This document shows positions 1-64,000 of a stretch of DNA of 64,000 nucleotides, piece after piece. Each line of letters opens with the position of its first letter. Within the stretch, counting starts at the first letter, position 1. The position numbers and the translations under genes are program-made. The stretch is from an uncultured Pirellulales bacterium (lineage in GTDB: Bacteria > Planctomycetota > Phycisphaerae > Sedimentisphaerales > SM23-30): assembly GCA_964482555.1 (NCBI GenBank), contig CAYZXY010000001.1, positions 165,030 to 229,029 of the forward strand. Direction: 5' to 3'. Below the pieces are notes generated by a model. That model made no database searches and was not told the DNA's origin. It was given only the letters and a program-made list of their open reading frames with translations.

Positions 1-1122
1 CAGGGTGATATCTCCGCCGGCCAGCAACGACGTCATGATTTCATCCGGGCTGAACTTGATCGGCCGATCCAGATGGCGGCCGTTGATATTGATGGCAATG
101 CTGCCGGGATTGCCCGATAGCTCAACGTTGCCGTCCAGTTGCAGGAGGTCTCCCTTGATCTTTCCGTCAAGGAACAGGTCAATCGGCTTGACGGCCTGTT
201 CTCCCCAGTCCGGCGTCTGAAGCTGAGTGACGGAGGCTTCCAGGCCGGCATCGACTTTTCCTTTTTCATAAACCGCCTTGACATTCAGATCAGCAAATCC
301 GCGAAGGGGCATATCATTGGCAAGTAGCCGGTTGACGGCTTCGAGGTTTACCGGCTCGTCAAAGCTGAACGCCGCATCGATGACGGCCCGGGCCGGATCG
401 ATTTGTCCGTTGTGCAGCAGATTGTCCGCTTTGAAGTTGCCGGAAAGGGCGCCGCCGTCGGTTGTTTTCAATGAGAGCTTCCCTTTGACATCATTAAGGG
501 AGTTGATGTCGAGCTCGCCTGAGATATCCGTCAGCTCATACGTCCGGTCCTGCTGGTTGATAAGCCTGATTTTGCCGCTGCTCAACTGGACTTTGCCGAA
601 AATTTCCAGCAGGGGCTGCTTTTTCTGCCGGGATTCGGTCGGTTGTTTCTGCTGAGGTGTGCGAGTTTTATCTTTCTTGTAACCGTTCTCTTTCTTTTCC
701 GTCGCCGGCTGTTCCCCGGTGGTTTTCTGCTCGTCAACATATACGGTCCATACGGGGCAGTCGATTTTGACAGAGCCAAATCGCATGGGGCTGGTAACGG
801 AATTCCAGACGCCGTTATCCAGCGTGACTTTTTCGACCCGGACGATTTCTCTGCCGGCAGCGTCGCTGACTTCAATGCCTGAGGCGGTGATGGGGTGAAA
901 CCATTTCAGAGTCAAATGATCGAGTTTGACGTTTGCCGACATCTTGCCGTTCACCGTATTGACCACAAACTCGCGGCCCGGACCCGATGACGCGACATAA
1001 GGCAACATCGAGACCAGCAGGACAAACACAAGGAGAACTGACAGAACAATTTTCAGCCACAGAAAACGATGTTTCTTTTGGGGATCGCTGGTTTTTGATT
1101 TTTTGGTTTGCGATTGCTTCAT
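1..1122 (-). CDS. AsmA/DUF748-like membrane-anchored protein, N-terminal part (runs off the left edge)
   Basis: Not in the ORF track because no stop lies in the window. Hand translation from ATG 1122 (GAGG upstream) is open for 374 codons: MKQSQTKKSK...HRFLWLKIVLSVLLVFVLLVSMLPYVASSGPGREFVVNTVNGKMSANVKLDHLTLKWF. One N-terminal TM followed by beta-rich sequence, typical of AsmA-like proteins. Confidence 0.7.
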   Translation of the reverse strand, partial: MKQSQTKKSKTSDPQKKHRFLWLKIVLSVLLVFVLLVSMLPYVASSGPGREFVVNTVNGKMSANVKLDHLTLKWFHPITASGIEVSDAAGREIVRVEKVTLDNGVWNSVTSPMRFGSVKIDCPVWTVYVDEQKTTGEQPATEKKENGYKKDKTRTPQQKQPTESRQKKQPLLEIFGKVQLSSGKIRLINQQDRTYELTDISGELDINSLNDVKGKLSLKTTDGGALSGNFKADNLLHNGQIDPARAVIDAAFSFDEPVNLEAVNRLLANDMPLRGFADLNVKAVYEKGKVDAGLEASVTQLQTPDWGEQAVKPIDLFLDGKIKGDLLQLDGNVELSGNPGSIAININGRHLDRPIKFSPDEIMTSLLAGGDITL

Positions 1123-1162
1123 GGCCTGACCTCTTTTTTTTCGGGAAAGCAGATTTTATTTT

Positions 1163-1266
1163 TATACTTGATCCGATGGCAAATACCCCTTTTGTCAGAA
1201 TGTAATTACGTGCGGATAAAAACATGCGCCCGGACCTGCCAGGAGCTTTCTGCTTAATTGGGTATA
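1163..1266 (+). mobile_element. 105-bp TA-flanked repeat (family 1), copy A
   Basis: TATACTTGATCCGATGGCAAATACCCCTTTTGTCAGAA...TTGGGTATA, matches the family consensus. Confidence 0.85.
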
Positions 1267-1357
1267 TGGCTGTTTTATAGATAATTATAGTCGGTGAGGC
1301 GAGAGAAGATAAGGAAAAAATAGAAAGCGTTGCCGGATGCCGTTGGAATCGGGCAAG

Positions 1358-1386
1358 ACCATCCCCTCACTTGACGCAAGGGGCTG
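1358..1386 (+). repeat. ~30-bp REP-like hairpin (family 3), copy 1
   Basis: ACCATCCCCTCACTTGACGCAAGGGGCTG; near-identical to the reverse complement of 5953-5982. Confidence 0.65.
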
Positions 1387-1401
1387 TTGATATTTCTGAC
1401 A

Positions 1402-3540
1402 TTAAAGGTACAGAATCAAAGCGGTGGCGATGGTTACAACGAACATGGTAATCATGCCCACGAGCCCCAATGTGTCCTTAAGGGAAGAAGGGACGAAGGT
1501 GAAGGGTTTGTTGACCGTTTCCAGCGAGCGAATAACGGTCTGCTGCGGTCGGGAAAAATGGGCGTAAGGATTATGGCTGGGTGCAGCCGGCTGCGGTTCC
1601 GGCTCCGGTTCGAAATCCGTCTGGCTGCTGCCTTCCAGCTCATCCATAACCAGTTGCTCGTCTTCTGAGATCGGCTCCGGCTCCGGCTCCGATTCAGGTT
1701 CAGGTTCCAGTTCCGGCTCCGGCTCCGATTCAGGTTCAGGTTCCAGTTCCGGCTCCGGCTCCAGTTCCGGCTCCGGCGTTTCAGAGTCATCATTACTGCC
1801 GTCATAAATATCAGATACATCCATATCCTCTTCAGCATCATCAGAGATGACATCTTCCAGATTTGACAAAATCTGATCCAGGTTTTCATCCGTTTTTTCG
1901 GAATCTTCGAGTTCATCTTTTTGGGTAGCCGATGGTTCGGCGGCAGAGGTATCGGGCTCATCGGCGAGGGCGGCTGGTACGAGGTCTTCTTCGTTATCAC
2001 TGTCGCTATCCTGCACCGTTTCCGTCATTGCCGGCGTTTCAGCTTCAGTTTCTTCAATAGTGTCCCGCGGTTCCGGTGTCTCGGCCGATGCGGTTTCCTG
2101 CTGCGTCTCCGGGGCGCCCTCTAATTCCTTTTCCAGACCGGCCAGCAATGCATCCATGTCTTCCGCCTGTGCTTCATTCGATTCGTCACTATCGGATGAG
2201 ACATCAGCAGTTTCCGGTTCCGATGGAATCAGGTCATCCATCGCTGCATCATTTTCCGGGGCCGATACGCGGGATGACTGCGGTGCAATATCTTCGGGTT
2301 CCGACAAAAGAGCATTCGTCTGATCACCCTTTTCTTCAGCCGGCAAGGTGTCATGTAGCGCCTTGGGAGATTTCCCGGCATCCTCCGCAGCCGGGCTGTC
2401 CTTTGCTGCGGGCTCAATAGTGTCTTCAGTAAATGCGGCTTCGTTATACACAGCTTCCGACTCTTGTTCCATTTCCTGTCTGGCGAGCGTGTCGTCTATC
2501 GATTCTTCGTCAGACGTCTCCGGCAGCGCTGAGGTTGTTTCATTATCTTCGATTGCCAGAGTCGCTTCCGGCTCGTCTGATGCTTCGGCGGTTTGCTCCA
2601 GAAGATTTTCTGGTATAATCTCGTCGGTGACTTCTTCCGTAGAATCCGCTTGCGATTGTGATTCCTCCATCTGCGTTTCGCTGGCAGCGATGAGCTCATC
2701 AACGGAAGCATTATCCTCCGTCGGTTTTTCAGCTTCATCCGTCTCGACGGTCTCGACATCAGAAATCTCGGCTATTACAGCTTCCATCCCGCCTTCGACA
2801 ACCGCTGAATCTTCAGCTTCACTGCCGACAGCCTCACCATTGAGCTCTGCTGCCAGCCCCGTCAGCATATCATCGATATTGTCCGGAGCCTCTTCTGCAA
2901 CGTCCTGCTGCTTTTGATCTCCAGACTGCCGCGCCGATTCAGTACTATCAGAATTCTCATCCGCGTTATTCTCGCGCGAATACTGAGCAACATCTTCGAG
3001 TAATTCCGTCAGGTCCTCCAGAATATCATCTTCAATAATGCCTGTCTCATTGCCGTCTGCCATAGCTGCAACGTCATCCTGGTTATTAGACACATTATCA
3101 AATGTCGCCGTCGCTTGTTCGCTGACAGCTTCTTCGGGCTCAGTTTCTGATGGAGCTGACTCCTCCGCAAACGAACCGGATATCATGCTGATTTCCTGTT
3201 CCAGCGACGCCAGCGTATCGTCCACGTTTTCGGAGTTATTCAGGTCAACATTATTATGCCGCGGTTCCTCATCGCCTTGATCTTCGAATGGTTCCTCATC
3301 GGGACCCATTTCCAAATCAACCTTATCAAGGTTTTCCACCGCTTCCGCCAGCAGTGAATCGATGTTCGCTGGATCGGATATACCCGTATCAATATCATCG
3401 CCGCCGATTTCGGACAGGGCATCATCTTCCCCTTTGGTTTCCGGAGCGGAATTATCGGCCTGGTTTTCCGGCTGATTCGAGGAAGTCGATTCTGCGTTGT
3501 TTTCGTTGTCTTTTTCTTCTCTGTTGGATTCTTCCGACAT
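1402..3540 (-). CDS. Highly acidic, probably disordered protein with a C-terminal TM anchor
   Basis: 712-aa ORF, D/E-rich throughout, with a single hydrophobic tail ([22 protein letters not shown]). Confidence 0.85.
1673..1777. repeat. Coding hexamer array (Glu-Pro repeat) containing a 36-bp tandem duplication
   Basis: GGCTCCGGCTCCGATTCAGGTTCAGGTTCCAGTTCC twice (1679-1714, 1715-1750); encodes [12 protein letters not shown]. Confidence 0.9.
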
Positions 3541-3671
3541 AACTACGGTTGTCCTTGCACAGATTATTTACTTTTTGCGTTACGCCATGAAATATATTAC
3601 CTTAATCGGTCAAAGCGTTGTGTGAATCGACTTTTATGCGGATAAGTTGTGTTTTTTTTGCGAGAACAGGT

Positions 3672-4397
3672 ATGCAGGACGTACCACGATTTTATTGCTG
3701 TCCGATAACCTCGCCGCAAACCGGACTGCCGGACGACCAGGCTCATCATTTGTTGCATGTGCTGCGGTTAAAACCCGGCGACCGGGCGGAGGTGTTTGAC
3801 GGCCGGGGAACGCTGGCCCACGCTGTTGTGGCTGATATCGGCAAAAAGCAAGTAACGCTGGATGTGATCGAGATGTTGCCGCCGCAGCCGCCCCCCGGCC
3901 CGCGGCTGGTTATCGCCCCGGCGATTGCGAAGGGCGAACGCTTTGACTGGCTTATCGAAAAATGCACCGAACTGGGCGCCGCGGAGATATGGCCCGTTGT
4001 CTATCGGCGTTCCGTGAAAATGAGCAAAAATCCCCGTACCCGAAAACGCTGGCAGCATATCGCCGTCGCCGCCTGCAAACAAAGCCGACAACTTTTTCTG
4101 CCGCATATCGAAGAATCTTACAGTTTAGCAAATGCACTGAATAGGTTTGTTCAAGAATTACCAAATGCTGTGGTTTTGTATGGTGATCAGGCGGGAGAGC
4201 CTGTGCCCGACATTTTACCGAAGAAAACGTCGCATGTGATTGTTTTTATAGGACCCGAAGGCGGCATGACGGATGAGGAAAAATCTCTGTTGGATCAACG
4301 GCAAGCCCGACCGGTTCGGATAGCCGCCGCTGTTCTGCGGATCGAGACTGCCGCTGTTAGTTTTGCGGCTTTGCTGGCAGAAAAATATGGTCATTAA
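3672..4397 (+). CDS. rsmE: 16S rRNA m3U1498 methyltransferase RsmE
   Basis: HHLLHVLRLKPG, KGERFDWLIEKCTELG, IGPEGG, LRIETAA motifs; start placed at MQDVPRFY. Confidence 0.97.
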   Translation: MQDVPRFYCCPITSPQTGLPDDQAHHLLHVLRLKPGDRAEVFDGRGTLAHAVVADIGKKQVTLDVIEMLPPQPPPGPRLVIAPAIAKGERFDWLIEKCTELGAAEIWPVVYRRSVKMSKNPRTRKRWQHIAVAACKQSRQLFLPHIEESYSLANALNRFVQELPNAVVLYGDQAGEPVPDILPKKTSHVIVFIGPEGGMTDEEKSLLDQRQARPVRIAAAVLRIETAAVSFAALLAEKYGH

Positions 4398-4595
4398 ACT
4401 CCCGGCCGCCTGACGTTCGGCAATGATTATCCATATAAAACATACAATCTGAACAGTTCTATATAGAAAATACAAAAAAAATAGACTGCGGCAGCTAAAC
4501 CCTTGCCAATCAGCAATCATTAATATATAATCTAACCGAGGGAATAATTAGACCTAAATTACTTAAGAGTTAGAGTTATTTCAGGATGGGATGAA

Positions 4596-4721
4596 ATGGC
4601 AATACTCAGAGAAAACAGAGTAACAGTGAAATGGGACTTTTTCGTGGTTTTGAGTTGTGCCGGTCTGGCAACGGCCTTTCTCAGCATCGTCTATCTGTTA
4701 AAATATCTTGGCGAAATGTAG
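4596..4721 (+). CDS. Candidate 41-aa single-TM small protein
   Basis: Hand translation MAILRENRVTVKWDFFVVLSCAGLATAFLSIVYLLKYLGEM*; purine-rich AGGATGGGA upstream; below the ORF-track length cutoff. Confidence 0.5.
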   Translation: MAILRENRVTVKWDFFVVLSCAGLATAFLSIVYLLKYLGEM

Positions 4722-4789
4722 GCGATTTCAACTCAATGTCCTCATCACGGCAAATAACCGGATAACAGCTTCATTAAACTAATATGAGC

Positions 4790-5935
4790 TTATGAAAGCC
4801 GGCCTTTAAAGTCATCATATGTGAAACGTTTTTGCAAAAACGTTTTATTCGCAGTCGGGTCATATAGCACAATATCCGGTAAATTGATCCCGTTAAACAT
4901 GGTGTTTTTGACCATGGTGTAATGGGCCATATCGTGAAAGATCAGCTTGTCACCAATGCTTAATGGTTTCGCAAAGGAATAGTCCCCGATGACGTCGCCC
5001 GCCAGACAGGTCGGTCCGGCCAGACGATATGTGTGCCGCAGTTCTCCCGGATTGCCGGCCCCTTCGATTTGCGGACGATAGGGCATTTCCAGCACATCCG
5101 GCATGTGGGCGGCGGCCGAGGTATCCAGTATGGCGATCTCCATTTCATTTTGCACAATGTCCAGTACCGAACTGATCAGAAAGCCGGTATTCAAGGCAAT
5201 AGCCTCACCCGGTTCGAGGTAGATTTCGACGTTGTGCCGCTGCCGGAAATCGTTGATCAGCCGGCAGAGTTTATCGACATCGTAATCGGACCGGGTGATG
5301 TGATGACCGCCGCCGAAATTGAGCCATTCCATGCGCGGGATAAACTCTCCGAATTTTTCCTCGAATACGGACAGTGTTCGCTCCAGCGAGTCGGCGTTAA
5401 GCTCACACAGGGTGTGAAAATGCAGACCCGTTATGCCGTCGAGTTCATCCGGCCGGAAATGTTCGCGGATGATGCCCAGGCGCGAGCCCGGTGCGCAGGG
5501 ATCGTAAATGGCCGTTTTGACTTCAGAATGGCTTGGATTGATGCGCAGGCCGCATTCGACAGAGCGGGGGTGATTTTTCACTTTGTCACGGAATCGCCGC
5601 CACTGGCCGAAAGAATTGAAGACGATATGATCGACCTTATCCAGCAGCTCGTCGATCTCGTCGTCGCGGTATGCCGGAGCGCAAAGGTGGACTTCGCCGC
5701 CGAATTCTTCTTTACCGAGCCGGACTTCAAACAAAGCGCTGGATGTGGTGCCCGCGAGCACGCCGCTGATCTGGTCAAACACGCTCCAGGCAGCGAATCC
5801 TTTTAACGCTAATAAAATCCGGCAGCCGGTGCGTCGCTGCACCGAGTCGAGCGTCGCCAGATTTTTCCCTAAAAAGCCGCGATCGATCAGATAGCAGGGC
5901 GTGCGTAATTGATGTAAGATATTGTCGTATAGCAT
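4790..5935 (-). CDS. nspC: Carboxynorspermidine decarboxylase
   Basis: TPCYLID, LALKGF (PLP lysine), GLHFHTLCE, LNFGGGH, HMPDVLEMPYRP, YTMVKNTMFNG; the ORF track allows a TTG start at 5956. Confidence 0.95.
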   Translation of the reverse strand: MLYDNILHQLRTPCYLIDRGFLGKNLATLDSVQRRTGCRILLALKGFAAWSVFDQISGVLAGTTSSALFEVRLGKEEFGGEVHLCAPAYRDDEIDELLDKVDHIVFNSFGQWRRFRDKVKNHPRSVECGLRINPSHSEVKTAIYDPCAPGSRLGIIREHFRPDELDGITGLHFHTLCELNADSLERTLSVFEEKFGEFIPRMEWLNFGGGHHITRSDYDVDKLCRLINDFRQRHNVEIYLEPGEAIALNTGFLISSVLDIVQNEMEIAILDTSAAAHMPDVLEMPYRPQIEGAGNPGELRHTYRLAGPTCLAGDVIGDYSFAKPLSIGDKLIFHDMAHYTMVKNTMFNGINLPDIVLYDPTANKTFLQKRFTYDDFKGRLS

Positions 5936-5952
5936 ATTCTTGAACCATGCAG

Positions 5953-5982
5953 ACAACCCCTCACGCCAAGTGAAGGAATGGT
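5953..5982 (-). repeat. ~30-bp REP-like hairpin (family 3), copy 2
   Basis: Reverse complement ACCATTCCTTCACTTGGCGTGAGGGGTTGT. Confidence 0.65.
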
Positions 5983-5985
5983 ATT

Positions 5986-6090
5986 TATACTTGTTCCGAT
6001 TGCAAATACCCGTTTTGTCGGAACGTAATTATCTGCGGATAAAAAGCTTACGCCCGGCTCTGGCGGGAGCTTTCTACCCAATTGGGTATA
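5986..6090 (+). mobile_element. 105-bp repeat family 1, copy B
   Basis: TATACTTGTTCCGATTGCAAATACCCGTTTTGTCGGAACG...TACCCAATTGGGTATA. Confidence 0.92.
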
Positions 6091-6101
6091 TCTGAAATTG
6101 T

Positions 6102-6129
6102 GATCTCCCGACTTGACGCCGGGGGCTAT
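6102..6129 (+). repeat. ~30-bp REP-like hairpin (family 3), copy 3 (diverged)
   Basis: GATCTCCCGACTTGACGCCGGGGGCTAT shares the core ACTTGACGC..GGGGCT with copy 1. Confidence 0.5.
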
Positions 6130-6201
6130 CTGATTTTACCACTCATCATTGTTCGTAATTGATGGCAACGTTTACCAACACCTTAAGTCATCAACGCATA
6201 C

Positions 6202-8058
6202 TCATGCTTGCTGGCGTTTTCGTTTACCCAGCAGGACAATGTCGCGGAGGCCTTCTTTGGTTTTGGCGTTGAGCCATTGTTTTTCGAAGCCTTCTTCCTG
6301 GACGATCTGAGCGATGGCGGCCAGGCTGGTCAGATGGAACGGTCGTTCGTCTTTCGTACCAATCAGCACGAACACGGCATGAACGATTTTGTCTTCGCCA
6401 AAGACGATCCCTTCCTTGCTGCGGGCCATGAGAATATCGAAATGATGCTCCCCCTCGATAATGATATGGGGAATGGCCAGAAAAGGGCTCAGGACCGTAG
6501 AGCTGTCCCGTTCCCGCTCCATGAACAGTTCGAAAATGATCTGGCTGGGTATATGCAGATCTTTGCCCAGCTCTTCCGCGGCAATGCCGAAGAACTCTTC
6601 CATGCTTTTCGCCGATTCGATGTCGAGCACCGGACACTCCTCGATGAGATGGTCAAAACGGTCTTTCATGACATCGTCCCGCTGATGCAGAATTTCTTTC
6701 AGTTCCGTTTCGAGCTTGTGCGATGTGATTTCCTGGGCGGTGATGCGCTCAATGAGATGGAGAAGCGCATATTCGCGGCGGGTAACTTTACGGCCGAAAA
6801 ACCAGTAGAAAATAAAGCCGGCCGCTGCCAGCGAGCAACTGACAAGAATGGCTTCCCAGCCGATTCTAAACAGCAAAAAAATCAGACCGGTAATGCCGGC
6901 CATCTGCATCCATGGATACAGCGGTGTACGGAATGTCGGCCGGTAATTCTGAACCCGGCTTTCCCGCAGGATAACCACGGCCAGACTCGTAAAAATGTAT
7001 GTCAGAATCAGTACCGAGGACGCCGCCTTGACCAGCTTATGAACATCGACAAAAATCACCAGCCCGATGATAAACCCGGTAACGATAATCGACACGTGCG
7101 GCGTGTTGAATCGACTGTTGATTTTCTTCAAAACCTTCGGCAGCATTTCATCCCGGGCCAGCGCCAGCGGATAACGGGACGCGGACATGATCCCCGCGTT
7201 CGCGGAAGCGACAATGGCCAGCATGGCTCCGACACTATACAAAACCGCCCAGTTCTCACCCAGAATAACTGCCGCTGTCGTTGTGACGGGCGTTTTGTTT
7301 TCTTGCAGCTGCGGACCGAGTATCCCGATCATCACGAACATCGTCGCCAGATATATCAGCATGATCGTCACCACGGACAGAATCATCCCCAGCGGAATGA
7401 CCTGCCCCGGCTTGCGGACCTCCTCGGCAACGCTGGCGATTTTCAGCAATCCGCCGAAACTGATGAAGATAAACCCCGCTCCGGTGATAATGCCGTCGAT
7501 ACCGTGCGGATTGAAACCGGAGAAGTGGTTTACCTCAATATGAGGATAGGACCGGAAGCAGAAAAAAAGCAGTCCACTCAGCAGAATGACAACCAGAATC
7601 TCCTGCACTCTGCCGGCCTTCTTGGTGCCGAGAAGATTGAGCATAATAAACGCGGCACAAAATATCACCGCCATCGCCTGCACCGCACTCACCGGCCCCC
7701 ATTGCCCTTTCTGAAAACTCAATAACATTGCCGCGAAAGTCGCCATGAATACCAGCTCATACGCGCTTTTCAACGACAGGGACAACCAGGTGATCAGCCC
7801 GTAAACCGTGCCGGTTGCCGGTCCCATGGAACGGGTAACGTAAAAATAGTCCCCGCCGGCCTTGGGCATAGCTGAGACCAGTTCCGCCTGGCTGAGCATT
7901 CCCGTCAAGGCCAGTGTGCCCGACAGTAAATAGGCGATCAAAATAGCCGGTCCCGTCAGCGTATAAGCCAGCCCCGGCAACACAAACAGCCCCGACAGCA
8001 TCGCCCCCGTACAAATCCCGAAAACATTCAGAAGATTCAAACTTTTCTTTAATTCCAT
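6202..8058 (-). CDS. APC-family amino acid permease fused to a C-terminal PTS EIIA-like domain
   Basis: About 12 TM helices, GAMLSGLFVLPG and ELVSAMPKAGGDY motifs; C-terminal ERERDSSTVLSPFLAIPH (EIIA phospho-His motif). Confidence 0.9.
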   Translation of the reverse strand: MELKKSLNLLNVFGICTGAMLSGLFVLPGLAYTLTGPAILIAYLLSGTLALTGMLSQAELVSAMPKAGGDYFYVTRSMGPATGTVYGLITWLSLSLKSAYELVFMATFAAMLLSFQKGQWGPVSAVQAMAVIFCAAFIMLNLLGTKKAGRVQEILVVILLSGLLFFCFRSYPHIEVNHFSGFNPHGIDGIITGAGFIFISFGGLLKIASVAEEVRKPGQVIPLGMILSVVTIMLIYLATMFVMIGILGPQLQENKTPVTTTAAVILGENWAVLYSVGAMLAIVASANAGIMSASRYPLALARDEMLPKVLKKINSRFNTPHVSIIVTGFIIGLVIFVDVHKLVKAASSVLILTYIFTSLAVVILRESRVQNYRPTFRTPLYPWMQMAGITGLIFLLFRIGWEAILVSCSLAAAGFIFYWFFGRKVTRREYALLHLIERITAQEITSHKLETELKEILHQRDDVMKDRFDHLIEECPVLDIESAKSMEEFFGIAAEELGKDLHIPSQIIFELFMERERDSSTVLSPFLAIPHIIIEGEHHFDILMARSKEGIVFGEDKIVHAVFVLIGTKDERPFHLTSLAAIAQIVQEEGFEKQWLNAKTKEGLRDIVLLGKRKRQQA

Positions 8059-8463
8059 TATTCCTGCCTGAAGCTCAAAATGTGCGCCGTTTAAACAGCC
8101 TGCAAGTCAATTTTCCATTTTTCAGTTCTATTAAGATACTTTACCGGTCCATACATGAATAATTTATGCGCCATATTATCTATGAATCAGCGGAAAACAC
8201 CATTAAAATCAACGCAATTATCGAAAAAAAATAAGGATGGTTTTTTGCAAGTGTCTGGCAGGGGCGTGATTGAGTAAATTGAGTTTCGTTTTTATTACGA
8301 TTTCCGTGAGGTTTAATGCCCGGTAAACAGTGGCGGTCTGATAATTATGTAATTATTAATTCAAAATGGTTAAACCACTGACAGTAATATGCCGAAAAAT
8401 TTTATGAGCGAATGTGTGTTTATCTTTTTACGATACGGCTTATCTAATGAAAGGATGCGTCCC

Positions 8464-9882
8464 ATGTTCAAACGGGTATGGAGCATATTAAGTGTATGCC
8501 TGCTGACGTCGTTAATTGCTGGTTTCTTCTGGGTTTTGCTGGCAAGTCCGTTTACCGCGGAACAGAACAGCCGGGCATTGGGATTACTGGCAGGGGTGAA
8601 TCTGGCCGGTTACGTCTGTTATTTCTGGTCCAATAAGAAAAAAAGACGGTTGATATTTTTCCTGGAAGGATCGCTGGACGCGGTTCAGGCGCCCATAACG
8701 ACAACCGATTTGAAAATGAAATGGGTGTTTATAAATAAGGTGACTGAGAGTCTCCTGGCGCAGCATAATCTGGATAAAAAAAGCTGCCTGGGTAAACATT
8801 GTTCAAGCTGGAAGGCTGATATTTGTGAAACGGAAAATTGCGGAATCAATAGCCTGCGTTCCGGAAAACCGCGAACCTTCTACAATCAGGAATACCCGGA
8901 CCGACCGAGTACGTATATGCAGGTCGATACCAGCTATATCCATGATGACGCCGGCAAAAGAATCGGTCACGTTGAAATTGTGACCAACATCGATATGACG
9001 CAAAAACTGCTGGATACCGCCAAAGTTTTAAACAATTCTTCAGATTTATTGTTATCCAGTTCGAAGGACATGTCTGGCAATGCCAATATCATGAAGGAGC
9101 AATCGGCGACCGTGGAACAATCCTTCAAACAAATGGACCAGACCATGAACATGATCGCTTCGTCCAGTGAAGAGATGTCGGCAAGCATTAAGACAGTGGC
9201 GACATCTATCGAAGAAATGACATCCAGCATATCCGAGGTCGCCAAAAACGCTGAACAAGCGGCCAGCGTTGCCGGCAAAGCGGCCAGCCTGGCGGAAACG
9301 AGCAATGATAAAGTCGGTCAACTGGGACAGGCCGCGGATGAGATAGGCAAAGTCATTGAGGTCATTCAGAATATTGCGGAGCAGACGAATCTGCTGGCCT
9401 TGAATGCCACGATTGAGGCCGCCCGTGCGGGAGATGCAGGTAAAGGCTTTGCAGTTGTGGCCAACGAGGTGAAAGAACTGGCCCGGCAGACCGCGGAATC
9501 CACCGAAAACATCAGTAAACGCATTCGGGCTATTCAGGATACGAGCGGAGAAACGGTTGCAGTTATCGGAGAAATCGGCGGCGTGATCAATAATGTCAAT
9601 GATGTCTCCAAGACAATCGCTTCGGCGGTCGAGGAACAGAGCATCACCACCAGAGAAATTGCCCAGAATATTACCCAGGTTATGGGTGAAACGGAATCGG
9701 TCACAAAGAACATCAGCGAAACAGCCTCCATGGCCAGAACCATCTCTGACAATATCTCGAAAACCAGTAAACTGGCGGAACAGACGGCTGAAAAAGCTGA
9801 TGACACATCAAATGCCAGTGCCCAACTGGTTAAAATGAAAGACACGCTGAATCATCTCGTGACACAAATGGAATCATCATAA
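8464..9882 (+). CDS. Methyl-accepting chemotaxis protein with a PAS-like domain
   Basis: [37 protein letters not shown] signature; two N-terminal TMs; start after the AAGGA RBS (the track start is 8389). Confidence 0.95.
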
Positions 9883-9924
9883 TCTGTCACCGGGGTATTC
9901 CGACCCATGAGTGCCGAGTAAAAA

Positions 9925-10029
9925 TATACTCGTTCCGATTGAAAATTCCCGTTTTGTCAAAACGTAACTGTCTGCGGGCAAAGCCTTTACGACTGGCCCT
10001 GGCGGGAATTCTCATACCCTTTGGGTATA
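9925..10029 (+). mobile_element. 105-bp repeat family 1, copy C (subfamily with G and K)
   Basis: TATACTCGTTCCGATTGAAAATTCCCGTTTTG...GGAATTCTCATACCCTTTGGGTATA. Confidence 0.9.
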
Positions 10030-10109
10030 AACGCCGTGTTCGCATGGTCCACAGCGACAAACAGCCCCCAATAACAATCATGGAATTGCATCGTGGGTGT
10101 CAAATTGGA

Positions 10110-10141
10110 ACCATCCCCTCGCGTAAAGCGAGGGGGTGGTT
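10110..10141. repeat. REP-like palindrome (family 3, copy 4), possible bidirectional terminator
   Basis: AACCATCCCCTCGC-GTAAA-GCGAGGGGGTGGTT, 14-bp stem, between convergent genes. Confidence 0.6.
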
Positions 10142-10146
10142 TTGAC

Positions 10147-10186
10147 AAAAAAAGGCCGGGTCGAAGCCCTTGCTTCAATCCCGGCC
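10147..10186 (-). terminator. Intrinsic terminator downstream of the fasciclin gene
   Basis: GGCCGGG..GAAGC/GCTTC..CCCGGCC hairpin followed on the minus strand by 7 T. Confidence 0.65.
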
Positions 10187-10287
10187 ATGCTGCATCTCAC
10201 CATGTTGGTATAATCTTTCGGTGACGTTTATATATTATCGGTATCCCTTTCCATATACCGTCTGGGTAAAAAGCCCGCGGAATGCTA

Positions 10288-11700
10288 TTATTTCACTGCG
10301 ACATCGCTGGGCGGCATAATCACTTTATCTATAACATGAATCACGCCGTTGCTGCATTTAATGTCCTTGAATTCGACATTGGCATCATCAACCATCAGTG
10401 AGAAGTAGACGGGAGAGCCCTGCAGCGTCCGGGATGAGCGTGTCTTGATAATATCCATGGAATAGACGTTACCCGGCACAACATGGTATTTCAAAATACT
10501 CTGCAATTTCGGCTTGCCTTCAGGACTGAGAAGGTATTTCAGCGTCGAATCCGGAATCGCGGCAAACGCTTCATCCGTCGGTGCGAACACCGTTAACGAT
10601 TTGCCGTTATTTATAGCGCCGTCCAGGTCTGCCGCCTTGACGGCGGTGATCAGGGTATTGAAATTGCCGGCCTTATTGGCCGTCGTAATGATGTCATTAT
10701 AGGCAGCCGCTGGCGTCGGCGTGATTACCGCGTCAATCACGTGGATAACACCATTTTTCGCATAGAGGTTCTTCACTACTATCCGGGCGTTATCCACAAA
10801 TAGATTGCTTCCCTTTCGGCTAAACGCCACATCGCTGCCCTGCAGCGTCTGTATCTGACTCAGACGCTCGGCATTTTCCGCCGCAATCTCGCCCGAAACT
10901 ACGTGATATTTCAAAATTGACTGCAAAGTTTTCTTGCCGCCGGGACTGAGCAATTTATCCAGAGTCCCTGCCGGCAATGCCGCAAAGGCTTCGTCCGTGG
11001 GCGCGAACACCGTAAAGGGGCCTTCGCCATTCAATGCATCCTTCAGACCAGCCGCATGGATGGCCGTCAATAACGTATTAAACTTGCCTGCCTTGGCGGC
11101 CACTTCCAGAACAGGACTGTCCTTGTACATCTGCGGATGCTGTTCGGGAGGCATGATTACCGCGTCGATTACATGAATCACACCATTGCTGCATTTGATG
11201 TCCGTCTTAACTAATTTAGCATTGTTAACCAGCAGACTTAATTTTACATTTTTTCCAATCAGCGTCTGCGCTGAAGCCGTTTTAATCAGATCGCTTGAAT
11301 ATACCTTGCCCGGTACAACATGGTAAGTGAGAATGCTCTGAAGTTGTGCCTTATTTTCTGGTTTCAGCAAGGATGTCAAAGTACCTGCCGGCAGACTGGC
11401 AAATGCCGCGTCCGTCGGGGCAAACACTGTAAAGGGCCCGCCATTCTGGAGCGGGTCCACCAGGTCGGCCGCTTTCACCGCGGCAACGAGGGTGTTAAAA
11501 TCACCGGCACCCACCGCGGTTTCGACAATAGTTTGACCGCCCACACTGCATGTCTGTCCGCTCGCGTAAGTTGTCATCATTTTCGAGGATGAACTGGAGG
11601 ACGTTTCTTTCGTCATCGTTGACCCGCATTGAGCCAGCGCCAATCCACTGGAAACCAACAAGACCGCTGCAATATTGAATTTTTGTAATGCCTTCATCAT
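10288..11700 (-). CDS. Secreted protein with three fasciclin (FAS1) domains
   Basis: Signal peptide; three repeats of FNTL.AA...L....[11 protein letters not shown]...L+SILKYHVV.G...[10 protein letters not shown]; AAGGAG RBS. Confidence 0.95.
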
Positions 11701-11927
11701 CATATCTCCTTTCAGGAAATTTTCGGCTCGCATAATTTATTAAAACGTTCATATCGTTCACATGCCATATACTAGACCTGCCGGTCAGGCAAAGGCAAGT
11801 TTTTTGGAATTTTTATTTAAAATTTTTATAATATGTTGAATATAAGCGATTTATTGGATAATATATTTTTAGAACATCATTGTTTTGCTAAATATTAATC
11901 GTTCAAAACATTCGATTAAGGCAGTAT

Positions 11928-12788
11928 ATGAAACAGAAATTCAGTCCCAAAGAGCTGGCCAGAATCATCGATGCCAGCGAGGCTTCCATAAAGAGATGGT
12001 GCGACAAAGGCGTTCTGGCCACGGAAAGGACGCCCGGCGGTCATCGCAAGATACACGTCAGTTCCGTTCTGGCCTTGATAAAGGAAAACCATGTCCCCGT
12101 AAAGGATCCGGCCCTTTTGGGCCTGCCGTACAGCCCCGGCGTATCCGGTTTGAGCATGCAAGATGCCCAGTATTGTTTTGAAACGGCCCTGGAAGAAGGT
12201 AATGAACAACTGGCCCGGTATGTGGTGTTTGATCTGTATATGAACGGCACGCCGCCGGCCGTTATTTGCGATGATGTGATCGCGGTTTCCTATCATAACC
12301 TGGGGGACAAATGGCAGCATGACATTATTGAAATTTACCAGGAACGCCGGGCCGTCCAATTGACACATCGTATAATTAATGCGTTGCGAGAGGCCTTACC
12401 CCCCGCGCCGGCACACGCATCGCGGGCAATCGGAGCGACGCTGAAGGGTGATCCCTATTCGCTGCCGGGCATGATGATCGAGTGCTGCCTGTCGGCAATG
12501 AGCTGGAATGCCGTCTTTTATGGCGGCGAACATCCGACAGACACGCTCTGTTCGGCAATCGCGATTGAGCAGCCACGATTGTTCTGGCTGAGCGTTTCGA
12601 CCATCGCCAACGAACAAGCGTTTATTCAGTCGCTGCGGAAGATATATCACACTGCCGCCGATTTGAATGTCTTACTGGCACTGGGCGGCCGGGCTATAAC
12701 GCCGGAACTGCGAAAAAAAATAGATTACACCATTTTCTGCGATACCGTAAAAGAACTGACTTCGTTTGCGAAAGCGCTGGATCAGTAA
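11928..12788 (+). CDS. MerR-type HTH plus B12-binding-like domain regulator (CarH/LitR-like)
   Basis: FSPKELARIIDASEASIKRWCDKG...RTPGGHRK HTH; four-helix cap and Rossmann-like domain (LALGGRA). Confidence 0.85.
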   Translation: MKQKFSPKELARIIDASEASIKRWCDKGVLATERTPGGHRKIHVSSVLALIKENHVPVKDPALLGLPYSPGVSGLSMQDAQYCFETALEEGNEQLARYVVFDLYMNGTPPAVICDDVIAVSYHNLGDKWQHDIIEIYQERRAVQLTHRIINALREALPPAPAHASRAIGATLKGDPYSLPGMMIECCLSAMSWNAVFYGGEHPTDTLCSAIAIEQPRLFWLSVSTIANEQAFIQSLRKIYHTAADLNVLLALGGRAITPELRKKIDYTIFCDTVKELTSFAKALDQ

Positions 12789-12807
12789 GGACACATTTCG
12801 ACAACCC

Positions 12808-12861
12808 TCCGCATATAATTATGTTCCGACAAAACGTGTAATGTCAATCGGAAAGAGTGTA
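12808..12861 (-). mobile_element. Family-1 left-half fragment, reverse orientation
   Basis: Reverse complement TACACTCTTTCCGATTGACATTACACGTTTTGTCGGAACATAATTATATGCGGA. Confidence 0.8.
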
Positions 12862-12864
12862 CAT

Positions 12865-12903
12865 AAAAAAACGGGCCAGGCCTTTCGTGAAGACCGCCCG
12901 TTT
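12865..12903 (-). terminator. Intrinsic terminator downstream of hisG
   Basis: AAACGGGC...GCCCGTTT hairpin with a 7-nt T tract on the minus strand. Confidence 0.6.
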
Positions 12904-12959
12904 ACACTTCATAATCTTATTGGCCCATAATGCCGTCCGGCAACTATGCCTGTCCCCGC

Positions 12960-13832
12960 TTACGGAATCACCAGGTTCAGCGGATACGTAAATATCCCCG
13001 AAGCCCCGACCTTGATCAGCTTCGGAATCAGTTCCTTCGCCAGCGTCTCCTCCAGAATAACCTCCAGCGCCCGGTACCCCTCATCCGCCAGACAACTGAC
13101 CGTCGGCGACTTCTCCGACGGCAGCAGAGCCAGCGCCTCGTTCAGCTTCTCCGTCGGCACATTCATCTTCATGCCCACCTTCTCGCGACCGTCGATCGCC
13201 CCGTTCAGCAGCTTGGCCAGCGCCTCGATCTTATCCCGCTTGAATTCATCTTCCCACGCAGCTTTGTTCGCGATCAGCCGCGTCGTACTGGTCATGACCG
13301 TATCGACAATACGCAGATTGTTCGCCCGCAGACTCGAACCCGTTTCGGTAATCTCCACAATACCGTCGAGCAGCCGGGCCTTGACCTCGGTCGCCCCCCA
13401 CGAAAACTCCACTCGCACATCGATGTTCCTGCCCGCAAAGTAACTCCGCGTCACATTCACCAGTTCCGTCGCGATTATCTTGCCGTTCAAATCCTCGACC
13501 TTCTCCACCGGCGATTCGTTCGGCACCGCCAGCACCCAGCGGGCCGGCTTCGATGTCGCCTTCGAATACACCAGCTCGCAGACTTCCACCACATCCGAAT
13601 TGTTCTCGCAGACCCAGTCCAGCCCCGTCAACCCCATATCGACTACCCCGTCCTCGACATAACGGCTCATCTCCTGCGCCCGGAACATCACCGCATTCAA
13701 CTCCGGATCATCAAACGAAGGGAAATAACTCCGCGACGAAACCTGAACATCAAATCCCGCACGACGAAACAAATCAAACGTCGATTCCTGCAAACTGCCC
13801 TTGGGCAAACCGATCTTCAATACCTTTTCCAA
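12960..13832 (-). CDS. hisG: ATP phosphoribosyltransferase (long form)
   Basis: [52 protein letters not shown]. Confidence 0.97.
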
Positions 13833-13999
13833 TGTTTTCTTCCTTTATCACTCCCGGGGTTAATCTCTATCCATGCCGGCACGACGCCATCGCACACCTG
13901 AATTCCTCAAGTCCGCCGCCCGGCAACACATCTAACCGATTTTCTCTTTCCATCATCCTGCCTTGTAGCCGCCAGCAGCAGCCCTTGACTCTCCAGTCG

Positions 14000-14635
14000 T
14001 CACTGCTTTTTAGAGGTCTTCTTGCGGCCGCGGTTCTTTTCGGCGTACTTACGCAACAAAGCATAGCTCTGCTGAATCTGGCTGGCTGATATCTGTCGTT
14101 CCATAAATCCCTGTACGTCCGTTTCGTCCGCCTGCGGATTGACTACGTCCTCTTTCTGCAACATCTCCATCATAATCGGATTGACCGGAAACGCATGCGC
14201 CCCCACTCCCTGCAGCATGACCCGCGCAGACACATAAGCGTTCGTACTCCTGAGCGATTCAAAAAAGGATTTCGCTTCTCGCTTGCTTCCTTGTGTATAT
14301 TCCGATAAATCCAGCGAATCACGCTTAATATACACTTCGTTCAGTACCGCCAGTATCTGCTGCGATGTCTCATCGGCTTCGGGATAGGTCTTGCCCAGAA
14401 TTTCGGCCACCTCCGCTGACCGGCTCACACGCAGCTCATTAAAATCGACATACGACTGCCGTAAACGGTTCAGAGCCGTCCGTGCTTTATTTTCGGTTGC
14501 GTTATACGTTAAACAGGCCAGCAGAAGCGATGTGGTGGGATCCAGTTCTTCCAGCTTTGAAGAAGAACCCCCTTCGCGTTTTATACGGTTTATCAGCTTT
14601 TTCAAACGCGGTGCATATTCGGAACTATCTTTCAT
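14000..14635 (-). CDS. Endonuclease III/HhH-GPD-fold protein, catalytically degenerate
   Basis: DPTTSLLLACL...DFNELRVSRSAEVAEIL and AFPVN resemble the HhH-GPD family; no LPGIG-K, no catalytic Asp, no Fe-S motif. Confidence 0.65.
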   Translation of the reverse strand: MKDSSEYAPRLKKLINRIKREGGSSSKLEELDPTTSLLLACLTYNATENKARTALNRLRQSYVDFNELRVSRSAEVAEILGKTYPEADETSQQILAVLNEVYIKRDSLDLSEYTQGSKREAKSFFESLRSTNAYVSARVMLQGVGAHAFPVNPIMMEMLQKEDVVNPQADETDVQGFMERQISASQIQQSYALLRKYAEKNRGRKKTSKKQ

Positions 14636-14719
14636 ACAAACGCCTCAAAATCTCTTACAATTATCGGAAACATCTCATATTATTCAAATTGCCCGGTCTC
14701 CGGCAACCTTTCGTATCGC

Positions 14720-15148
14720 TCATGCCTCTTCGTCCGGATCATCCTCGTCCCCCTCATCCTCCGACCAGTCCGTCTCGTCCGGATCCGCGGCTTCATCATG
14801 CCGCTCCGCCGAAACCTGATTGATCAACTGCAGCACCTCAAAACCTTTCTTCAGGGAATCATCCTGGATAATCTGCAAAGTCGGACAATTCCGAGTCCGC
14901 AAAACCTCGGCCAGCCGCGACTGAATAAACCCGCTCGCATGACGCACCGCGTCCACGGACAGCTTCTCCTGCCGGGGATTAACACCCGCCACACTGAGAT
15001 ACACGCGCGATATCGTCAGATCGGCGCTGGTTTCTACCCGCGTCACGCTGACCAATCCCTGAATCCGGGGATCGGATAACTGGTTCTGAATCACCGCACT
15101 GATCGTATCGCGTACAATCCGGTTTATACGTTCTATTCTTCTTGACAT
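14720..15148 (-). CDS. rbfA: Ribosome-binding factor A
   Basis: RIERINRIVRDTIS..LSDPRI..VSVTRVETSADL..ASGFIQSRLA..LRTRNCPTL. Confidence 0.95.
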   Translation of the reverse strand: MSRRIERINRIVRDTISAVIQNQLSDPRIQGLVSVTRVETSADLTISRVYLSVAGVNPRQEKLSVDAVRHASGFIQSRLAEVLRTRNCPTLQIIQDDSLKKGFEVLQLINQVSAERHDEAADPDETDWSEDEGDEDDPDEEA

Positions 15149-15154
15149 CTTCGG

Positions 15155-15436
15155 CTATATCGTCTCAATATCGTAATCTATTAAAACGCATTGAGGCGTT
15201 TTCTGTATAAAATTGACGATCTCCATCAGTGCCGACTGCACAAACCGGCTGTCATTGGCCACCATCGAGACCCCCAGGACCGAGGTCCGAATACTATCCT
15301 GGTGCTCGACTTCCGCGATGGAGACATTAAACTTATTGCTGATGCGGTCCTTCAGGCTCTTTATCACTCGCCGCTTGTTTTTCAGGTTCATGGCATCAAA
15401 CACACTCACCCGCACTTGCAACACACCCACTATCAT
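15155..15436 (-). CDS. DUF503 (YlxP-like) protein
   Basis: MIVGVLQV..LKNKRRVIKSLKDRISNKFNVSIAEV; usual position in the infB-rbfA operon. Confidence 0.92.
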   Translation of the reverse strand: MIVGVLQVRVSVFDAMNLKNKRRVIKSLKDRISNKFNVSIAEVEHQDSIRTSVLGVSMVANDSRFVQSALMEIVNFIQKTPQCVLIDYDIETI

Positions 15437-15521
15437 CCTTTACCGCTTTCAAAAAAACGCTTCTCCTTCTGTCAGAAACTATCTCCATCCCGATTCCGCC
15501 GGGCTCGTATTCGCGGGCATC

Positions 15522-15624
15522 TATACTCGTTCCGATTGAAAATACCCGTTTTTCGGAACGTAATTATATGCGGATAAAAGCTTACGCCCGGCCCTGCCGG
15601 GAGCTTTCTAACCAATTGGGTATA
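15522..15624 (+). mobile_element. 105-bp repeat family 1, copy D
   Basis: Near-consensus copy between infB and the DUF503 gene. Confidence 0.93.
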
Positions 15625-15661
15625 CTTGCTGAAAAAAACATGAGGTTTCGCCAGCAGCCGA

Positions 15662-18652
15662 TTATTTAACGGAATCCAGCGTCCGGTTCACTTCGACCAG
15701 CTCGTAAGCCTCCAGAATATCGCCTTCCTTAATAGCATCGAAACCAACCAGTTTGATGCCGCATTCGTAACCATGGCGGACCTCACTGCTGTCGTCCTTA
15801 CCGCGCCGCAGCGACTGTAGCGGCGAGTTGTCTCGAATCACCACATTATCGCGAATCACCCGGAATCGCGCCGAACGATTGACCACTCCCTCAGTCACAT
15901 AACAACCCGCGATCACGCCCAGCCGCGAAATGCGGAATAACTGCCGGACCTCCACGCGACCCAGCGGCTTCTCTTCAATATACGGCTCCAACATACCTTC
16001 CAGCGCCTTTTTGATATCGTCGCTGATCTGGTAAATCACGCGGTAAAGACGGATTTCCACACCTTCACGCTCCGCCAGAGACCGGGCCCGGTCATCCGCG
16101 ACAACCTGGAAACCGATGATAATCGCATTCGACGCCTGCGCCAGCAGCACATCGCTTTCCGTAACCCCGCCCACCGCGGCATGCAGAATCTTCACCGCGA
16201 CTTCTTTGGTGTTCATTTCCTGTATGGTGTTGCATAAAACGTCCACGGACCCTTGCACATCCGCCTTGACGATCACGTTCAGTTCCTTCAATGCCCCGGC
16301 TGCAATCTCGGTAAACAGATTGTCCAGCGTAATCTGGCGGCGCTGGGCCAGCTTTTTCTCACGCTTTTGCGTTCGCTGTTCGCCCGCAATTTGTGCCGCC
16401 CGGGTGATGTTGTCCACGACATAAAAACGATCGCCCGCCACCGGAATCTCGTCCAGCCCCGTCACCTCGACCGGCGTTGACGGCCCCGCCTCTGTAATCG
16501 TTTTGCCCGTGGCATCGTACATGGTCCGAATTCGACCATACGCACATCTCGAAACAATGATATCGCCCGCCTTGAGTTTGCCGCCCTTGACCAGCATCCG
16601 CGCCACGGCGCCTTGATAGGAAGTCATCTCCGACTCTACCACCCAGCCGGTCGCCGGTCCCTCGTCAACCGCTTGCAGGTTATTCAACTCCGCGACATAA
16701 TCCAGATATTCCAGCAAATCGTCAACACCCATGCCCGTCGCAGCGCTGGTACGGACGACTTCCACATCGCCGCCCCATTCGGTCGGCAGCAATCCCTTAT
16801 CCGCCAGCTGCCCCAGAACCCGGTTCTCATCCGCGTTCGGCAGATCCATCTTGTTCAGAGCAACGATAATCGGCACGTTCGCGGCCTTGGCATGGTTGAT
16901 CGCCTCTTCCGTCTGCGGCATGACGCCGTCATCAACCGCCACCACCAGGACCAGGACATCGGTCATCGTCGCCCCCCGCGACCGCATCTCCGTAAATGCT
17001 TTATGACCCGGCGTATCCAGAAATGCCACCCGCCGACTGCCGTCATCGAACAGATACGATCCGATATGCTGCGTAATGCCGCCGGCTTCGCCCGCCGTCA
17101 CATCCGCCTGACGAATCCGGTCCAGCAGCGATGTCTTACCATGATCGACATGGCCCAGAAACGCCACAATCGGTGGCCGCTTCTGCAATCGGGTCTCGTC
17201 AGCTTCCTTTTCAAACTCGCCTGCCAGATCATCCCAGAGCAGAGTTTTCTCTTCCACTTCCAGCTCAATGCCAAACTCCAGCGCCACCGCCATGGCCGCG
17301 TTGGTCTCCAACGCCTGGTTAATATTCGCCATGGTCCCCATAGCCATCAGCTTGGCAATAATTTCATTGGCCCGAATGCCGATTGCCGAACTGAGCTCCT
17401 TTATGGTAATCGGCTCTTTGACAACCGCCTTGTCGATCTTCGTTCGGAATGCATAGCCGCCGGTCGATGCATACTCATGACGGGCAAGCTGCTGCTCCTT
17501 ACGATGCAGTTTCGAACCCGAAGCCTGGTCCAGACGCTGCTGACGCTCCAGTAAATCGCGATTACGCCATTCCTGCGTGTCCGGCTCCGTCGTCTCGTAG
17601 CGACGACTGGAACCCCGACGCCGCTGTGACCGGCTGGTTTTTTTCTTGGACGCATCTTCCGTATCCGTGGCACCCGCAACCTGTTTATCCTTGCGCCGAC
17701 GCTTGCTCCCTGCCGGATCATCCGGGGCGGGCGCCGCTTTCTTCGCATCGGAAATCTCCGGCCGCGTATTTAACGCCCCTCTGCGGTTCCCGCGCGACGA
17801 CGGCGGTTGCAACGTCGTTTCCGCCGCCTCCGTCCGAATCACCTTCGGTCCCTGTAAAACCGCGGGGGCCGGCACAAATTCCGCCGGCTTCGGCGGCTCC
17901 TTCGACGGCTCGGGCGGTTTGGGTAATTCCCGGGCAATGATACGCGGGCCCACTTGCTGCGGCGGCTCGGGTGTATCAGACCGAGCCTCAATCGTCTCGG
18001 TCTCTAACTGATGCGCCGCGGCCTTTTCCTGCGGCGCGGCTTCTGTCGTCTTCTCTTCTTCTACAACCTCTGTCGTCACGTGTTCTCTTTGCTCCTCATG
18101 TTCATGCAATTCCTTGGGGCTCATCCGCCTGGGACGACCAGACTTCTCATCCAAATGCAGGTGCGGCGATTGCGCAGGCTTTGTCTCCTGACTTATCGCC
18201 GTGGCCGCAGCCAGTGTGTCGTCTTCGTCCGAACGGGTTACCAGTTCCGCCTGCTCATCCTCTGCTTTTTCATGTTCACCAGACTTAATCTCTTCAATGG
18301 AAACGGCACACGCTGCCGGTTCGGCAGCTTCCGTCTCCGTTTCTACCGCTTCGTCAACATCCATTTCCGCCACCGCCACAAAATCTTCATGCACTTCCAC
18401 CGTTCCGTGTTCGCCTTCCTTCTTCTTACGGGCTTTGGTGTTTTTAACCTTTTCCAGATCGACCGGAGCAGCCGTCTCGACCGTCGTGGCATTTTCTCCA
18501 GTCGAAAACCACTCCCGTATCGTCGCCTCCAGACCGGCTGATAGTGTGCTCATGTGGTTTTTTATGTCCAGACCCTCCGCCTGACACTTGGCAACAACCG
18601 CAGTGCTTTTAACTCCAAGTTCTTTGGCAAGTTGGAATACGCGTCTAGCCAC
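15662..18652 (-). CDS. infB: Translation initiation factor IF-2
   Basis: RVFQLAKELG; GHVDHGKTSLLD, GGITQHIG, DTPGH, NKMD, KADVQGS. Confidence 0.99.
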   Translation of the reverse strand: MARRVFQLAKELGVKSTAVVAKCQAEGLDIKNHMSTLSAGLEATIREWFSTGENATTVETAAPVDLEKVKNTKARKKKEGEHGTVEVHEDFVAVAEMDVDEAVETETEAAEPAACAVSIEEIKSGEHEKAEDEQAELVTRSDEDDTLAAATAISQETKPAQSPHLHLDEKSGRPRRMSPKELHEHEEQREHVTTEVVEEEKTTEAAPQEKAAAHQLETETIEARSDTPEPPQQVGPRIIARELPKPPEPSKEPPKPAEFVPAPAVLQGPKVIRTEAAETTLQPPSSRGNRRGALNTRPEISDAKKAAPAPDDPAGSKRRRKDKQVAGATDTEDASKKKTSRSQRRRGSSRRYETTEPDTQEWRNRDLLERQQRLDQASGSKLHRKEQQLARHEYASTGGYAFRTKIDKAVVKEPITIKELSSAIGIRANEIIAKLMAMGTMANINQALETNAAMAVALEFGIELEVEEKTLLWDDLAGEFEKEADETRLQKRPPIVAFLGHVDHGKTSLLDRIRQADVTAGEAGGITQHIGSYLFDDGSRRVAFLDTPGHKAFTEMRSRGATMTDVLVLVVAVDDGVMPQTEEAINHAKAANVPIIVALNKMDLPNADENRVLGQLADKGLLPTEWGGDVEVVRTSAATGMGVDDLLEYLDYVAELNNLQAVDEGPATGWVVESEMTSYQGAVARMLVKGGKLKAGDIIVSRCAYGRIRTMYDATGKTITEAGPSTPVEVTGLDEIPVAGDRFYVVDNITRAAQIAGEQRTQKREKKLAQRRQITLDNLFTEIAAGALKELNVIVKADVQGSVDVLCNTIQEMNTKEVAVKILHAAVGGVTESDVLLAQASNAIIIGFQVVADDRARSLAEREGVEIRLYRVIYQISDDIKKALEGMLEPYIEEKPLGRVEVRQLFRISRLGVIAGCYVTEGVVNRSARFRVIRDNVVIRDNSPLQSLRRGKDDSSEVRHGYECGIKLVGFDAIKEGDILEAYELVEVNRTLDSVK

Positions 18653-18767
18653 TAAGAAACCTCCGCTATAATTTCAAAATTCAATTCTAATTTATTCAAC
18701 TGTGTCACGAGCATCTTACCCGTGAAAATATTCATTAAAAAATGCATATCAAATTGTATGTTCATTT

Positions 18768-20129
18768 TCAGGCCTGTTCGTTCGCGGCGATGTCATCATT
18801 GACATCCTTAGGCGTACCGTCGGCTTCCGCGTCCACCGTATCAACCGGTGCGGTCGAAATCAAAGATGATAGATTCGACTGTGCCTCATCCGCCGCCACC
18901 GGACCACGACGCGACGGACCGCCCTTAACGCTGATCTCCTTAGCCAAAACAGCCTGAGCCGCCGTCGCCGCGGCCTGACCGCTCTGGGCCTGACGTCTGG
19001 CCTCTACACTTCCGGCCGCTACCACCAGCCGCGCCTGCTCCGGATTCAGATTGAGCGACTGAACCAGCGGCTCAACCCCCACCTCTTCCAGATCAAGCAC
19101 CGAAATAATCCCCAACGCCATAATCTGGTCGATCAGCGTATCATCCACACCTTCAACCGTTCGCAGCGTCTTAATCAGTATTTCAATCCCCGCGGAGTAC
19201 TCCGACGGCGTCAAAATATCGATATCCCAGTTCGTCAATCGAGCCGCCAGCCGCACATTCTGACCACGCTTGCCGATCGCCAGCGACAACTGATCTTCAC
19301 CAACCACCACCGTGGCCCGGTTCAACTCGAAACACAAGGCTATTTCCTTGATTTCCGCCGGCCGCAAGGCATTTCCAATGAACACCTGAGACGATTCGTT
19401 CCAGCGTACAATATCTATCTTCTCGCCGCCCAGCTCATCAACAATATTTTTAATGCGGCTGCCCCGCACACCCACACACGCCCCGACGGCATCAACCTTC
19501 GAATCCATGCTCAACACCGCCACCTTCGTCCGATAACCGGCCTCACGTGACAACGACTTGATCTCAATCACATGATCCGCAACTTCAGGCACCTCCTGCT
19601 CGAACAGCCGCCGAATAAAATCCGGATGCGTCCGCGACAAAATAATCTTCACCTGATTCGCCGCTTCCTTGACCTCATATATCATTGCCCGGATACGCTC
19701 GCTCGGATGATTCGATTCACCCGGAATCTGCTCGCTCTTGGGTAAAATTGCTTCGGTACGCCCCAGATTCACAATAGTTGTACCACCCTCAAAGCGAGCT
19801 ATCGTCCCCACGATAATTTCACCCACCCGTTCCTGATATTCATTATATATACTGCCGCGCTCGTCTTCTCGCAGCCTCTGAATCATGACCTGCTTGGCCG
19901 TCTGGGCGGGAATGCGACCCAGTTGTTTAATGTCAATCTCCTCACCATCCAGCTGTGTAGAAATCTCACCTGTTTCCCGATCTATACGCACTTCAACTTC
20001 ATGAGCAAGCCCAAAATGCTTGCGAGCTGCCGATTTCATTGCCGTCTCCAGATCTACCAGGATGCTCTCGCGATCTATATTCTTGTCACGTGCAATGCTG
20101 TCCACATTTCGTAATAGCTCTTGATTCAT
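18768..20129 (-). CDS. nusA: Transcription termination/antitermination factor NusA
   Basis: GRIPAQTAKQV, SRTHPDF..LFEQEVPE, REAGYRTKVAV, GACVGVRGSRI, LAIGKRGQNVRLAARLT. Confidence 0.99.
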   Translation of the reverse strand: MNQELLRNVDSIARDKNIDRESILVDLETAMKSAARKHFGLAHEVEVRIDRETGEISTQLDGEEIDIKQLGRIPAQTAKQVMIQRLREDERGSIYNEYQERVGEIIVGTIARFEGGTTIVNLGRTEAILPKSEQIPGESNHPSERIRAMIYEVKEAANQVKIILSRTHPDFIRRLFEQEVPEVADHVIEIKSLSREAGYRTKVAVLSMDSKVDAVGACVGVRGSRIKNIVDELGGEKIDIVRWNESSQVFIGNALRPAEIKEIALCFELNRATVVVGEDQLSLAIGKRGQNVRLAARLTNWDIDILTPSEYSAGIEILIKTLRTVEGVDDTLIDQIMALGIISVLDLEEVGVEPLVQSLNLNPEQARLVVAAGSVEARRQAQSGQAAATAAQAVLAKEISVKGGPSRRGPVAADEAQSNLSSLISTAPVDTVDAEADGTPKDVNDDIAANEQA

Positions 20130-20251
20130 AATCTGCTTTACCTTCTGTCTATGAAAAACTTTTCGGCAATTAAATCCTAAGCCGTCTCAATGAAACGACT
20201 TATATTTTTCATCGCTCCACAGCCCCTCTTGTCCATTCTAATTTATGAAAT

Positions 20252-20284
20252 AAAAAAAAGTGGGCCCGTAACGGTAACCCACTT
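20252..20284 (-). terminator. Intrinsic terminator/attenuator about 120 nt upstream of nusA
   Basis: Minus strand AAGTGGG-TTACCGTTACGGG-CCCACTT followed by T8. Confidence 0.75.
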
Positions 20285-20285
20285 C

Positions 20286-20477
20286 ATCGCATAAGTAAAG
20301 CGATACTCAGGTCTGCCCTGAATACCGCGGTTTATTCCAAACGTATCAAAATCAGGGACTGTACTCTGAATACTCGAAGTACAGCTTTGACGGTATTCCT
20401 GGGCAGCCCTGACGGGCGCCATCATCATCCCAAAAGCGTCTGCCGCTTTTTTGTCCTAATCTTTCAGGACTAAAAGC
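20286..20477. ncRNA. Candidate structured RNA upstream of nusA (unassigned)
   Basis: Nested stems CAGG/CCTG, CTGCCC/GGGCAG, GAATACCG/CGGTATTC, TCAAA/TTTGA, CTGTACT/AGTACAG; flanked by terminator-like hairpins. Confidence 0.45.
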
Positions 20478-21139
20478 TAACACGGCTGTCTTCCCATTTC
20501 AACATTATCACATTCTCCCAAGATATCCTGGAAGTCATTCCTTCTACTTAACTTGTTTGAAACTCAAACACAATGCCGGCTTGCCGACACAGGCCTGATA
20601 CGATTTTACGATATCACTTATTGTAACTATCGGTCTTTTTCGCAATTACCATACTGACTATTATAACGGATATACCATTATTTACACATATTTTCAATAT
20701 TAATGCTGTAATTTGCTGAAAATAAATAACGGCTTTCAGTATCCCGAAGCCGTTAACCACTGCGTTTTAACAGATTATATCATCAAAAACGGTGGCCAGG
20801 TCAATCCATACCCACTCTGAATCCGCTGAAAAACCGCCGGAAACATCACCCGGAACGCCGGCCATTATGGCTTGCCCTCCGAAGGGCACTTGCCATCCTT
20901 GCTGTATTTACTTATAAAACAAACACTTACTATCCTGGCCGTCCGCATGCCGCCTGTGCAATTCATACATAATAAGCCCAGCATGAGCCGAAAACCACTA
21001 TTATATACAGACTCGTCAATTTGTCAATGAGAAATAAAATATTTACGTTTATGCCCTTGACACCCCTCCTCAATAAATGTATATATCCTGTTTCTGCATA
21101 TTTACAAATAATCAGAAATGCCACCCTGTAATGAAAAAT

Positions 21140-21212
21140 GGGGGTGTAGCTCAGTTGGTAGAGCAGCGGCCTTTTAAGCCGCGGGTCCTGGGTTCGAGTC
21201 CCAGCGCCCTCA
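21140..21212 (+). tRNA. tRNA-Lys (TTT)
   Basis: GGGGGTG-TA-GCTCAGTTGGTAGAGC, anticodon arm GCGGC-CTTTTAA-GCCGC, T arm CTGGG-TTCGAGT-CCCAG; CCA not encoded. Confidence 0.97.
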
Positions 21213-21328
21213 TTTTTTCCATTTTTCCCAAACAGGGCAAATGTCTTGCTAATCCGCTCTTTTTCCCATACATTATCAATCCAGCTCATAATATAGTTGA
21301 ATTTTAATATATTTACTGTGGTTCTCTG

Positions 21329-22033
21329 ATGAAAAAATGTGTCACCTTCATGTCTCTATGCATTTGCCTTGCCGCCGGCTGCTGGAATTCCGACTCAAAA
21401 CAGAAAAACCCATTGACATCACTTGTCGATCTGGTAACTCCAGATGATGATAAATTACGACTTGAACTGCAAGAAAAAATCACCAGCATGAATCCCGAAA
21501 TCCGCAAGAATGGCGTTATCGAAATGTCACAGGGCCGACCGGCCGAATGGAATAACACACCAAATATCCTCCAGCTGGTCGCCAAGGATGATCCCGACGA
21601 GCATGTTCGTTACACCGCCCTGCTGGCCCTGCACCGGATCAACCGCAAACACCCGGACCAGCAACTGCCTTCCGAAGAAACCCTGGAAATAGCTCTGCAG
21701 GATGAAAGCTGGGTCGTGCGACTGGAATGTGTCCAAATACTCAAAAACTATCCCGGCGAGAAAAACCTCGACCGGCTGGCCGGGCTGATGAATACCGAAA
21801 AAAATGCCGATATCCGCCAGGCCATCGCCGAAACCCTGCGACACTACCCTTACGAAAAAACGCTGGATGTCCTGATCGAGCATCTGGGGGACGACAGCTT
21901 TGCCGTCAAATTCGGGTCTCGCAAATCCCTGAAAAAACTCACGGGCCAGGATTTCAAATATAACATGTTCGCCTGGCGGCAATGGCTGGATGATACGCAC
22001 CAACCCTTCAAAAACCGCCCTGAAACCAAATGA
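21329..22033 (+). CDS. HEAT-repeat lipoprotein
   Basis: Lipobox LAAG-C; repeated D..E.VR..A..AL helical repeats. Confidence 0.85.
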   Translation: MKKCVTFMSLCICLAAGCWNSDSKQKNPLTSLVDLVTPDDDKLRLELQEKITSMNPEIRKNGVIEMSQGRPAEWNNTPNILQLVAKDDPDEHVRYTALLALHRINRKHPDQQLPSEETLEIALQDESWVVRLECVQILKNYPGEKNLDRLAGLMNTEKNADIRQAIAETLRHYPYEKTLDVLIEHLGDDSFAVKFGSRKSLKKLTGQDFKYNMFAWRQWLDDTHQPFKNRPETK

Positions 22034-22063
22034 AGCACCTGCCTTTATGAGAACAGAAAGACC

Positions 22064-23032
22064 ATGCAAGCCATTCAATTCAAAGACAAACAGCTTGAAT
22101 ATAACGCCAATCATCCCGACCCCAAAACCGACGTGGCCAACGATGTCCTGATGGCCGTTTCAATGGCGGGAATATGCTCGACCGATCTGGAAATCGTCAA
22201 AGGCTACATGGATTTCTCCGGCATACCGGGTCACGAATTCGTCGGGAAGGTTCAGTCCGGCCCGCGTGAACTCATCGGCAAACGTGCCGTCGCGGAAATA
22301 AACTGCGTCTGTGGCAAATGCGACCTGTGCCTCTCGGGCCTCAGCAACCACTGCAGCAATCGCTCCGTCATCGGCATCGACAAACATGACGGCGTCTTTG
22401 CCGAATACGTCGCGGTCCCGGCCCGGAATGTACACGTTATCCCCGACTCCATCACCGATGACGCCGCGGTCTTCATCGAACCGCTGGCGGCGGCATTCCA
22501 GATCATCCAGCAGATCAACATCGAACAGCGGCATAAAACGCTCGTTCTCGGTGACGGCCGGCTCGGAATGCTCGTCGTTCAGGTCCTCGCCACAGTCGCC
22601 AAACCCGGCAACCTCGTCATCGTTGGCAAACATGAAGAAAAACTGACCTTTGCCGAAAAACGCGGCATCCAGGGCATCCTGCTCAAGGATATGCTCATCA
22701 AACCGGCATGGGACCTGGTCGTGGACTGCACCGGCAGCGACGACGGTTTTAATACCGCGTGCCAACTCGTCAAACCGCGCGGCAAACTGGTCCTCAAAAG
22801 CACCTTCGTGCCGGACAACCCCGTCAACCTCGCCCCTCTGGTCATCAATGAAATCACCCTGACCGGCTCACGCTGCGGCCCGTTCCCTAACGCCATTAAC
22901 GCCCTGGCCGCCCGACAGATCGAAACCAACGGCCTGATCACCTCTCGCTACAAACTCTCCGAGGCAGCAAACGCCTTCGCCGCGGCCAATGACCGCGACC
23001 AGATCAAAGTGGTATTCGATTTGAAAAAATAG
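22064..23032 (+). CDS. Zn-dependent alcohol dehydrogenase (MDR family)
   Basis: GICSTD, PGHEFVG, CGKCDLCLSGLSNHC structural-Zn motif, GDGRLG. Confidence 0.93.
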   Translation: MQAIQFKDKQLEYNANHPDPKTDVANDVLMAVSMAGICSTDLEIVKGYMDFSGIPGHEFVGKVQSGPRELIGKRAVAEINCVCGKCDLCLSGLSNHCSNRSVIGIDKHDGVFAEYVAVPARNVHVIPDSITDDAAVFIEPLAAAFQIIQQINIEQRHKTLVLGDGRLGMLVVQVLATVAKPGNLVIVGKHEEKLTFAEKRGIQGILLKDMLIKPAWDLVVDCTGSDDGFNTACQLVKPRGKLVLKSTFVPDNPVNLAPLVINEITLTGSRCGPFPNAINALAARQIETNGLITSRYKLSEAANAFAAANDRDQIKVVFDLKK

Positions 23033-23077
23033 TTACCGTTCACGAACTTCGTTCTTAGATTTTCCGGCTATGCCGGC

Positions 23078-24598
23078 TTAGGACATCGACACATTATTCT
23101 TATGTTTCTTGCTGTTTTTGATCAGTTCCTTTTCCAGGCTGATCAGCTTTTTCATGGCGGGTTTAGGGCTGAGGTCTTTCTTCAGCAGCCCCCCGCGCAT
23201 AAGAACACCGTCTTCTCGATCGACCAGATCCTTCCAGGTCACCGTCTCGACATACGAACGGCCCAGAGCAATCCGGTAAGCCTTGTCCAGCCAGCGGGCC
23301 TGAATATCCTCGGACCAGGGTTTACGCCAGTGGCCGGCCTCGCCCAGCCGACCGTTGTTATCCCGAGGGTCGGGCTCACTGGGTACCTGCACCCCCGTAA
23401 GATGCAGTGATTTACCAAAAACGCCCAGCCGGTCCAGCATCGCCGAAAGCTCCAGCAGATCACGGGTAATCATGCCCGCCCCGCCGCGACCGAAACGCAG
23501 CTTGACGCCGACCGCATTGAAATTCACCCCCGTCTGGCATATCATATCGATATAAATAAACGGCGGAATCGTCCGCTGATTGAATGCGTAATAATCACCC
23601 CAAGGCTCGGAAACCTCCACCAGCAGCATCGAACGCGGCGCCGCGTGACGGGCCGCCACTACGCTTGAGCGGCTGATCTCGATGATCTGCTCGAAACTGA
23701 ACTTGAAGCAATTCTCCACATTCAGTGAACTGACCACATCCCAGGCATGCACCTTACCGGCATACCGCCCCACCACCGAGGTCACGAAATCATAAGCCAT
23801 ATCCCGCACTTGATCAAATTCATTCTCCCAGATATAAAGCCAATCTGGTACAGCCGCCGGCGAAAAATAAATAAGCGGACCGACCTTGATAGCTATCCGG
23901 TTACTGCTCAGCCAGTTAATCCATTCATCGGTCAGATCGAAATCGCGCTCGTTTTCCTTGGCCATGATCTGCCGCCAACTGATCGGCAGTGTCACATAGC
24001 TGAAGTGCTCTTTAATATAATTAAGATACTTTTTATCATTGATACGAGAGGGATCAACCGTACAGCCGAAACAATGCGACGAAATTCCCTTCGACTCCAT
24101 CCGCCGCTCCAGACCGAGACTGGCGAATGCCAGCGACATCTCTTCACCCGACCGGGCCGACCAGGACAGCGATTCATCTGCCGCTTTGGCTGCCTTTTCT
24201 GGATCGTCCAGGTTGCTTAACGATTCAATAAAACAATCCAGCGCATTATCCAGCATTTCATGCTGTTTCTCGCTGAGTTTCAGGTCCATCATGCCCCATT
24301 CTTCACGCTTCTGGCTGATTCGCAATAGACGCCCGCGAGCCAGTTCTACATTGAGGTTATAGCTTTCGTTCCGCTCAGGCAGCCGCGTCGTCTGTAAAAG
24401 TACTTTGCCGCTCCCGGCAATGTCCCATAACGTGACCAGACCGACCGCCGTATCGCTGTGACGCAGACCCAGAATTTCCCCGTCATTGAAATCCAACTGG
24501 CTGCGAACCGGGATTTCATCCTGACCGAATAAATGGGCCCCGTGAAGATGGAAGCTGTCAGCAACCTTACCGTTTTGAAAAACTTTAAATCGAATCAT
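23078..24598 (-). CDS. GH10 (xylanase)-fold protein lacking the catalytic glutamates
   Basis: TLPISWRQI..E, VVGRYAGKVHAWDVV resemble GH10; WDVVSS instead of WDVVNE and LHLTG instead of xxITE. Confidence 0.75.
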   Translation of the reverse strand: MIRFKVFQNGKVADSFHLHGAHLFGQDEIPVRSQLDFNDGEILGLRHSDTAVGLVTLWDIAGSGKVLLQTTRLPERNESYNLNVELARGRLLRISQKREEWGMMDLKLSEKQHEMLDNALDCFIESLSNLDDPEKAAKAADESLSWSARSGEEMSLAFASLGLERRMESKGISSHCFGCTVDPSRINDKKYLNYIKEHFSYVTLPISWRQIMAKENERDFDLTDEWINWLSSNRIAIKVGPLIYFSPAAVPDWLYIWENEFDQVRDMAYDFVTSVVGRYAGKVHAWDVVSSLNVENCFKFSFEQIIEISRSSVVAARHAAPRSMLLVEVSEPWGDYYAFNQRTIPPFIYIDMICQTGVNFNAVGVKLRFGRGGAGMITRDLLELSAMLDRLGVFGKSLHLTGVQVPSEPDPRDNNGRLGEAGHWRKPWSEDIQARWLDKAYRIALGRSYVETVTWKDLVDREDGVLMRGGLLKKDLSPKPAMKKLISLEKELIKNSKKHKNNVSMS

Positions 24599-25048
24599 GT
24601 TTGTTAATAAATAATTAAAATAATAATTTATCTTTCAAACTGGCCACTCTATCATCGGCCATGTTCTTATGTCGTTAATACAAAAAACTGTTTTAAATAA
24701 AGGGAATCTACGAGGTTAGTATCACTCTCCAGATTGAGGCAGGTTTCTGTAAATTGCTGGAATTTTCACGTTCCGCTAAGGGATCCTGTCTCATAGCAAC
24801 ATAATTATAGAAGATAACTACAATTACGCTCGGCCTCGACGGAAAGTCTCATACCCCTGCGGGCTAAACATTTCTCTCATTTATAAGCCGAAGTATTATA
24901 CAATATGATCTGCATCTTTAAAAGCCATTTTCAGGTAAAATATCAAAGAACCTGTTAAAATATGTAACGAGGATTTGTAAACCATTACTATAAAACAACT
25001 TATTGAAACAAAACGCTTGCGGGCCGTCCTGACAATACTTGCCGGACC

Positions 25049-26200
25049 TCAACCCCGAGATATCATAAACGCCTTAACAATCTGCCGCGCAGCGTCATAC
25101 AGCAAAGCTTCGGCATGCTTCAGGGCATAAGTCAGGCTTGCCGGACCGGGACAGATCGAAAACATCGGTGGAATGTGCGGGGCGGAGAGGTCGATCTTTT
25201 CCGGGGCAATAGCCCCGGCGATAGCGATCACAGGAACCTTTTTCGCCTGAGCCACTCGCAGCACGCCGGCAATGGTTTTACCCTGAAAAGTGGTCTTGTC
25301 AATTTTCCCTTCGCCAGTGAGTATCAGATCGGCATCCCGAATCTTGTCGCGAAAGCGACAGGTCTCCATGATAATATCCACACCGGGGCGGATTTCCGCA
25401 TCACAGAAAGCCAGCAGCCCCGCCCCCAACCCCCCGGCGGCTCCGGCGCCTGGGATCCGGCAAACCGAACGGCCAATCGCCTTTTCGACGATAGTATAAA
25501 AATGCGTCATACCCTCTTCGAGCGACTGAATGGCCTTTTCATCAGCGCCTTTCTGGGCGGCATAGGTTTGACTCGCCCCGTCGGAACCGAGTAAAGGATT
25601 GCTTACATCACCGGCAATCGTCATCCGGCACTCATGCAGACGATCATCCAGCCCGGTTAAATCAACCGCTGCGACCCGTCCCAGCAGACCGCCAGTCATT
25701 TTGTCCGTGATTTCGCGTCGGTCTTCATCAAAAAAGCGAACGCCCAAAGCCTGAGCCATGCCGGAACCGCCATCGTTGGTGGCCGAGCCGCCCAGACCAA
25801 CAATGATCCTCCGGCAGCCCCGACCCAGCGCATCGAGGATTAATTCACCAACGCCATAAGTTGTCGTGTGCAGAGGATTTCGTTCCTTATCCGGCAATAA
25901 AACCAGCCCCGACGCGGCCGCCATTTCGATTATCGCGGTTTTGGCGTCTGCACCTTCTCCCAAAATGCCGTAAACCGCCACGATGAGTCGTCCATCCGGA
26001 CCAGAAACACGTTTTTCAATATTTTTTCCGCCAGTGGCACTTACCAGAGCTTCGACCGTACCTTCTCCCCCATCGGCCAGCGGAATTGTAATCACTTCGG
26101 CCTCTGGCACAATCGACAGAACAGCCCTTTTAATAGTGTCGGCAACAAGTGCTGCACTCAAGGAACCCTTAAATTTATCTGGAGAAATGATGATTTTCAT
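25049..26200 (-). CDS. glxK: Glycerate kinase (GlxK/GarK family)
   Basis: MKIIISPDKFKGSL, PLADGGEGT, GLGGSATNDGG, GAGAAGGLG, TGEGKID; ATGA overlap with the upstream kelch gene. Confidence 0.95.
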   Translation of the reverse strand: MKIIISPDKFKGSLSAALVADTIKRAVLSIVPEAEVITIPLADGGEGTVEALVSATGGKNIEKRVSGPDGRLIVAVYGILGEGADAKTAIIEMAAASGLVLLPDKERNPLHTTTYGVGELILDALGRGCRRIIVGLGGSATNDGGSGMAQALGVRFFDEDRREITDKMTGGLLGRVAAVDLTGLDDRLHECRMTIAGDVSNPLLGSDGASQTYAAQKGADEKAIQSLEEGMTHFYTIVEKAIGRSVCRIPGAGAAGGLGAGLLAFCDAEIRPGVDIIMETCRFRDKIRDADLILTGEGKIDKTTFQGKTIAGVLRVAQAKKVPVIAIAGAIAPEKIDLSAPHIPPMFSICPGPASLTYALKHAEALLYDAARQIVKAFMISRG

Positions 26201-27411
26201 GGCATTTCCAGCAGTTTTTCCCTGTTTATTTCGAAGATTTCGCATTCCGCGGAGATACTGTCATTGGCTCCGTGCCCGCCGATAATCAATACCCGCAACA
26301 TGCCGTCTTTTTCGGGCAAGGCGGCAATGGAGAACTCATCATGAGCCGACCTCATAGGACCGACGAATATTAGCCGACGGGATTCTGACAGATAAATATA
26401 AGCTGTATCAAGATTTATGTCTTGTTTGCCTTTGCCGGGATCGAATTCGCCACCGCAAATGAAGATGTATTTACCGATGTTCATGTGCGTTTTGGGGAAT
26501 AAATCGGTGCTTTTCATGTCGGAAGCGCTGGTAATTTCAGTTTTATCCGGAAAAAACAGCGGCGGACTTTCGAAGAGTTGATTCTGTTTAGTATCGTAAA
26601 TCCATGTATTATTGATACTTATCATTGTTGCGACGTCTTGGCCGCCGGCGATAAAGACTTCTTCATCACCCACCCGCACCGCTGTCATATCATCGAACAC
26701 ACCCGGCAACCGGGTATGCGTCATGCTGAAAGATTCGGAGCAGGGATCAAACCGCTCGATATGCGTTGTACGTCCTCCGATCAGGAGGACGGAGCCGTCG
26801 GATAATGAAACGGCGGCATGATCCTGATGGAAGGTGTGGGTGCGGGCGGTGAGAACTCTTGTCTGGTAGCCGGTAGCAGCGGTCTGGTTCGGCTCGATGA
26901 TTTCCGCGATTTTGCTGTTACCGGTAATCAGGACGCGACCGCCGGGCAGCAGGTTCAAGGCGGGATTCGTGCGGGGGATTTGCATCGCTGGCAAAAGCGT
27001 GAATTGCTCGGTGTCCGGATCGAAAAGCTCGATGGAAGGGAGCGGAGCTTTGCTTTGGTCTATACCGCCGACGAGGAGTACGCCCCCGCCGGGAAGGCGG
27101 ATGGAGCCGTGATTGAAGCGGGCGATGTTGAGCTGGCCGCGGGCAAGACGCCATGATTCGGTGTTGGGGTCGAAGATGCGGGCGAGCTTGGTGACCATGG
27201 GGAGTTTCTGAAACATCATGCCGTAACCGCCAGTGATCAGAATGGTATTATCTTTAAGCGTAGCAGCGGAATGGGCGGCGGTCGCCACTGGCAGGGAGGC
27301 AGCGGGAACGAACCGCCAGGGAGGACGTTGCTCCTGGGAGCAGACGCGACCTGCCGTAAGCAGTATCAGGACAATTCCAATACGTGTTCTATTGAGATAA
27401 CGAATGAGCAA
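26197..27411 (-). CDS. Secreted kelch/galactose-oxidase-type beta-propeller protein
   Basis: Signal peptide; repeats of HSAATL..ILITGG..IFDP, RFNHGS..L..G.VLLVGG..ELFDP. Confidence 0.85.
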   Translation of the reverse strand: MLIRYLNRTRIGIVLILLTAGRVCSQEQRPPWRFVPAASLPVATAAHSAATLKDNTILITGGYGMMFQKLPMVTKLARIFDPNTESWRLARGQLNIARFNHGSIRLPGGGVLLVGGIDQSKAPLPSIELFDPDTEQFTLLPAMQIPRTNPALNLLPGGRVLITGNSKIAEIIEPNQTAATGYQTRVLTARTHTFHQDHAAVSLSDGSVLLIGGRTTHIERFDPCSESFSMTHTRLPGVFDDMTAVRVGDEEVFIAGGQDVATMISINNTWIYDTKQNQLFESPPLFFPDKTEITSASDMKSTDLFPKTHMNIGKYIFICGGEFDPGKGKQDINLDTAYIYLSESRRLIFVGPMRSAHDEFSIAALPEKDGMLRVLIIGGHGANDSISAECEIFEINREKLLEMP

Positions 27412-27464
27412 ATGAACAAAAGTCCTCAGTTCGCGTTAACATCACTGTTAATCGGTAAATAAAT

Positions 27465-27567
27465 TATACCCAATCGGGTAAAAACTCCTGGCAGGGCCAA
27501 ATGTAAACGTTTTATCCGCACACAATTATGATCCAACAAAACGGAAAATTCTATTGGAACGAGTACA
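27465..27567 (-). mobile_element. 105-bp repeat family 1, copy E (reverse orientation)
   Basis: Plus strand TATACCCAATCGGGTA...ATTGGAACGAGTACA. Confidence 0.88.
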
Positions 27568-27613
27568 CTTATGCTTTCAGAATAACATTTTACAAGTTCA
27601 ATGTTAATGTATT

Positions 27614-27718
27614 TATACACGTTAAGATCGATTTCTCACAGATTTCTCCCAACATAATCATGCCAGGGAAAACTTGCACGACCGGTCTTAACTGGATTTT
27701 TCATGCCCTTTAGGTATA
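27614..27718 (+). mobile_element. 105-bp repeat family 1, copy E2 (highly diverged)
   Basis: TATACACGTT...GGATTTTTCATGCCCTTTAGGTATA; exactly 105 bp, ends match the consensus, middle weak. Confidence 0.55.
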
Positions 27719-27911
27719 AAACAAGGATCGGTCCATTATAATATCCATCGACATTTTTATAAACTCTATATACAATATGAGTGTAAATTATAAAAATAGA
27801 AAACTTAAACTGTTTCGAGCAGTCAAGCATTTGTTAGAGATTAAAACCATTATTTCATGATATCATTGTCGGTACGACATGTTCGCATAGGACGGGCCTG
27901 GGCGATTTTTT

Positions 27912-28487
27912 ATGGCTGAGAAAAATATGGAAACAACGGAAAATTGTAGATATATGAACATTAATAACTTTAAGAAAATGATCGTTTATGACATCTTCCG
28001 GACAAACGATACGCCGCACCGGCTGGCGTTAGGGTTGGCTATCGGGCTGTTTCTGGCGATGACGCCGACGGTCGGATTTCAGATCTTACTGACGTTTTTT
28101 ATCGCCCCTTTATTTGGGGGAAACGGACGAGTCGGCTCGCTGATGGCGTGGATTTCAAATCCGCTGACTATGTTATGGGTATATTGGTTCAATTATGAAG
28201 TGGGGCATCGGCTGCTGGAATTGTTCGGCGATCGACCGGACGTAACGATGGAGCATATCCGGATGATTCTTAAGGGCTATACGGCGGAAGAACTGATGGA
28301 GCCGATCCCCTTCCATGAGCGGATGGGGCATCTGTTCGATCATCTGTCTATGATGTCGGGGGATTTATGGCTGGGCAGTGTGGTTGTGGGCACGGTAACG
28401 GCCATCCCCATGTATTTCGTGAGCCGGCGACTGATCGAAATTTATCGACGTAAACATCCGGTTGAAGAGATGGGTGACAACCAGTAA
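27912..28487 (+). CDS. DUF2062 family membrane protein
   Basis: DTPHRLALGLAIGLFLAMTPTVGFQI...SNPLT motif. Confidence 0.92.
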   Translation: MAEKNMETTENCRYMNINNFKKMIVYDIFRTNDTPHRLALGLAIGLFLAMTPTVGFQILLTFFIAPLFGGNGRVGSLMAWISNPLTMLWVYWFNYEVGHRLLELFGDRPDVTMEHIRMILKGYTAEELMEPIPFHERMGHLFDHLSMMSGDLWLGSVVVGTVTAIPMYFVSRRLIEIYRRKHPVEEMGDNQ

Positions 28488-28522
28488 CGCCAGGCTGGGA
28501 CCAAAATTCTCAATCGGAACCG

Positions 28523-29350
28523 ATGGTAATAGCCGTTATGAAAAAACCGTTTAAAAAAATCAAACCCGTATTAAAACCGCAGGTGACAACGCTGTGGGAA
28601 TACCCGTCGCAGCATTATGGGGACAGCCTGCAGGGCGATCCGGATTACAAGGGGGCCACGCCAAGCTATATCATCTGGAATCTGTTGCAGCGGTACACGA
28701 AGGAGAAGGACCTGGTGGTCGATCCGATGTGCGGGAGCGGGACGACGCTGGACGTCGCGCGGGATCTGAACCGGCGGGCGCTGGGGTACGATGTGAACCC
28801 GACGAGGAAGGATATTTTTAACGTGGATGCGCGGAAACTGCCGCTGGAAGATGCAAAGGCGGATTTTGTGTTCATCGATCCGCCTTACTCGACGCATATC
28901 GAGTACAGCGACGACCCACGCTGCATCGGCAAGCTGCATGCCGGCGATTCGGCCTACTATAAAGCGATGCGGCAGGTGATCGGGGAGATTGAGCGAATTC
29001 TCAAACCGGGAAAATACATGGGATTATATGTCTGCGATTCGTTCGAGAAAGGGAAGGGGGTTTTCCCGATCGGGTTCGAGCTGTTCGGACTATTGCGGGA
29101 ACGGTTTGTGCCGGTGGATATTGTAGCGGTCGTCCGGCATAACAAGACGCTGGAGATGGGCAACTACCGCAAGGCGGCGGACGAAGGGAATTTCTTTCTG
29201 CGCGGGTTTAATTACCTGTTCATTATGCAGAAGCCGGCACGGAAAAAACCGGCGACACCCCGCCCGGCAAAACAGCGACTAACCAGCAAACCGCACAAAA
29301 CAACCGGCAAGGCGGGCGACCGACAGGACCGGGGAAAGGCGAAGCGATGA
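28523..29350 (+). CDS. Orphan SAM-dependent amino (N6/N4) methyltransferase
   Basis: VVDPMCGSGTT (motif I) and FIDPPY (motif IV); basic C-terminal tail; stop overlaps the ruvC ATG. Confidence 0.88.
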   Translation: MVIAVMKKPFKKIKPVLKPQVTTLWEYPSQHYGDSLQGDPDYKGATPSYIIWNLLQRYTKEKDLVVDPMCGSGTTLDVARDLNRRALGYDVNPTRKDIFNVDARKLPLEDAKADFVFIDPPYSTHIEYSDDPRCIGKLHAGDSAYYKAMRQVIGEIERILKPGKYMGLYVCDSFEKGKGVFPIGFELFGLLRERFVPVDIVAVVRHNKTLEMGNYRKAADEGNFFLRGFNYLFIMQKPARKKPATPRPAKQRLTSKPHKTTGKAGDRQDRGKAKR

Positions 29351-29838
29351 AAGTGCTGGGCGTCGATCCAGGATTGCGAGTGAGCGGTTATGCGGTGGTA
29401 GAGTTGCAGGGCCGGGAATACAAGGCGCTGGATGCGGGGGTGGTCCGAGTGGATGCGAAGCTCTCGATGCCGGAACGGCTGAGTGAGATTTATCATAATA
29501 TAAGCGCGATTCTGATTGAGCACAAGGTCGATGTGATGGCGGTTGAGAAGCTTTACGCCCATTATAAACATCCGCGGACAGCGATTCTGATGGGGCATGC
29601 GCGGGGGGCGATGCTGCTGGCGGCAGCCCAGCGCGGCGTACAGGTGGAGGATTTCGCGGCTACGCGGATCAAAAAATCGCTGACCGGCCGCGGACGGGCG
29701 AGCAAAGAACAGATGCAGCGGGCCGTGGCGAGTCAGTTGGGACTGACGCGGGTGCCGGAGCCGGCGGATGTGGCCGATGCGATGGCGGTAGCGATGTGCT
29801 GTATATATGAGTTGACGAGTAAAAGAGTAAATGAGTAA
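29347..29838 (+). CDS. ruvC: Holliday junction resolvase RuvC
   Basis: VLGVDPGL, MAVEKLY, GHARG, GRASKEQM, DVADAMAVA. Confidence 0.97.
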   Translation: MKVLGVDPGLRVSGYAVVELQGREYKALDAGVVRVDAKLSMPERLSEIYHNISAILIEHKVDVMAVEKLYAHYKHPRTAILMGHARGAMLLAAAQRGVQVEDFAATRIKKSLTGRGRASKEQMQRAVASQLGLTRVPEPADVADAMAVAMCCIYELTSKRVNE

Positions 29839-30108
29839 TGAGGCTATGTTTCCACCAAATTATTATTGGTGCTTTAGCGGCTCGGTGGTTAAAATTTATA
29901 TGAGCCTTGAGGTTTAATGGCCACCATAATGCACATAAAATATTCAAGTTTTTAATTGGATTGACACAAGAATTTGATGGCAAATTGAACAATATAAATA
30001 AAGAATATATAAATATATTATTTGGAAAAATGGCTAAGGCTGTGCGAAATAAAGATTTATTTTTGTGATTTATGTGCTTTTTTACGGCAAATATCAAAAG
30101 GACAAATC

Positions 30109-30747
30109 GTGATAGCACGAATGACTGGAACATTATTAGAACTGGATGCGAAGGCAGGGCTCGTGCTGCTGGAGGTTGGGGATATTGCCTATGAGGTGCT
30201 GGTGCCGGGGTATGCGGTGAGCGGGCTCTCGAGCGAGACCGGGCGGGTGGTGACGCTGTATTGCATGGAGTATTACGAGGGGAGCGGGACGGGGACGAGT
30301 TTTGTACCGCTGCTGCTGGGGTTTCCGCAGGCGGGCGACAAGGCGTTTTTCCGGAAGTTCATCTCCGTGAAAGGGATCGGGATTCGCAAGGCGCTGCGGG
30401 CGTTGACAATGCCCCTGGCGGATGTGGCATACGCGATCGAGGAAGGCGATACGAAGCGGTTGCTGTCGCTGCCGGAGATCGGTAAGCGAACGGCGGAGCA
30501 GATTGTCGCGGAACTGAAGGGCAAGATGGGCGAATATGCCGTGGCGGCGACGGGCCGGCCGACCAGAGCGACGCGGCCCATGACCGAGATCGAAAAGGAG
30601 GCGTTGGAGATTCTGCTGCAACTGGGCGAAAAACGGGCCGAGGCGGAAGAACTGATCGAGCGGGTGATGAAAAGCAAAGAAGAAACAGCGACGACGGACG
30701 CGGTCGTGCAGGCGGTGTACCGGTTGAAATCCGGCGTAGCTCTATAG
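30109..30747 (+). CDS. ruvA: Holliday junction helicase subunit RuvA
   Basis: GTG start after AAAGGA; FISVKGIG, LPEIGKRTAEQIVAELKGK. Confidence 0.95.
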   Translation: MIARMTGTLLELDAKAGLVLLEVGDIAYEVLVPGYAVSGLSSETGRVVTLYCMEYYEGSGTGTSFVPLLLGFPQAGDKAFFRKFISVKGIGIRKALRALTMPLADVAYAIEEGDTKRLLSLPEIGKRTAEQIVAELKGKMGEYAVAATGRPTRATRPMTEIEKEALEILLQLGEKRAEAEELIERVMKSKEETATTDAVVQAVYRLKSGVAL

Positions 30748-30849
30748 CCGTAAATGCCTTGATGTATCAATATAATCCGCGAAACAACGCCAGTAACCGC
30801 AAATGGAAAACAGGCTCACAGCGCTAGTGTTATTCATGTAAACTTTTTG

Positions 30850-30953
30850 TATACTCGTTCCGATTGAAAATGCCCGTTTTTTAAAACGTAATTATCTGTG
30901 GATAAAAAGCTTACGCCCGGCCCTGCCGGGAGCTTTCTACCCAATTGGGTATA
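30850..30953 (+). mobile_element. 105-bp repeat family 1, copy F
   Basis: Near-consensus copy between ruvA and the DUF4416 gene. Confidence 0.93.
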
Positions 30954-31010
30954 TGTAACCTTTGCTTGTTAATTTGAAATCTGACCATCGGTCAGCTTGA
31001 GTATTGCTTT

Positions 31011-31571
31011 ATGGGCCGAATCATACCACCTCAACCCGTCAAACTGATCGTCGGCATGTTCTGCCGGGAGCCGAATCTGTTCAAGGTCGCGGAACATTAT
31101 ATGGAGTCTCTCTGGGGGCCGATCGACATTCACAGCAAATTATACCCTTTCGACAAGACACATTACTATGACAAAGAAATGGGGCCGAACCTGGTGCGTA
31201 AATTCATCAGCTTCACTGCATTGATCGACCCGGGCGGCCTCGCTCGCATCAAGCACCAGACGAACGAGCTTGAAGATACTATTGCCGGCTCCGCTGAAGG
31301 CCGGACGTTGAGCGTCCGCCGGCCGATCAACCTCGACTCCGGCTACATCGAACCCAGCAAACTCGTCCTGGCGACCACAAAAAACTTCTCGCACCGCATC
31401 TACATCGGCGACCGCATCTATGCCGAAGTGACGCTGCATTACGCCAATGGCTGGAAGAGCTGGCCTTTTACCTTTCCCGATTACGGGTCGGGAGCGTATA
31501 ATGATTTCCTGGACGCCGCCCGCGAAAAACTGCTGGAACAATTAAAGGGTGCCTCTAATAATTGCTTTTGA
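31011..31571 (+). CDS. DUF4416 family protein
   Basis: FDKTHYYDKEMG, IKHQTNELE, RPINLDSGYI, KNFSHRIYIG, WPFTFPDY; last codons lie inside repeat family 2. Confidence 0.9.
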   Translation: MGRIIPPQPVKLIVGMFCREPNLFKVAEHYMESLWGPIDIHSKLYPFDKTHYYDKEMGPNLVRKFISFTALIDPGGLARIKHQTNELEDTIAGSAEGRTLSVRRPINLDSGYIEPSKLVLATTKNFSHRIYIGDRIYAEVTLHYANGWKSWPFTFPDYGSGAYNDFLDAAREKLLEQLKGASNNCF

Positions 31572-31707
31572 GGCAAAAGCGAAGATTTTTTTCGTCTGAA
31601 AAGAAATGCAAAACCGGGCATATGGGTGACTATTCACGGTTTTTCATGACGAAGGCCAGAGGGAAAAATGATCGCTTGCAGCCCAATATGAATTTTTAGA
31701 GGTGACC
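31547..31707 (+). mobile_element. ~160-bp MITE-like element (family 2), copy 1
   Basis: Imperfect TIR GGGTGCCTCTAA / TTAGAGGTGACC, TAAA on both flanks; body repeated at 45084-45222. Confidence 0.8.
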
Positions 31708-31731
31708 TAAAGTCAGATCAAAAAGGATCAT

Positions 31732-32835
31732 ATCATCGCTGAAACAATCTACATCATTGGCATTGGCATCGCCTCATTCCTTTTCTCACTGCTCGCGACG
31801 CATCTGGTCCGCGACTGGGCGATTCGCCTCGATTTCATCGATAAGCCCGGCGGGCACAAAACCCACGATGCTCCGGTCGCACTGGGCGGCGGCATCGCGA
31901 TTTTCTGGCTCACGATACTGCCGATGGTTCTGGTGTTATTCCTGGCGGCCCTGTTACAAAAATACGGCACGCCGACATTTATCCCCGAGTCCCTCGCCCA
32001 GCATATCCCCGGCCTGCTCTCGCGCAGCCGTATGATCGGCTCACTCGTCGGCGCCGCCGTGGTGCTGCACCTGATCGGACTGTTCGATGACCTGCGGCCG
32101 CTGGGGCCGCGCGTGAAACTGTTGGGCCAGTTTTTCGCGGCGGGATTGATTGCCATCGTGGGGGATATCCGTTTCGACTTCTTCATCCAGAACGACTTCA
32201 TCACCACCGCCCTTTCAATCTTCTGGATGGTCGTCATTATCAACGCCTTCAATTTCCTCGACAACATGGACGGGCTCTCGGCCGGCATCGCCATCATCTG
32301 CGGGGCCATGATTCTCAGCGCGGCGCTGGCCGGCGGACAGATCTTCGTCGGGGCGCAACTCGCGATTTTCATCGGCGTGCTCTGCGGGTTTCTGGTCTTC
32401 AACTTTGCCCCGGCAAAAATCTACATGGGCGACGCCGGATCGCTGCTGATCGGGCTGTACCTGGCCGCCGCCACAATCCGCACAACGTATTATTATGAAA
32501 CGACCGCCAACGGCGCGGGCAACTGGTACAACACGCTTATGCCGCTGATTGTTCTGGCCGTACCGCTTTACGATTTCACAAGCGTGGTCATCATCCGACT
32601 GCTCCAGGGCCGCAGCCCCTTCGTCGGCGACAATCAGCATTTCTCCCATCGGCTCGTCGCCCGCGGTATGAGCCGGCCCCAGGCCGTCCTGACCATCTAC
32701 CTCGCCGCCGCCTGCACCGGCATCGCCGCGACCACGCTGCACTTCCTGCCGCCGCTGGGGGTTCTGCTCGTGTTCGCCCAGACGCTGATGATCCTGGCGA
32801 TCATCGCCATCCTCGAAAGACCAGTTTCAAAGTGA
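31732..32835 (+). CDS. WecA/TagO-like polyprenyl-phosphate GlcNAc-1-phosphate transferase (MraY/GT4 family)
   Basis: IINAFNFLDNMDGL, YMGDAGS, DNQHFSHRL. The frame is open upstream of the track ATG (31924) and encodes the conserved DKPGGHKTH..PVALGGGIAI, so the true start is near 31732. Confidence 0.9.
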   Translation: MIAETIYIIGIGIASFLFSLLATHLVRDWAIRLDFIDKPGGHKTHDAPVALGGGIAIFWLTILPMVLVLFLAALLQKYGTPTFIPESLAQHIPGLLSRSRMIGSLVGAAVVLHLIGLFDDLRPLGPRVKLLGQFFAAGLIAIVGDIRFDFFIQNDFITTALSIFWMVVIINAFNFLDNMDGLSAGIAIICGAMILSAALAGGQIFVGAQLAIFIGVLCGFLVFNFAPAKIYMGDAGSLLIGLYLAAATIRTTYYYETTANGAGNWYNTLMPLIVLAVPLYDFTSVVIIRLLQGRSPFVGDNQHFSHRLVARGMSRPQAVLTIYLAAACTGIAATTLHFLPPLGVLLVFAQTLMILAIIAILERPVSK

Positions 32836-32849
32836 ATGAATGAACGAAT

Positions 32850-33539
32850 TTACCACTGCACGTTAAGCAGTTCGTTCAGGCGTGTGATGCGCAGGGGTGT
32901 GACCGGACCGCCATTGAGGAGGGAGGATGGCGGCGTAATCCAGACGGGACGCATGCCGATCGCATGGGAACCGATAACGTCGCAGTCGTAATTATCGCCG
33001 ACATAGGCGCATTGTTCCGGGGGCAGATGCATTTCATCCAGGGCGGCCTGGAAAATCCTGGCGTCCGGCTTGCGCGAACCGACCACAGCCGAGTCGATCA
33101 TCGTCTCGAAATAGCCGTCGAGTTTGAAATCCCGGCACCAGCCCGCGACATTGCCCCAGTTATTGCTGACGCAGCCGAGTCGGTAATGCCGGCTCAGGCT
33201 GTCGATGGTTTCGATATTCGCTTCGAGAATCGGCAGAGCCTCCGCGATAAACTCATCCGCCACCTCCGCGTCCAGCCACATGGCCAGTTCCGCGGCATCG
33301 GCCGCCATGTGACGTTGAATATGCTCACAAAGCCGCCGGACAGTGCCCTCCATGCTCAGAGCAGGCGTGTCGGGCAGTTCGGCGATGCCGTCGGCGGATA
33401 AACGAATGTATTTTTCGAACACAGCCTCATCGATCGGGCCCACCTTCTTTTCGATGGATAGACGAAAGCGTTTGAACCAGTCGATGCCGTGGCTGTCCAG
33501 TGTGCCGCCAAAATCAAAAATAATCGCTTGGATGCTCAT
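32850..33539 (-). CDS. HAD-superfamily hydrolase
   Basis: IIFDFGGTLD, CVSNN, RKPDARIF, YVGDNYDCDVIG. Confidence 0.93.
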   Translation of the reverse strand: MSIQAIIFDFGGTLDSHGIDWFKRFRLSIEKKVGPIDEAVFEKYIRLSADGIAELPDTPALSMEGTVRRLCEHIQRHMAADAAELAMWLDAEVADEFIAEALPILEANIETIDSLSRHYRLGCVSNNWGNVAGWCRDFKLDGYFETMIDSAVVGSRKPDARIFQAALDEMHLPPEQCAYVGDNYDCDVIGSHAIGMRPVWITPPSSLLNGGPVTPLRITRLNELLNVQW

Positions 33540-33729
33540 AATGTTATTATGTTTATAAATATCTGTTAATGTTAAAGTTAGTAATACAATGATCCTTGAA
33601 AACTCCCCGTCTGCTGATTGCAGTTTTACTTATGCAGAGTTTTCGCCATTAAAATCATATATGGGAATTTTACGCCGCGTGTTAAATAAATGTTTACTTC
33701 TGGTAAAAAAATAAAAAAAACGGCGATTT

Positions 33730-33834
33730 CATACTCGTTCTGATGGAAAATCCCCGTTTTGTCCAAACGTAAATATTTGCGGGTAAAACCTTTAAGATTG
33801 GCCCTGGCGGGAATTCTCATACCCTTTGTGTATA
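33730..33834 (+). mobile_element. 105-bp repeat family 1, copy G
   Basis: CATACTCGTTCTGATGGAAAATCCCCG...GGAATTCTCATACCCTTTGTGTATA; shares subfamily variants with copy C. Confidence 0.87.
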
Positions 33835-33837
33835 TAA

Positions 33838-34695
33838 TCAAGTGCGGGCGTACTGATCGAATTTTTTCAGCAGCTCCCGGGTTATCGGACCAGGAACGCC
33901 CTTGCCGATCTTGCGGCCGTCGATTTCGACGATACCAATCACTTCCGCAGCGGTACCGGTGAGGAAAATCTCTTGCGAAACGTATAAATCGTAACGGGTG
34001 AGATTTTCACGGACAACTTCGTAACCTGATTCCTGAGCAAGTTTTATGACAACTTTCTGGGTGATGCCCTCCAGAGATCCGGCCGAAATCGGCGGCGTGA
34101 TGATCCTGCCACCCCGCACGGCAAAGACATTGTCCCCCGTCGCCTCGGCAACATAGCCCATGTGATTATACATGATAGCTTCGAGCATATCATGATCGAG
34201 CGCTTCCAGCTTCGCGATAATATTGTTCAGATAATTCAGGCTTTTAATCTGGGGACTCAGGGCCAGCGGATGGTTACGGATCGTATTAGCGCTGATGACT
34301 CTCAGACCGCTCTCATATAATTCCAGCGGATATAATTGAATCGAAGATGCGATAATGATAATCTGGCTTTTTTTGCAGACCAGCGGATTGAGCCCCAGCG
34401 TCCCTACGCCGCGAGTAACGATCAGCCGGATATAGCCGTTTTCCACATTGTTAGCCTTGACCGTCGCTTCGACATTGGCCATAAGCGTCGACTTATCCTG
34501 CCACATCGGCAGGCGAAGGCAGATTGCGGAATGGAATAAGCGGTCAATATGGGCTTCATGCTCGAAGATTTTGCCGGAATAGACACGAATGCCTTCAAAA
34601 ACACCATCACCATACAGCAGACCATGATCGAAAACAGATATTTTAGCCTCGTTTTCATCCACCAGTTTGTCGTTGAGCCAGATTTTTAAGCCCAT
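33838..34695 (-). CDS. ilvE: Branched-chain amino acid aminotransferase (class IV)
   Basis: DHGLLYGDGVFEGIR, YIRLIVTRG, QIKSLNY, EATGDN, LEGIT. Confidence 0.95.
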   Translation of the reverse strand: MGLKIWLNDKLVDENEAKISVFDHGLLYGDGVFEGIRVYSGKIFEHEAHIDRLFHSAICLRLPMWQDKSTLMANVEATVKANNVENGYIRLIVTRGVGTLGLNPLVCKKSQIIIIASSIQLYPLELYESGLRVISANTIRNHPLALSPQIKSLNYLNNIIAKLEALDHDMLEAIMYNHMGYVAEATGDNVFAVRGGRIITPPISAGSLEGITQKVVIKLAQESGYEVVRENLTRYDLYVSQEIFLTGTAAEVIGIVEIDGRKIGKGVPGPITRELLKKFDQYART

Positions 34696-34754
34696 ATTTC
34701 ACCTGTCCAATGTCTTATGAATTCGTTAAGATCGTCCCCTTAACGTTTCAGGGA

Positions 34755-34859
34755 TTTACTCGTTCCGATTGATAATTCCCGTTTTATCGGAACATGGTTA
34801 TTTACAGATATTAAGTTTTCGCCCGGCCCTGCCAAGAGCTTCCTGCCCAATCGGGTATA
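34755..34859 (+). mobile_element. 105-bp repeat family 1, copy H
   Basis: TTTACTCGTTCCGATTG...GCCCAATCGGGTATA. Confidence 0.87.
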
Positions 34860-34963
34860 GTCATAGATCGCTCCTGAACGGTGGTCGGGAAAATGCCGGT
34901 ATTACTACTTTTATAGTATAATTTATAAGCAAAACCGGCACGCTTGCTCGGAATCCGGGTATT

Positions 34964-35668
34964 TTACCGGATCTGGCCGTCCTGTAAAACCAATTTTCTA
35001 TGAGCCTTATCGGCAATATTCGGATCGTGGGTTACCATAATGATGGTTTGACCGTTCTGGTTGAGCTGGTGAAAGACCTCGAGGATTTCGTTGCCCGTAG
35101 CGGAATCGAGGTTGCCCGTCGGCTCGTCCGCCAGGAGCAGCCGGGGCTGATGGACCAGTGCGCGGGCGATGGCGGCGCGTTGACGCTGACCGCCGGAGAG
35201 GGTGGTGGGTTTCTGGCGGGCCTGGGCGGTGATGCCGACCGCGGCCATGATCTCGTCGGTTTTATTTTTGGCCTCCCGGCGGCGCGGCCACCAGTTCCAG
35301 AAGCTGCTGCCGATCATCAGCGGCAGCATGACATTTTCCCGAACGTTTAATTCCGGCAGCAAATGGTAAAACTGGAAAACAAAACCGAATTCCCGATTGC
35401 GGATTTTGTCCTGACCGGCGGCGGAAAGCTCATGCAGATTCAGACTGTCGAAGATGACCTGTCCCCGGTCGGGTTTGTCAAGCAGACCCAGGATGTGCAG
35501 CAAGGTGCTTTTACCCGAGCCGCTGGCACCCATAATGGCGACGAATTCGCCGGCGGCAACTTCGAGATCAACGCCGCGCAGAACCTGCTGTTCAGCGGCA
35601 CCGATGCGATAGGTTTTGTCGAGGCCGCCAGCCTTGAGAATGATGTTGTTCTGGTTTGTGGTAATAAT
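34964..35668 (-). CDS. ABC transporter ATP-binding protein (LolD/MacB-like)
   Basis: GASGSGKS, LSGGQRQR, LLADEPTGNLD. The frame extends 45 codons above the track ATG (35533) and encodes ILKAGGLDKTY..QVLRGVDLEVAAGEFVAI; start presumed at ATT 35668/35665. Confidence 0.9.
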   Translation of the reverse strand: MITTNQNNIILKAGGLDKTYRIGAAEQQVLRGVDLEVAAGEFVAIMGASGSGKSTLLHILGLLDKPDRGQVIFDSLNLHELSAAGQDKIRNREFGFVFQFYHLLPELNVRENVMLPLMIGSSFWNWWPRRREAKNKTDEIMAAVGITAQARQKPTTLSGGQRQRAAIARALVHQPRLLLADEPTGNLDSATGNEILEVFHQLNQNGQTIIMVTHDPNIADKAHRKLVLQDGQIR

Positions 35669-35836
35669 TCGTCTCTTATTTACAATGTTATGAGCAAATC
35701 GGCAGCATTATCAGAATGACATATTAAAACGAATCATAAAAAACAACAATGAAAATTTAAAATGTATTTGGAGTGGCAGACCGCAATCAGATTAACTACC
35801 ACGACACCAGGCCACTGAGTCAATCACATAGATTTT

Positions 35837-35941
35837 CATATTCGTTCCGATTGAAAATGCCCGTTTTGTCGGAACGTCATTATCTGCGGATAAAAAGCTT
35901 ACGCCCGGCCCCGCCAGGATGTTTCTCACCAATGGGGTATG
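35837..35941 (+). mobile_element. 105-bp repeat family 1, copy I
   Basis: CATATTCGTTCCGATTGAAAATGCCCGTTTTGTCGGAACG...AATGGGGTATG. Confidence 0.9.
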
Positions 35942-36057
35942 GTTTACAAAAGGGTATGATTCAGGCACTCTACATCGAAGGAGTTTTCAAAGGTAAAGAG
36001 GTGTCAGGTTTCGATTTTTCGAGGTGTAAACCTGTCCCGCGGGAGCCGCAAAAATCG

Positions 36058-37776
36058 TCACTCTCTCGGCGAGCGCAGGATATGGATAATGATGAACAGA
36101 CTGAAGATCAGGGCGATGAAGAAGCTGATGCCGCCAAAAAGGGGGAAACCGACGATTTTGGGGCCGATACCCGCATGAGACAACAGGGCGGAGGCGATCG
36201 TAAGAGCCCCAACGACCATGCCGAGAACAATTTTATCAGCCATGCGGTCGAGGCGGTTGACGGGCTTATCCAGGCCGATGTGCTCAAATTCCAGCTTGAG
36301 CCGGCCGTCGCGGATATTACGGAGAATTTCGATCAGATGGTCGGGGGTTTCGCGTGTGAGCTGTGCCCAGTCTTCGGCAAATCGCTGAGATTTATCGAGC
36401 AGGTCACGCGGCGTAAATTGCCGGGTCACCAGTTTATGCACAAACGGCCGGAGATGGGCGAGCATGTCGAAATCAGGATCGAGCTTGTTGCCGGAGTTTT
36501 CGATGGTGCCCAGGGCCTTAAGCAGAAAGAGAAAATCATGCCGGACACCGATACGATAGTAAGAGACCAGCCGAATAATATCGTTGAGCATACGCTGTAC
36601 GTCGATCTGCTTGAGCGGAATGCCGTAATACTGTTCGATAAGGTCGAGACAGGCAACGCGGATTTCCGAGAGATTGGCTTCGCGCGGCAGCACATCCAGA
36701 TCGCGGGCGGCCTTCATGATTCGGTCGATATCCTTGCGAACAATGGCATGAAGAACGCGGCCGAGAATTTCCAGCGAATAGCGGTCGAGCCGGCCGAACA
36801 TGCCGAAATCGAGAAAGCATATCACGTTGCCGTCCATGACGAAGGCGTTGCCGGGATGAGGATCGGCCTGAAAAAAGCCGTGTTCGAACATCTGCGAAAG
36901 CACGATGTTGGCGCCGTTGCGGGCCAGGGTGCGACGCGTTTCCAGATCGACATCCTCATGAAAAAATTCCTGCAGGCGGCGCCCTTCGATATATTCCATG
37001 ACCAGAATATTCCTGCGCGTGCAATCCCAGAAAATACGCGGGACATAAACCGACTCATCGTCCGCGAAATTGGAGCGGAAAATATCGGCGTTCCGGCCTT
37101 CGTGCTGCATATCGAGTTCGTGGTTAACCGAGCTTTTTATCTGATCGAGCAGACGGGGCAGGTCCCAGTGACGGGCCTCATCGATATGGTCATCGATCCA
37201 GTGGGCCAGAAAACTCAGAACGTTAAAATCGTCACGGAAAGTTTCGTGCGTACCCGGTCGAATGATCTTGACGGCCACCTCTTCACCGCTTTTCAGGCGG
37301 GCTTTGTAAACCTGCGCGATTGAAGCGCTGGCGATCGGATGGGGGTTGAATTCGGCGAAATTCTTTTCGAAATAATCGCCGACAACGTGCCGGAGTTTTT
37401 GCTGCATGGCATCCCAGGGCGTGGGCGCGACGGCATCCTGCAGGTGCGAAAGTTCGGCCACGATATCAGGAGGCAGAATGTCCGGGCGGGTGGACATCAC
37501 CTGGCCGAGCTTGATGAAAAAAGGACCGAGCTGTTCGAGCATTTCCCGAAATCGCACCGCTCGCGATTTGTGCTGATGCTTCTCCGAGCGCAGAGTGGAC
37601 TCGCGCAGCCGCAGCAGTCGAAAAAGACGCAACTGTCCGATCAATTCATCAAACCCGTAACGCGCGGCAGCACTGATTATCTGCTGCGCCCGTCTCAGGT
37701 TGCGATAGTTTCTGAATGGATTGAACATAAAAAAAAGGTAAAGCGTTAATGAGTTAATGTCGAAAAAACGCATCAA
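36058..37776 (-). CDS. UbiB/AarF/ABC1-family atypical kinase
   Basis: LGPFFIKLGQ, PIASASIAQVY, VAVKI, FFQADPHPGN, DFGM; C-terminal TMs. Confidence 0.95.
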   Translation of the reverse strand: MMRFFDINSLTLYLFFMFNPFRNYRNLRRAQQIISAAARYGFDELIGQLRLFRLLRLRESTLRSEKHQHKSRAVRFREMLEQLGPFFIKLGQVMSTRPDILPPDIVAELSHLQDAVAPTPWDAMQQKLRHVVGDYFEKNFAEFNPHPIASASIAQVYKARLKSGEEVAVKIIRPGTHETFRDDFNVLSFLAHWIDDHIDEARHWDLPRLLDQIKSSVNHELDMQHEGRNADIFRSNFADDESVYVPRIFWDCTRRNILVMEYIEGRRLQEFFHEDVDLETRRTLARNGANIVLSQMFEHGFFQADPHPGNAFVMDGNVICFLDFGMFGRLDRYSLEILGRVLHAIVRKDIDRIMKAARDLDVLPREANLSEIRVACLDLIEQYYGIPLKQIDVQRMLNDIIRLVSYYRIGVRHDFLFLLKALGTIENSGNKLDPDFDMLAHLRPFVHKLVTRQFTPRDLLDKSQRFAEDWAQLTRETPDHLIEILRNIRDGRLKLEFEHIGLDKPVNRLDRMADKIVLGMVVGALTIASALLSHAGIGPKIVGFPLFGGISFFIALIFSLFIIIHILRSPRE

Positions 37777-37812
37777 CGCTTTAACGCATCAACATATCAA
37801 CGCATAAAATTT

Positions 37813-38124
37813 CTACCCTTCCCCATTTTCTTTACTGCACGACGCTTCGAGTTTGTCAAGCCGGGCCTTGATCTCCTCGATGTCTTTTTTGGTGACCGGA
37901 TTAATGGATTCCATCACCTTACTGACTTCTTCATTGACCATATTGCGAAACTCGGCGGACTGCTCTTTGGCATTGCTGACCATATCGTCCACGATGCGTT
38001 TGCCCTCCTCAGCTGATACCTGTCCCTTTTTTTCCATCTCCGAAACAATATTTCGAGCCTTCTCTTCGGTCATAGCCGCAAAACCTATTCCGGTGTACAT
38101 CATCTTGTGCAATAATTCAAACAT
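37813..38124 (-). CDS. Phasin-like small coiled-coil protein
   Basis: MMYTGIGFAAMTEEKA..EMEKKGQVSAEEGK..DIEEIKARLDKLE; usual partner of ABC1 kinases. Confidence 0.8.
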   Translation of the reverse strand: MFELLHKMMYTGIGFAAMTEEKARNIVSEMEKKGQVSAEEGKRIVDDMVSNAKEQSAEFRNMVNEEVSKVMESINPVTKKDIEEIKARLDKLEASCSKENGEG

Positions 38125-38253
38125 GAGTCGCTCCTTTCACATCACGCATTAAAAGAAAGAAACCTGATTAACATCCACGCCCATTCGTTATACGCAAATA
38201 TTCCTGAAAAGTATAGTCCTTATTTCTAATTCATTTCGCAAAAGCCGCGAGAA

Positions 38254-39165
38254 CTATTTATTTATGTCGCCCATGTGCAACAACGGCAGCGGCATGGCGC
38301 TTTCGCCGTTCATAAAGTACATCTTGGCCGCCGGATCTTTAGAAATCGCCTGCAGCGATTCCAGGGCTTTTAACTGAATATAGGCCTGATTGTTCGAAAT
38401 GGCCTCGTTAATTTTCTCAATTTCGTAAGCCTGGGCATCAGCGAGCAGCTTCTTTTTTTCCGCTTCCTGTTCGGCGGCTTTACGCTCGGCTTCCGCCTGG
38501 ACCAGTTTCTGTTCCTGTTCGGTTTTGAAACGTTCGAGTTCCGCCTTCTGCTTCTCAACCTCCTGCTCGCGTTCCTTTTTCTGTTCAATGGCCCGGGTAA
38601 TAAACTGGGGCAGCCGGATATCACGTAACAGAACCTCCTGAACGAGAATGCCTTTGGGAGCCATGGAATCCTTCAGTTCGAGGGCCAGGTTATTCTGCAT
38701 GGTCATCTGTGTCTCCTCCTTGAAGAAATCCTCCGCCCGCACGATCGACTTGCCCTGTTCGCGAAGAGCGCTGCGGAACTTGGGGATCAGGTGCACCTGA
38801 ATCATTTCCTCGGTCGTTCCGGTCTCCTGAAGAATGACAGAGGCCATTTCCTTATTCACCCGATACTGCACCGATACTTCCAGCATTGTCGTAAGCTGGT
38901 CCTGACTGGGCACGCCGGCCGTCTCCTTGATGGTTTTCTGGCGGGCGTCATACAGGGTCCACTGGTAAAGCGGATTGACCGGGAAATGCAACCCTTCTTC
39001 ATAAGGCTTATCATTAACCTTGCCGAAAATCGTCGCTACAGCGACATGACCGGCCGGAACAGTCTTAAAACATTGCGTCAAAAAAATGACGACGATAAAA
39101 GCCAGGATTCCCACGCCGACGAGGATAACCTGCGATCTTTTAATGACGTAATTCTGATTGTTCAT
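38254..39165 (-). CDS. SPFH/prohibitin (band 7) family protein
   Basis: N-terminal TM, VPAGHVAV..FGKV..EGLHF, coiled-coil AIEQKKEREQE; AAGGAG RBS. Confidence 0.93.
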   Translation of the reverse strand: MNNQNYVIKRSQVILVGVGILAFIVVIFLTQCFKTVPAGHVAVATIFGKVNDKPYEEGLHFPVNPLYQWTLYDARQKTIKETAGVPSQDQLTTMLEVSVQYRVNKEMASVILQETGTTEEMIQVHLIPKFRSALREQGKSIVRAEDFFKEETQMTMQNNLALELKDSMAPKGILVQEVLLRDIRLPQFITRAIEQKKEREQEVEKQKAELERFKTEQEQKLVQAEAERKAAEQEAEKKKLLADAQAYEIEKINEAISNNQAYIQLKALESLQAISKDPAAKMYFMNGESAMPLPLLHMGDINK

Positions 39166-39252
39166 CTGAATCTCCTTAATTGTACGAGTCAATTATATAT
39201 GTTTGCTGATCAATAACAAACGGCTAATTTTCTGACAGTAAATCATCGCTTT

Positions 39253-39359
39253 TATAATCGTTCCGATGGAAATGCCCCGTTTTTGTCGGAACGTAATTAT
39301 GTGCGGATAAAAAGCTTACACCCGGCCCTGCCCGGGGGCTTGCTGCCCGATTGCGTATA
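39253..39359 (+). mobile_element. 105-bp repeat family 1, copy J
   Basis: TATAATCGTTCCGATGG...CCCGATTGCGTATA. Confidence 0.88.
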
Positions 39360-39489
39360 TTATTACATTACAGCACGACGGGCTATGTCTAGAACTTAGT
39401 GCATTATAAATCATCATTACCTGCCTGAAAAGGAATAAACTTTGATTTCGGCGTTTTTCCGACCGGCCGGAATGACCGACAGAGTACTC

Positions 39490-39544
39490 GTTACTCGTTC
39501 CGCTTGAAAATAACCGCTTGTTCAAACTCTACCCGATTAGTATA
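39490..39544 (+). mobile_element. Family-1 internally deleted copy J2 (~55 bp)
   Basis: Left end TACTCGTTCCGCTTGAAAATAACCG joined to right end TCTACCCGATTAGTATA; middle hairpin missing. Confidence 0.7.
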
Positions 39545-39546
39545 AT
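39518..39546 (+). promoter_or_regulatory. Putative sigma70-type promoter formed by copy J2, facing the ClC gene
   Basis: TTGTTC-N17-TATAAT, about 160 nt upstream of ATG 39708. Confidence 0.45.
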
Positions 39547-39707
39547 CCATTATTTTGCCGGTCTCTGACTGACATAGCCGCGAGGCAGCCGGGCACCGTC
39601 TTCATTTTGAAGGAGAGTCGGCTGCTGCTACACTGAAAAACCACAAATGCAGATTAAAATCTGTTTATATACACACTCAATAACAGCGATTAACAGGAAC
39701 TTAACGA

Positions 39708-41534
39708 ATGCCGGAAGTGAAAAGCACGGATAATAAAGGAGGAAAACTTTATCGGAAAGTCGATAGCTTCCTGCGACGACTGGGCTTTCGTGAAGATGCA
39801 CTCTTAATTATCCTGGCGGTGATGATCGGGATTCTGACCGGGCTGGGCTCGGTAGGGTTTACATGGCTGATCGACCTGGCACACGAACTTTGCTATGGCG
39901 AGTCCGGTTTTTATGGCGGACAGGGCTTTATGCTGATTGTACTGCCGGGAACCGGGGCCCTGCTGGTGGGAGTGATAACCTTTCTTTTCGCCCGGGAGGC
40001 CAAGGGCCACGGCGTGCCGGAAGTGATGGATGCCATCGCCCGCCGGGATGGACTGATCCGCAAACGGGTCGCTCTGGCGAAAGCGGTCGCTTCCGCGCTG
40101 ACGATCGGCTCGGGCGGCTCGGCCGGAACGGAAGGCCCTATTATCCAGATCGGCGCCGCCATCGGTTCAACCTCCGGCAGGGTCTTCCAGGTGGCCCGGC
40201 ACAACATGCCCGTAATCGTCGGCTGCGGCGCCGCGGCCGGTATTTCAGCGATTTTCCATGCTCCAATTGCGGGGGTATTGTTTGCTCTGGAGATTTTTCT
40301 GCGGGAGCTGAATTTTAAAACCTTCTCGCCCGTGATGATCGCTTCGGTGGTTAGTTCAGTGGTGGTTTACGGCATATTGGGCGCGAACGATGCCATCTTC
40401 CCCCTCCTGCAAGGGACGCAGTACAGTTTTCAGTGGTACGAGTCCGGTAATTATGTCATTCTGGGGATGTTGTGTGCTCTGGCGGCCGTTTTTTTCATAA
40501 AACTGCTGTATAAAACAGAAGATTTTTTCGACTGGCTGCCGGTCCATTACATCATCAAGCCGATTATCGGAGCGGTCGGGCTGGGGTTGATCGGACTGTT
40601 TATAGTGCATGTCGTCGGTGATACCAGCATACACGAACCCTCGGTCTTCGGAAACGGCTATCATTTGATCGGACGCTGCATCGGGGCGGTCAACGGGAAA
40701 TATGAACATCAGATGGAGTTGGGTATCGGCGTTTTGATTATTCTGTATTTTTTAAAGGCGGCCGCCACCTGCTGCACACTCGGCAGCGGCGGCTCCGGCG
40801 GCGTTTTCGCGCCATCGCTGTTTCTGGGTGCGGTTGTTGGATACAGTTTTGGGCTGGCCATGGAGAAATCGGGCGCCTTCCCCGGCATTCATCCCGAAAC
40901 CTACGCCTTGGTAGGCATGGCCTCCGTCGTCGCGGCCACAACCCATGCGCCAATGGCCGCCATTGTCATTCTGTTCGAAATGACTCGGGAGTACAAGGTC
41001 ATTCTGCCGGTCATGCTCTCGGCGACGGTCGCTTTAGTAATCGCTCAGTTCCTGTTTCGCGATTCCATCTATACTCTGAAGCTGCGGCGGCGGGGAATTC
41101 ATTTCGAGTCGCGGGCCGATACGGCGCTGCTGCGGCGACTGAACGTCAAAATGGTCATGAATCCGCAGACGAACCTGGTTTATGATGATACGCCGCTGCA
41201 GGAAGTTATCCAGAAAGCGATAGACCTGGAAAATCCCGACTTCATTGTGGTGGATCACACGAATAACTATGTCGGGCTGTTGACAGGATCGGATTTGCGG
41301 GCGGCGCTGCTGCAGCCGGAATCGGTGCCGTTTCTGCTGGCGGGCGAGCTGGCCCACACCAACGCACCGACCGTCGGGCCGGATGAGACGCTGGACAAAG
41401 TGCTGGATAAGTTCTCGCGGCTGGACATCCATACGATGGCCGTCCACAGCACCTTCAGCAACAATGAATATATCGGCATGATCACCCGCACCGCCCTCAT
41501 GCGCCGCTATCAGCAGGAACTGCAAAATAATTAA
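39708..41534 (+). CDS. ClC-family chloride channel/antiporter with CBS domains
   Basis: GHGVPE, GSAGTEGP, GGVFAPSLF; C-terminal tandem CBS domains. Confidence 0.95.
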   Translation: MPEVKSTDNKGGKLYRKVDSFLRRLGFREDALLIILAVMIGILTGLGSVGFTWLIDLAHELCYGESGFYGGQGFMLIVLPGTGALLVGVITFLFAREAKGHGVPEVMDAIARRDGLIRKRVALAKAVASALTIGSGGSAGTEGPIIQIGAAIGSTSGRVFQVARHNMPVIVGCGAAAGISAIFHAPIAGVLFALEIFLRELNFKTFSPVMIASVVSSVVVYGILGANDAIFPLLQGTQYSFQWYESGNYVILGMLCALAAVFFIKLLYKTEDFFDWLPVHYIIKPIIGAVGLGLIGLFIVHVVGDTSIHEPSVFGNGYHLIGRCIGAVNGKYEHQMELGIGVLIILYFLKAAATCCTLGSGGSGGVFAPSLFLGAVVGYSFGLAMEKSGAFPGIHPETYALVGMASVVAATTHAPMAAIVILFEMTREYKVILPVMLSATVALVIAQFLFRDSIYTLKLRRRGIHFESRADTALLRRLNVKMVMNPQTNLVYDDTPLQEVIQKAIDLENPDFIVVDHTNNYVGLLTGSDLRAALLQPESVPFLLAGELAHTNAPTVGPDETLDKVLDKFSRLDIHTMAVHSTFSNNEYIGMITRTALMRRYQQELQNN

Positions 41535-41581
41535 CGCCAATCACCTCCAACCCAGATAAACCGGAAATTCGAATTTTGAAG

Positions 41582-41686
41582 TATACTCGTTCCGATTAAA
41601 ATTTCCCGTTTCGCCTAAGTGTAACTATGTGCGGGCAAAGCCTTTAAACCCGGCCCTGGCGGGAGTTTTCTAACCCATTGGGTATA
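41582..41686 (+). mobile_element. 105-bp repeat family 1, copy K
   Basis: TATACTCGTTCCGATTAAAATTTCCCG...CCCATTGGGTATA. Confidence 0.88.
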
Positions 41687-41697
41687 ACTTCCAGCTT

Positions 41698-43473
41698 CTA
41701 TTCCGTCATTTTGATTTTTGATATTTGCATTTCTTTCTCCCGGCCATTAATCGTATCTTTAAATACGATCACACACTCAACGATCATCCATATCTCCAGC
41801 AAAAACACAATGATGCTGATACCCAGCAGCAGCCAGTTCGTCCCCGTGGGCCCCCGGGCGAAATCCCGCATATTCAGCAGCATCGCCCAGCCGGTCATCA
41901 CAATCATAAAAACCATCGGAATGACGGTCAGAATGTAATTGATGCCGCGTTTGGCCAGGTAAATCGTAACCACCATCAGGGCCAATCCCGCCAGAAGCTG
42001 GTTCAAACACCCGAAAAGCGGCCAAAGAGTCATGGCGCCTTTGCCGTCGCTTTTAGAAAAGACCAGCAGCATCGCGGTCAAAACGGCAAACAACGTCGCC
42101 GCCTGACGGTTCATCAGCGGTCGGAATTTATAAGCCCCCGCCAGTTCCCCGACAACATAACGCTGAATCCGCGTCGCGCTGTCGATCGTCGTGCCGGCAA
42201 AAGAGACGATAAAAACCGCCATAATCGCCACCGCAATGGTGCTCGGAATGCCATAGCTGCCCAGCAGGTTGGCCGAACCTTCCACAAACGCCCCCAGTTT
42301 GGCCGATAAACCCGATGCCGCCGCCCAACTGGCGTAATGATGAGTAAACGCCGCCTGGCCGGTCAGAATCCCCACGTCCGTTTTCAACCCCATTCCCAGG
42401 CCGCCGGCCACTGCGACAATCACCAGTGTCGCCAGCGACGCTTCCCAGAGCATACTGCCGTAGCCGATGAACAGAGCGTCTTTTTCATTGTCGCATTGCT
42501 TGGAAGATGTGCCCGAAGAAACCAGCGAATGGAAACCGCTGATCGCCCCGCAGGCGATAACGACGAAAATAAACGGCCAGACCGGCGGCGCGCCGTTCGC
42601 CCGCAGATTCAACGCCGGCGCAACAAGCGGCGGATGAGCCACGATCGCACCCAGGGCCAGCAGCCCCATCGCGATCACCAGTTGATGCGAATTGATGAAA
42701 TCACGCGGCTGCAGCAGACGATGCACCGGCAGCGAAGAGGCCAGCCAGGAATTGAAAATCAACACCATGACAATCCAGAAAATAATGGCCGCCTGCGACG
42801 TGTTATCAACAAATAAACCGACTTTTGCAAAAAATTGTGCCATATCCACCGGATAACGCGCCCCGAGCAGAACCATCGCATACAAAACCAGCACCGCGAG
42901 GATACTGGCCAGCAACGCCCCCCCGCCCCGCGAATAAACCCACCAGCCCAGCACCATCGCTATCGGAATCTCCAGCCAGACAGGAATCACCGCCGAAGGA
43001 TACATGTTAAATAGAATGGCGACAATTAGCGCGAAAACCGCGATGACGATCAGCAGCAGGAAAAAGATAATCAACAAAAACAACGTCCGCACCCGCGGAT
43101 TGATGATGTCGGCACAGACATCGCCGATGGATCGCCCCTGGTGACGCAGTGACACCACAATCGACCCCAAATCATGCACCGCCCCCATGAAAATGCTCCC
43201 GAAAAACACCCAGATCACCGCCGGCACCCAGCCCCAGATAATCCCGATCGCCGGGCCGACAATCGGGCCCAGCCCGGCAATACTCGTAAAATGATGCCCA
43301 AAAAGTATATGCTTGTTCGTGGGCACGTAATCGTAATTATCCTGTAGCGAATGGCTGGGACAGATGTTGGTGGGGTCGATCTGAAAAATCTTCCGGGCCA
43401 GAAACCGCCCATACAATTGATATGCCAGCAGATAACCTGCCACCATCATCAAAGCCAGGACCAGCGAATTCAT
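41698..43473 (-). CDS. cstA: Carbon starvation protein A family transporter
   Basis: DYVPTNKHILFGHHFTSIAGLGPIVGP, ACGAISGFHSL, WPLFGCLNQLLA; GAGGAG RBS. Confidence 0.95.
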   Translation of the reverse strand: MNSLVLALMMVAGYLLAYQLYGRFLARKIFQIDPTNICPSHSLQDNYDYVPTNKHILFGHHFTSIAGLGPIVGPAIGIIWGWVPAVIWVFFGSIFMGAVHDLGSIVVSLRHQGRSIGDVCADIINPRVRTLFLLIIFFLLLIVIAVFALIVAILFNMYPSAVIPVWLEIPIAMVLGWWVYSRGGGALLASILAVLVLYAMVLLGARYPVDMAQFFAKVGLFVDNTSQAAIIFWIVMVLIFNSWLASSLPVHRLLQPRDFINSHQLVIAMGLLALGAIVAHPPLVAPALNLRANGAPPVWPFIFVVIACGAISGFHSLVSSGTSSKQCDNEKDALFIGYGSMLWEASLATLVIVAVAGGLGMGLKTDVGILTGQAAFTHHYASWAAASGLSAKLGAFVEGSANLLGSYGIPSTIAVAIMAVFIVSFAGTTIDSATRIQRYVVGELAGAYKFRPLMNRQAATLFAVLTAMLLVFSKSDGKGAMTLWPLFGCLNQLLAGLALMVVTIYLAKRGINYILTVIPMVFMIVMTGWAMLLNMRDFARGPTGTNWLLLGISIIVFLLEIWMIVECVIVFKDTINGREKEMQISKIKMTE

Positions 43474-43620
43474 GGCAGCTCCTCTCGAATAGATTTGAGT
43501 CAAAAATCTCAACAATTGAATGACTTATTATATTGAAACACAGGATTTTATTCAAATATCAAAAATACGGTCAATAACGATGGCCCTTGATAAAACTAAT
43601 ATACCATCTAATATATACTT

Positions 43621-45021
43621 ATGAGCAATCTCGTTATAATTATCAATCCGCCGATATACGATTTCGCCGCGTATGATTTATTCATTAAACCTATGGGTTT
43701 ATTGTACTTAGCCGCTTTTCTCCGTCGCGCTGGCTATGAGGTTCGCTTCATCGACGCCCTCGACCGGCATCATCCCGCCATGGTCCGACGCTTCGGCCCG
43801 CCCATAATTAAACCCAACGGAACCGGAAAATATCACGCCGAAACGATAGAAAAACCCTCCTGTCTTCGGCATGTCCCGCGATTTTACCGTCGTTTCGGTA
43901 TGCCCGAGGAGGTCATCCGGGAATGTCTCGAAAAAGCGGCCGGCGATCAATCGCCCGCTGCCGTTTTACTCGGCAGCATGATGACCTACTGGTACCCCGG
44001 TGTTGTCCATACGATTTCCCTGGTTCGAGAGATTTTCCCCCATGTGCCGGTCGGACTGAGCGGTGTTTATACCCGGTTGATGCCGGAACACGCCCGGCGG
44101 GTATGCCGGCCTGATATGATCTTTATCGACGGCAGGTTTATCACGGCCTTACGCTGGCTGGATATTCTCGTCGGTCGTGAACGCGACTACTCACGGCTTA
44201 ATGACGATTTTCCTTCCTGGCCGCTGCCGGCGTATGACCTCTACGACAAGCTTGACTACCTGACGCTGGTCACCAGTCTCGGTTGTCCCTACCATTGTCA
44301 ATATTGTGCCAGTCGCGACTTGCAGCCGCATCTGGAACAACTCACCCCAATGGCGTTTATCGACCAGTTTCAAACCTTACTGCCGCTGCTGGAGAAACAT
44401 TTGCGCGACCGCACTGATGCCCCCCGGCATATCGCCTTCATAGACGACGCCCTGCTGGCCAACGTCGACCGCCATATCACCCCCATCCTTGAACAGATTT
44501 CCCGATTCGCAAAGCCTTTCCATTTTTATACGCCTAATGGGCTGCATTGCCGGTTTGTAACCCGGCAGGTGGCGAAGCTGATGTTTAATGTCGGTTTTAA
44601 AATGATCCGTCTGAGCTACGAAGCTTCTGATGAATCCGGCCGCTGGCAGCAGGCGTCCGACAACAAAGTCCATGACCGCGAGTTCCATCGGGCCGTTAAA
44701 AATCTCATTGCAGCCGGATTTCCTCCCAGGCAGTTGGAAGTCTACATCCTGACCGGCCTGCCAGGCCAGACCATGAGGGAAATTGAAGATTCAGCCGCCG
44801 CCGTACACCGCGCGGGACTGAAAATTCGCCTGTGCCAGTACACACCCATCCCCGGCACGCCGTTGTTCAACCTGTCATGCTCCCGGTACGGCATCGACCC
44901 CGACGAGCCTCTCATGCATAACAACTCTATCCTGCCCGTTCTTGTCAAAGACAACGCCTGCCAGGCCTTTCAGGATTTCAAAAACCGCGTTAACCTCATG
45001 AACCAGAAAATATCCCAATAA
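43621..45021 (+). CDS. Radical SAM protein with an N-terminal B12-binding-like domain
   Basis: PMGLLYLAAFL..GYEV..ID N-terminal domain; GCPYHCQYC (CxxxCxxC). Confidence 0.88.
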   Translation: MSNLVIIINPPIYDFAAYDLFIKPMGLLYLAAFLRRAGYEVRFIDALDRHHPAMVRRFGPPIIKPNGTGKYHAETIEKPSCLRHVPRFYRRFGMPEEVIRECLEKAAGDQSPAAVLLGSMMTYWYPGVVHTISLVREIFPHVPVGLSGVYTRLMPEHARRVCRPDMIFIDGRFITALRWLDILVGRERDYSRLNDDFPSWPLPAYDLYDKLDYLTLVTSLGCPYHCQYCASRDLQPHLEQLTPMAFIDQFQTLLPLLEKHLRDRTDAPRHIAFIDDALLANVDRHITPILEQISRFAKPFHFYTPNGLHCRFVTRQVAKLMFNVGFKMIRLSYEASDESGRWQQASDNKVHDREFHRAVKNLIAAGFPPRQLEVYILTGLPGQTMREIEDSAAAVHRAGLKIRLCQYTPIPGTPLFNLSCSRYGIDPDEPLMHNNSILPVLVKDNACQAFQDFKNRVNLMNQKISQ

Positions 45022-45050
45022 CCCCCGAAACTTGAATCCTCACAAACTAT

Positions 45051-45222
45051 TATACTCGTTCCGAGGGAAATGGTCCGTTTTATTTTGAGGCGAAAGCGAA
45101 GTTTTTTTCGTCTGACAAGAAATGCAAAACCGGGCATATGGGTGAATATTCACGGTTTTTCATGACGAAGGCCAGAGGGAAAAAGATCGCTTGCAGCCCA
45201 AAATGAATTTTTAGAGGTGCCC
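45051..45222 (+). mobile_element. Chimeric element: family-1 left end fused to family-2 body and right end
   Basis: TATACTCGTTCCGAGGGAAATGGTCCGTTTT then TTTTGAGGCGAAAGCG...TTAGAGGTGCCC. Confidence 0.8.
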
Positions 45223-45254
45223 TTTAATGAAAACTGACCGCAGGCAGGTTTGAG

Positions 45255-46742
45255 TTAATGATACACTTTGCGACGGCGCGCAGGAGGGATATCCATCAGA
45301 TTGCGGTATTTGGCAACGGTCCGGCGGGCGAGCGTCAGGCCGCGTTTGTCGAGTTCGGCGACGAGCTCGTCATCGTTGAAGGGCTTGTGCTTGTTTTCGT
45401 TGTCGATGATTTCCTGCAGCTTGGCCTTGACCGCGTCCCAGCTGACACTTTCGCCGTTGGCGGTCTCGGTACCGCCGCTGAAAAAATAACGCAGTGGGTA
45501 TATGCCGATCGGGGTTTGCAGATATTTCCCCGAAACCGCACGCGAGACCGTCCCGACATGAATCCCTAACTCCTCCGCCACATCCACCATCGGCAGCGGC
45601 TTGAGGTACATCGGACCATTATCGAAAAACTCACGCTGGCTCCGAAGCACATGATTGACCACACGCAGCAGCGTCGCCTTACGCTGTTCGACAGATTCGA
45701 TGAGCCATTTCGCCGACCGAACGCTGTTCTGCAGGAATTCCTTTGTATCGCCGACGACCTTTTTATCCTTGAGCATTTTGCCGTACATGGCGTTGATCCG
45801 CAACATGGGGTTGCTGCCGTCGCTGAGCCGGGCGGTATAAATGTCATCATCCTCATCATACTCGACGATTACATCGGGTACGATATAGGTTGCGTTATGC
45901 GAACCGACCTGCATGCCCGGACGCGGGTCCAGCCGCGATATCTTCTTGATCCCGTCCTGAATCTCGGCGATAGACCGGCCGGTCTTCTTGGCGATCTGGG
46001 GGAAGCGATTCATTTCAATGTCTTTGAGATGATTGCGGACCAGTTCAATCTCCAGCTCCACTCCCTCGCCAGCGGCTTCCAGCTGAATCAGCAGACATTC
46101 CGCCAGGTTCCGCGCCCCCACCCCGACAGGTTCAAGCGTCTGGATCATGCGCAATGCCGCTTCCATCTCCATCAGCGACACCGGCTGCTGAAACTTCTCG
46201 CAAAGCGACGCCAGCTCAATATGCAGATAACCCGTTTCTTCTATATATTCGATGATCTTCGCCCCGACCGCCTTGATTTTCGGTTCCGCTTCGATAAATG
46301 CCCACTGATCCATCAGGTACTCATTCAAAGACTGATCCGGAGCGGCGGTATTTTGCATCGCTTCCAGCTTACCATCACGCTCACCGGATGTACTGCGCGA
46401 CGGCACATAAGACGAACGGCTCCAGTAATCTTCATAATCGTCGCCGATATTCTCCATCCGGCGGAAATCTTCCTTTCTGCTCATGTCGTCCCGAATGAGC
46501 AGGCTCTGCTCATCGTCATTTATCTCAATGACCTTCTCCCCATTCCCCTCAGAACCGCTTTGCTCCGGACCTTCGTAGCTTTGCTCTTCCATCTCGAGCA
46601 CCGGATTCGAAAGCATTTCCTGTTCGATGCGTTCCTGCAGAGCCATGATCGGCAGCTGCAGAATCTCCATCGATTGAATCATACGCGGAGCCAGCGCCAT
46701 CCGCTGGTCCATCTTCATTTGTTGTGATACATCTAATCGCAT
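45255..46742 (-). CDS. rpoN: RNA polymerase sigma-54 factor
   Basis: QSMEILQLP, LEPVGVGARNLAECLLIQL, HVGTVSRAV, ARRTVAKYR RpoN box. Confidence 0.98.
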   Translation of the reverse strand: MRLDVSQQMKMDQRMALAPRMIQSMEILQLPIMALQERIEQEMLSNPVLEMEEQSYEGPEQSGSEGNGEKVIEINDDEQSLLIRDDMSRKEDFRRMENIGDDYEDYWSRSSYVPSRSTSGERDGKLEAMQNTAAPDQSLNEYLMDQWAFIEAEPKIKAVGAKIIEYIEETGYLHIELASLCEKFQQPVSLMEMEAALRMIQTLEPVGVGARNLAECLLIQLEAAGEGVELEIELVRNHLKDIEMNRFPQIAKKTGRSIAEIQDGIKKISRLDPRPGMQVGSHNATYIVPDVIVEYDEDDDIYTARLSDGSNPMLRINAMYGKMLKDKKVVGDTKEFLQNSVRSAKWLIESVEQRKATLLRVVNHVLRSQREFFDNGPMYLKPLPMVDVAEELGIHVGTVSRAVSGKYLQTPIGIYPLRYFFSGGTETANGESVSWDAVKAKLQEIIDNENKHKPFNDDELVAELDKRGLTLARRTVAKYRNLMDIPPARRRKVYH

Positions 46743-46755
46743 AATTTGATTAAGC

Positions 46756-46860
46756 TATACTCGTTCCGTTTGCAATGCCCCGTTTTGTCGGAACATAATT
46801 ATTTGCGGATAAAAAGCTTACTCCCGGCTTGGCCTGACGCTTTCTACCCAATCAGGTCTA
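46756..46860 (+). mobile_element. 105-bp repeat family 1, copy M
   Basis: TATACTCGTTCCGTTTGCAATGCCCCGTTTTGTCGGAAC...TACCCAATCAGGTCTA; starts 13 bp from the rpoN start codon. Confidence 0.88.
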
Positions 46861-47115
46861 TAAACTCTTTCTTCTCTTTTCTGCTAATATTATACAATAC
46901 ATATTCGTAAAAACCGGAACGTCGATTTAAATAAAATCCCGAATTCGGGAACCAGAAAATCGCTACAACTCCTAAAACTGTCGATATTATAACAAATCCT
47001 GCACGCCGACATCATTAATCTTGAATTAAATCTACATATAAAATCATTAACATTCCACCTTTTTTCCGCTGGCCTGGGCCGTATATCCCCTACACTTTCC
47101 CTGGTTTGACAGGTA

Positions 47116-47721
47116 TTACTTCATGGGCATACGCCCGCTGATCGCGTCGCTGAGTACGCTCTTGTTGGCATACTCAATACTGCCGCCGCTGGGCAGCCCC
47201 CGGGCCAGACGGGTCAGATTGACACCGATGTCCTGCAACAGCGAACTGATGTAGAGGGCCGTACCGTCACCGTCCATATTGGGATTGGTCGCCATGACCA
47301 CCTCTGTGATGCCGCCAGCCTGTACCCGTTTGAGCAAAGCGTCAATCGTCAGATCGTCCGGCGTAATCCCTTCCAACGGAGCGAGATGCCCTAGAAGAAC
47401 ATGGTATGTCCAGTTACAGCTCCCGGTCTGCTCCAGGCAGATGAGATCCTTGTGCTGCTCCACCACACAGACAACGCCCTGATCGCGTCTGGCATCGCGA
47501 CAAATCGTACATAACTCCTGCTCACTAAGATTATAGCATCGCCGACAGTATTGTATCTTGGTTTTTACGTCACGGATCGCCTCAGCCAGGGCCATGGCCT
47601 CATCGCCAGGCTGTTTGAGAACGAAATAAGCCAGCCGTTCCGCCGAGCGCCGTCCAATACCCGGCAGCCGCTCAAACTGCTTCATCAGCCGTTCCACACT
47701 TTCGGTGTGTGCGTTGCTCAT
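47116..47721 (-). CDS. recR: Recombination mediator RecR
   Basis: LPGIGRRSAERLA, CRRCYN..C.IC zinc finger, TOPRIM ATNPNMDG. Confidence 0.97.
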   Translation of the reverse strand: MSNAHTESVERLMKQFERLPGIGRRSAERLAYFVLKQPGDEAMALAEAIRDVKTKIQYCRRCYNLSEQELCTICRDARRDQGVVCVVEQHKDLICLEQTGSCNWTYHVLLGHLAPLEGITPDDLTIDALLKRVQAGGITEVVMATNPNMDGDGTALYISSLLQDIGVNLTRLARGLPSGGSIEYANKSVLSDAISGRMPMK

Positions 47722-48065
47722 TTCAGCCCCAGCATACCGCCCAGTTGGTCCATTCCGGGAATGTTCAGACCACCGGTCATCTGCGAAAGCTGGCTTTTCA
47801 TCTCTTCCTGACTCTTGATGGTCGCGGCGTTAATTGCCGCTATGATCAGGTCTTCCAGCATTTCCACATCCCGCGGATCGACCGCCTGCGGATCGATTTT
47901 CAGTTTCAGCAATTCCCCTTTGCCGTTGACGGTGGCGTGCACCATGCCGCCGCCGCTGGCAGCCTCAAACTCCTTCTTTCTGAGCTCTTCCTGCATCTTC
48001 TGCATGTTCGCCTGCATTTCCTGCACTTTGCCCATAATGTTACCTAGATCGCCTATGCCTGCCAT
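47718..48065 (-). CDS. ybaB: YbaB/EbfC nucleoid-associated protein
   Basis: ASGGGMVHATVNG, VDPRDVEMLEDLIIAAIN; overlaps recR. Confidence 0.95.
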   Translation of the reverse strand: MAGIGDLGNIMGKVQEMQANMQKMQEELRKKEFEAASGGGMVHATVNGKGELLKLKIDPQAVDPRDVEMLEDLIIAAINAATIKSQEEMKSQLSQMTGGLNIPGMDQLGGMLGLK

Positions 48066-48099
48066 ACTACCATCCTTATTTTAAACATTAAGTGTTATG

Positions 48100-48203
48100 T
48101 ATGCTCGTTCCGATGGAAAATACCCTTTTGTCGGAACGTAATTCTCTGCGGATAAAAAGCTTACGCCCGGCCCTGCCGGGAGCTTTTTAACCATTTGGGT
48201 ATA
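48100..48203 (+). mobile_element. 105-bp repeat family 1, copy N1
   Basis: Near-consensus copy; shares its terminal TA with N2. Confidence 0.92.
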
Positions 48204-48308
48204 TATTCGTTCCAATTGAAATGGCCTATTCTTTCAGAGCGAAATTATTTGCGGACAATACACATGCGCGATCAGCCCTCTCGGAAGCGTCCTGCCCGGT
48301 TGGGTATA
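48202..48308 (+). mobile_element. 105-bp repeat family 1, copy N2 (diverged, tandem)
   Basis: TATATTCGTTCCAATTGAAA...GCCCGGTTGGGTATA. Confidence 0.75.
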
Positions 48309-48394
48309 ATATGGTTTATCGTTGGCTCATCTATTTCAACAGCACGCCGAATCGGGAACGATTCAGACTTTTCCGACATTACCAACGCTTCGGC

Positions 48395-50209
48395 TTACCG
48401 TTGAGCGCCGCCTCCCCGCCGGTTCAGAAACTGACCAGTCGTGGGCTGATTCTGATCGCGTAATTCCTTGTTGATCTGATTGTATTGGCGCGACAGTTCA
48501 TCCGGCCAGGTGCTCTTCTCGACGCCCAACCGCATTACCTTGCCGGTATTATCCTTCAAAACCACATCATCGCAAACCACCGATTGCGAAACACTCGAAC
48601 GCATAACATAATGCATCGCGCCTTTAATAATATCCAGTACCGTTACCCCCGTCCGAAAATCAACTTCTATGGTCTCGGTCTGCGGCTGTGTCGAACCGGC
48701 GCCGCCAAAACCCGCATTGCCCCGGCCGCCCGGCCGAGCCTGCTTGACAACAAGTTTCTCCGTTTCCAGAGAACCGACCAGCGATCCCGGCGCCACTTTA
48801 TAAGAACGCTTGTGCCATTTGCCCAACTGCTTGCGATACACTTCCACTGTCACGCTGAGATCATCCGATTCACGTGCAGCCCGCGAAGCATAGGGGAAAT
48901 AGAACGTCCGTTCCGGCACCTTCACCACGTCCGCTATTTCCGCAAAATCAGACCAGAGTATATGCTGATTCTTCAAATGCTGCTGGTTTTTATTATACCA
49001 GTTTTTGCCGTACAGCGGATTGAAAAATCCCAGCCGGATACGATAAGTATAAATTGTGCCCGGTACGATCGTATCGTCAATCGCCCAGAACGTAAAATCA
49101 TCCGTTTTGAATTCTTCGGGCCGGGCCTGACCGCGGGTTCTGCCGCCGCCGGGCACACCGACATCGTCGCGACCACCAGGGGGCATCATCATCCCCTCTC
49201 CCATCATTCCCATGCCTTCTTCCATGCCCATCATCATATCAGTCGGGATTTCGCCCATATCTTGATTCTGTCGGTCGCGACCGCCGCGTCTGTTTCTTCT
49301 ATTAGTGTCGCCGGTCACCGTACCGCCCAGCGGGTCCTTCCATTCACCTTCGACCAGCTCGTACACTTCCGGCCGCAATTTCGCCATCTGCAACTGATAA
49401 TTCTGACTGATCGAAAGCGTATGCTCGAAAACCGCCTGAGACATCTTTTTGATATCTTCCGCGCTCAGCAGACTCTCGCGAATGTCATCCGTATTGATAT
49501 GGGTGCCGACGGATTGATACTCACTCCAGGTACCGTCAGCCAACAACTGCCGACGCTGCAGATCGACCATCGCCACCACCGGCTCGGCCGGCAGATTAGC
49601 GGTCGTGAGCGGCTTTTCAGGCTTTTGCACGAAATTCGTCTGAAACGCGTCGTATAGCTGGCCCATGGAGAACCTGGCCGATAGGGTCACGAAATCCATG
49701 TCCTTTTCATCGAAATCGGCCTGGTTCGCCGTCCTTGTCATGCCGCCGCCCTCATTGCCCGCTACGGTTTCTTGCGACTGGCTGGGAACCATGACAACAG
49801 CTGTGGTCAATTCCGCCTTGGGATCCTGTAATTCAGGGATCGTCGGGATTCGATACAACCGGTCTTCATCAACATCGTAATTTTCCAGATTAAACCGGGG
49901 ATATCCCGGCAGATCGAGTTCTTCCACTTTGGCAACCGCGAACAGTTCGGAGGGAAATTCAAATGCCGGTGCCGGCTTGCTGCCCGGCGATTTCAGTCGG
50001 TTAGCCGCCGATTCCGCCTGCTCGATGCCTTCATTGACGGCAACCGTCGGTTTGACTTTGCGGCTCTGGACCTTGACTCCCAGTGGATTCATAAAACTGA
50101 TAACAATGACAAAGACGAAAAACGCCGCTGCCAGCAGACAAATCAGCTTCTCGAAATGCGACTCTAATAAATTCATGGTTTGTTTTATTGCCATAACGAA
50201 TATCCTCAA
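48395..50209 (-). CDS. Membrane-anchored protein of the type IV pilus alignment operon
   Basis: N-terminal TM; Gly/Met-rich insert; third gene after pilM and the pilO-like gene. Function inferred from context only. Confidence 0.65.
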   Translation of the reverse strand: MRIFVMAIKQTMNLLESHFEKLICLLAAAFFVFVIVISFMNPLGVKVQSRKVKPTVAVNEGIEQAESAANRLKSPGSKPAPAFEFPSELFAVAKVEELDLPGYPRFNLENYDVDEDRLYRIPTIPELQDPKAELTTAVVMVPSQSQETVAGNEGGGMTRTANQADFDEKDMDFVTLSARFSMGQLYDAFQTNFVQKPEKPLTTANLPAEPVVAMVDLQRRQLLADGTWSEYQSVGTHINTDDIRESLLSAEDIKKMSQAVFEHTLSISQNYQLQMAKLRPEVYELVEGEWKDPLGGTVTGDTNRRNRRGGRDRQNQDMGEIPTDMMMGMEEGMGMMGEGMMMPPGGRDDVGVPGGGRTRGQARPEEFKTDDFTFWAIDDTIVPGTIYTYRIRLGFFNPLYGKNWYNKNQQHLKNQHILWSDFAEIADVVKVPERTFYFPYASRAARESDDLSVTVEVYRKQLGKWHKRSYKVAPGSLVGSLETEKLVVKQARPGGRGNAGFGGAGSTQPQTETIEVDFRTGVTVLDIIKGAMHYVMRSSVSQSVVCDDVVLKDNTGKVMRLGVEKSTWPDELSRQYNQINKELRDQNQPTTGQFLNRRGGGAQR

Positions 50210-50248
50210 TTAAACTTGGTGTTCGCTGCTTATGCTTACCGGACGGGA

Positions 50249-51649
50249 TTATCTAATGTAATTGGTGCGATTGCCTCTCATGCCGCCCGCGGAGTTTTTG
50301 TTGGCGCCGCCCTGAGTCGAAGGATTCAATAACTCCTTGATTTGATCGGGTTTGTAACTGTCATAGCCGCGTTTTACGAAAAAATATTCGCAGTTCAAAC
50401 GCAGAATACCCAACGCCCCGGAACCGTAAATATATCGGGCGTTCGTTTCCTCTTCCAGTTCTATCGGCTCCACAATAATATCCAGAACCGCAATCTGGTT
50501 GCGGGGATTTCGCACATCCGAATTGATCAGCGATGCGGTCTTCTGACTCTGAAGCTCATTGATGAAGCTGATAACAGAGGAACGATCAATGACAACCGCA
50601 AGCTCAAAATGCACGACATCGATCAGATCGTTGCTCTTACGTTCGGTGACCGGCGTCGTGATCATGCCGACCAGCCCCGTAGCCGCGCCCCGGGAACCGC
50701 CGTACTGACTCGAAGACGTATCGCTCAGTTCCATGACATACGTCGGCAGGAGATTGACCTGCTTGGGGTCCAGACGACCGGCCGCCGCACCGCCCTGACG
50801 GCTGCTTGTGCCGCGAGTACCACCGCCGCTGCCGCCAAAATCGCCCACGGATTCGCCATTAAAAGATATGCCGATCAGCCGCTTTACCGGATTCTCCAGC
50901 ACATTTTTCGCCTGATTGATATTTTTGATCGATAAAGCGACATCTTCCTGAATCCAGTACCCCAGCTGCGAATACCAGCATTGCGGCAGTAAAACCTCAA
51001 TCTCGCCGCGCGGCTGCGTCTTCCAGTAACTGTAGCAGCTGAAAGAATCCGTATTGGCATAGACGCTGATCTGACGGGCACGCTCCTGCATTTTTTCTTC
51101 CAGAATGCCGTATTCGCTGGTGCCTTTCATGACCGATCCGTCCCGGCCGCCGCCGTAGCCCATCATCATGCCGCCGTCGGATCGAGCGCGGGTCTGGCCG
51201 CCCTTATAATTTTCCATAATGCGGTCCACTTCGGCATCACTGAGACGATCATCGGAATTCATCGCTTTCAACAACGCTTCAATGCCCTTGCAATAGCTGT
51301 CGGCAAAATCACTGAAATAAATCTGATAGCTCTGCTGACCGGGTGTGGGAAAGACTCTTTCAAACAACACCGGACGCGCCGTCGATTCGTACGCCCTGTT
51401 CAGCGATTCTCTGGTCTGCGCGTTGATCTGCCGCGCCGCGGCCTTTATCCGGGCGACATCGTCATCGTGAATCAAATCCTGACTCAGTCTGTTGGCGCTG
51501 TCATATATTCTTTGCACCTGCTCGATCCCTTTGGCGTTGGCCTGATCAACCATCAGCCCCCAGACGAAAAAGCCCAGCCCCACCAGCACCACCGCGCCGC
51601 ATGCGATCAGAACCACCTGCTTCTTAATAAAATCTAATACGGTATTCAT
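50249..51649 (-). CDS. PilO-like membrane protein
   Basis: N-terminal TM plus coiled coil; C-terminal VHFELAVVID..VISFINEL; follows pilM. Confidence 0.6.
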   Translation of the reverse strand: MNTVLDFIKKQVVLIACGAVVLVGLGFFVWGLMVDQANAKGIEQVQRIYDSANRLSQDLIHDDDVARIKAAARQINAQTRESLNRAYESTARPVLFERVFPTPGQQSYQIYFSDFADSYCKGIEALLKAMNSDDRLSDAEVDRIMENYKGGQTRARSDGGMMMGYGGGRDGSVMKGTSEYGILEEKMQERARQISVYANTDSFSCYSYWKTQPRGEIEVLLPQCWYSQLGYWIQEDVALSIKNINQAKNVLENPVKRLIGISFNGESVGDFGGSGGGTRGTSSRQGGAAAGRLDPKQVNLLPTYVMELSDTSSSQYGGSRGAATGLVGMITTPVTERKSNDLIDVVHFELAVVIDRSSVISFINELQSQKTASLINSDVRNPRNQIAVLDIIVEPIELEEETNARYIYGSGALGILRLNCEYFFVKRGYDSYKPDQIKELLNPSTQGGANKNSAGGMRGNRTNYIR

Positions 51650-51771
51650 AATACAATCTCTCAGTTTCTTGTTGGTTATGCCTGATTCTACTCATGACGA
51701 TTGCAGTTGCCATTACGCAGCTCTGCAAGGTCCCGCTTCAGCCAACGACATCTATACTGATACGCTCGGTA

Positions 51772-54294
51772 TTATTGCGGCAGGCCCGACGCTCCGGAAC
51801 CGGCAGGTCCGCCCTGAGCGACTGCGCCGTCGGGTTTATCCGCACTCTTGAGCTTGACTTTAAAACGTAAACGAAACCAGTAATCGTTCTTCTCGATAAC
51901 GGGCTGCTGATCGGGACCATAGACAATCTCGCCGTTGGCATTCACTTTGTAAATTTCACTAACCGGTTCAAACGTCAACGGATCGATCAAAGGATCAATT
52001 TGATTGATATCTTTACGGGTACGGGTCGGCCCCACGGTGCCAAAGCCGCCGCCCCGGCCGCCGGTACCGGCTAAACGGGTTGCCGCGGGATCGACCGGCT
52101 TGGAGATGCCGACACCCGAGGGTTGATTCTCGGTTTTTTGTATGGTGGAAACCCACCCGTTTTCCGTATAATCGAAATAGTCACGGATGTTCTCCGGCTC
52201 ATTGAAAATCTTAAACGGTAATTTCGCGGCCTGCTCGCTGCCCTGCTTTTGTTCATCCGTACGCGGCACGTTGACAGGCCCCACGGCCGGCGCGTTTTGC
52301 CCGCCTCCAGCGGCGGCATCACTGTTCACGTTCCGGTTTTTAAGCTGCTGATAAAGTTCTTTGTCACTTTGTCCCAGATAGAGTAGCCGCTGGAAAAAGC
52401 CCCATTTACTGCGGTCCAGCCCCACTTCCGGCGGCATCAAAAAACCCAGACCGTCCGGTTTTTCCGGATTAAAACCATGATGCGGCGTACTGCCTTCAAT
52501 AATCACGACAAAGCCGGGCGTTGTTTCCGTTTGTTCTGCTGGGCCTGGCTTTTTCGAGGAAGGAGCCGCCTGATAGCCGCCATAACCACCACCATAACCC
52601 CCGCCTCCGGGCCCCATCGGACCGCCCGGCATCATATCCGGCATCATCTCGCCATAGCCTTCCATCATCGGATCAAAACCTTCGCCATAGCCGCCCGCCG
52701 GTGAGGTGGTCGTACGACTCTGGGTCTTGAACGTGGTCAACTCATCGAAGGATTTATTCAAATCGTCCGCATAGACAATCTGAATACTGCTAATAAAGAC
52801 CTGCTTACGCTGATGACGGTCCGGAAACTGGTTTATAATACCCTGCTTATCCCCTTGCTTGAACAAATCATACAGCTTACTCTGATCGGAATTGTATTTT
52901 TCGTTAGGCAGTTTCGTGAAAACCGTCTTATATAAAGACGGCACCACAACCCGGTCCGAATACAAATCGGCAATTTTCTGGAATTCCGTCTTGTCCTGCT
53001 GGATTTTCTGCTCCATCTCGTCATATTGCGAACGGTTACGATTGACAACCGTTTCATAACGCTTGATTTCCGATATGCTGCCTTTGGCGGAATTGATATT
53101 GCTCCGCAGAGCATTGGCGTTAATAAAACTCAACAGCCCCGCCAGCATAAACACCGCCGCCGCCCCGATAAAGAATGGACGCTTTTTGCGCCAGGCCGTC
53201 TGCCGGATTATCTCACGCGGCAGCAGATTGCTGTTAATTGTGCCCTCCCCCACGCCCTGAAGGGCCAGACCATACGCTACCGCCATACTCGGCAGATTCG
53301 CCGTAAACTTGGTCATCGAAATGTCACTCGTCAATTCCAGCGAATCAAAACCATCCAGCCGTTTCACCGGCAACGACAGGCTCTGCTGGAGAAACTTGAT
53401 CAGCCCAGGCAGCTTCATCGCATTACCCAGAGCAATCACTTCACGGAACCGAACATCACGATTGCCGCTGCTGTAAAAACCCAGCGACCGCTGAATTTCC
53501 GCCGCCAGATCGGCAAAGACCGAACGCATCGCCTGAAAAATCTGCCGGGCATACTTACTCGTACTGGCCGTACGCTTGATGGCTTCCGCTTTGGTAAAAC
53601 TCAGCTTGAAGGCCTTCTGAACCGCAGCCGTGAACTGATTCCCGCCGACCGGAATGCTCCGCTGCCATACCTTCAAACCGTCCATTATAATCAGATCCGT
53701 GTTTTCCGCTCCGATATCCAGGACAATCACCGCTTCCTGCGGATTATTCTGCAACTGCTGCTGATCGTAACGCAAAAAATTATACAAAGCCATCGGCGCC
53801 ATCTGCACCATGTCTATCCCGCAGCCCACACGACTGAACGGCGCTAAAGCCCGATGGACCAGATCGCGTTTGATGGCGAATATCCCCAACTCAATATCAG
53901 GATTGTCCGGAGTCTGAAACGTCTGCCAGTCCCACTCCACATCATTCATATTAAACGGAATCTGCTGCTGGGCTTCCAGCGGCACCAGAGCCGGTATTCG
54001 CTTGGTTTCCACCGGCGGCAGCTTGACGAAACGAGCGAAACTGTTCTGCCCCGACACCGAAACAACCACATTGCAACCGGCGGTATCATGCTCATCCAAA
54101 AATTTATCCAGCGCCCTGGTCAACAACCCCATTCGCTCTTCCAATGTGATTTCCGGCTGGGACAAAATCTTCTCATGCTCGATCACCTCGAAGTCGAGAA
54201 CCTCCACCCCGTCTTCGGTGACGCCAAGCTTGATAGCCTTCAATGTACAATTGCCGACATCTATGCCCCATGCCATTTTGGCGGATTTAGCCAT
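51772..54294 (-). CDS. pilM: Type IV pilus assembly protein PilM with a fused PilN-like C-terminal part
   Basis: WGIDVG..LKAIKL, EAQQQIPF, VLDIGAENTDL, IPVGGNQFT..QK, EIQRSLGFY; then INSNLLP, a TM and a periplasmic region. Confidence 0.9.
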   Translation of the reverse strand: MAKSAKMAWGIDVGNCTLKAIKLGVTEDGVEVLDFEVIEHEKILSQPEITLEERMGLLTRALDKFLDEHDTAGCNVVVSVSGQNSFARFVKLPPVETKRIPALVPLEAQQQIPFNMNDVEWDWQTFQTPDNPDIELGIFAIKRDLVHRALAPFSRVGCGIDMVQMAPMALYNFLRYDQQQLQNNPQEAVIVLDIGAENTDLIIMDGLKVWQRSIPVGGNQFTAAVQKAFKLSFTKAEAIKRTASTSKYARQIFQAMRSVFADLAAEIQRSLGFYSSGNRDVRFREVIALGNAMKLPGLIKFLQQSLSLPVKRLDGFDSLELTSDISMTKFTANLPSMAVAYGLALQGVGEGTINSNLLPREIIRQTAWRKKRPFFIGAAAVFMLAGLLSFINANALRSNINSAKGSISEIKRYETVVNRNRSQYDEMEQKIQQDKTEFQKIADLYSDRVVVPSLYKTVFTKLPNEKYNSDQSKLYDLFKQGDKQGIINQFPDRHQRKQVFISSIQIVYADDLNKSFDELTTFKTQSRTTTSPAGGYGEGFDPMMEGYGEMMPDMMPGGPMGPGGGGYGGGYGGYQAAPSSKKPGPAEQTETTPGFVVIIEGSTPHHGFNPEKPDGLGFLMPPEVGLDRSKWGFFQRLLYLGQSDKELYQQLKNRNVNSDAAAGGGQNAPAVGPVNVPRTDEQKQGSEQAAKLPFKIFNEPENIRDYFDYTENGWVSTIQKTENQPSGVGISKPVDPAATRLAGTGGRGGGFGTVGPTRTRKDINQIDPLIDPLTFEPVSEIYKVNANGEIVYGPDQQPVIEKNDYWFRLRFKVKLKSADKPDGAVAQGGPAGSGASGLPQ

Positions 54295-54761
54295 TTTTCT
54301 TTATTCCTGTCAAAATATCATAAAAAAATCAGATTTTAGCGCTATGCAACACTACTATTTTAACCCATCTGCAAAAAATTTAAATGTTTAATTTGTTTCA
54401 GTGCGGACAACGGGGGGATATTTCGCAATATATCTGGGCAAATTTATCGTGGAAAATATCTTGTCTTGCCCGTCCAAAAAACCTCGTTGCCTGTTTTCCT
54501 TCCCACCTCTCCTCGATTACTGGAAAACAGGTATAGACAAACCACTCTCCTGCAAATATATTATCACACTCCGGGGGGCATTATGCAAGAGAAAAGACCG
54601 ATTTCCTGCCCGAAACCAGCAAAACAGCTATAACCAACCGGGCAGCAAGCTCCAGACAAAACCACACATAACCGTTTTCTTTATAACTAGTTACAGATGA
54701 AGAAAACGGGGAAACGCCATCAGAATCCATGTAAACGAGGGGAGATCAATCGAAGATATGG

Positions 54762-55220
54762 TCAGACCTGATATGTCGTCGGACGCCCCTGGAGTCGGGC
54801 CACTTCCTTTCGCGCGATTTCCAGCGTGAGGCCAAGTTTCCTTAAAGCCTTCTCAGCAATGCAGTTACGCTCTCTTAACAGCCCCAGAAGCAGATACTCG
54901 GTCCCGATCTTCTTATCACGGAAACGCTCTGCCTCAATGATGGCATACGCCACGACCTGCTTGAAATGCGGCGTGCCCGGCAAACGCCCTAACACCCACG
55001 TCTCTTCAGAAGACTTTTTCACCAGATGCTCGACCTGATCACGAACCGCATACAGCGTAATCGAACTGTTCGCCAGGACCTGCGCCCCCACTCCCAGGCC
55101 ATACTCAAGAATCGCCAGCAGAACGTGTTCCGTCCCCACGTACTCCAGATTCTCCCGCTGGGCGATCTTCTCGGCCAGCTTGAGTACTTCTTTCGCGGTT
55201 TCTGAGAAATGCTGATACAT
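54762..55220 (-). CDS. Stand-alone Clp N-terminal (double Clp-repeat) domain protein
   Basis: MYQHFSETAKEVL.LA..A....YVGTEHVLL and second repeat KIGTEYLLLGLL; clean stop, no AAA+ domain downstream. Confidence 0.88.
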   Translation of the reverse strand: MYQHFSETAKEVLKLAEKIAQRENLEYVGTEHVLLAILEYGLGVGAQVLANSSITLYAVRDQVEHLVKKSSEETWVLGRLPGTPHFKQVVAYAIIEAERFRDKKIGTEYLLLGLLRERNCIAEKALRKLGLTLEIARKEVARLQGRPTTYQV

Positions 55221-55353
55221 ATTAGTGGCACATCCTCTTGGTAATCTGTTCTCCTTCATCGCCAAAAACAATAGAAATTATGCATAATAAATCCATTTTT
55301 TCCCAGCAATATCCCAAAAAAAGAGGAAAAAGGCTGATTGTCTCGCAATGGAT

Positions 55354-55458
55354 TATACCCAATTGGATTGAAAGCTCCGAACCGAGCCGGGCGTAAGCTT
55401 TTCATCTGCAAATAATTACGTACCGACAAAACGGAGCATTTCCATCGCAACGTGTATA
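55354..55458 (-). mobile_element. 105-bp repeat family 1, copy O (reverse orientation)
   Basis: Plus strand TATACCCAATTGG...CATCGCAACGTGTATA. Confidence 0.88.
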
Positions 55459-55479
55459 AATAGCATATTATGCAGAATA

Positions 55480-57210
55480 TCAGGCGCCTTTGCCCAGCGC
55501 CCGCCGAATCTCACCTATCAACTGATCGACTTTAAATGGTTTATACAAAACGGCATTCAATCCTTCCCGGTTCGCTCGGACGATCGAATGATTCGGGTCG
55601 TACCCAAATCCCGTCATCAGAATCACGGGAATCTCACTATCCAAGTCACGTGCCGTAGCAAAAATTTCATAACCATTTGCAAATGGCAGCTTTATGTCAG
55701 ATATCACCAGATGGTACTGCTGTTTGCCCAGCAGCGCCTTGGCCTCACGACCATCGCGGGCGGCATCCACAATACACCCATATTTCTGCACCACATCCGT
55801 GATCGTCTGACGAATGAACTCCTCATCATCCACCAAAAGAATCTGTTTGCCCGCCAGCAGCGGGTCGATCTCAACATCCGAAATGGACTGCACACCGAAA
55901 ATCCCTTTGGGTTGATCTTGTAAATCTTTCATCGACCGCTTGATGCTCACAACATTATCCACGATACCCTGCAGCCGATGTCGGAGATCGTCATGACCGA
56001 TATAATCCTCCATTATCAACGATGCCTGAGTCAAAATCGCATTCAGCGGCTCAGACACTTGACGGTTGAGATTGTCCGCCGCCTGGCCCGTCGTCTGATA
56101 GCGCTCCACCACCATCAAATCCAGTATATTCATGGCTATGGCAATATATCGGCCGAAAATCTCCGCCATCTGACGATCGTCCTCATCGAAGGCCTGATCC
56201 TGGGCGCTCTCGACATTCAACGTCCCCACCACCTTGTCATGCAGCAGCAGAGGCACCGTCAGACAGCACTTCGCGTCCGCCATCCCGGCTATATACCGCG
56301 GATCGGCCGACAGGCTATTGCAGATATAACTACGCCCCGTCGCCGCCACATAACCGGTGATGCCGTTGTTTTCAATATTGGCAAAAAGCTCCGCATGGTT
56401 ATCCATCGGCACCCCCGCTCCAAAAAGCACCTCCAACTGGTTATTCCGGCGGTTGAGCAGACGGACCACGAAATTATCGAAATGCAGCAGATCTCTGGCA
56501 TATCGCACAATCTTGTCCTGCAAAAGATTAATACGCTCTTCGACAACCATATTACTGAGCGTCTCCGCCTCGAGCCGCACCAGTTCACGGCCGGCCTTGT
56601 CAATGGCGTCTATCCGCTGCTGCAGCTTACGGCTGGCGGTTTCATCCCAGACGACCGTGGCCACATGGCTGATGCGATTATGCTCATCGAGCATGGGATT
56701 CACGATCATCTCAAAATATCGCCCGGTCTTCTCATCTGTCAGAGAATACTTTCGCGGACGCAGCGGCACATTCTGAGGCAGGGTTTCCAGATCGCGGGCA
56801 AAAGACGCAAACGCCCCGCGGCTCCGGGAGAAAATCCCCTCTTTTACCGCTTCGGAAAAGCCTTCCATCTTGAAATTCGACCAGAGCGCCGCACCGTTCT
56901 CATTCACCACGCAAACGCCCTCACCGACCGTGTTTAAAATCGACATGGCTTTTTCCGCCACCACCGCCCTTTCCAGCGGCAGAAAATCTGCCGTGCCCGA
57001 TATGACGGCATCGAAATCCTGCTCCTGCAGGGAAACGATCGCCTTTTCCACGGAATCAGCCGTTAATCCGGTCAAATTTTGTGATTCGGCTATTAACGCT
57101 TCAAAAACGCGAGAAGGACAATTGGCCCCCTTGCTCTTTAAAATCAAAACCTTGAGTTTTTCCGTATCCGATTTTTCCGCGATTGCCGGTTTGATATCAT
57201 TATTGCACAT
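55480..57210 (-). CDS. PAS-GAF-(degenerate HisKA)-REC signalling protein
   Basis: PAS-like and GAF regions (VPLLLHDKVVGTLNVES); C-terminal REC LLVDDE..VISDIKLP..MTGFG..KPF; no HATPase domain. Confidence 0.88.
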   Translation of the reverse strand: MCNNDIKPAIAEKSDTEKLKVLILKSKGANCPSRVFEALIAESQNLTGLTADSVEKAIVSLQEQDFDAVISGTADFLPLERAVVAEKAMSILNTVGEGVCVVNENGAALWSNFKMEGFSEAVKEGIFSRSRGAFASFARDLETLPQNVPLRPRKYSLTDEKTGRYFEMIVNPMLDEHNRISHVATVVWDETASRKLQQRIDAIDKAGRELVRLEAETLSNMVVEERINLLQDKIVRYARDLLHFDNFVVRLLNRRNNQLEVLFGAGVPMDNHAELFANIENNGITGYVAATGRSYICNSLSADPRYIAGMADAKCCLTVPLLLHDKVVGTLNVESAQDQAFDEDDRQMAEIFGRYIAIAMNILDLMVVERYQTTGQAADNLNRQVSEPLNAILTQASLIMEDYIGHDDLRHRLQGIVDNVVSIKRSMKDLQDQPKGIFGVQSISDVEIDPLLAGKQILLVDDEEFIRQTITDVVQKYGCIVDAARDGREAKALLGKQQYHLVISDIKLPFANGYEIFATARDLDSEIPVILMTGFGYDPNHSIVRANREGLNAVLYKPFKVDQLIGEIRRALGKGA

Positions 57211-57231
57211 AGCTATCTCGTCACGATTTAT

Positions 57232-57336
57232 TATACTGCTTCCGAATTAAGTTTTGCCGTTTTTTCAAACCATAATCACTTACACGGAAAACAGTTAGGT
57301 GTGGCTTTACCGGAAGCTCCCTGACCGATGGGGTAT
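57232..57336 (+). mobile_element. 105-bp repeat family 1, copy P (diverged)
   Basis: TATACTGCTTCCGAATT...CCGATGGGTATA, 105 bp; shares variants with copy S. Confidence 0.6.
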
Positions 57337-57420
57337 AATTCCGGCTGAGCCGGGTTAAGCAATATTTTTCTATATTAAAGTATAACAGATTAAAATCGGT
57401 TTGGGAATAGGAATATATCT

Positions 57421-57476
57421 GAAAGTTAACTTTCGCGTTTTTTTTTGATCACTCTGGCGTTCCGCAGGGCCTTTAA
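57421..57476 (+). repeat. ~55-bp motif (family 4), copy 1
   Basis: GAAAGTTAACTTTC palindrome, T-run, TGGCGTTCCGCAGGGCCTTT; repeated at 60518. Confidence 0.7.
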
Positions 57477-57493
57477 AACCCCTTGATATTCTT

Positions 57494-57597
57494 TATACGC
57501 ATTCCGATGGCAACGCCCCGTTTTGCCTAAACGTAATTATGGGCGGAGAAAAAGCTTTCGCCCGGCTTTGCCCGAGCTTTATACCCAATTGGGTATA
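57494..57597 (+). mobile_element. 105-bp repeat family 1, copy Q
   Basis: TATACGCATTCCGATGG...TACCCAATTGGGTATA. Confidence 0.88.
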
Positions 57598-57916
57598 GGT
57601 ATTTAAAAAAATGGGAAATAAGTGATTCCCTCTGTCGAGGGGGGATATGACTATACGACGCAATCGGCTTTGCGATTTGCCTGCCGTGTTTGAGCCAGGC
57701 TTACCTCCCAGGCTGCAAGCATAAAAAAACCCAATCGTCCTGGAAACATGCTCATGTTTTCCTGAGAATCCGATTGGGCGCTCGCTCTCATTCTCCCAGG
57801 TTGTCTGGGTTATTATATGCACAAAGCCATGCCGCTCAGCCTGTCCCGTATAAACCGGAACGATACCCATCTAGGAACGAAAGGAGGTGTATCAAATCTT
57901 TAAATGGGTATTGTTT

Positions 57917-58918
57917 TTAAAACCTCGGTTCCTGACCCACATTATCCTGAACCCGGGGATGAGCGTTTTCATACTCTTTCTTCATCCGGTCGGTCGTCAG
58001 ATGGGTGTAGATCTGGGTCGTACTGAGCGACTGATGTCCGAGCAGTTCCTGTACCACACGCAGGTCGGCTCCGTTGTTGAGCATGTGCGTGGCGAAACTG
58101 TGCCGCAGGGTGTGCGGGCTGATTTTCGGGTCCAAACCGGCCTGGAGGAGATACTTATCCAGCTTTCTGCGAACCGAGCGGGTGCTCAGTCGCTGACCGT
58201 GTTTGTTGATAAACAGGGCCTGCTGATCGAAATCCTGCTTTCGGGGATCGGCGTCCCGGAAAGTCAGGTAACGCTGGATGCATTGCAGCGCCGAAGCGCC
58301 AATTGGCGAGATCCGTTCTTTTTTGCCTTTTCCGCGGAGATGCAGAACCTCTCCCAGAAAATCGACGTCATTCAAATTCAAACCCACCAGTTCGCTGACA
58401 CGCAAACCGCTGCTGTACAGCGTCTCGATAATGGCACGGTCGCGAGCGCCCAGCATCGTATTGGTGTCCGGGCTTTCCAGCAGCCGCTTGACATGATCAA
58501 TCTCCAGGCAGCGCGGAAGGCGCTTTTCCTGCTTGGGCGTACGGATCGAGCTGACGGGACTGCTTTCTATCCGTCCCCGACGAATCAGGAACTTGTAGAA
58601 ACTGCGCAGCGTCGCCAGTTTGCGGGCGGTGGTGGCTTTGGAATAACCCTGCTCGTTCAAATAAGCCAGATACGCGCGAATCAGCGAGACATCGGCCTGG
58701 ACGATACGGGCATTCACTTCAACGGCTACGGCGGTTTGCGGCGTCGCAGCGCCCGCCATCCCCGCGTCCTGCATGTCACTGGCCGGTTCATCTTGTTGCG
58801 AGATAAAACCAGCAAACTGAATCAGGTCCGCCTGGTAACACTTGGTAGTGTACGGGGAAAAGTGCTTTTCATATTTTAAATAATCCAGAAATTCTTTAAT
58901 AATGGGATAATCTTGCAT
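57917..58918 (-). CDS. xerC: Tyrosine recombinase XerC
   Basis: ARKLATLRSFYKFL, SSGLRVSEL, GKGKKER, SPHTLRHSFATH, LGHQSLSTTQIYTH; start MQDYP after AGGA. Confidence 0.93.
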   Translation of the reverse strand: MQDYPIIKEFLDYLKYEKHFSPYTTKCYQADLIQFAGFISQQDEPASDMQDAGMAGAATPQTAVAVEVNARIVQADVSLIRAYLAYLNEQGYSKATTARKLATLRSFYKFLIRRGRIESSPVSSIRTPKQEKRLPRCLEIDHVKRLLESPDTNTMLGARDRAIIETLYSSGLRVSELVGLNLNDVDFLGEVLHLRGKGKKERISPIGASALQCIQRYLTFRDADPRKQDFDQQALFINKHGQRLSTRSVRRKLDKYLLQAGLDPKISPHTLRHSFATHMLNNGADLRVVQELLGHQSLSTTQIYTHLTTDRMKKEYENAHPRVQDNVGQEPRF

Positions 58919-58983
58919 TGTCCTACCACAATCGGCGAAGGTGAACATTTCCCTGGCATGTAGGGGTTTAATCATTAGCCCGC

Positions 58984-59235
58984 GAGCGGCTGTTCAGGGT
59001 CTGTGAACATACACTCTACCTTGGGACGACCTTACACGGCCGCCTGGAAATTGCCGCTATCCTCTCCGGATACGCAACGCAATTTCTGAACAACATGATG
59101 TCATATCTGTGAGACCGGAGCGAGAAGTGAACTTATCGCTGCGCCAGTCTTTAACTAATTCAATTCAGACGGCTGCGTAAACCTGTTTAACAACTCCCTG
59201 ATTAAACCACGGTTCCGTCTGTCGGGTCTCCGCCC
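58984..59235 (-). ncRNA. Candidate ~250-nt multi-hairpin RNA between a small gene and xerC (unassigned)
   Basis: Four tandem hairpins plus a possible closing stem; see findings. Confidence 0.45.
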
Positions 59236-59246
59236 ATTTTATAAAT

Positions 59247-59522
59247 TTACTCTGTATCGCATTCATCCAGCGAGTTCAACCCGGAAGACGTCGAATGCGT
59301 TTGAGGACAGAGGTACTTATCTGCTTCTTCAACCAGCTGCTTACTGAGCTGAAAGCTCAATACCGCGGCGTCAAACCAGTCAAAATGATTGCCTTGATCG
59401 TTGGCCAGATCAACGAAAGAATCCAGCAGGTCTTCCTCCGCGCCTGATTCATAACGAAACACAAAGCGTTCTTCTTCTTTTACAAGTGTCAGTTCTTTGA
59501 TGCTGCTGCCCATCATGACCAT
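59247..59522 (-). CDS. Small acidic hypothetical protein
   Basis: 91-aa ORF, protein-like composition (IKELTLVKEEERFVFRYESG..FDWFDAAVLSFQL), same strand as its neighbours. Confidence 0.75.
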   Translation of the reverse strand: MVMMGSSIKELTLVKEEERFVFRYESGAEEDLLDSFVDLANDQGNHFDWFDAAVLSFQLSKQLVEEADKYLCPQTHSTSSGLNSLDECDTE

Positions 59523-59551
59523 CCTGTCAGGGCGATGCCCTGGGGGTATGT

Positions 59552-59670
59552 TCTACTCGTTCCGATTGAAAACTCTCGTTTTACTGGAACGTAATTATGT
59601 GCGTTAAAAAACATTTATACTGTTTCCGATTGAGTTTTCGCTTACGCGGCTCTGCCGAAGCTTTCTAAAC
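59552..59670 (+). mobile_element. Family-1 rearranged copy R with a second internal left end
   Basis: TCTACTCGTTCCGATTG...GTGCG, then TATACTGTTTCCGATTG at 59616, then GCTTACGCGGCTCTGCCGAAGCTTTCT. Confidence 0.72.
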
Positions 59671-59677
59671 GGGGCAC

Positions 59678-60451
59678 CTATTCGATCCGCTCCTTTTCCC
59701 GTGCCAGCAGCTCGCCTGTCATTTCATGACAGACAAAGCGTATATAGTTCCGCCGGGTCGTCCAGATACGCCAGGTGTAAGGCGAGTCCTTGGCACCGCG
59801 CTGACGACTGAACTCCTGAATGCGACGGCGCGTCTCCTCGTTGCCGGCGTCAAATATCCTCACGACCATGGCCCGCGGTTTGATCGGCGCGCCGGCCGGC
59901 AGCTCCATCGGACTGGCGGCTTTGGATATCTCCGCCGGATTGATGTTAACCAGCGATCGGCCCTCGATAACCTTATCGTCCCGCAGGTACATCTGCAGGG
60001 TCATGCCCATCTGCGGCGGCGGATAAGGGTCGTAACGGGTCACCGTTCCGACGATGACACCCTCGACATCCAGCGTCTCCGCCAGCAGAATGACCTCATC
60101 GGGACTCTCAACGTTCTGCATCCCCAGATCGCTCAGAGCCGCCAGCACACGGTTGACCGGCATGACATGCAGCTGCCCCTTGACCTGCTGCAATTCGGCA
60201 TAAAGCTCGTCCGTCACCGCCATGATGTCCAGGTCCTCCGAACCGGACAGGTTCCGGAACGGAACGACAGCAATGCTGTAAGCCTCGGGATATGGACTGG
60301 TATAGACACGCTCGACGCTCTGGCCGCATCCTGACAAAAACAGAATCATCGACAACGCCATCAAACATACCGTGCCCGCCCAGACTTTTCGCCGTCGGCC
60401 GCAATAACTACCGGTATTTGCTCTGACTCTATTCACTTGTCGCCCATCCAT
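59678..60451 (-). CDS. Lipoprotein (CsgG/TolB-N-like alpha/beta fold)
   Basis: Lipobox LSG-C; SIAVVPFRNLSG, VIVGTVTRYDPY. Confidence 0.75.
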   Translation of the reverse strand: MDGRQVNRVRANTGSYCGRRRKVWAGTVCLMALSMILFLSGCGQSVERVYTSPYPEAYSIAVVPFRNLSGSEDLDIMAVTDELYAELQQVKGQLHVMPVNRVLAALSDLGMQNVESPDEVILLAETLDVEGVIVGTVTRYDPYPPPQMGMTLQMYLRDDKVIEGRSLVNINPAEISKAASPMELPAGAPIKPRAMVVRIFDAGNEETRRRIQEFSRQRGAKDSPYTWRIWTTRRNYIRFVCHEMTGELLAREKERIE

Positions 60452-60517
60452 GGTTTCATTCGTTCGTCTTATCCGGGCTCATCCGTGAACCCGCTATATT
60501 ATTTATCGGCATTTGCC

Positions 60518-60568
60518 GAAGTTAACTTTCGCTTTTTTTGTGAGCGTTTTGGCGTTCCGCAGGCCTTT
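60518..60568 (+). repeat. ~55-bp motif (family 4), copy 2
   Basis: GAAGTTAACTTTCGCTTTTTTTG..TGGCGTTCCGCAGGCCTTT; abuts copy S. Confidence 0.7.
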
Positions 60569-60672
60569 TATACTGCCTCCGATGAAAATCACCCGTTTTC
60601 TCCAACCATAACTGCTTTTATGAAAACGATCAGGCGTGACCCTGCCAGAAGCTTTCTTCCCGATGGGGTATA
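60569..60672 (+). mobile_element. 105-bp repeat family 1, copy S (diverged)
   Basis: TATACTGCCTCCGATGAAAATCACCCGTTTT...CCCGATGGGGTATA. Confidence 0.72.
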
Positions 60673-60758
60673 GTTGCTGTTTTGTTTAAGCGGCCTGTTC
60701 ATATTAACGCCTTAACCCATCATCGCAAAGAGTGACTTGTCCCGTGTCGGTCAGCTTT

Positions 60759-61877
60759 TTAATTGGCTTGAATACCGGCCTGCGGATGCTGACTTAACTG
60801 CACCGGCTCAGCGCTCTTGAAGTCGGTATCGTACGGCTTAACAGACCAGATATTGTCGATGTATTTCCGGTCCGAGCAGAAATAGAGTCGCCCGTCAGGA
60901 GACCACGTCGGAGAATAATTCGATGCGTCATCCATGGTGATACGCCGGTTGCTGCGACCGTTGATATCGACTATCCAGACATCTTCGCCGGAACTGCCGG
61001 GCATTTTCTCCGCCTTTTTATCATACTGATCGCTGCTGACCGAACTGTAAGCCAGTTGCGATCCGTCCGGCGACCACGTGGGATTGATACAGGCATGATT
61101 CAGATTGGTCACGATCTCGGTGGGAAAACGCGCCTCGCCATCAACCAGATCAATCGTCCAGATGCTGAACCACTGACTGCCGCGATAGCGGGAAAGCTGA
61201 TAGGCTATCTTATTAATCGCGGGATTGGGAGACCACTCGGGAAACATGCCGTAGCCGATCCATTTCTTCAGGCTTGGATTTTCCGTGCTGACAATCCATA
61301 ATTCCCATTGCATGCTGCGGGTCCCGTAAGAACAGTAAACGATCCATTTGCCGTCCGCCGACCACGAAGGATGGATATCATTACTCATACTGGTCGTCAG
61401 ACGCACCGGGTTGCCCCCGTCCACGCCGATGACCCAGATGTCCCAGTTGCCCGAACGATTGCTGGCATACGCCACTTTATCGCCAGAAGGTGAAAACGAT
61501 GGTTGAATCTCGCTGGCCGGATCGCTGCTCAAGCGGGTGGCGGTCGAACCATTGATCTGTTTAATGTAAAGATCAGGATTGGGAGCGTGACGCAGAGAAC
61601 TGAACACCAGCAACTTGCCATCCCGACTGATATCCGGGTCGAAATCGCCGCCCTCCTCGCAAAAACTATGCTGCATAATGGATGAAAAAGGCGTGGCGGC
61701 AAACTCCACCGGTTCCCAGCCATTGAGGTTGCCGTTCAAATTCGTTTCATATGCCGGATTAACGACTACGGGAGACTTGGGCGAAGGGCTAAACCAACTA
61801 CCTCCCTGTTGAGCACATCCAGCCAAAGCTAAAAATATGGCAACACAGGAAATGATTATGTTTCGCGTAGGTATCAA
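60759..61877 (-). CDS. TolB-like (PD40 repeat) beta-propeller lipoprotein
   Basis: Lipobox LAG-C; repeats PDISRDGK, PSFSPSGDKVAYASNRSG, PSWSADGK, PTWSPDG. Confidence 0.9.
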   Translation of the reverse strand: MIPTRNIIISCVAIFLALAGCAQQGGSWFSPSPKSPVVVNPAYETNLNGNLNGWEPVEFAATPFSSIMQHSFCEEGGDFDPDISRDGKLLVFSSLRHAPNPDLYIKQINGSTATRLSSDPASEIQPSFSPSGDKVAYASNRSGNWDIWVIGVDGGNPVRLTTSMSNDIHPSWSADGKWIVYCSYGTRSMQWELWIVSTENPSLKKWIGYGMFPEWSPNPAINKIAYQLSRYRGSQWFSIWTIDLVDGEARFPTEIVTNLNHACINPTWSPDGSQLAYSSVSSDQYDKKAEKMPGSSGEDVWIVDINGRSNRRITMDDASNYSPTWSPDGRLYFCSDRKYIDNIWSVKPYDTDFKSAEPVQLSQHPQAGIQAN

Positions 61878-62279
61878 TGTGATCTATCCCTGGAAAGAAT
61901 CCGTCGCGGAAGCTTTCCTTGCTCTCCCAGACTGACGGCCTCCGGCAACGCAGTAAAGGAACGATAGTGCTGTTTCATTCAGTACCGGAAGCTCCCGTTC
62001 CGGTCACCTTTTTCATAACTTTTCTTCTCGGACGCGCTCATCTGTGCTGTGTATCGCAACAGCCTCGAAAATCGACCAGCAGGTCATTTTCAACTATCGG
62101 TCGGAATTCGTCCGGACAAAAACAAAAAATCAAAATTTCCTCATAACATCAAGGTCCTTTTTGGGTTACACAAATGTATCGACTAGATAGGCCCGGTTTC
62201 TTTAGTCCCAAAAGATATCTTTTATATCGCTGTAAAATATCATATAGTTGACCGGCAGATATTTTACCTCTCAATTCAT

Positions 62280-63311
62280 TTGGAAACGACAGACAGATAT
62301 TTTATAGTTACAAACATGAATACCAGCGCTCCAGCCCGACCTGACATACCAATCAGTGTTGTCATACCCTCATATAATGTAGAGAAATATATCCATCGCA
62401 CCATATGTAGTGCCCTCAAGCAGACACGTCCGCCAGCGGAGATCATCGTGGTCGATGATGGCTCCCAGGATAAAACCGTCGAAATCGTCAAAGGCTTCAA
62501 AGATAAGGTGCGGTTGATCGTTCAGAAAAATGCCGGGGCCAGTGCGGCACGCAACGCCGGTATCCGGGCAGCCCGCCATGAATGGATCGCGTTTCTTGAC
62601 GGCGATGATGAATGGCTGCCGGAAAAACTGCAAAAACAAGTCGATTTTATGCAAAAACACCCTGATATATGCTGGATTTCCAGCAATTACTGGCGTTGCG
62701 ACTGTAAAAGTGAACAACGTTATGAAAACCAGAACGTCGAAAAAGCCGCGGCGGCACTTAACGGCAGGGAGTATTTCGACAGTTTCTTCACGGCGTACCA
62801 GAACAATTGCTACGGCTGGACTGGTACGATGTTGATACAAAAGGACTTATGCATCAAGGCGGGCCTGTTCACCGAAGGGCTTGCCCGGTGTAACGATATT
62901 GATATGTGGTTCAAAATCGCTTATGACAGCCCAAAAATCGGGTATATCAATGAGCCGCTGGCGGTGTATCACATGGGCGTACCGGATAGTATAATAAAAA
63001 AGCACAGGGATCCGGAAATTGTGTGTGAGCTGGTGCGGCGGCATTTTGAACTGGCAAAGCAGAAAGGAGTTTATAAGGAATTTAAGTCCTGTTCCCGTAT
63101 CATCTTAGGAGTCTGGATCACTTTGCTGCTGACAGCAAATGACGGCAAATCGGTGCGGGCAATCCTCCGTGAATTTGATGATGTATTTTCAAGTTATTTT
63201 AAAAAGACAGTAACGATCAAGAGTTTTTTTCCAAAACTGGGGCTTTGGTATGACCAGATGAAGAAAAATTTCATCGATAAAAGTGCTGATTTTCGCAAGA
63301 AACACCCCTGA
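62280..63311 (+). CDS. Glycosyltransferase family 2
   Basis: ISVVIPSYN, IIVVDDGS, NAGASAARNAG, IAFLDGDD. Confidence 0.95.
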   Translation: METTDRYFIVTNMNTSAPARPDIPISVVIPSYNVEKYIHRTICSALKQTRPPAEIIVVDDGSQDKTVEIVKGFKDKVRLIVQKNAGASAARNAGIRAARHEWIAFLDGDDEWLPEKLQKQVDFMQKHPDICWISSNYWRCDCKSEQRYENQNVEKAAAALNGREYFDSFFTAYQNNCYGWTGTMLIQKDLCIKAGLFTEGLARCNDIDMWFKIAYDSPKIGYINEPLAVYHMGVPDSIIKKHRDPEIVCELVRRHFELAKQKGVYKEFKSCSRIILGVWITLLLTANDGKSVRAILREFDDVFSSYFKKTVTIKSFFPKLGLWYDQMKKNFIDKSADFRKKHP

Positions 63312-63313
63312 AA

Positions 63314-64000
63314 ATGCCAAAAAGTGACCATAAAATGGTAAAAGTTGATGCAATAATACCCCTATATAATAAGGCGGAGACCATCAAAAGGGCCGTCCAG
63401 TCAGTAATAAATCAGACATTCACGCAGTGGCGGTTGACGGTAGTGGATGATGGTTCGACCGACCACAGCGCGGATCTGGTCGGACGATTTACGGATAAGC
63501 GAATACGGTTGATCCGGCAGGAGAACAGCGGGCCGGGCGCGGCGCGGAACCGGGGGATACACGAAGCGAGCAGTCGGTATGTTGCGTTTCTGGATGCGGA
63601 TGATGAATGGCTGCCGGAGTATCTGGCGAATATGTATGCGGCGTTGGAGGAGCATGATGCGGCGCTGGTCGGGGGGATGTATTATGAATGGCCGAAACAG
63701 GATGATATGACAGGATACTGGCGGCGGCGCGGGGTGGTGCCGGGCGTGTATGAGTTGGCGGGCGATGAGGACCCGGCATGGGTGGAATCGCTGGCGTTGT
63801 TTTATCATGTCGGCAACAGTGTTGTGCGAACGGAGACGGCACGGGCGTATGGCGGATTTTTTGAGGAGCGGTGCGTGTCGGGGGAGGATTCGATTTTATT
63901 CATGCGGATTGTGCCGAACGAGCGTGTGATGGTGATCAGGCCGGCGGGCACGGTGCATCATCGTGAGGACAGCCATTTGTCGAACACGCATGAACATGCC
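63314..64000 (+). CDS. Glycosyltransferase family 2 (runs off the right edge)
   Basis: Hand translation MPKSDHKMVKVDAIIPLYNKA..VVDDGSTD..NSGPGAARNRG..AFLDADDEW; not in the track because no stop lies in the window. Confidence 0.92.
   Translation, partial: MPKSDHKMVKVDAIIPLYNKAETIKRAVQSVINQTFTQWRLTVVDDGSTDHSADLVGRFTDKRIRLIRQENSGPGAARNRGIHEASSRYVAFLDADDEWLPEYLANMYAALEEHDAALVGGMYYEWPKQDDMTGYWRRRGVVPGVYELAGDEDPAWVESLALFYHVGNSVVRTETARAYGGFFEERCVSGEDSILFMRIVPNERVMVIRPAGTVHHREDSHLSNTHEHA

Follow-up and report, generated by a model that had tools for sequence, protein, structure and literature searches.

The repeat of approximately 105 bp that recurs throughout the 64-kb window (the whole stretch of DNA analysed) is supported, by the sequence comparisons below, as a miniature transposon (MITE) left by an IS630-type insertion sequence (IS); taken as a whole, the best explanation, which we consider highly probable, is an IS630-derived MITE with a replication-polar orientation. 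Whilst the element is ordinary in kind, its polarity along each replication arm is the exception, uniform direction along an arm being not expected for cut-and-paste elements. What is new is a replication-linked polarity at the scale of chromosome arms, a pattern seen directly in the copies and for which we infer a cause. The MITE reading given in the initial annotation therefore stands as regards the kind of element, but does not cover this strong orientation bias.

A profile search (nhmmer, with 13 window copies as the basis of the profile) returned 25 element loci in the window, 21 on the + strand and four on the − strand, recovering every one of the approximately 23 copies listed earlier and adding two degenerate examples (24767-24862, +, and 54628-54725, −). 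Matches to the consensus halves are confined to the listed places, with 0 expected in shuffles. Three loci are fragments (12808 on the − strand, 39490 and 45051), the remaining listed loci being full or near-full length. Their description as intergenic is borne out by placement between long ORFs, the three copies that overlap ORFs doing so only with ones that are short and doubtful (15191-15577, 54401-54700 and 57493-57870). The copy at 45051, described as a chimera, is indeed a fusion, but its partner belongs to a different, unrelated repeat family and the element part is a 33-nt 5′ fragment. The loci, with nhmmer scores in bits, are:

1163..1266, +, full-length copy, 92.7 bits, model 1-106
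5986..6090, +, full-length copy, subfamily A, 116.2 bits
9925..10029, +, full-length copy, subfamily B, convergent spacer, 97.2 bits
12808..12860, −, 5′ half fragment, model 2-54, 37.3 bits
15522..15624, +, full-length copy, shortly 3′ of infB, 108.1 bits
24767..24862, +, degenerate copy, 17.4 bits, E=1.4e-4
27465..27567, −, full-length copy, reverse orientation, 69.4 bits
27614..27718, +, degenerate full-length copy, 21.5 bits
30850..30953, +, full-length copy, flanked by two + strand genes, 107.9 bits
33730..33834, +, full-length copy, subfamily B, 90.6 bits
34755..34859, +, full-length copy, 91.7 bits
35837..35941, +, full-length copy, 105.5 bits
39253..39359, +, full-length copy, divergent spacer, 99.0 bits
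39490..39524, +, 5′ fragment, remainder deleted, 13.0 bits, model 3-35
41582..41686, +, full-length copy, subfamily B-like, convergent spacer, 94.3 bits
45051..45083, +, 33-nt 5′ fragment joined to a member of the second repeat family (to 45222), 16.4 bits and sequence
46756..46860, +, full-length copy, start codon 13 nt away, 95.1 bits
48100..48203, +, full-length copy, first of tandem pair, 106.7 bits
48202..48308, +, full-length copy, second of tandem pair, 51.7 bits
54628..54725, −, degenerate copy, 25.2 bits
55354..55458, −, full-length copy, reverse orientation, 83.0 bits
57232..57337, +, diverged full-length copy, 32.3 bits
57494..57597, +, full-length copy, 92.7 bits
59552..59668, +, composite copy: 5′ part, second 5′ end (TATACTGTTTCCGATTGAGTTTTCGC), 3′ part, 46.7 bits, with model 3-92 spread over 115 nt
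60569..60672, +, diverged full-length copy, 44.6 bits

Across the 3.6-Mb genome, nhmmer finds 807 matches on most contigs, 565 of them full length; together they make up 2.1 % of the sequence and 16 % of the intergenic DNA. With a copy present in 39 % of those spacers that measure 100 bp or more, the suggestion that a large share of intergenic gaps is occupied is upheld. All four gene contexts contain copies, some copies directly adjoin start or stop codons, and many within the genome are identical or near-identical to each other. Related elements of 105 bp, alike at their ends but not in their interiors, are found in 7-10 genera of the family, with the conservation of ends and of the exact 105-bp length seen in five genera; copy numbers by genus are about 800, about 136 and 0-13. 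The earlier notion of a lineage-specific family is therefore not sustained, as the element is family-wide but patchy, occurring in several genera of one family. Such hugely unequal numbers between genera, together with the many near-identical copies, mean that these are not fixed orthologous cis-elements.

The 105 bp include a TA at each end, with a 101-bp core (TAC...GGGTA) lying between the duplicated TAs. Both ends are imperfect inverted repeats of approximately 27 bp, of the form TATAC-N10/11-TGA(A/G)AAT(N)CCCG, and in subfamily B the 5′ end and the reverse-complemented 3′ end match at 19 of 27 positions, with AATTCCCG paired to CGGGAATT in the fold. There is no ORF, the element being too short for protein coding, and in common with bacterial MITEs it is under 300 bp and non-coding, with terminal inverted repeats and many dispersed copies. 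The three palindromic modules described previously hold for subfamily A, for which the predicted fold comprises four hairpins, with a hairpin and T-run on the reverse strand; they do not hold for subfamily B, in which stems are broken, or for the versions from other genera, which like subfamily B retain just the inverted ends and the terminal TACCC(W)TTGGGTA hairpin. Left and right hairpins are unlike in sequence, hairpins are not conserved across subfamilies or genera, predicted folding energies of the two single strands are nearly equal, and the RNAalifold structure, at −3 kcal/mol, has hardly any covariation. The comparison with Rfam that had been proposed matched no described family to the element at or above the gathering score, the sole match in the window being one tRNA-Lys, and no plasmid match was found for the element.

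TA is the only sequence common to the insertion targets, although T is found at the 3 nt preceding the element in 53-66 % of copies and the 3′ flank is weakly A-rich. Three nested insertions, together with one interruption of a gene, allowed empty sites to be reconstructed, each with a single TA. In the former (C19:50574-50782, C58:9814-10019 and C85:5950-6157), removal of 103 bp exactly restores the host consensus, with one TA kept in each; in the latter, a copy lies inside a DDE_3 remnant (C13:68134), and excision leaving one TA reopens a frame (...QKRLHVFYLPSYSPSWNPDEY...) that is colinear with IS630 transposase. Within the tandem pair at 48100 and 48202, the terminal TA (48202-48203) is common to both copies. 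Duplication of a TA target on insertion is thereby supported, with the qualification that sequence alone cannot separate duplication from TA-adjacent insertion. No true orthologous empty site and no polymorphic insertion was recovered from metagenome contigs.

A transposase bounded by related ends, for which a search had been advised, is of the IS630 type and is intact or nearly intact in two related Sedimentisphaerales genomes, G014 and G023, with a further remnant in the present genome. G014 carries two identical 1111-bp IS copies, both flanked by TA, with a 354-aa ORF that harbours HTH_29/HTH_33 and DDE_3 domains and is 51 % identical to a RefSeq 'IS630 family transposase'. The IS ends are TATACTGTTCC... 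and TATACTCTTCC... in G014, and TATACTATTCTCAATTGAAAATG... and TATACTACCCATCATTGAGAATG... in G023. The remnant at C27:3495-3659 has 75 % identity to the C-terminus of the G023 transposase, and its stop codon is followed at once by AAACGGGAAAACTCAATCGTGAACAGTATA, which is the MITE 5′ end in reverse complement. Of 27 positions, MITE 5′ ends share 17-21 with IS ends and 3′ ends share 11-17 (shuffled mean 8-9, maximum 15), whilst the figure for a different IS630 type, from genome G017, is only 8-13; for the outer 10 nt of the 3′ end (CCAATTGGGTA), the IS ends seen contain no equivalent. In the present assembly (97 % complete) there is no intact cognate transposase, only fragments (C27:3495-3659, C40:14143-14346, C13:68028-68150 and C113:4311-4463), and the family may therefore be stranded, or driven by an unassembled copy. 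Mobilisation in trans, as originally suggested, is favoured by every check that had been proposed, including the TA reconstructions, the IS630-type ends and the unequal copy numbers. By analogy with the family, an HTH and DDE_3 transposase supplied in trans would bind both ends, excise the element and paste it into a TA, which would be duplicated. The amplification, to about 800 copies in intergenic DNA that is AT-rich, involved at least two subfamilies (A and B).

With regard to orientation, when each copy is compared with the regional majority of the other copies 1.5-30 kb away, the two coincide 74 % of the time (n=410, p=1e-23), and this agreement is 72-76 % in ++, −−, convergent and divergent gene contexts alike. 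Adjacent copies lie on the same strand in 68 % of cases, an effect that lasts to lag 12; gene strand concordance, by contrast, falls to 50 % by lag 8-12. Orientation is tied to gene-strand-corrected GC3 skew (Fisher p=5e-8) and, with replication direction taken from GC skew only, the TATACT...GGGTATA strand lies on the strand rich in C, presumed to be the lagging one, for about 75-80 % of copies. Genes display no strand bias relative to GC skew in this genome (49 %), and the two dnaA homologues are not at an obvious polarity switch. Polarity is independent of subfamily and of divergence class (range 71-77 %, with 71 % at <4 % divergence and 77 % at >25 %), and neighbouring copies are no more similar than random pairs. 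In G014, which represents a second genus, neighbouring copies have the same orientation 74 % of the time (p=3e-6) and orientation follows the sign of the skew in 45 of 49 copies (about 92 %, p=8e-10); its full-length IS630-type copies, a very small sample, have no clear polarity. An unrelated second MITE family in the present genome, with a 4-bp AT-rich target duplication, is likewise polar, copies siding with the regional majority 39 times out of 47 (p=5.5e-6).

Amongst known systems, the IS630-Spn1-associated MITE RUP of Streptococcus pneumoniae (Oggioni & Claverys 1999, reviewed in PMC2229807) is similarly intergenic and non-coding, at about 107 bp and >100 copies, with TA targets (PMC2229807), ends resembling those of IS630-family IS, and copies within IS transposase genes, as at C13:68134 here. 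It belongs to another phylum and has no sequence similarity to the present element, which is about 8-fold more numerous, has two subfamilies and chimeras, lacks an intact partner IS in the assembly, and is strongly replication-strand polar, a property not found reported for RUP in the literature examined. Correia/NEMIS elements of Neisseria likewise have TA termini and duplication, at 107-155 bp with inverted ends of ~24-26 bp, and exist as hundreds of intergenic copies that are frequently co-transcribed (PMC2229807); they too lack sequence similarity, and for the present element a parent IS is identifiable, whilst neither an IHF site nor an outward promoter was identified in it. Related autonomous IS630 elements (Tc1/mariner superfamily; 1.1 kb, HTH and DDE_3 transposase) are TA-flanked and have terminal sequence in common with the MITE, which differs in having no ORF and in carrying at its 3′ terminus a palindrome, TACCC(W)TTGGGTA, not present in IS ends. 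REP/REPIN (RAYT) sequences are also short, abundant, hairpin-forming intergenic repeats, but they are GC-rich palindromes of 20-40 bp that have a conserved tetranucleotide at the terminus and produce no target duplication (PMC2817692, PMC3733652), unlike the IS630-like inverted ends and TA duplication seen here. A survey of full-length IS describes orientation bias that is, as here, linked to GC skew along arms and independent of gene orientation, with IS630 biased in few chromosomes and in mixed direction (Gomez et al. 2014, PMC3971601); what differs here is an IS630-type MITE and a second MITE family at 75-92 % polarity in a planctomycete lineage.

Several other explanations bear on the polarity or on the element itself. 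Still with an IS630-type MITE, both orientations could be inserted and one, relative to the fork, then removed, possibly because of a polar replication obstacle, strand-specific hairpin processing, or an outward promoter provoking head-on conflicts. This is a minority possibility that we consider rather unlikely: polarity does track GC skew in two genera, a general filter would act on the second, unrelated MITE without invoking two fork-sensing transposases, and the G014 full-length copies lack clear polarity (albeit in that very small sample), but the bias is alike in the youngest and oldest copies, the two strands fold with near-equal energies, the two MITE families have their best terminator-like hairpins on opposite strands, and promoter-like and terminator-like sites are not enriched. 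An asymmetric target motif, T-rich 5′ of the element and uneven between replication strands, would be in keeping with the flanks described above; it is nevertheless improbable, as such a preference combined with AT skews of a few percent cannot yield 10:1, and the second MITE family is polar despite its different target.

It is more improbable still that the element moves as ssDNA by means of an HUH tyrosine transposase (RayT/REPIN or IS200/IS605-type PATE), inserting beside TA on the lagging-strand template without duplication, although such single-strand insertion would directly explain the polarity. Ton-Hoang and colleagues are said to have described, in 2010, a replication-linked orientation bias for IS200/IS605. 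The strong replication-strand polarity resembles that of IS200/IS605 (PMC3971601), subfamily A has its four hairpins, and insertion beside TA with a terminal TA leaves the same sequence as TA duplication; set against this, the ends match IS630-type DDE elements, including the remnant in the same genome, hairpins vary between subfamilies and genera whilst the inverted ends alone are conserved, left and right hairpins differ, unlike IS200/IS605 ends, and a 2-nt target is too short for IS608-type guide-based recognition. Membership of the REP/REPIN class was rejected on account of the TA duplication and because the REP-like CACGGGC...GCCCGTG hairpins of this genome (a stretch inside valS) are unrelated to the element. 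An IS200/IS605-derived PATE was also rejected, given inverted ends, unlike and unconserved hairpins, and a TA-only target at which duplication and adjacent insertion look alike; the PATE-like orientation bias relative to replication is a behavioural resemblance and not evidence of membership. Least credible of all is a conserved, non-mobile cis-regulatory element or structured RNA (terminator, promoter or sRNA) at fixed positions: the constant length across genera, the hairpin and T-run of subfamily A and the copies adjoining start or stop codons would suit it, but there is no Rfam match, covariation is almost absent, subfamily B stems are broken, nested and tandem insertions are found, and copies number from 0 to 800 among genera and occupy all four gene contexts.

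For the IS630-derived MITE, we would place at even chances the proposition that orientation is fixed at insertion by replication-fork asymmetry. With little or mixed orientation bias reported for IS630 elements (PMC3971601), fork-coupled insertion is without an established basis in that family. As the unrelated second MITE family is also polar, polarity would be a property at the level of the host, and it is tentatively proposed, at somewhat less than even chances, that at least two unrelated DDE MITE families of this Sedimentisphaerales lineage inserted in a fixed orientation to the moving fork through a host-level coupling to lagging-strand synthesis. Clamp-rich lagging strands, which have been proposed for Firmicutes IS, are an example of a route by which such coupling might operate. 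If true, with polarity of up to 92 %, MITE orientation would constitute a built-in replichore marker for unfinished genomes.

The 105-bp element had been reported at 23 intergenic sites of the window, and sequence relatedness is visible at 23/23 of these starts; both halves of the consensus match the listed sites only, with 0 matches expected in shuffles. An nhmmer profile of the element, built from 13 window copies, returns 25 distinct loci, comprising those 23 and two degenerate extras:

window 24767-24862, degenerate copy, additional to the original list, found with the nhmmer profile
window 54628-54725, degenerate copy, additional to the original list, found with the nhmmer profile

All 25 loci lie between long ORFs, as called by a longest-ORF heuristic, in keeping with the intergenic location first claimed. 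Across the whole genome assembly (G000; 3.6 Mb, 154 contigs, 97% complete), in which the window corresponds to C1:165030-229029, there are 807 matches, full length in 565 cases. The element makes up 2.1% of the genome; its share rises to 16% in the DNA that separates called genes, where 39% of all spacers measuring 100 bp or more contain a copy. Because many contigs start or end within a copy, the repeat can be seen to break up the assembly into its 154 contigs. The window itself is present in four microbial-mat metagenome runs, the contigs of which confirm the assembly. Amongst its genes, that at 51772-54294 (- strand) has a product of 840 aa; the N-terminal half of this protein matches both the PilM family and, at a score under the equivalog cut-off, the Amuc_1101-family PilM-like pilus complex protein.

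The boundaries of the element are sharp, with the opening TATA and closing GTATA occurring in ~100% of good copies, and its flanks are AT-rich. There are two main subfamilies, A (n=153) and B (n=112), as well as chimeras; divergence within a subfamily is ~13%, and identical sets contain up to 10 copies. The three palindromic modules described in the initial annotation hold for subfamily A, which forms four hairpins as single-stranded DNA (z = -5.4), but not for subfamily B, where the first two hairpins are broken and long-range pairing of AATTCCCG/CGGGAATT takes their place. This pairing is the inner portion of an imperfect ~27-bp terminal inverted repeat of the form TATAC-N10/11-TGA(A/G)AAT(N)CCCG. 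At Rfam gathering thresholds the window yields one tRNA only, and the element has no Rfam family. A conserved RNA structure was rejected, as RNAalifold applied to 19 copies returns -3 kcal/mol with almost no covariation, and so was action as a promoter or terminator, for which scans of the element with consensus sites give no excess over shuffles.

With regard to distribution, diverged copies are present in 10 of the 24 other family genomes sampled (E <= 0.001) and in one genome of another family, and under stricter filters a match is retained in 8 of the 201 genomes searched across the order. This order-wide search (201 genomes) returned no closed genome carrying the element, and a plasmid collection gave no match. 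The element had been put forward as a lineage-specific MITE; its MITE nature stands, whereas its occurrence is better described as family-wide but patchy across one family. As copy number ranges from 0 to ~800 per genome, the copies are not fixed orthologous cis-elements. The length is exactly 105 bp in five genera, represented by G000 and four other genomes (G014, G003, G015 and G012), and these copies have common ends (TATACT... and ...CATACCC(W)TTGGGTATA) and differing interiors. Conserved ends combined with free interiors are what one would predict for transposase-binding sites, and the exact length may reflect a need to keep the two ends at a set spacing or helical phase.

A Pfam DDE_3 search over 25 genomes of the family reveals IS630-type genes in 12, with two fragments only in G000. 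The insertion sequence of G014 is 1111 bp long, TA-flanked and present as two identical copies; its product of 354 aa contains HTH_29/HTH_33 and DDE_3, and is 51% identical to a RefSeq 'IS630 family transposase'. Its ends are TATACTGTTCCTGAATGAAT... and, as reverse complement, TATACTCTTCCAACATGAGAATGTCC, and those of a related IS in another genome, G023, are TATACTATTCTCAATTGAAAATGTCTG and TATACTACCCATCATTGAGAATGTCCG. Transposase remnants in G000, and a window copy that bears on them, are as follows:

contig C27, 3495-3659, transposase C-terminal remnant, last 53-55 residues, 75% identical to G023
contig C40, 14143-14346, transposase N-terminal fragment
window 59552-59668, composite copy with a ~63-nt 5' part, then a second 5' end TATACTGTTTCCGATTGAGTTTTCGC, then a 3' part

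The stop codon of the C27 remnant directly abuts AAACGGGAAAACTCAATCGTGAACAGTATA, which is the MITE 5' end in reverse complement, and the TATACTGTTTCCGATTGAGTTTTCGC of the composite copy is the variant nearest to the end of this remnant. Compared with these IS ends over 27 positions, the 5' ends of the MITE agree at 17-21 and its 3' ends at 11-17; shuffles average 8-9 and reach at most 15, and another IS630 type (from genome G017) gives 8-13. No intact partner transposase is present in the G000 assembly (97% complete). Paired 5' and 3' half-matches lying 0.9-8 kb apart were rejected as a full-length parent, as what separates them is ordinary genes (sulfatase-like, HlyD-like, SDR and nitroreductase-like) and no transposases. 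At C43:706-2442, C5:48751-50359 and C15:7897-9317, same-orientation 5' and 3' halves bracket single ordinary genes (sulfatase-like, membrane proteins and HlyD-like); these brackets are probably a coincidence of abundant fragments.

Three copies are interrupted by another copy (C19:50574-50782, C58:9814-10019 and C85:5950-6157), and in all three, excising 103 bp to leave one TA regains the host consensus at exact length. An IS630-type (DDE_3) transposase remnant at C13:68028-68291 has its coding sequence split by a 105-bp copy at C13:68134; joining the flanks through a single TA reopens the frame, giving QKRLHVFYLPSYSPSWNPDEY, which runs colinear with the KKKIELFFLPPYSPEHNPDEY segment of an IS630-type transposase. 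Each of these reconstructed sites, nested or within the C13 remnant, has one TA, as the initial annotation had anticipated for an empty site. The tandem pair at window 48100/48202 has one TA common to both copies. For an orthologous empty site, no clean joint was found in the contigs of the four microbial-mat runs, which break at repeats. TA duplication and insertion beside a TA by an element carrying a terminal TA are inseparable by sequence, and it is the evidence on the parent IS that decides: because the parent is IS630-type, the TA is duplicated rather than the insertion being adjacent to it. From its end matches to IS630-type elements, the 105-bp element is therefore an IS630-family MITE with TA duplication, which sharpens the original MITE interpretation. 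RUP (PMC2229807) is an element of this very kind and is reported to hit transposase genes, a behaviour paralleled by the copy in the C13 remnant.

The orientation of the element is polar along regions sharing one GC-skew sign. Per-contig strand counts in G000 are strongly skewed (e.g. 30:2, 13:0 and 19:2), and adjacent copies are co-oriented in 68% of cases, with ~60% still evident at lag 12; gene strand concordance, by contrast, is down to 50% at lag 8-12. Copies follow the majority orientation of the others found at distances of 1.5-30 kb in 74% of cases (n=410, p=1e-23), and in 72-76% within each gene context (++, --, convergent and divergent). Gene direction was rejected as the cause, polarity being equal in all four contexts, as was local hopping or segmental duplication, adjacent copies being no more similar than random pairs. 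Using gene-strand-corrected GC3 skew, '+' copies constitute 72% where the top strand is C-rich and 38% where it is G-rich (Fisher p=5e-8). In the window, where the skew is -0.07, 21 of the 25 loci are on the + strand and 4 on the -. At ~18-24 kb of contig C6, a run of ten '+' copies is succeeded by mostly '-' ones, and the change coincides exactly with that of the skew from negative to positive; an origin, a terminus or an inversion breakpoint could lie at this switch, near 20 kb. Polarity is uniform over divergence classes (71-77%) and in both subfamilies. In G014 (model R2, 129 loci counted), the strand is the same for 74% of adjacent pairs (p=3e-6) and for 75% of all within-contig pairs, and in twenty sampled 20-kb regions the TATACT strand is the C-rich one for 45/49 copies (p=8e-10). 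As G014 follows the same skew rule, the pattern is replicated in a second genus.

A second MITE-like family is also represented in the window:

window 31547-31707, second-family copy, with target duplication TAAA at 31543-31546 and 31708-31711
window 45051-45222, chimera with the second family

Its members are ~161 bp long with inverted ends, GGGTGCCTCTAA.../...TTAGAGGTGCCC, start with a hairpin plus T-run and duplicate a 4-bp AT-rich target (TAAA, TATA, TTAA, AATA). The 58 copies in G000 (~92% identity) are unrelated to the 105-bp element, and their orientation is that of its regional majority in 39/47 cases (p=5.5e-6). A third family, of REP-like short hairpins (CACGGGC..GCCCGTG / GCAGGCATCCTGCC), occurs in the valS stretch at C1:15400-15470 and in scattered flanks, e.g. 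'gcaggcagg' in the window 45248-45260 region. The valS-stretch hairpins were considered as relatives of the 105-bp element and rejected, being a different repeat.

By the general rule, the G-rich strand would presumably be the leading one in this phylum as well, and we read the direction of replication in G000 from skew alone. Relative to the direction that the MITE indicates, genes favour neither strand (49%). Two DnaA-family homologues are encoded:

contig C1, 104092-104571, - strand, Bac_DnaA homologue, 481-aa open frame
contig C27, 25971-26441, + strand, Bac_DnaA homologue, 481-aa open frame

Neither is situated at a clear skew or MITE-polarity switch, and dnaA was rejected as an origin marker.

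Insertion of IS630/Tc1-mariner elements is generally treated as orientation-neutral. Orientation biases of insertion sequences depend on family and phylum, and the beta clamp has been proposed as an oriented landmark (Gomez et al., PMC3971601); for IS630, few chromosomes in that survey were biased, and the direction was mixed (PMC3971601). Orientation is absent from the discussion in a 2024 review of prokaryotic MITEs. We infer a bias fixed at insertion with a host-fork cause: copy age makes no difference to it, which points to insertion as the moment when it is set, and the host replication fork, not one transposase, would be responsible because two MITE families share the polarity. Selection immediately after insertion is a less probable source of the polarity, and a strand-skewed asymmetric target a very unlikely one. 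Movement by an HUH single-strand mechanism fits the polarity, but is contradicted by the IS630-like ends of the element and by its hairpins, which are unequal and not conserved; the valS-stretch hairpins, moreover, are unrelated to it.

In kind, the 105-bp element is a textbook MITE and an addition to a known class, giving the planctomycetes a well-anchored case in which the IS630-type parent is identified. Its unexplained feature is the replication-linked polarity, common to a second MITE family and repeated in a second genus. The direction in which repeats point could be of use in orienting and ordering the contigs of metagenome-assembled genomes. Two unrelated MITE families co-oriented along replication arms, in young and old copies alike and in two genera, would offer a testable way into the coupling of DDE transposition to replication outside model bacteria.

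Follow-up and report, generated by a model that had tools for sequence, protein, structure and literature searches.

The window analysed here, a 64-kb stretch of contig C1 of an uncultured planctomycete, has mostly minus-strand genes and a negative skew, and carries many copies of a short repeat, R105, together with two copies of an unrelated miniature element, R170 (Table 1). R105 (forward strand, TATACTCGTTCCGATTG...) is 105 nt long, lineage-specific and non-coding, and occupies an AT-rich TA target; since it is flanked by TA at both ends, with imperfect 27-nt terminal inverted repeats, it is a classical MITE and not an element of the IS200/IS605 type. A nhmmer profile, prepared from copies in the window and put through one iteration against the genome as a whole, detected 869 copies in 3.6 Mb, ca. 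2.3% of the genome; 24 of them (E<1e-3) are located in the window. A sequence-only reading of this DNA had noted a strong one-strand bias of the element (20 plus, 3 minus), and this was confirmed, the count being now 20 plus and 4 minus. All three reversed copies were found again, together with a degenerate reversed copy absent from the earlier list and three weak plus copies, those at 24765..24865, 27612..27719 and 45050..45083.

Table 1. Copies of R105 and R170 in the window (positions are those of the 64-kb stretch).
Feature	Position	Strand	Context and match
R105, full length	1161..1267	+	between two minus-strand genes; nhmmer E=7e-23
R105, full length	5984..6091	+	between two minus-strand genes; nhmmer E=1e-33; folded
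R105, subfamily B type	9924..10031	+	between convergent genes; nhmmer E=1e-31
R105 left-half copy, reversed	12808..12863	-	between convergent genes; nhmmer E=4e-10, model positions 2-57
R105	15520..15625	+	between minus-strand genes; nhmmer E=1e-31
R105, degenerate	24765..24865	+	between minus-strand genes; nhmmer E=3e-5
R105, reversed	27464..27567	-	divergent spacer; nhmmer E=5e-23
R105, degenerate	27612..27719	+	same divergent spacer as 27464..27567; nhmmer E=2e-8
R105, copy F of the earlier list	30848..30954	+	between plus-strand genes; nhmmer E=5e-32
R105, subfamily B type	33729..33835	+	between minus-strand genes; nhmmer E=6e-28
R105	34756..34860	+	between minus-strand genes; nhmmer E=2e-23
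R105	35835..35940	+	between minus-strand genes; nhmmer E=3e-29
R105	39251..39360	+	divergent spacer; nhmmer E=4e-26
R105, subfamily B type	41581..41688	+	between convergent genes; nhmmer E=8e-28
R105 left-end fragment	45050..45083	+	abuts R170 copy; nhmmer E=1e-3, model positions 3-36
R105	46755..46861	+	between minus-strand genes; nhmmer E=2e-24
R105, first of head-to-tail pair	48098..48205	+	terminal TATA common to both; nhmmer E=6e-30
R105, second of head-to-tail pair	48201..48309	+	nhmmer E=3e-16
R105, degenerate, reversed	54628..54732	-	not in the earlier list; nhmmer E=8e-10
R105, reversed	55353..55460	-	between minus-strand genes; nhmmer E=9e-26
R105, divergent subfamily C type	57231..57338	+	nhmmer E=1e-14
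R105	57492..57598	+	between minus-strand genes; nhmmer E=2e-23
R105 left-half copy	59552..59612	+	nhmmer E=1e-10, model positions 4-64
R105, subfamily C type	60567..60673	+	nhmmer E=6e-17
R170, MITE unrelated to R105	31541..31720	+	ca. 165 nt; regional polarity as R105
R170, second window copy, 5'-truncated	45083..45223	+	abuts R105 fragment

Between two minus-strand genes, 13 copies are plus and 2 minus; the ratio is 4:1 between convergent genes and 2:1 between divergent genes, and a single plus copy lies between plus-strand genes, matching the contexts that the earlier reading had given for plus copies. A naive binomial on 20:4 gives p=0.0015, and the warning issued with the original count, that copies are not independent, is borne out by the regional coherence of orientation across the genome. 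The plus excess of the window is real but typical for this genome, because a genome-trained model combining flanking-gene strand with local GC3 skew expects 16.4 plus copies out of 24, with P(>=20)=0.07. From 70 to 233 kb of C1, a region no shorter than 160 kb that contains the window, 38 copies are plus and 13 minus, and the 20:4 ratio results from this plus-polarity domain combined with mostly minus-strand genes and negative skew.

Genome-wide, R105 orientation depends on three separable things, namely regional polarity, strand composition and flanking genes, and is set mainly by the first rather than by neighbouring genes. The existence of a regional polarity is nearly certain. The raw ratio, 442:427, does not speak against a bias, being uninformative as long as the direction of each contig is arbitrary. 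In a leave-one-out comparison, 409 of 531 copies (77%) have the orientation of most of their neighbours. Runs of at least 8 same-way copies occur 20 times, as compared with 1.3 expected, and adjacent copies agree in 67% of cases, where a model based on gene strand predicts 51.5% (z=8), or 55% when local skew is included (z=5.9). On contig C5, 31 of 33 copies point the same way although the genes alternate in strand. Copies that are neighbours do not resemble each other more than randomly paired ones do (0.299 vs 0.298), nor do they share subfamilies more frequently, and the regional coherence does not come from local hopping. The polarity is found in all four R105 subfamilies.

When orientation was mapped genome-wide, as the sequence-only reading had suggested, it was found to track GC skew at third codon positions (GC3 skew), with a weaker effect of gene strand. 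The forward strand of R105 lies on the C-rich strand for 62% of all copies, for 73% at |GC3 skew|>=0.2, and for 76-92% where the skew of the flanking genes is >0.3. This placement holds at convergent (70%) and divergent sites (62%; pooled 66%, contig-bootstrap CI 56-75%). Among 30-kb blocks, 61 of 88 are concordant for orientation and skew and 27 discordant (p=4e-4); both flip together (OR 3.6, p=7e-5), as seen at 20 kb on C6, 10 kb on C15 and 8 kb on C27, and a joint model with contig bootstrap finds the gene and skew effects both significant. On contig C10, rpoB and rplB are on the G-rich strand, and 17 of 22 R105 copies, the first 10 among them, run antisense to these genes. Of 35 tRNAs, 25 lie on the G-rich strand; in the frame of the element, tRNAs are unbiased (11:12). 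GC3 skew is itself a mosaic, with a neighbour correlation decaying over ca. 8 genes and at least three origin-like switches, which cannot all be origins, and no change of orientation is seen at dnaA on C1. Several contigs are strongly coherent but opposite to their own skew (C9, 1:11; C14, 11:1; C28 and C33), and in well-defined regions ca. 22% of copies occupy such places. For this assembly of 154 contigs with mosaic skew, a replication-linked polarity is the preferred reading and is considered here as probable.

The polarity extends beyond R105. In 26/30 to 28/32 cases, R170 (ca. 165 nt, ends GGGTGCCTCTAATAAT.../...TTTTTAGAGGTGCCC, with a 4-bp TWWA duplication and long inverted ends) has the orientation of the R105 majority, and its pairs on one contig comprise 18 same and 2 different orientations. 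A 118-nt family follows R105 in 16 of 17 cases, and two further families display a fixed relative orientation (9/11 and 8/10). At least two unrelated families, R170 and the 118-nt family, share the polarity of R105, which points to a host-level factor. A polar octamer marking the domains was sought outside the elements and none was found; with unrelated families sharing the polarity, the polar chromosome-organising motif evoked by the earlier reading is unlikely if specific to R105.

To account for an established polarity that correlates with skew, is independent of gene strand and copy relatedness, and is shared by other families, we infer that it reflects replication and acts at insertion. 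The forward strand of R105 preferentially occupies the C-rich strand, and therefore its reverse complement the G-rich, presumptive leading strand, which is also the sense strand of rpoB and of the ribosomal-protein operons. Regional polarity would correspond to replication direction, and orientation would be imposed mostly at insertion, double-strand, DDE-type transposition being tied to the asymmetry of the replication fork in the way proposed for Tn7/TnsE and for many beta-clamp-binding IS families. Transcription may provide a second filter, weaker and slower. The whole chain, including coupling to the fork at insertion, is advanced as a serious but tentative proposal; because an intact cognate transposase for R105 was searched for and none found, interaction with the clamp or fork can only be inferred.

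Polarity could also be replication-linked but arise after insertion, R105 inserting either way and one orientation relative to the fork being lost faster, for instance because hairpins promote deletion on the lagging-strand template or because signals carried by the element cause head-on conflicts. This is a possible, though less probable, scenario. A host-side filter is a simple explanation for a polarity common to unrelated families with different transposases, and agreement with the majority is slightly lower for partial than for full R105 copies (68% vs 76%, p=0.045), which leans towards loss. The hairpins of the two R170 strands are not equally stable (-39.1 vs -34.0 kcal/mol on DNA folding), the less stable strand being on the presumptive lagging-strand template, where imperfect palindromes were reportedly found by Trinh and Sinden in 1991 to be deleted asymmetrically in E. 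coli. In contrast, the two R105 strands fold almost equally (-22.9/-21.6, -16.1/-16.3 and -13.0/-14.4 kcal/mol for subfamilies A, B and C, respectively), coherence is at 75% even in the youngest fifth of copies and does not rise across divergence fifths (0.75, 0.78, 0.79, 0.76, 0.70), and minority-orientation copies are no more diverged than majority ones.

A rather unlikely alternative is that the domains do not reflect replication as it now proceeds, and represent once-polarised blocks shuffled by inversions that took skew and repeats along, or another property of whole domains such as chromosome folding or a regime of long-range transcription. The mosaic of skew over 10-30 kb and its several origin-like switches, a repeat coherence (77-90%) exceeding skew concordance (62-73%), the contigs discordant with their own skew, and the joint flips, as if segments inverted as units, are all in line with this view. 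Yet an original polarising process would still be needed, and the operons of rpoB and of ribosomal proteins, which serve as anchors, conform to the rule. To our knowledge, replication is the only process acting on both base composition and transposon orientation.

Flanking genes have a weaker effect, independent of regional polarity. In tandem spacers, 309 copies are antisense and 164 sense (65% antisense), older copies are more often antisense (57% rising to 74%, permutation p=0.024), and antisense copies lie nearer the downstream start codon (median 67 vs 103 nt, p=2e-4). The reverse strand of subfamily A also has a GC hairpin followed by TTTTTAT. Neighbouring transcription alone might be thought to fix orientation, by selection for or against a terminator, promoter or RNA-stability effect. 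This is very improbable: neighbouring gene strand explains only ca. 60-65% of orientations and regional gene bias predicts just 53-55%, subfamily B is equally biased without the hairpin-plus-T-run, a terminator scan flagged a single window copy, and R170, which tends to be sense to genes (20:10), is nevertheless co-oriented with R105. As sole cause, transcription is refuted by the gene-strand model, by convergent and divergent sites and by C5; the earlier statement that local transcription alone does not fix orientation is supported, the regional polarity being present at such sites and on gene-alternating contigs.

Equally hard to sustain is the movement of R105 as ssDNA, with a Y1 HUH transposase (IS200/IS605 or RAYT type) that would insert it one way into the lagging-strand template. 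IS200/IS605 elements (IS608, ISDra2; Ton-Hoang et al. 2010, cited by PMC3971601 and PMC5027513) have an orientation tied to the lagging-strand template and hairpin-containing ends; R105 has three hairpins per element and a bias of the right general kind, and two Y1_Tnp-domain genes occur on C1. However, those elements are described there as lacking inverted ends and target duplication, as using an asymmetric 4-5-nt left-end target and as requiring a Y1 transposase, whereas R105, besides its TA-flanked inverted ends, has AT-rich flanks that are roughly symmetric, neither side alone bearing a conserved 4-5-nt target, four nested insertions in which TA is replaced by TA-element-TA, and a CGTAAT site where it was inserted in both orientations at the same TA. 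The free-standing Y1 gene, as read from sequence, has no recognisable HUH motif and no flanking R105 hairpins, and R170, with its clear duplication and long inverted ends, has the same polarity. R105 anatomy contradicts this route and, with it, the IS200/IS605 analogy of the earlier reading; of the suggestion made there that insertion may be coupled to the fork or to ssDNA, the first part is partly supported, polarity tracking replication-type skew, and the second is not supported. That the bias is due to chance, or was created when repeats were assembled through, is scarcely credible, for although this is a draft metagenome-assembled genome in which 91 copies adjoin contig ends and neighbouring copies are not independent, the excess of long runs, the z-score and the block and bootstrap tests stand against it, completeness is 97% and contamination 0.1%, and a mis-join through a repeat would not be expected to co-orient the next copies along unique DNA.

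Such an orientation bias has already been described in IS families and, in a weaker form, in MITEs of the pneumococcus. Replication-linked orientation was reported for DDE insertion sequences, with mixed behaviour of IS630 (Gomez et al. 2014, PMC3971601), and has a precedent in Tn7-TnsE (Peters and Craig 2001, as cited therein). As with R105, independently inserted IS elements prefer one direction relative to the fork defined by GC skew, gene orientation does not explain the bias, different families of a single chromosome can each be fixed in polarity, and IS630, a TA-duplicating family, exhibits such bias in some chromosomes (PMC3971601). The premise that a TA-target MITE should insert either way, on which the sequence-only reading relied, is thus unsafe. 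Unlike the present case, that study concerned autonomous IS in closed genomes, with a bias strong mainly in Firmicutes and reported absent outside Proteobacteria, Actinobacteria and Firmicutes; here, non-autonomous MITEs of a planctomycete have their polarity in mosaic domains. The pneumococcal BOX, RUP and SPRITE (Croucher et al. 2011, PMC3049150) are likewise small intergenic MITE-like repeats of ca. 100-150 nt, RUP being a 107-bp TA-type element. Their mild bias (60.8%, 60.9% and 63.3% on the leading strand, respectively) was read as mirroring coding bias (PMC3049150), whereas that of R105 is separable from flanking-gene strand, regionally stronger (77-90% coherence) and persists where genes alternate. 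Correia elements of Neisseria and ERIC of enterobacteria are also high-copy, TA-flanked or structured intergenic MITEs, but share no sequence with R105. We know of no description of regional replication-type polarity for either. According to the summary in PMC3049150, their orientation relative to transcription alters mRNA processing. In the planctomycete genome studied here, several unrelated mini-transposon families are aligned over domains of tens of kilobases, in keeping with the strand asymmetry that replication normally leaves.

The 105-nt repeat of the window (R105) was searched with an nhmmer profile seeded from nine window copies and iterated once over the whole assembly, a draft metagenome-assembled genome of 3.62 Mb in 154 contigs (C1, C5, etc.), which retrieved 869 copies genome-wide (E<1e-3). 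R105 is short, high-copy, intergenic and non-coding, with just 29 of the 869 copies falling inside called ORFs. The window, C1:165030-229029, holds 24 copies, 20 plus and 4 minus, so that the one-way excess described in the sequence-only reading is real: its three reversed copies were all found again, together with an additional, degenerate one (see the table below). Gene contexts, derived from our own ORF and codon-usage calls, also agreed with that reading, with 13 plus and 2 minus copies located between minus-strand genes and a single plus copy between plus-strand genes; convergent gene pairs flank 4 plus copies and 1 minus, divergent pairs 2 plus and 1 minus. The genome-wide tally of 442 plus and 427 minus is uninformative, because contig orientation is arbitrary. 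R105 was found neither in 30 relatives drawn from the organism's family and order nor in the species-representative genome collection, where a lone R105-like match in an Oscillospiraceae genome is likely due to chance. No Rfam family matched R105 or R170, an unrelated miniature element (MITE) of the window.

Neighbouring copies are the strongest predictor of R105 orientation (73%), followed by skew (63-65%) and genes (60%). The gene-strand account stands in part only: in tandem spacers 309 copies are antisense to the genes and 164 sense (65% antisense), but genes predict just 60% of orientations. Atypical-codon-usage ORFs dilute this effect, R105 being 52% antisense beside them versus ca. 70% beside other ORFs. 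An interpretation in terms of expression, based on a codon-adaptation proxy, was dropped because its reference, a gene run on C9, proved to be a flagellar cluster rather than a set of ribosomal-protein genes. GC skew at third codon positions (GC3 skew) is very strong in this genome (per-gene SD 0.235) and is common to neighbouring opposite-strand genes (r=0.46); it therefore belongs to the DNA strand and not to the coding strand. Of all R105 copies, 62% have the forward strand on the C-rich strand, a proportion reaching 73% where the 10-kb regional skew is at least 0.2 and 76-92% where flanking-gene skew exceeds 0.3, with 70% at convergent and 62% at divergent sites. In a joint logistic model, the gene and skew effects were each significant, with contig-bootstrap intervals excluding zero, and where the two are opposed R105 orientation is ca. 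50:50. With 30-kb blocks as units, the skew rule was kept in 61 and broken in 27 (p=4e-4).

Beyond these local effects, R105 orientation is coherent over whole regions. Adjacent copies are concordant in 67% of cases, versus 51.5% under a gene-only model (z=8) and 55% under a model combining genes and skew (z=5.9), and 77% of the copies point the same way as the majority of the others within 15 kb (leave-one-out). Runs of at least eight copies number 20 for 1.3 expected, the longest spanning 87 kb, and on C5 31 of the 33 copies point in one direction although gene strands alternate. This regional coherence bears out the earlier proposal that local transcription alone does not fix orientation.

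Several causes of this coherence were considered and rejected. Local hopping or duplication is contradicted by neighbouring copies being no more alike than random pairs (0.299 vs 0.298), with no increase in subfamily sharing; the copies come from a genome-wide pool and yet still align. K-means clustering divided R105 into four subfamilies, A (357 copies, mean divergence from own consensus 13%), B (174 copies, 10%), C (59 copies, 20%), and D (58 copies, 24%), all four of which are biased. Terminator function was dismissed on these grounds, subfamily A having a GC hairpin and a T-run while subfamily B, without both, is equally biased, and a consensus terminator scan flagged one window copy only. 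The R105 bias is thus one of independent insertions that gene orientation does not explain. It is also present early: the least-diverged fifth of the copies is 75% coherent with its neighbours, for 57% agreement with gene strand and 61% with skew, whereas the antisense-to-gene fraction climbs with copy age to 74% (permutation p=0.024). The gene-strand effect therefore looks like a slow filter on copies, regional polarity being present from the start. Substitution asymmetry within copies (C>T vs G>A etc.), taken as a test of whether current mutational polarity goes with the elements or with the skew, gave an intermediate result, one confounded by sub-subfamily structure.

The same polarity was found in other repeat families. 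R170 has long inverted ends (GGGTGCCTCTAATAAT... and ...TTTTTAGAGGTGCCC) and a 4-bp TWWA duplication, and its 58 copies of at least 100 nt are 85-97% identical. In 28 of 32 cases its orientation is that of the R105 majority nearby, and leaving out R105 copies within 300 nt gives 26 of 30, and same-contig pairs (18 same, 2 different) indicate that it is polarised more strongly than R105. When masked intergenic DNA was searched de novo, further families emerged, of which the 118-nt (16/17, co-oriented), 181-nt (9/11), and 168-nt (8/10) families have a fixed orientation relative to the R105 majority, and the 53-nt family shows no bias (7/13). R170 is mostly sense to flanking genes (20:10) and R105 mostly antisense, yet both are co-oriented, and gene strand is therefore not the shared cause. 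Polarity belongs to the chromosome region, not to R105. The suggestion that R105 might itself be a polar chromosome-organising motif is at odds with these unrelated repeats having its polarity too; moreover, in a search for a KOPS-like motif among octamers with at least 40 occurrences, in the element-defined frame, no octamer outside the elements stood out (best |z|=4.7) or marked the polarity domains.

The modal length of R105 is 105 nt, and its consensus starts with TATACTCGTTCCGATTGAAAAT and ends with CCCAATTGGGTATA. The ends of subfamily B form an imperfect inverted repeat of ca. 27 nt, composed of TATAC/GTATA, a divergent decamer, and TGAAAATTCCCG vs TGAGAATTCCCG; the two ends match at 18 of 27 positions as read from the consensus, and the element folds end to end; the inverted ends are weaker in subfamily A. 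In four nested R105-in-R105 insertions, a host TA was converted to TA-element-TA, and one host site, CGTAAT, received R105 in both orientations. Flanks are AT-rich and near mirror-symmetric, with T at -1 and A at +1, and the termini read TA-TA, a configuration in which a 2-bp duplication and insertion beside a TA are not separable from sequence. Judged by this anatomy, R105 is a classical TA-target, inverted-repeat MITE and not an IS200/IS605-type element. It is also short, non-coding, high-copy, and intergenic with inverted ends, like the RUP-like MITEs that duplicate TA, carry terminal inverted repeats, and are mobilised by IS630/Tc1-mariner elements. An IS200/IS605 or RAYT/REP-type single-stranded DNA element is contradicted by the flanking TA at either end, the inverted ends, the symmetry of the target, and the insertion in both orientations at one TA, and the single-strand HUH coupling proposed earlier as the cause of the bias does not agree with element anatomy.

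No autonomous partner transposase with matching ends was found in the genome. IS630-type DDE_3 domains are represented by only two decayed fragments, one of which is split at a TA by an R105 copy and has an end unlike that of R105. Left-end-only R105 matches run on into unrelated sequence and revealed no partner there. Two genes contain a Y1_Tnp domain, one free-standing and IS200-like, the other match being located within a long open frame. The free-standing gene has no recognisable HUH motif, the usual position reading DKGFY, and no R105 hairpins in its flanks; on its sequence, it may be inactive or domesticated.

Coordinates of repeats, genes, and skew features in the window and in other parts of the assembly
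Feature	Location	Strand	Remarks
Tandem 12-nt repeats, TCCGGCTCCGGC-like	window 1664-1777		within a 712-aa ORF, 1402-3540, minus strand
tRNA gene	window 21140-21212	plus	72.5 bits; sole Rfam gathering-score match in the window
R170	window 31541-31720 and 45083-45223		second MITE, ca. 165 nt, long hairpin
R105 head-to-tail pairs (common terminal TATA) and four nested insertions at internal TA, informative on the insertion target	window 48098-48309; C149:2267-2459, C19:50573-50783, C58:9811-10019, C85:5950-6158		
Additional reversed R105 copy	window 54628-54732	minus	degenerate
118-nt family seed	C1:84282-84399		outside the window; 31 members; TCTTGTTGCGGAAACC...GTAACCGCAACAGAAAC, inverted ends GTTGCGG/CCGCAAC
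181-nt family seed	C10:58121		
168-nt family seed	C9:51785		
107-nt family seed	C1:23927		
53-nt family seed	C14:40792		
DDE_3 fragment	C13:68028-68291		split by R105 copy 68133-68239
DDE_3 fragment	C113:4311-4463		
Free-standing Y1_Tnp gene	C1:29529-30215	minus	228 aa
Second Y1_Tnp match	C1:14861-15088		within a 1226-aa open frame
DnaA-family gene, full-length	C1:103540-104901	minus	Bac_DnaA, 221 bits
DnaA-family gene, full-length	C27:25569-27011	plus	Bac_DnaA, 194 bits
AT-rich divergent spacer at skew minimum	C27:8312-8588		
Skew mosaic, examples	C6:20808-34625, C27:1-20000		
Large flagellar cluster	C9:5913-35985	minus	28 co-directional genes in a Phycisphaerae-class genome, first FlhF, FlhA, FlhB, FliR, FliQ, FliP, MotB-like; R105 downstream coherently opposite to the genome-wide rule

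Several observations connect this polarity with replication. Between adjacent copies, orientation and skew switch together (OR 3.6, p=7e-5). At 20 kb on C6, 11 plus copies are followed by 11 of 12 minus, while skew passes from ca. -0.25 to between +0.3 and +0.6, and C15 displays a joint, origin-like switch of orientation and skew at ca. 10 kb. C27 provides a further joint switch at ca. 8.3 kb, where cumulative GC skew forms a sharp V (minimum) within a divergent, AT-rich spacer; one of the two full-length dnaA genes lies 17 kb away. On C10, the G-rich strand carries rpoB and rplB, to which 17 of the contig's 22 R105 copies, the first ten among them, are antisense. tRNA genes occupy the G-rich strand in 25 of 35 cases. 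Other observations oppose a simple picture. In the element frame, tRNA genes are unbiased, and the domains carry no polar octamer. Neither orientation nor skew switches at the dnaA gene of C1, DnaA-box matches are not clustered at the C27 origin-like V, and such switches are not unique to C27, similar ones being found on C6 and C15. Strand skew is a mosaic, with sign changes every 10-30 kb, per-gene GC3 skew up to +/-0.7, and 1-kb total GC skew up to +/-0.3, common to genes of both strands. With this mosaic and its several origin-like switches, replichores cannot be drawn. On C9, C14, C28, and C33, R105 is coherent but in the wrong sense for skew, and about one fifth of the copies in well-defined regions lie in skew-discordant places. 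The mosaic skew suggests many inversions or another domain process. Inversions older than most insertions would have scrambled a skew that re-equilibrates slowly, and the repeats would then record a more recent fork direction than the skew does; this inferred combination of old inversions, slow skew, and younger repeats fits both the supporting and the opposing evidence.

Since the HUH model is contradicted by anatomy and transcription alone by regional coherence, a replication-type polarity remains, arising either at insertion or by loss. Imposition at insertion is tentatively placed first: R105 coherence does not rise with copy age, and no age difference was found between minority- and majority-orientation copies, both of which were counted in its favour. 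There is precedent in the numerous DDE transposases that bind the beta clamp and whose insertion sequences show replication-linked polarity, IS630 being mixed (PMC3971601); Tn7/TnsE is cited in the same paper. Placed second and unlikely, differential retention would have copies lost after insertion according to their orientation. It would account for families with different transposases having a common polarity, as well as for partial R105 copies being slightly less polarised, and R170 hairpins differ in stability by 5 kcal/mol between the two strands, in the direction that loss predicts; for R105, however, both strands fold equally. Returning to insertion-time coupling, its fuller form is more doubtful: transposition of several unrelated double-strand (DDE-type) MITE families might be physically coupled to the replication fork, each family inserting with a fixed polarity, in which case the repeats would constitute a dense, fast record of fork direction.

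Replication-linked orientation is already known for insertion-sequence families (PMC3971601), and the pneumococcal BOX, RUP, and SPRITE repeats have a weak leading-strand bias of 61-63%, attributed there to coding bias (PMC3049150). In contrast to these pneumococcal repeats, R105 has a stronger regional coherence (77-90%) that is separable from gene strand. In this single genome, at least three unrelated MITE families are co-polarised to this degree in domains of tens of kb, and their polarity tracks strand composition. What is new here is how strong the effect is, that it can be separated from gene strand, that MITE families unrelated to one another have it in common, that it takes the form of mosaic domains, and the phylum in which it occurs; it is neither a new mechanism nor evidence of an IS200-like element. 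If differential loss were true, this genome would offer a natural experiment on the orientation-dependent instability of hairpin repeats. If fork-coupled insertion were true, strong replication-polarised transposition would reach the Planctomycetota and non-autonomous elements, where it is undescribed, and the co-orientation of repeats with operons, read as possibly functional, would need reinterpreting. Dense MITEs could then be used as markers of polarity, by which contigs of draft genomes are oriented and inversions recognised, and the many inversions of this genome would become datable and mappable from the contrast between the repeats and the slower GC skew.

Follow-up and report, generated by a model that had tools for sequence, protein, structure and literature searches.

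The EIDAL motif of FliM binds both CheY-P and FlhG (bioRxiv 10.1101/2022.04.21.489128; PMC12826062). HubP of Vibrio and Shewanella and FimV of Pseudomonas are single-pass membrane proteins with a long, very acidic and repetitive cytoplasmic region, which recruits factors for flagella and chemotaxis, FlhF and FlhG among them (PMC12826062). PopZ of Caulobacter is a soluble protein that self-assembles via its C-terminal domain and has a short helix for binding clients alongside an acidic disordered region. The EIDAL or LSQxEIDALL docking motif is also carried by FliY. ChePep of Helicobacter pylori is an acidic polar chemotaxis regulator and a partner of CheZ; its N-terminal domain is receiver-like, and it lacks a membrane anchor.

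The protein described here, P0001, is encoded by an open reading frame of 712 amino acids at positions 1402..3540 (reverse strand) of the window, the 64,000-nucleotide stretch of DNA that was analysed. The open frame, the orthologues and the conserved neighbourhood of an rsmE gene indicate a gene for an acidic, C-terminally anchored protein. As in HubP and FimV, the chain is long, acidic, repetitive and cytoplasmic, but its repeats are short motifs rather than long tandem units, its parts run in the opposite order, with a C-terminal anchor, and the periplasmic LysM domain, the FimV C-terminal domain and the 46-residue repeats are missing; there is no sequence relationship. P0001 shares an acidic disordered region and short helices with PopZ, although it is membrane-anchored, and neither the PopZ (Pfam DUF2497) C-terminal oligomerisation domain nor an N-terminal helix of the MEEILASIRRII type was found in P0001 by Pfam and motif HMM searches. 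ChePep is likewise very acidic, largely disordered, lineage-restricted and motility-linked, with no known sequence similarity to P0001. P0001 lies outside the HubP, FimV and PopZ families.

Protein architecture

Glutamate (18.8%) and aspartate (11.5%) dominated the composition of P0001, with 216 acidic compared with 23 basic residues (30% D/E and 3% K/R). Kyte-Doolittle hydropathy exceeded 1 in a 19-residue window only within residues 682-712, and no N-terminal signal-like segment was present. The transmembrane helix, residues 690-712 (1405..1473; this and all P0001 features below are on the reverse strand), was the only hydrophobic segment and was modelled by AlphaFold2 as a helix spanning residues 685-711 at a pLDDT of 91-96. 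The initial annotation had proposed a tail-anchored protein whose only transmembrane segment was at the extreme C-terminus. This fits P0001 and most orthologues, as no signal peptide was seen, a single transmembrane helix fell within the last ~30 residues with the one hydrophobic stretch formed by the last 23, and 0-3 residues followed the helix; in some distant orthologues 25-90 residues followed it.

The juxtamembrane module at residues 655-689 (1474..1578) was the best conserved region of the family. Its consensus was Y-x-H-F-x-x-P-Q-x-x-(L/V)-x-x-S-L-x-x-x-N-K-P-F-x-F-V-P-x-x-x-K-D-T-L-G, in which F, P, Q, N, P, F, D and G were nearly invariant, and AlphaFold2 predicted a helix at residues 664-676 (pLDDT ~90). 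Searching 1.84 billion representatives with a profile of this module gave only 62 proteins, all of which had it at the C-terminus. Further upstream in the chain, an EP/ELEP spacer at about residues 588-623 (1672..1777), which had also been noticed from the sequence, was detected by TRF as a DNA tandem repeat with periods of 6, 18 and 36 nt and 2.4 perfect copies of the 36-nt unit. The spacer is a young repeat and was not conserved among the orthologues. The AlphaFold2 model of P0001 had a mean pLDDT of 53.8, and within the acidic chain helices were confined to the motif sites, in agreement with the acidic disordered protein first described. These features support a cytoplasm-facing, membrane-tethered and mostly disordered chain.

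No Pfam family matched P0001 at E<=1, so that LysM, PopZ and CheZ matches were absent. NCBIfam returned chance-level low-complexity matches only (TonB and SslE) and no FimV C-terminal domain of the TIGR03504/03505 type; the weak TonB and SslE matches came from the EP spacer. A PDB sequence search found no relative. When the full-length sequence was queried by word-based homology, nothing was returned, which was attributed to its low complexity. A known family with another function, to which the protein might have been assigned, was thus not encountered in Pfam, NCBIfam or the PDB. The literature search found no account of the family or of tethered EIDAL arrays, and the family is an orphan recognised by no domain library.

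Motifs of the acidic chain and their conservation

The nine or so repeated IDxLL motifs reported in the initial annotation were all located in P0001, at residues 59-67 (NIDSLLAEA), 105-117, 173-184, 221-233, 279-286 (SVDELIAA), 347-353 (SIDDTLA), 433-438 (AMDDLI), 461-473 and 553-565. Six of the nine scored 6.5-17.5 bits with a motif HMM, which matched none of 100 composition-preserving shuffles. SVDELIAA and AMDDLI were weak, with neither an HMM match nor a predicted helix.

Motif A (residues 57-77, 3310..3372) came first in almost every orthologue and was the most widely conserved helix, with the FliM-N-like consensus DIDSLLxxAxxSLxDVDxQLGE and an AlphaFold2 helix at residues 60-77 (pLDDT 75-83). 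Motif B (residues 103-125, 3166..3234) scored 17.5 bits and was modelled as a helix over the same residues; its class, VDxTLxxLExELxxL, was present in 20 of 45 family members at a median relative position of 0.23 and has heptad-like spacing. Two copies of motif C were found, a CheZ-C-like one at residues 219-234 (2839..2886; 15.0 bits; AlphaFold2 helix 222-233) and another at residues 459-474 (2119..2166; 13.1 bits; AlphaFold2 helix 460-474), and class C occurred 52 times across 30 of the 45 members. Additional motif copies covered residues 345-365 (2446..2508; 10.8 bits; AlphaFold2 helix 348-365) and 551-567 (1840..1890; 6.5 bits; no confident AlphaFold2 helix). An AlphaFold2 helix at residues 172-190 (2971..3027; pLDDT ~75) was unmatched by the main motif HMM. 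Motif E (residues 626-637, 1630..1665; AlphaFold2 helix, pLDDT ~79) recurred in orthologues, for example as EDDAMVLDELE, EEDRLVMAELE and EVDQVVMKELA.

Sixty-seven instances of the motif phi-D-(D/S)-x-L-(A/S)-x-L-x-x-E-L were counted in 16 orthologues against a shuffle mean of 0.22, and the conservation of the motifs among orthologues, on which the first proposal had been made to depend, was thereby established. The 45 non-redundant members contained 123 instances (median 3, maximum 8), and the copies per orthologue varied from 2 to 8. The linkers between motifs could not be aligned, and the short amphipathic helices were the conserved units. At least four or five motif classes were distinguished, in the constant order A, B, C (1-6 copies), D where present, and E. 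Several distinct classes in a set order, together with the conserved juxtamembrane module, indicate that P0001 is more than one repeated unit.

It is conceivable that P0001 is no docking scaffold at all and that the polyanion has a physical effect, buffering cations or polyamines, serving as an entropic spacer or forming an electrostatic brush on the membrane, with helices that self-associate, for example in coiled-coil-like bundles. The extreme net charge (216 acidic against 23 basic residues), the freely evolving length and linkers with the recent EP expansion, and the heptad-like spacing of motif B are compatible with such a role, as is a carboxynorspermidine-decarboxylase-like gene 1.2 kb from P0001. 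However, distant orthologues were far less acidic (D+E 10-18%) and still retained motif A and the anchor module, and the conserved trait is therefore not charge alone. Neither the downstream genes nor the polyamine-gene neighbour were conserved, and the motif fits known hetero-docking peptides. A purely physical role is accordingly considered improbable.

Resemblance to FliM, CheZ and other docking peptides

With a 17-column motif HMM the E. coli CheZ C-terminal peptide scored 13.6 bits, within the 10.8-17.5 bits spanned by the P0001 copies, while E. coli FliM 1-20 scored 7.7 bits and the FliM N-terminus of the same genome as P0001 scored 8.9 bits. When the 17,926 six-frame ORFs of the genome were searched with this HMM, P0001 alone reached 7 bits. 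The PopZ N-terminal helix scored -0.9 bits, and together with the missing LysM, FimV and PopZ domains this speaks against the PopZ/HubP-like description that the protein had been given.

A motif-A model built without P0001 ranked the FliM-N of the genome (MADVLDQDEVDALLNAV) second or third among the non-self ORFs. The likeness persists across the class, where VLDQSEVDALLAAV in FliM-N stands beside NVDSLLAEV, EEIDRLLAEA or DIDSLLAAA in motif A, and one P0001 orthologue carries QAEIDALLTKE. The signature of docking peptides, phi-D-x-L-L on a short amphipathic helix in a disordered acidic segment, was found in the P0001 motifs. FliM-N shares with P0001 the core phi-D-x-L-L-(A/N)-x-phi and the acidic disordered context, whereas P0001 is membrane-anchored, carries the motif in several copies, has no FliM or FliN domain, lacks the LSQ prefix typical for FliM-N, and has longer helices that run on as x-L-x-x-E-L. 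For CheZ-C (E. coli ...QDQVDDLLDSLGF) all aligned positions were within the residues allowed by the motif. The CheZ phosphatase bundle is absent from P0001, however, and the genome encodes a CheX phosphatase. In a comparison of FliN in which the frame choice was unreliable at several GC-rich loci, no docking-peptide array was seen in the family to which this genome belongs, and three copies were seen in one genome of another family. Short motifs are involved, and phi-D-x-L-L flanked by acidic residues is an amphipathic pattern of a generic kind. The link to FliM and CheY in the initial annotation stands as far as it concerns resemblance, which is to FliM-N and more strongly to CheZ-C, and the co-occurrence of the gene with the flagellum described below; binding is predicted from the motifs.

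The same peptides could instead serve a landmark protein in the manner of HubP and FimV, in which the helices would capture FlhG, FlhF or several clients at a defined membrane site and control flagellar number or position rather than chemotactic signalling. An flhA-flhF-flhG-fliA cluster is encoded in the genome, FlhG binds the FliM EIDAL motif and HubP aids FlhG localisation (PMC12826062; 10.1101/2022.04.21.489128). The distinct motif classes in constant order suggest several clients, the cytoplasmic topology corresponds to that of the acidic repeat region of HubP, and the gene co-occurs with flagella. LysM, FimV and TPR domains are absent, however, and the best peptide match was CheZ-C, for which CheY is the only known binder. 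A landmark function is considered unlikely.

Distribution, synteny and association with flagella

The P0001 family was restricted to the class Phycisphaerae (Planctomycetota) and present in a single copy per genome. One orthologue was found in each of 22 of 25 genomes of its own, flagellated family, and the three genomes lacking it were 62-72% complete. In the other families of the same order the gene was found in none of 176 genomes, and 16 of these families' genomes, sampled for FliM, gave no strong match. In a class sample of 301 genomes, 65 of the 66 P0001-positive genomes were FliM-positive and at most one of the 146 FliM-negative genomes was P0001-positive, for a Fisher p of 3e-21 that ignores phylogeny. 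A handful of evolutionary events, possibly a single loss within the order, may underlie the co-occurrence, and any trait separating these clades would show the same pattern.

The sole conserved neighbour was the divergent rsmE gene (3618..4397, forward strand), coding for a 16S rRNA methyltransferase with the Pfam domains Methyltrans_RNA and PUA_4, the true start of which is probably the ATG at 3669. It adjoined the P0001 orthologue in divergent orientation at all 13 loci of the own family and at 10 of 12 loci of other orders. Fifteen flagellated genomes missed by the profile included ten with an acidic C-anchored gene adjoining rsmE, and the rsmE site of 13 non-flagellated genomes had other neighbours and no acidic C-anchored gene. 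P0001 is therefore a real, conserved gene of flagellated Phycisphaerae. It never adjoined flagellar or chemotaxis genes. Candidate partners encoded in the genome included cheX-cheY, flhF-flhG-fliA, motA and an MCP, with CheY at 22995-23373 of contig C21 and FlhG at 4984-5883 of contig C9. The AsmA/YhdP-like gene downstream was rejected as an operon partner, since it was a conserved neighbour at none of 13 orthologous loci, and what lay downstream differed everywhere.

Upstream element

A promoter-like element, TCGATT-N14-ACCGATTA (3603..3630, reverse strand), was located 63-90 nt upstream of the P0001 ATG and was conserved in orthologues. Twelve of 13 orthologues had the box (A/G)(C/T)CGAT(A/T)A, in forms like GCCGATAA or CCGATAA, at 57-115 nt upstream, and a T-T-x-A-T-T box preceded it by 14 nt. 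The 3' half of the element resembles the -10 box of FliA (sigma-28), but the -35 box is TTGATT and not TTAAAG. A FliA model for the lineage, TTAAAG-N11/12-ATGTCCGATAA, was derived from fliM upstream regions conserved in seven genomes and detected fliM, fliD, cheX-cheY and motA. The same model placed the P0001 upstream regions only at the 15th to 93rd percentile and did not single out the gene. A weight matrix built from the P0001-upstream sites gave its top ranks to genes that looked housekeeping by eye (lon-, uppS- and PEP-carboxykinase-like), and the 8-mer of the box was not enriched in intergenic DNA.

A promoter that may not be of the FliA type and a position outside the flagellar clusters would suit a PopZ-style hub for polarity or condensates in general, one that organises the chromosome, division or other functions of the pole and is not specifically tied to motility, and the acidic disordered chain with short binding helices and a variable motif copy number would fit as well. 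Against this, the gene was missing from all 176 genomes of the non-flagellated families of the order, the syntenic site included, so that P0001 is dispensable for general cell organisation, and the PopZ helix misfits the motif, with no PopZ domain present. The polarity role in general that had been proposed at the outset is unlikely because the non-flagellated sister families do without the gene, and a PopZ-style hub is given very little probability.

Proposed function and implications

P0001 is probably a previously undescribed docking scaffold linked to motility, as several of its helices resemble the FliM and CheZ peptides for CheY-P. More specifically, a membrane-tethered multivalent scaffold for CheY-P-type receivers or FlhG is the reading we favour, at a probability approaching an even chance. 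The C-terminal transmembrane helix and the juxtamembrane module would fix P0001 in the inner membrane, and probably also to a membrane partner, and ~650 acidic disordered residues would extend into the cytoplasm. Classes A and C carry the sequence signatures of the classical CheY-P docking peptides FliM-N (EIDALL) and CheZ-C (QVDDLLDSL), and their helices would most likely fold upon binding the alpha4-beta5-alpha5 face of CheY-P-type receiver domains. A less likely partner is the MinD-type ATPase FlhG, a binder of the same FliM motif. No counterpart is known for classes B, D and E or for the juxtamembrane module, which makes other partners likely. P0001 could keep multiple molecules of a soluble regulator of flagella or chemotaxis at the membrane, tethering them, acting as a buffer or sink for them, or handing them over close to the motor, the receptor array or the CheX phosphatase.

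In chemotaxis models CheY-P diffuses freely among receptors, phosphatase and motor. To our knowledge, CheY-P docking peptides occur only on FliM/FliY, CheZ and CheA. It is possible, if doubtful, that P0001 founds a new class of flagellar or chemotaxis accessory proteins in Phycisphaerae, a tethered multivalent CheY-P receptor apart from the motor switch that buffers or routes the signal. If so, up to about six CheY-P could be held per P0001 and the signal would be buffered or spatially routed, for example by feeding CheX or by delaying arrival at FliM, and the membrane-anchored display of multiple peptides would be a new element of signal control through sequestration, routing or localisation. 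Alternatively, P0001 may act on flagellar number through FlhG. An orphan family gains a lead at the level of function, and short peptides with a small receiver protein make a clean biochemical system. Either role would lie in a phylum with little-studied cell biology.

Composition and membrane anchor

The gene for the acidic protein P0001 is a single open frame of 712 codons (window 1402-3540, minus strand), and its product contains 18.8% glutamate and 11.5% aspartate, with 216 acidic versus 23 basic residues. All nine motifs listed in the initial annotation were found in the sequence, and the single C-terminal transmembrane segment it described was borne out, hydrophobicity being confined to the final 23 residues. 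A tandem repeat of recent origin in the DNA (window 1672-1777, 36-nt unit, 2.4 perfect copies), absent from the orthologues, encodes the Glu-Pro spacer reported ahead of this anchor. An N-in orientation is suggested since there is no signal peptide and approximately 690 highly acidic residues precede the only helix. Searches against Pfam, NCBIfam and PDB sequences returned only chance-level low-complexity matches and assigned the protein to no known family.

Motif organization and predicted structure

Linkers of the acidic protein could not be aligned across orthologues, while the short motifs recurred. A 17-column model trained on regex-selected instances recovered 67 copies in 16 orthologues compared to 0.22 in composition-preserving shuffles. 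Six copies were present in the host's protein and 123 in 45 non-redundant members (median 3, maximum 8), with the consensus x-(E/D)-(D/N)-(I/V)-D-(D/S)-(L/T/V)-L-(A/S)-x-(L/A)-(A/E)-x-E-(L/I). The acidic protein alone reached at least 7 bits among the 17,926 six-frame ORFs of the host genome. Motif classes followed the same order along the chain across family members: class A near the N-terminus (DIDSLLxxAxxSLxDVDxQLGE), class B (VDxTLxxLExELxxL), class C in one to six copies (NIDDVLAxLAxEL), an optional class D (IIDxLPD), an 11-residue class E after D, and the juxtamembrane module (YxHFxxPQxxLxxSLxxxNKPFxFVPxxxKDTLG), after which comes the transmembrane helix.

AlphaFold2, supplied with an alignment of 34 sequences, gave a mean pLDDT of 53.8 and helices solely at residues 60-77, 103-125, 172-190, 222-233, 348-365, 460-474, 626-637, 664-676 and 685-711. 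The overall picture is of a disordered chain facing the cytoplasm with conditionally folding helices. It is improbable that such a protein acts purely as a physical polyanion because less acidic distant orthologues still keep motif A and the anchor.

Family distribution and gene neighborhood

A whole-protein search of 40 relatives gave matches limited to the same family, chiefly in the last 100 or so residues. The C-terminal-region profile found exactly one copy in 22 of the 25 genomes of the host's family, the other three being 62-72% complete, and none in 176 genomes of the order's other families. Among 1.84 billion representative proteins only 62 carried the module, in each case an acidic protein of 250-530 residues with the module at its very C-terminal end.

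The acidic gene was divergent from rsmE at all thirteen family loci and a different gene lay downstream at each of them. The rsmE pairing was kept at 10/12 loci in other orders of Phycisphaerae, and in ten of fifteen flagellated genomes without a profile match, where rsmE was flanked by a gene for an acidic protein whose N-terminus bears a phi-D-x-L-L helix and whose C-terminus bears a membrane helix. These genes missed by the profile are positional orthologues, which extends the acidic-protein family to most of the flagellated Phycisphaerae families sampled.

The gene 3' of the acidic gene (window 1-1122, minus strand) extends 2.5 kb past the window start (C1:162498-166151 of the host genome) and encodes a protein of 1217 aa that has a membrane helix at its N-terminus and matches DUF748/YhdP (AsmA-like) weakly; the gene was not a conserved neighbor. 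At a distance of 1.2 kb from the acidic gene is a carboxynorspermidine-decarboxylase-like gene (window 4790-5956, minus strand) whose product has Orn/DAP/Arg decarboxylase-type domains, an adjacency not kept in orthologous loci. Two copies of a dispersed intergenic repeat of about 107 nt (window 1161-1267 and 5984-6091, 80-89% identical) were present; related sequence CTTTTTATCCGCAAATAATTACGTTCCGATAA precedes eight or more unrelated genes in other parts of the host genome, and the repeat gives rise to spurious small ORFs (...NYVPTKRVFAIGTSI...).

Promoter region

In 12 of 13 orthologues a box (A/G)(C/T)CGAT(A/T)A preceded the start codon by 57-115 nt, with a T-T-x-A-T-T box 14 nt before it. 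This conserved element, TTGATT-N14-(A/G)(C/T)CGATAA, occupies the region between rsmE and the acidic gene in those orthologues. In the host it (window 3603-3610 and 3625-3630) falls within the rsmE frame of maximal length, which opens with TTG at 3618; the ATG at 3669 is therefore the more likely rsmE start. The box at 3603-3610 resembles a FliA -10 element. A textbook FliA-type promoter, TTAAAG-N11/12-ATGTCCGATAA, was conserved upstream of fliM in seven family genomes (in the host, within C5:2732-2840), and the model derived from it placed fliM, fliD (C1:141216), cheX-cheY (C21:22482) and motA (C9:16051) in its top six in the host genome. FliA dependence of the acidic gene is not supported, because its upstream regions scored only at the 15th-93rd percentile with this model and a matrix from its own sites favored, by inspection, housekeeping-looking genes.

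Co-occurrence with the flagellum

FliM was detected (E near 1e-65) in 22/25 genomes of the host's family, and no strong match occurred in 16 sampled genomes from the order's other families. Across 301 Phycisphaerae genomes the module was present in 66 and FliM in 155; 65 of the 66 module-positive genomes had FliM, and at most one of 146 FliM-negative genomes had the module (Fisher p 3e-21, uncorrected for shared ancestry, where independent losses may be few). The co-occurrence is no artefact of sensitivity: in thirteen non-flagellated genomes of the order the rsmE-flanking genes were unrelated and none was acidic and C-anchored. A general PopZ-like polarity hub is likewise improbable, as non-flagellated relatives lack the gene. 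Candidate partners in the host genome include a cheX-cheY pair, flhA-flhF-flhG-fliA, motA and an MCP, the last within the window.

Similarity to FliM and CheZ docking peptides

CheY-P is contacted on one and the same face by its two classical binding peptides, the FliM N-terminus and the CheZ C-terminus. A motif-A model trained without the host's acidic protein and run on all six-frame ORFs of the genome ranked that protein first and put the FliM N-terminus (MADVLDQDEVDALLNAV) in second or third place, according to the motif length used. FliM starts with VLDQSEVDALLAAV across the class; the acidic proteins of those genomes show NVDSLLAEV, EEIDRLLAEA or GLDDLLADA as motif A, and one orthologue contains QAEIDALLTKE. 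The Escherichia coli CheZ C-terminal peptide scored 13.6 bits on the motif model, within the range of the acidic protein's own copies, and E. coli FliM 1-20 scored 7.7 bits (host FliM N-terminus, 8.9). The PopZ N-terminal helix scored -0.9 bits. Together with the database searches this leaves the PopZ/HubP-like hub of the initial annotation standing at most as a similar way of working; the acidic protein is outside the HubP, FimV and PopZ families.

FliN of the host's family (132-182 aa) has no FliM-type peptide array. FliN on contig G381:C17 of an other-family Phycisphaerae genome has an N-terminal tail with three such peptides (NQDEIDAIVNQA, SQADIDAMMSGG and TQADVDALVNAA). Directly upstream of fliM, C5:2889-4884 (minus strand) encodes, by eye, a 664-aa membrane histidine-kinase-like protein with a weak motif-like stretch, PNEIDSFLDRLTQSL. 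A literature search returned no description of the acidic-protein family or of tethered EIDAL arrays.

The EIDAL motif of FliM also binds FlhG (bioRxiv 10.1101/2022.04.21.489128; PMC12826062). The main rival reading, a HubP-like placement landmark acting via FlhG or FlhF, is unlikely. Our tentative preference is that the acidic protein may be a motility-linked, membrane-tethered docking scaffold whose A and C helices would bind receivers of the CheY-P type or, with lower probability, FlhG, while the remaining motif classes and the juxtamembrane module would probably bind further partners.
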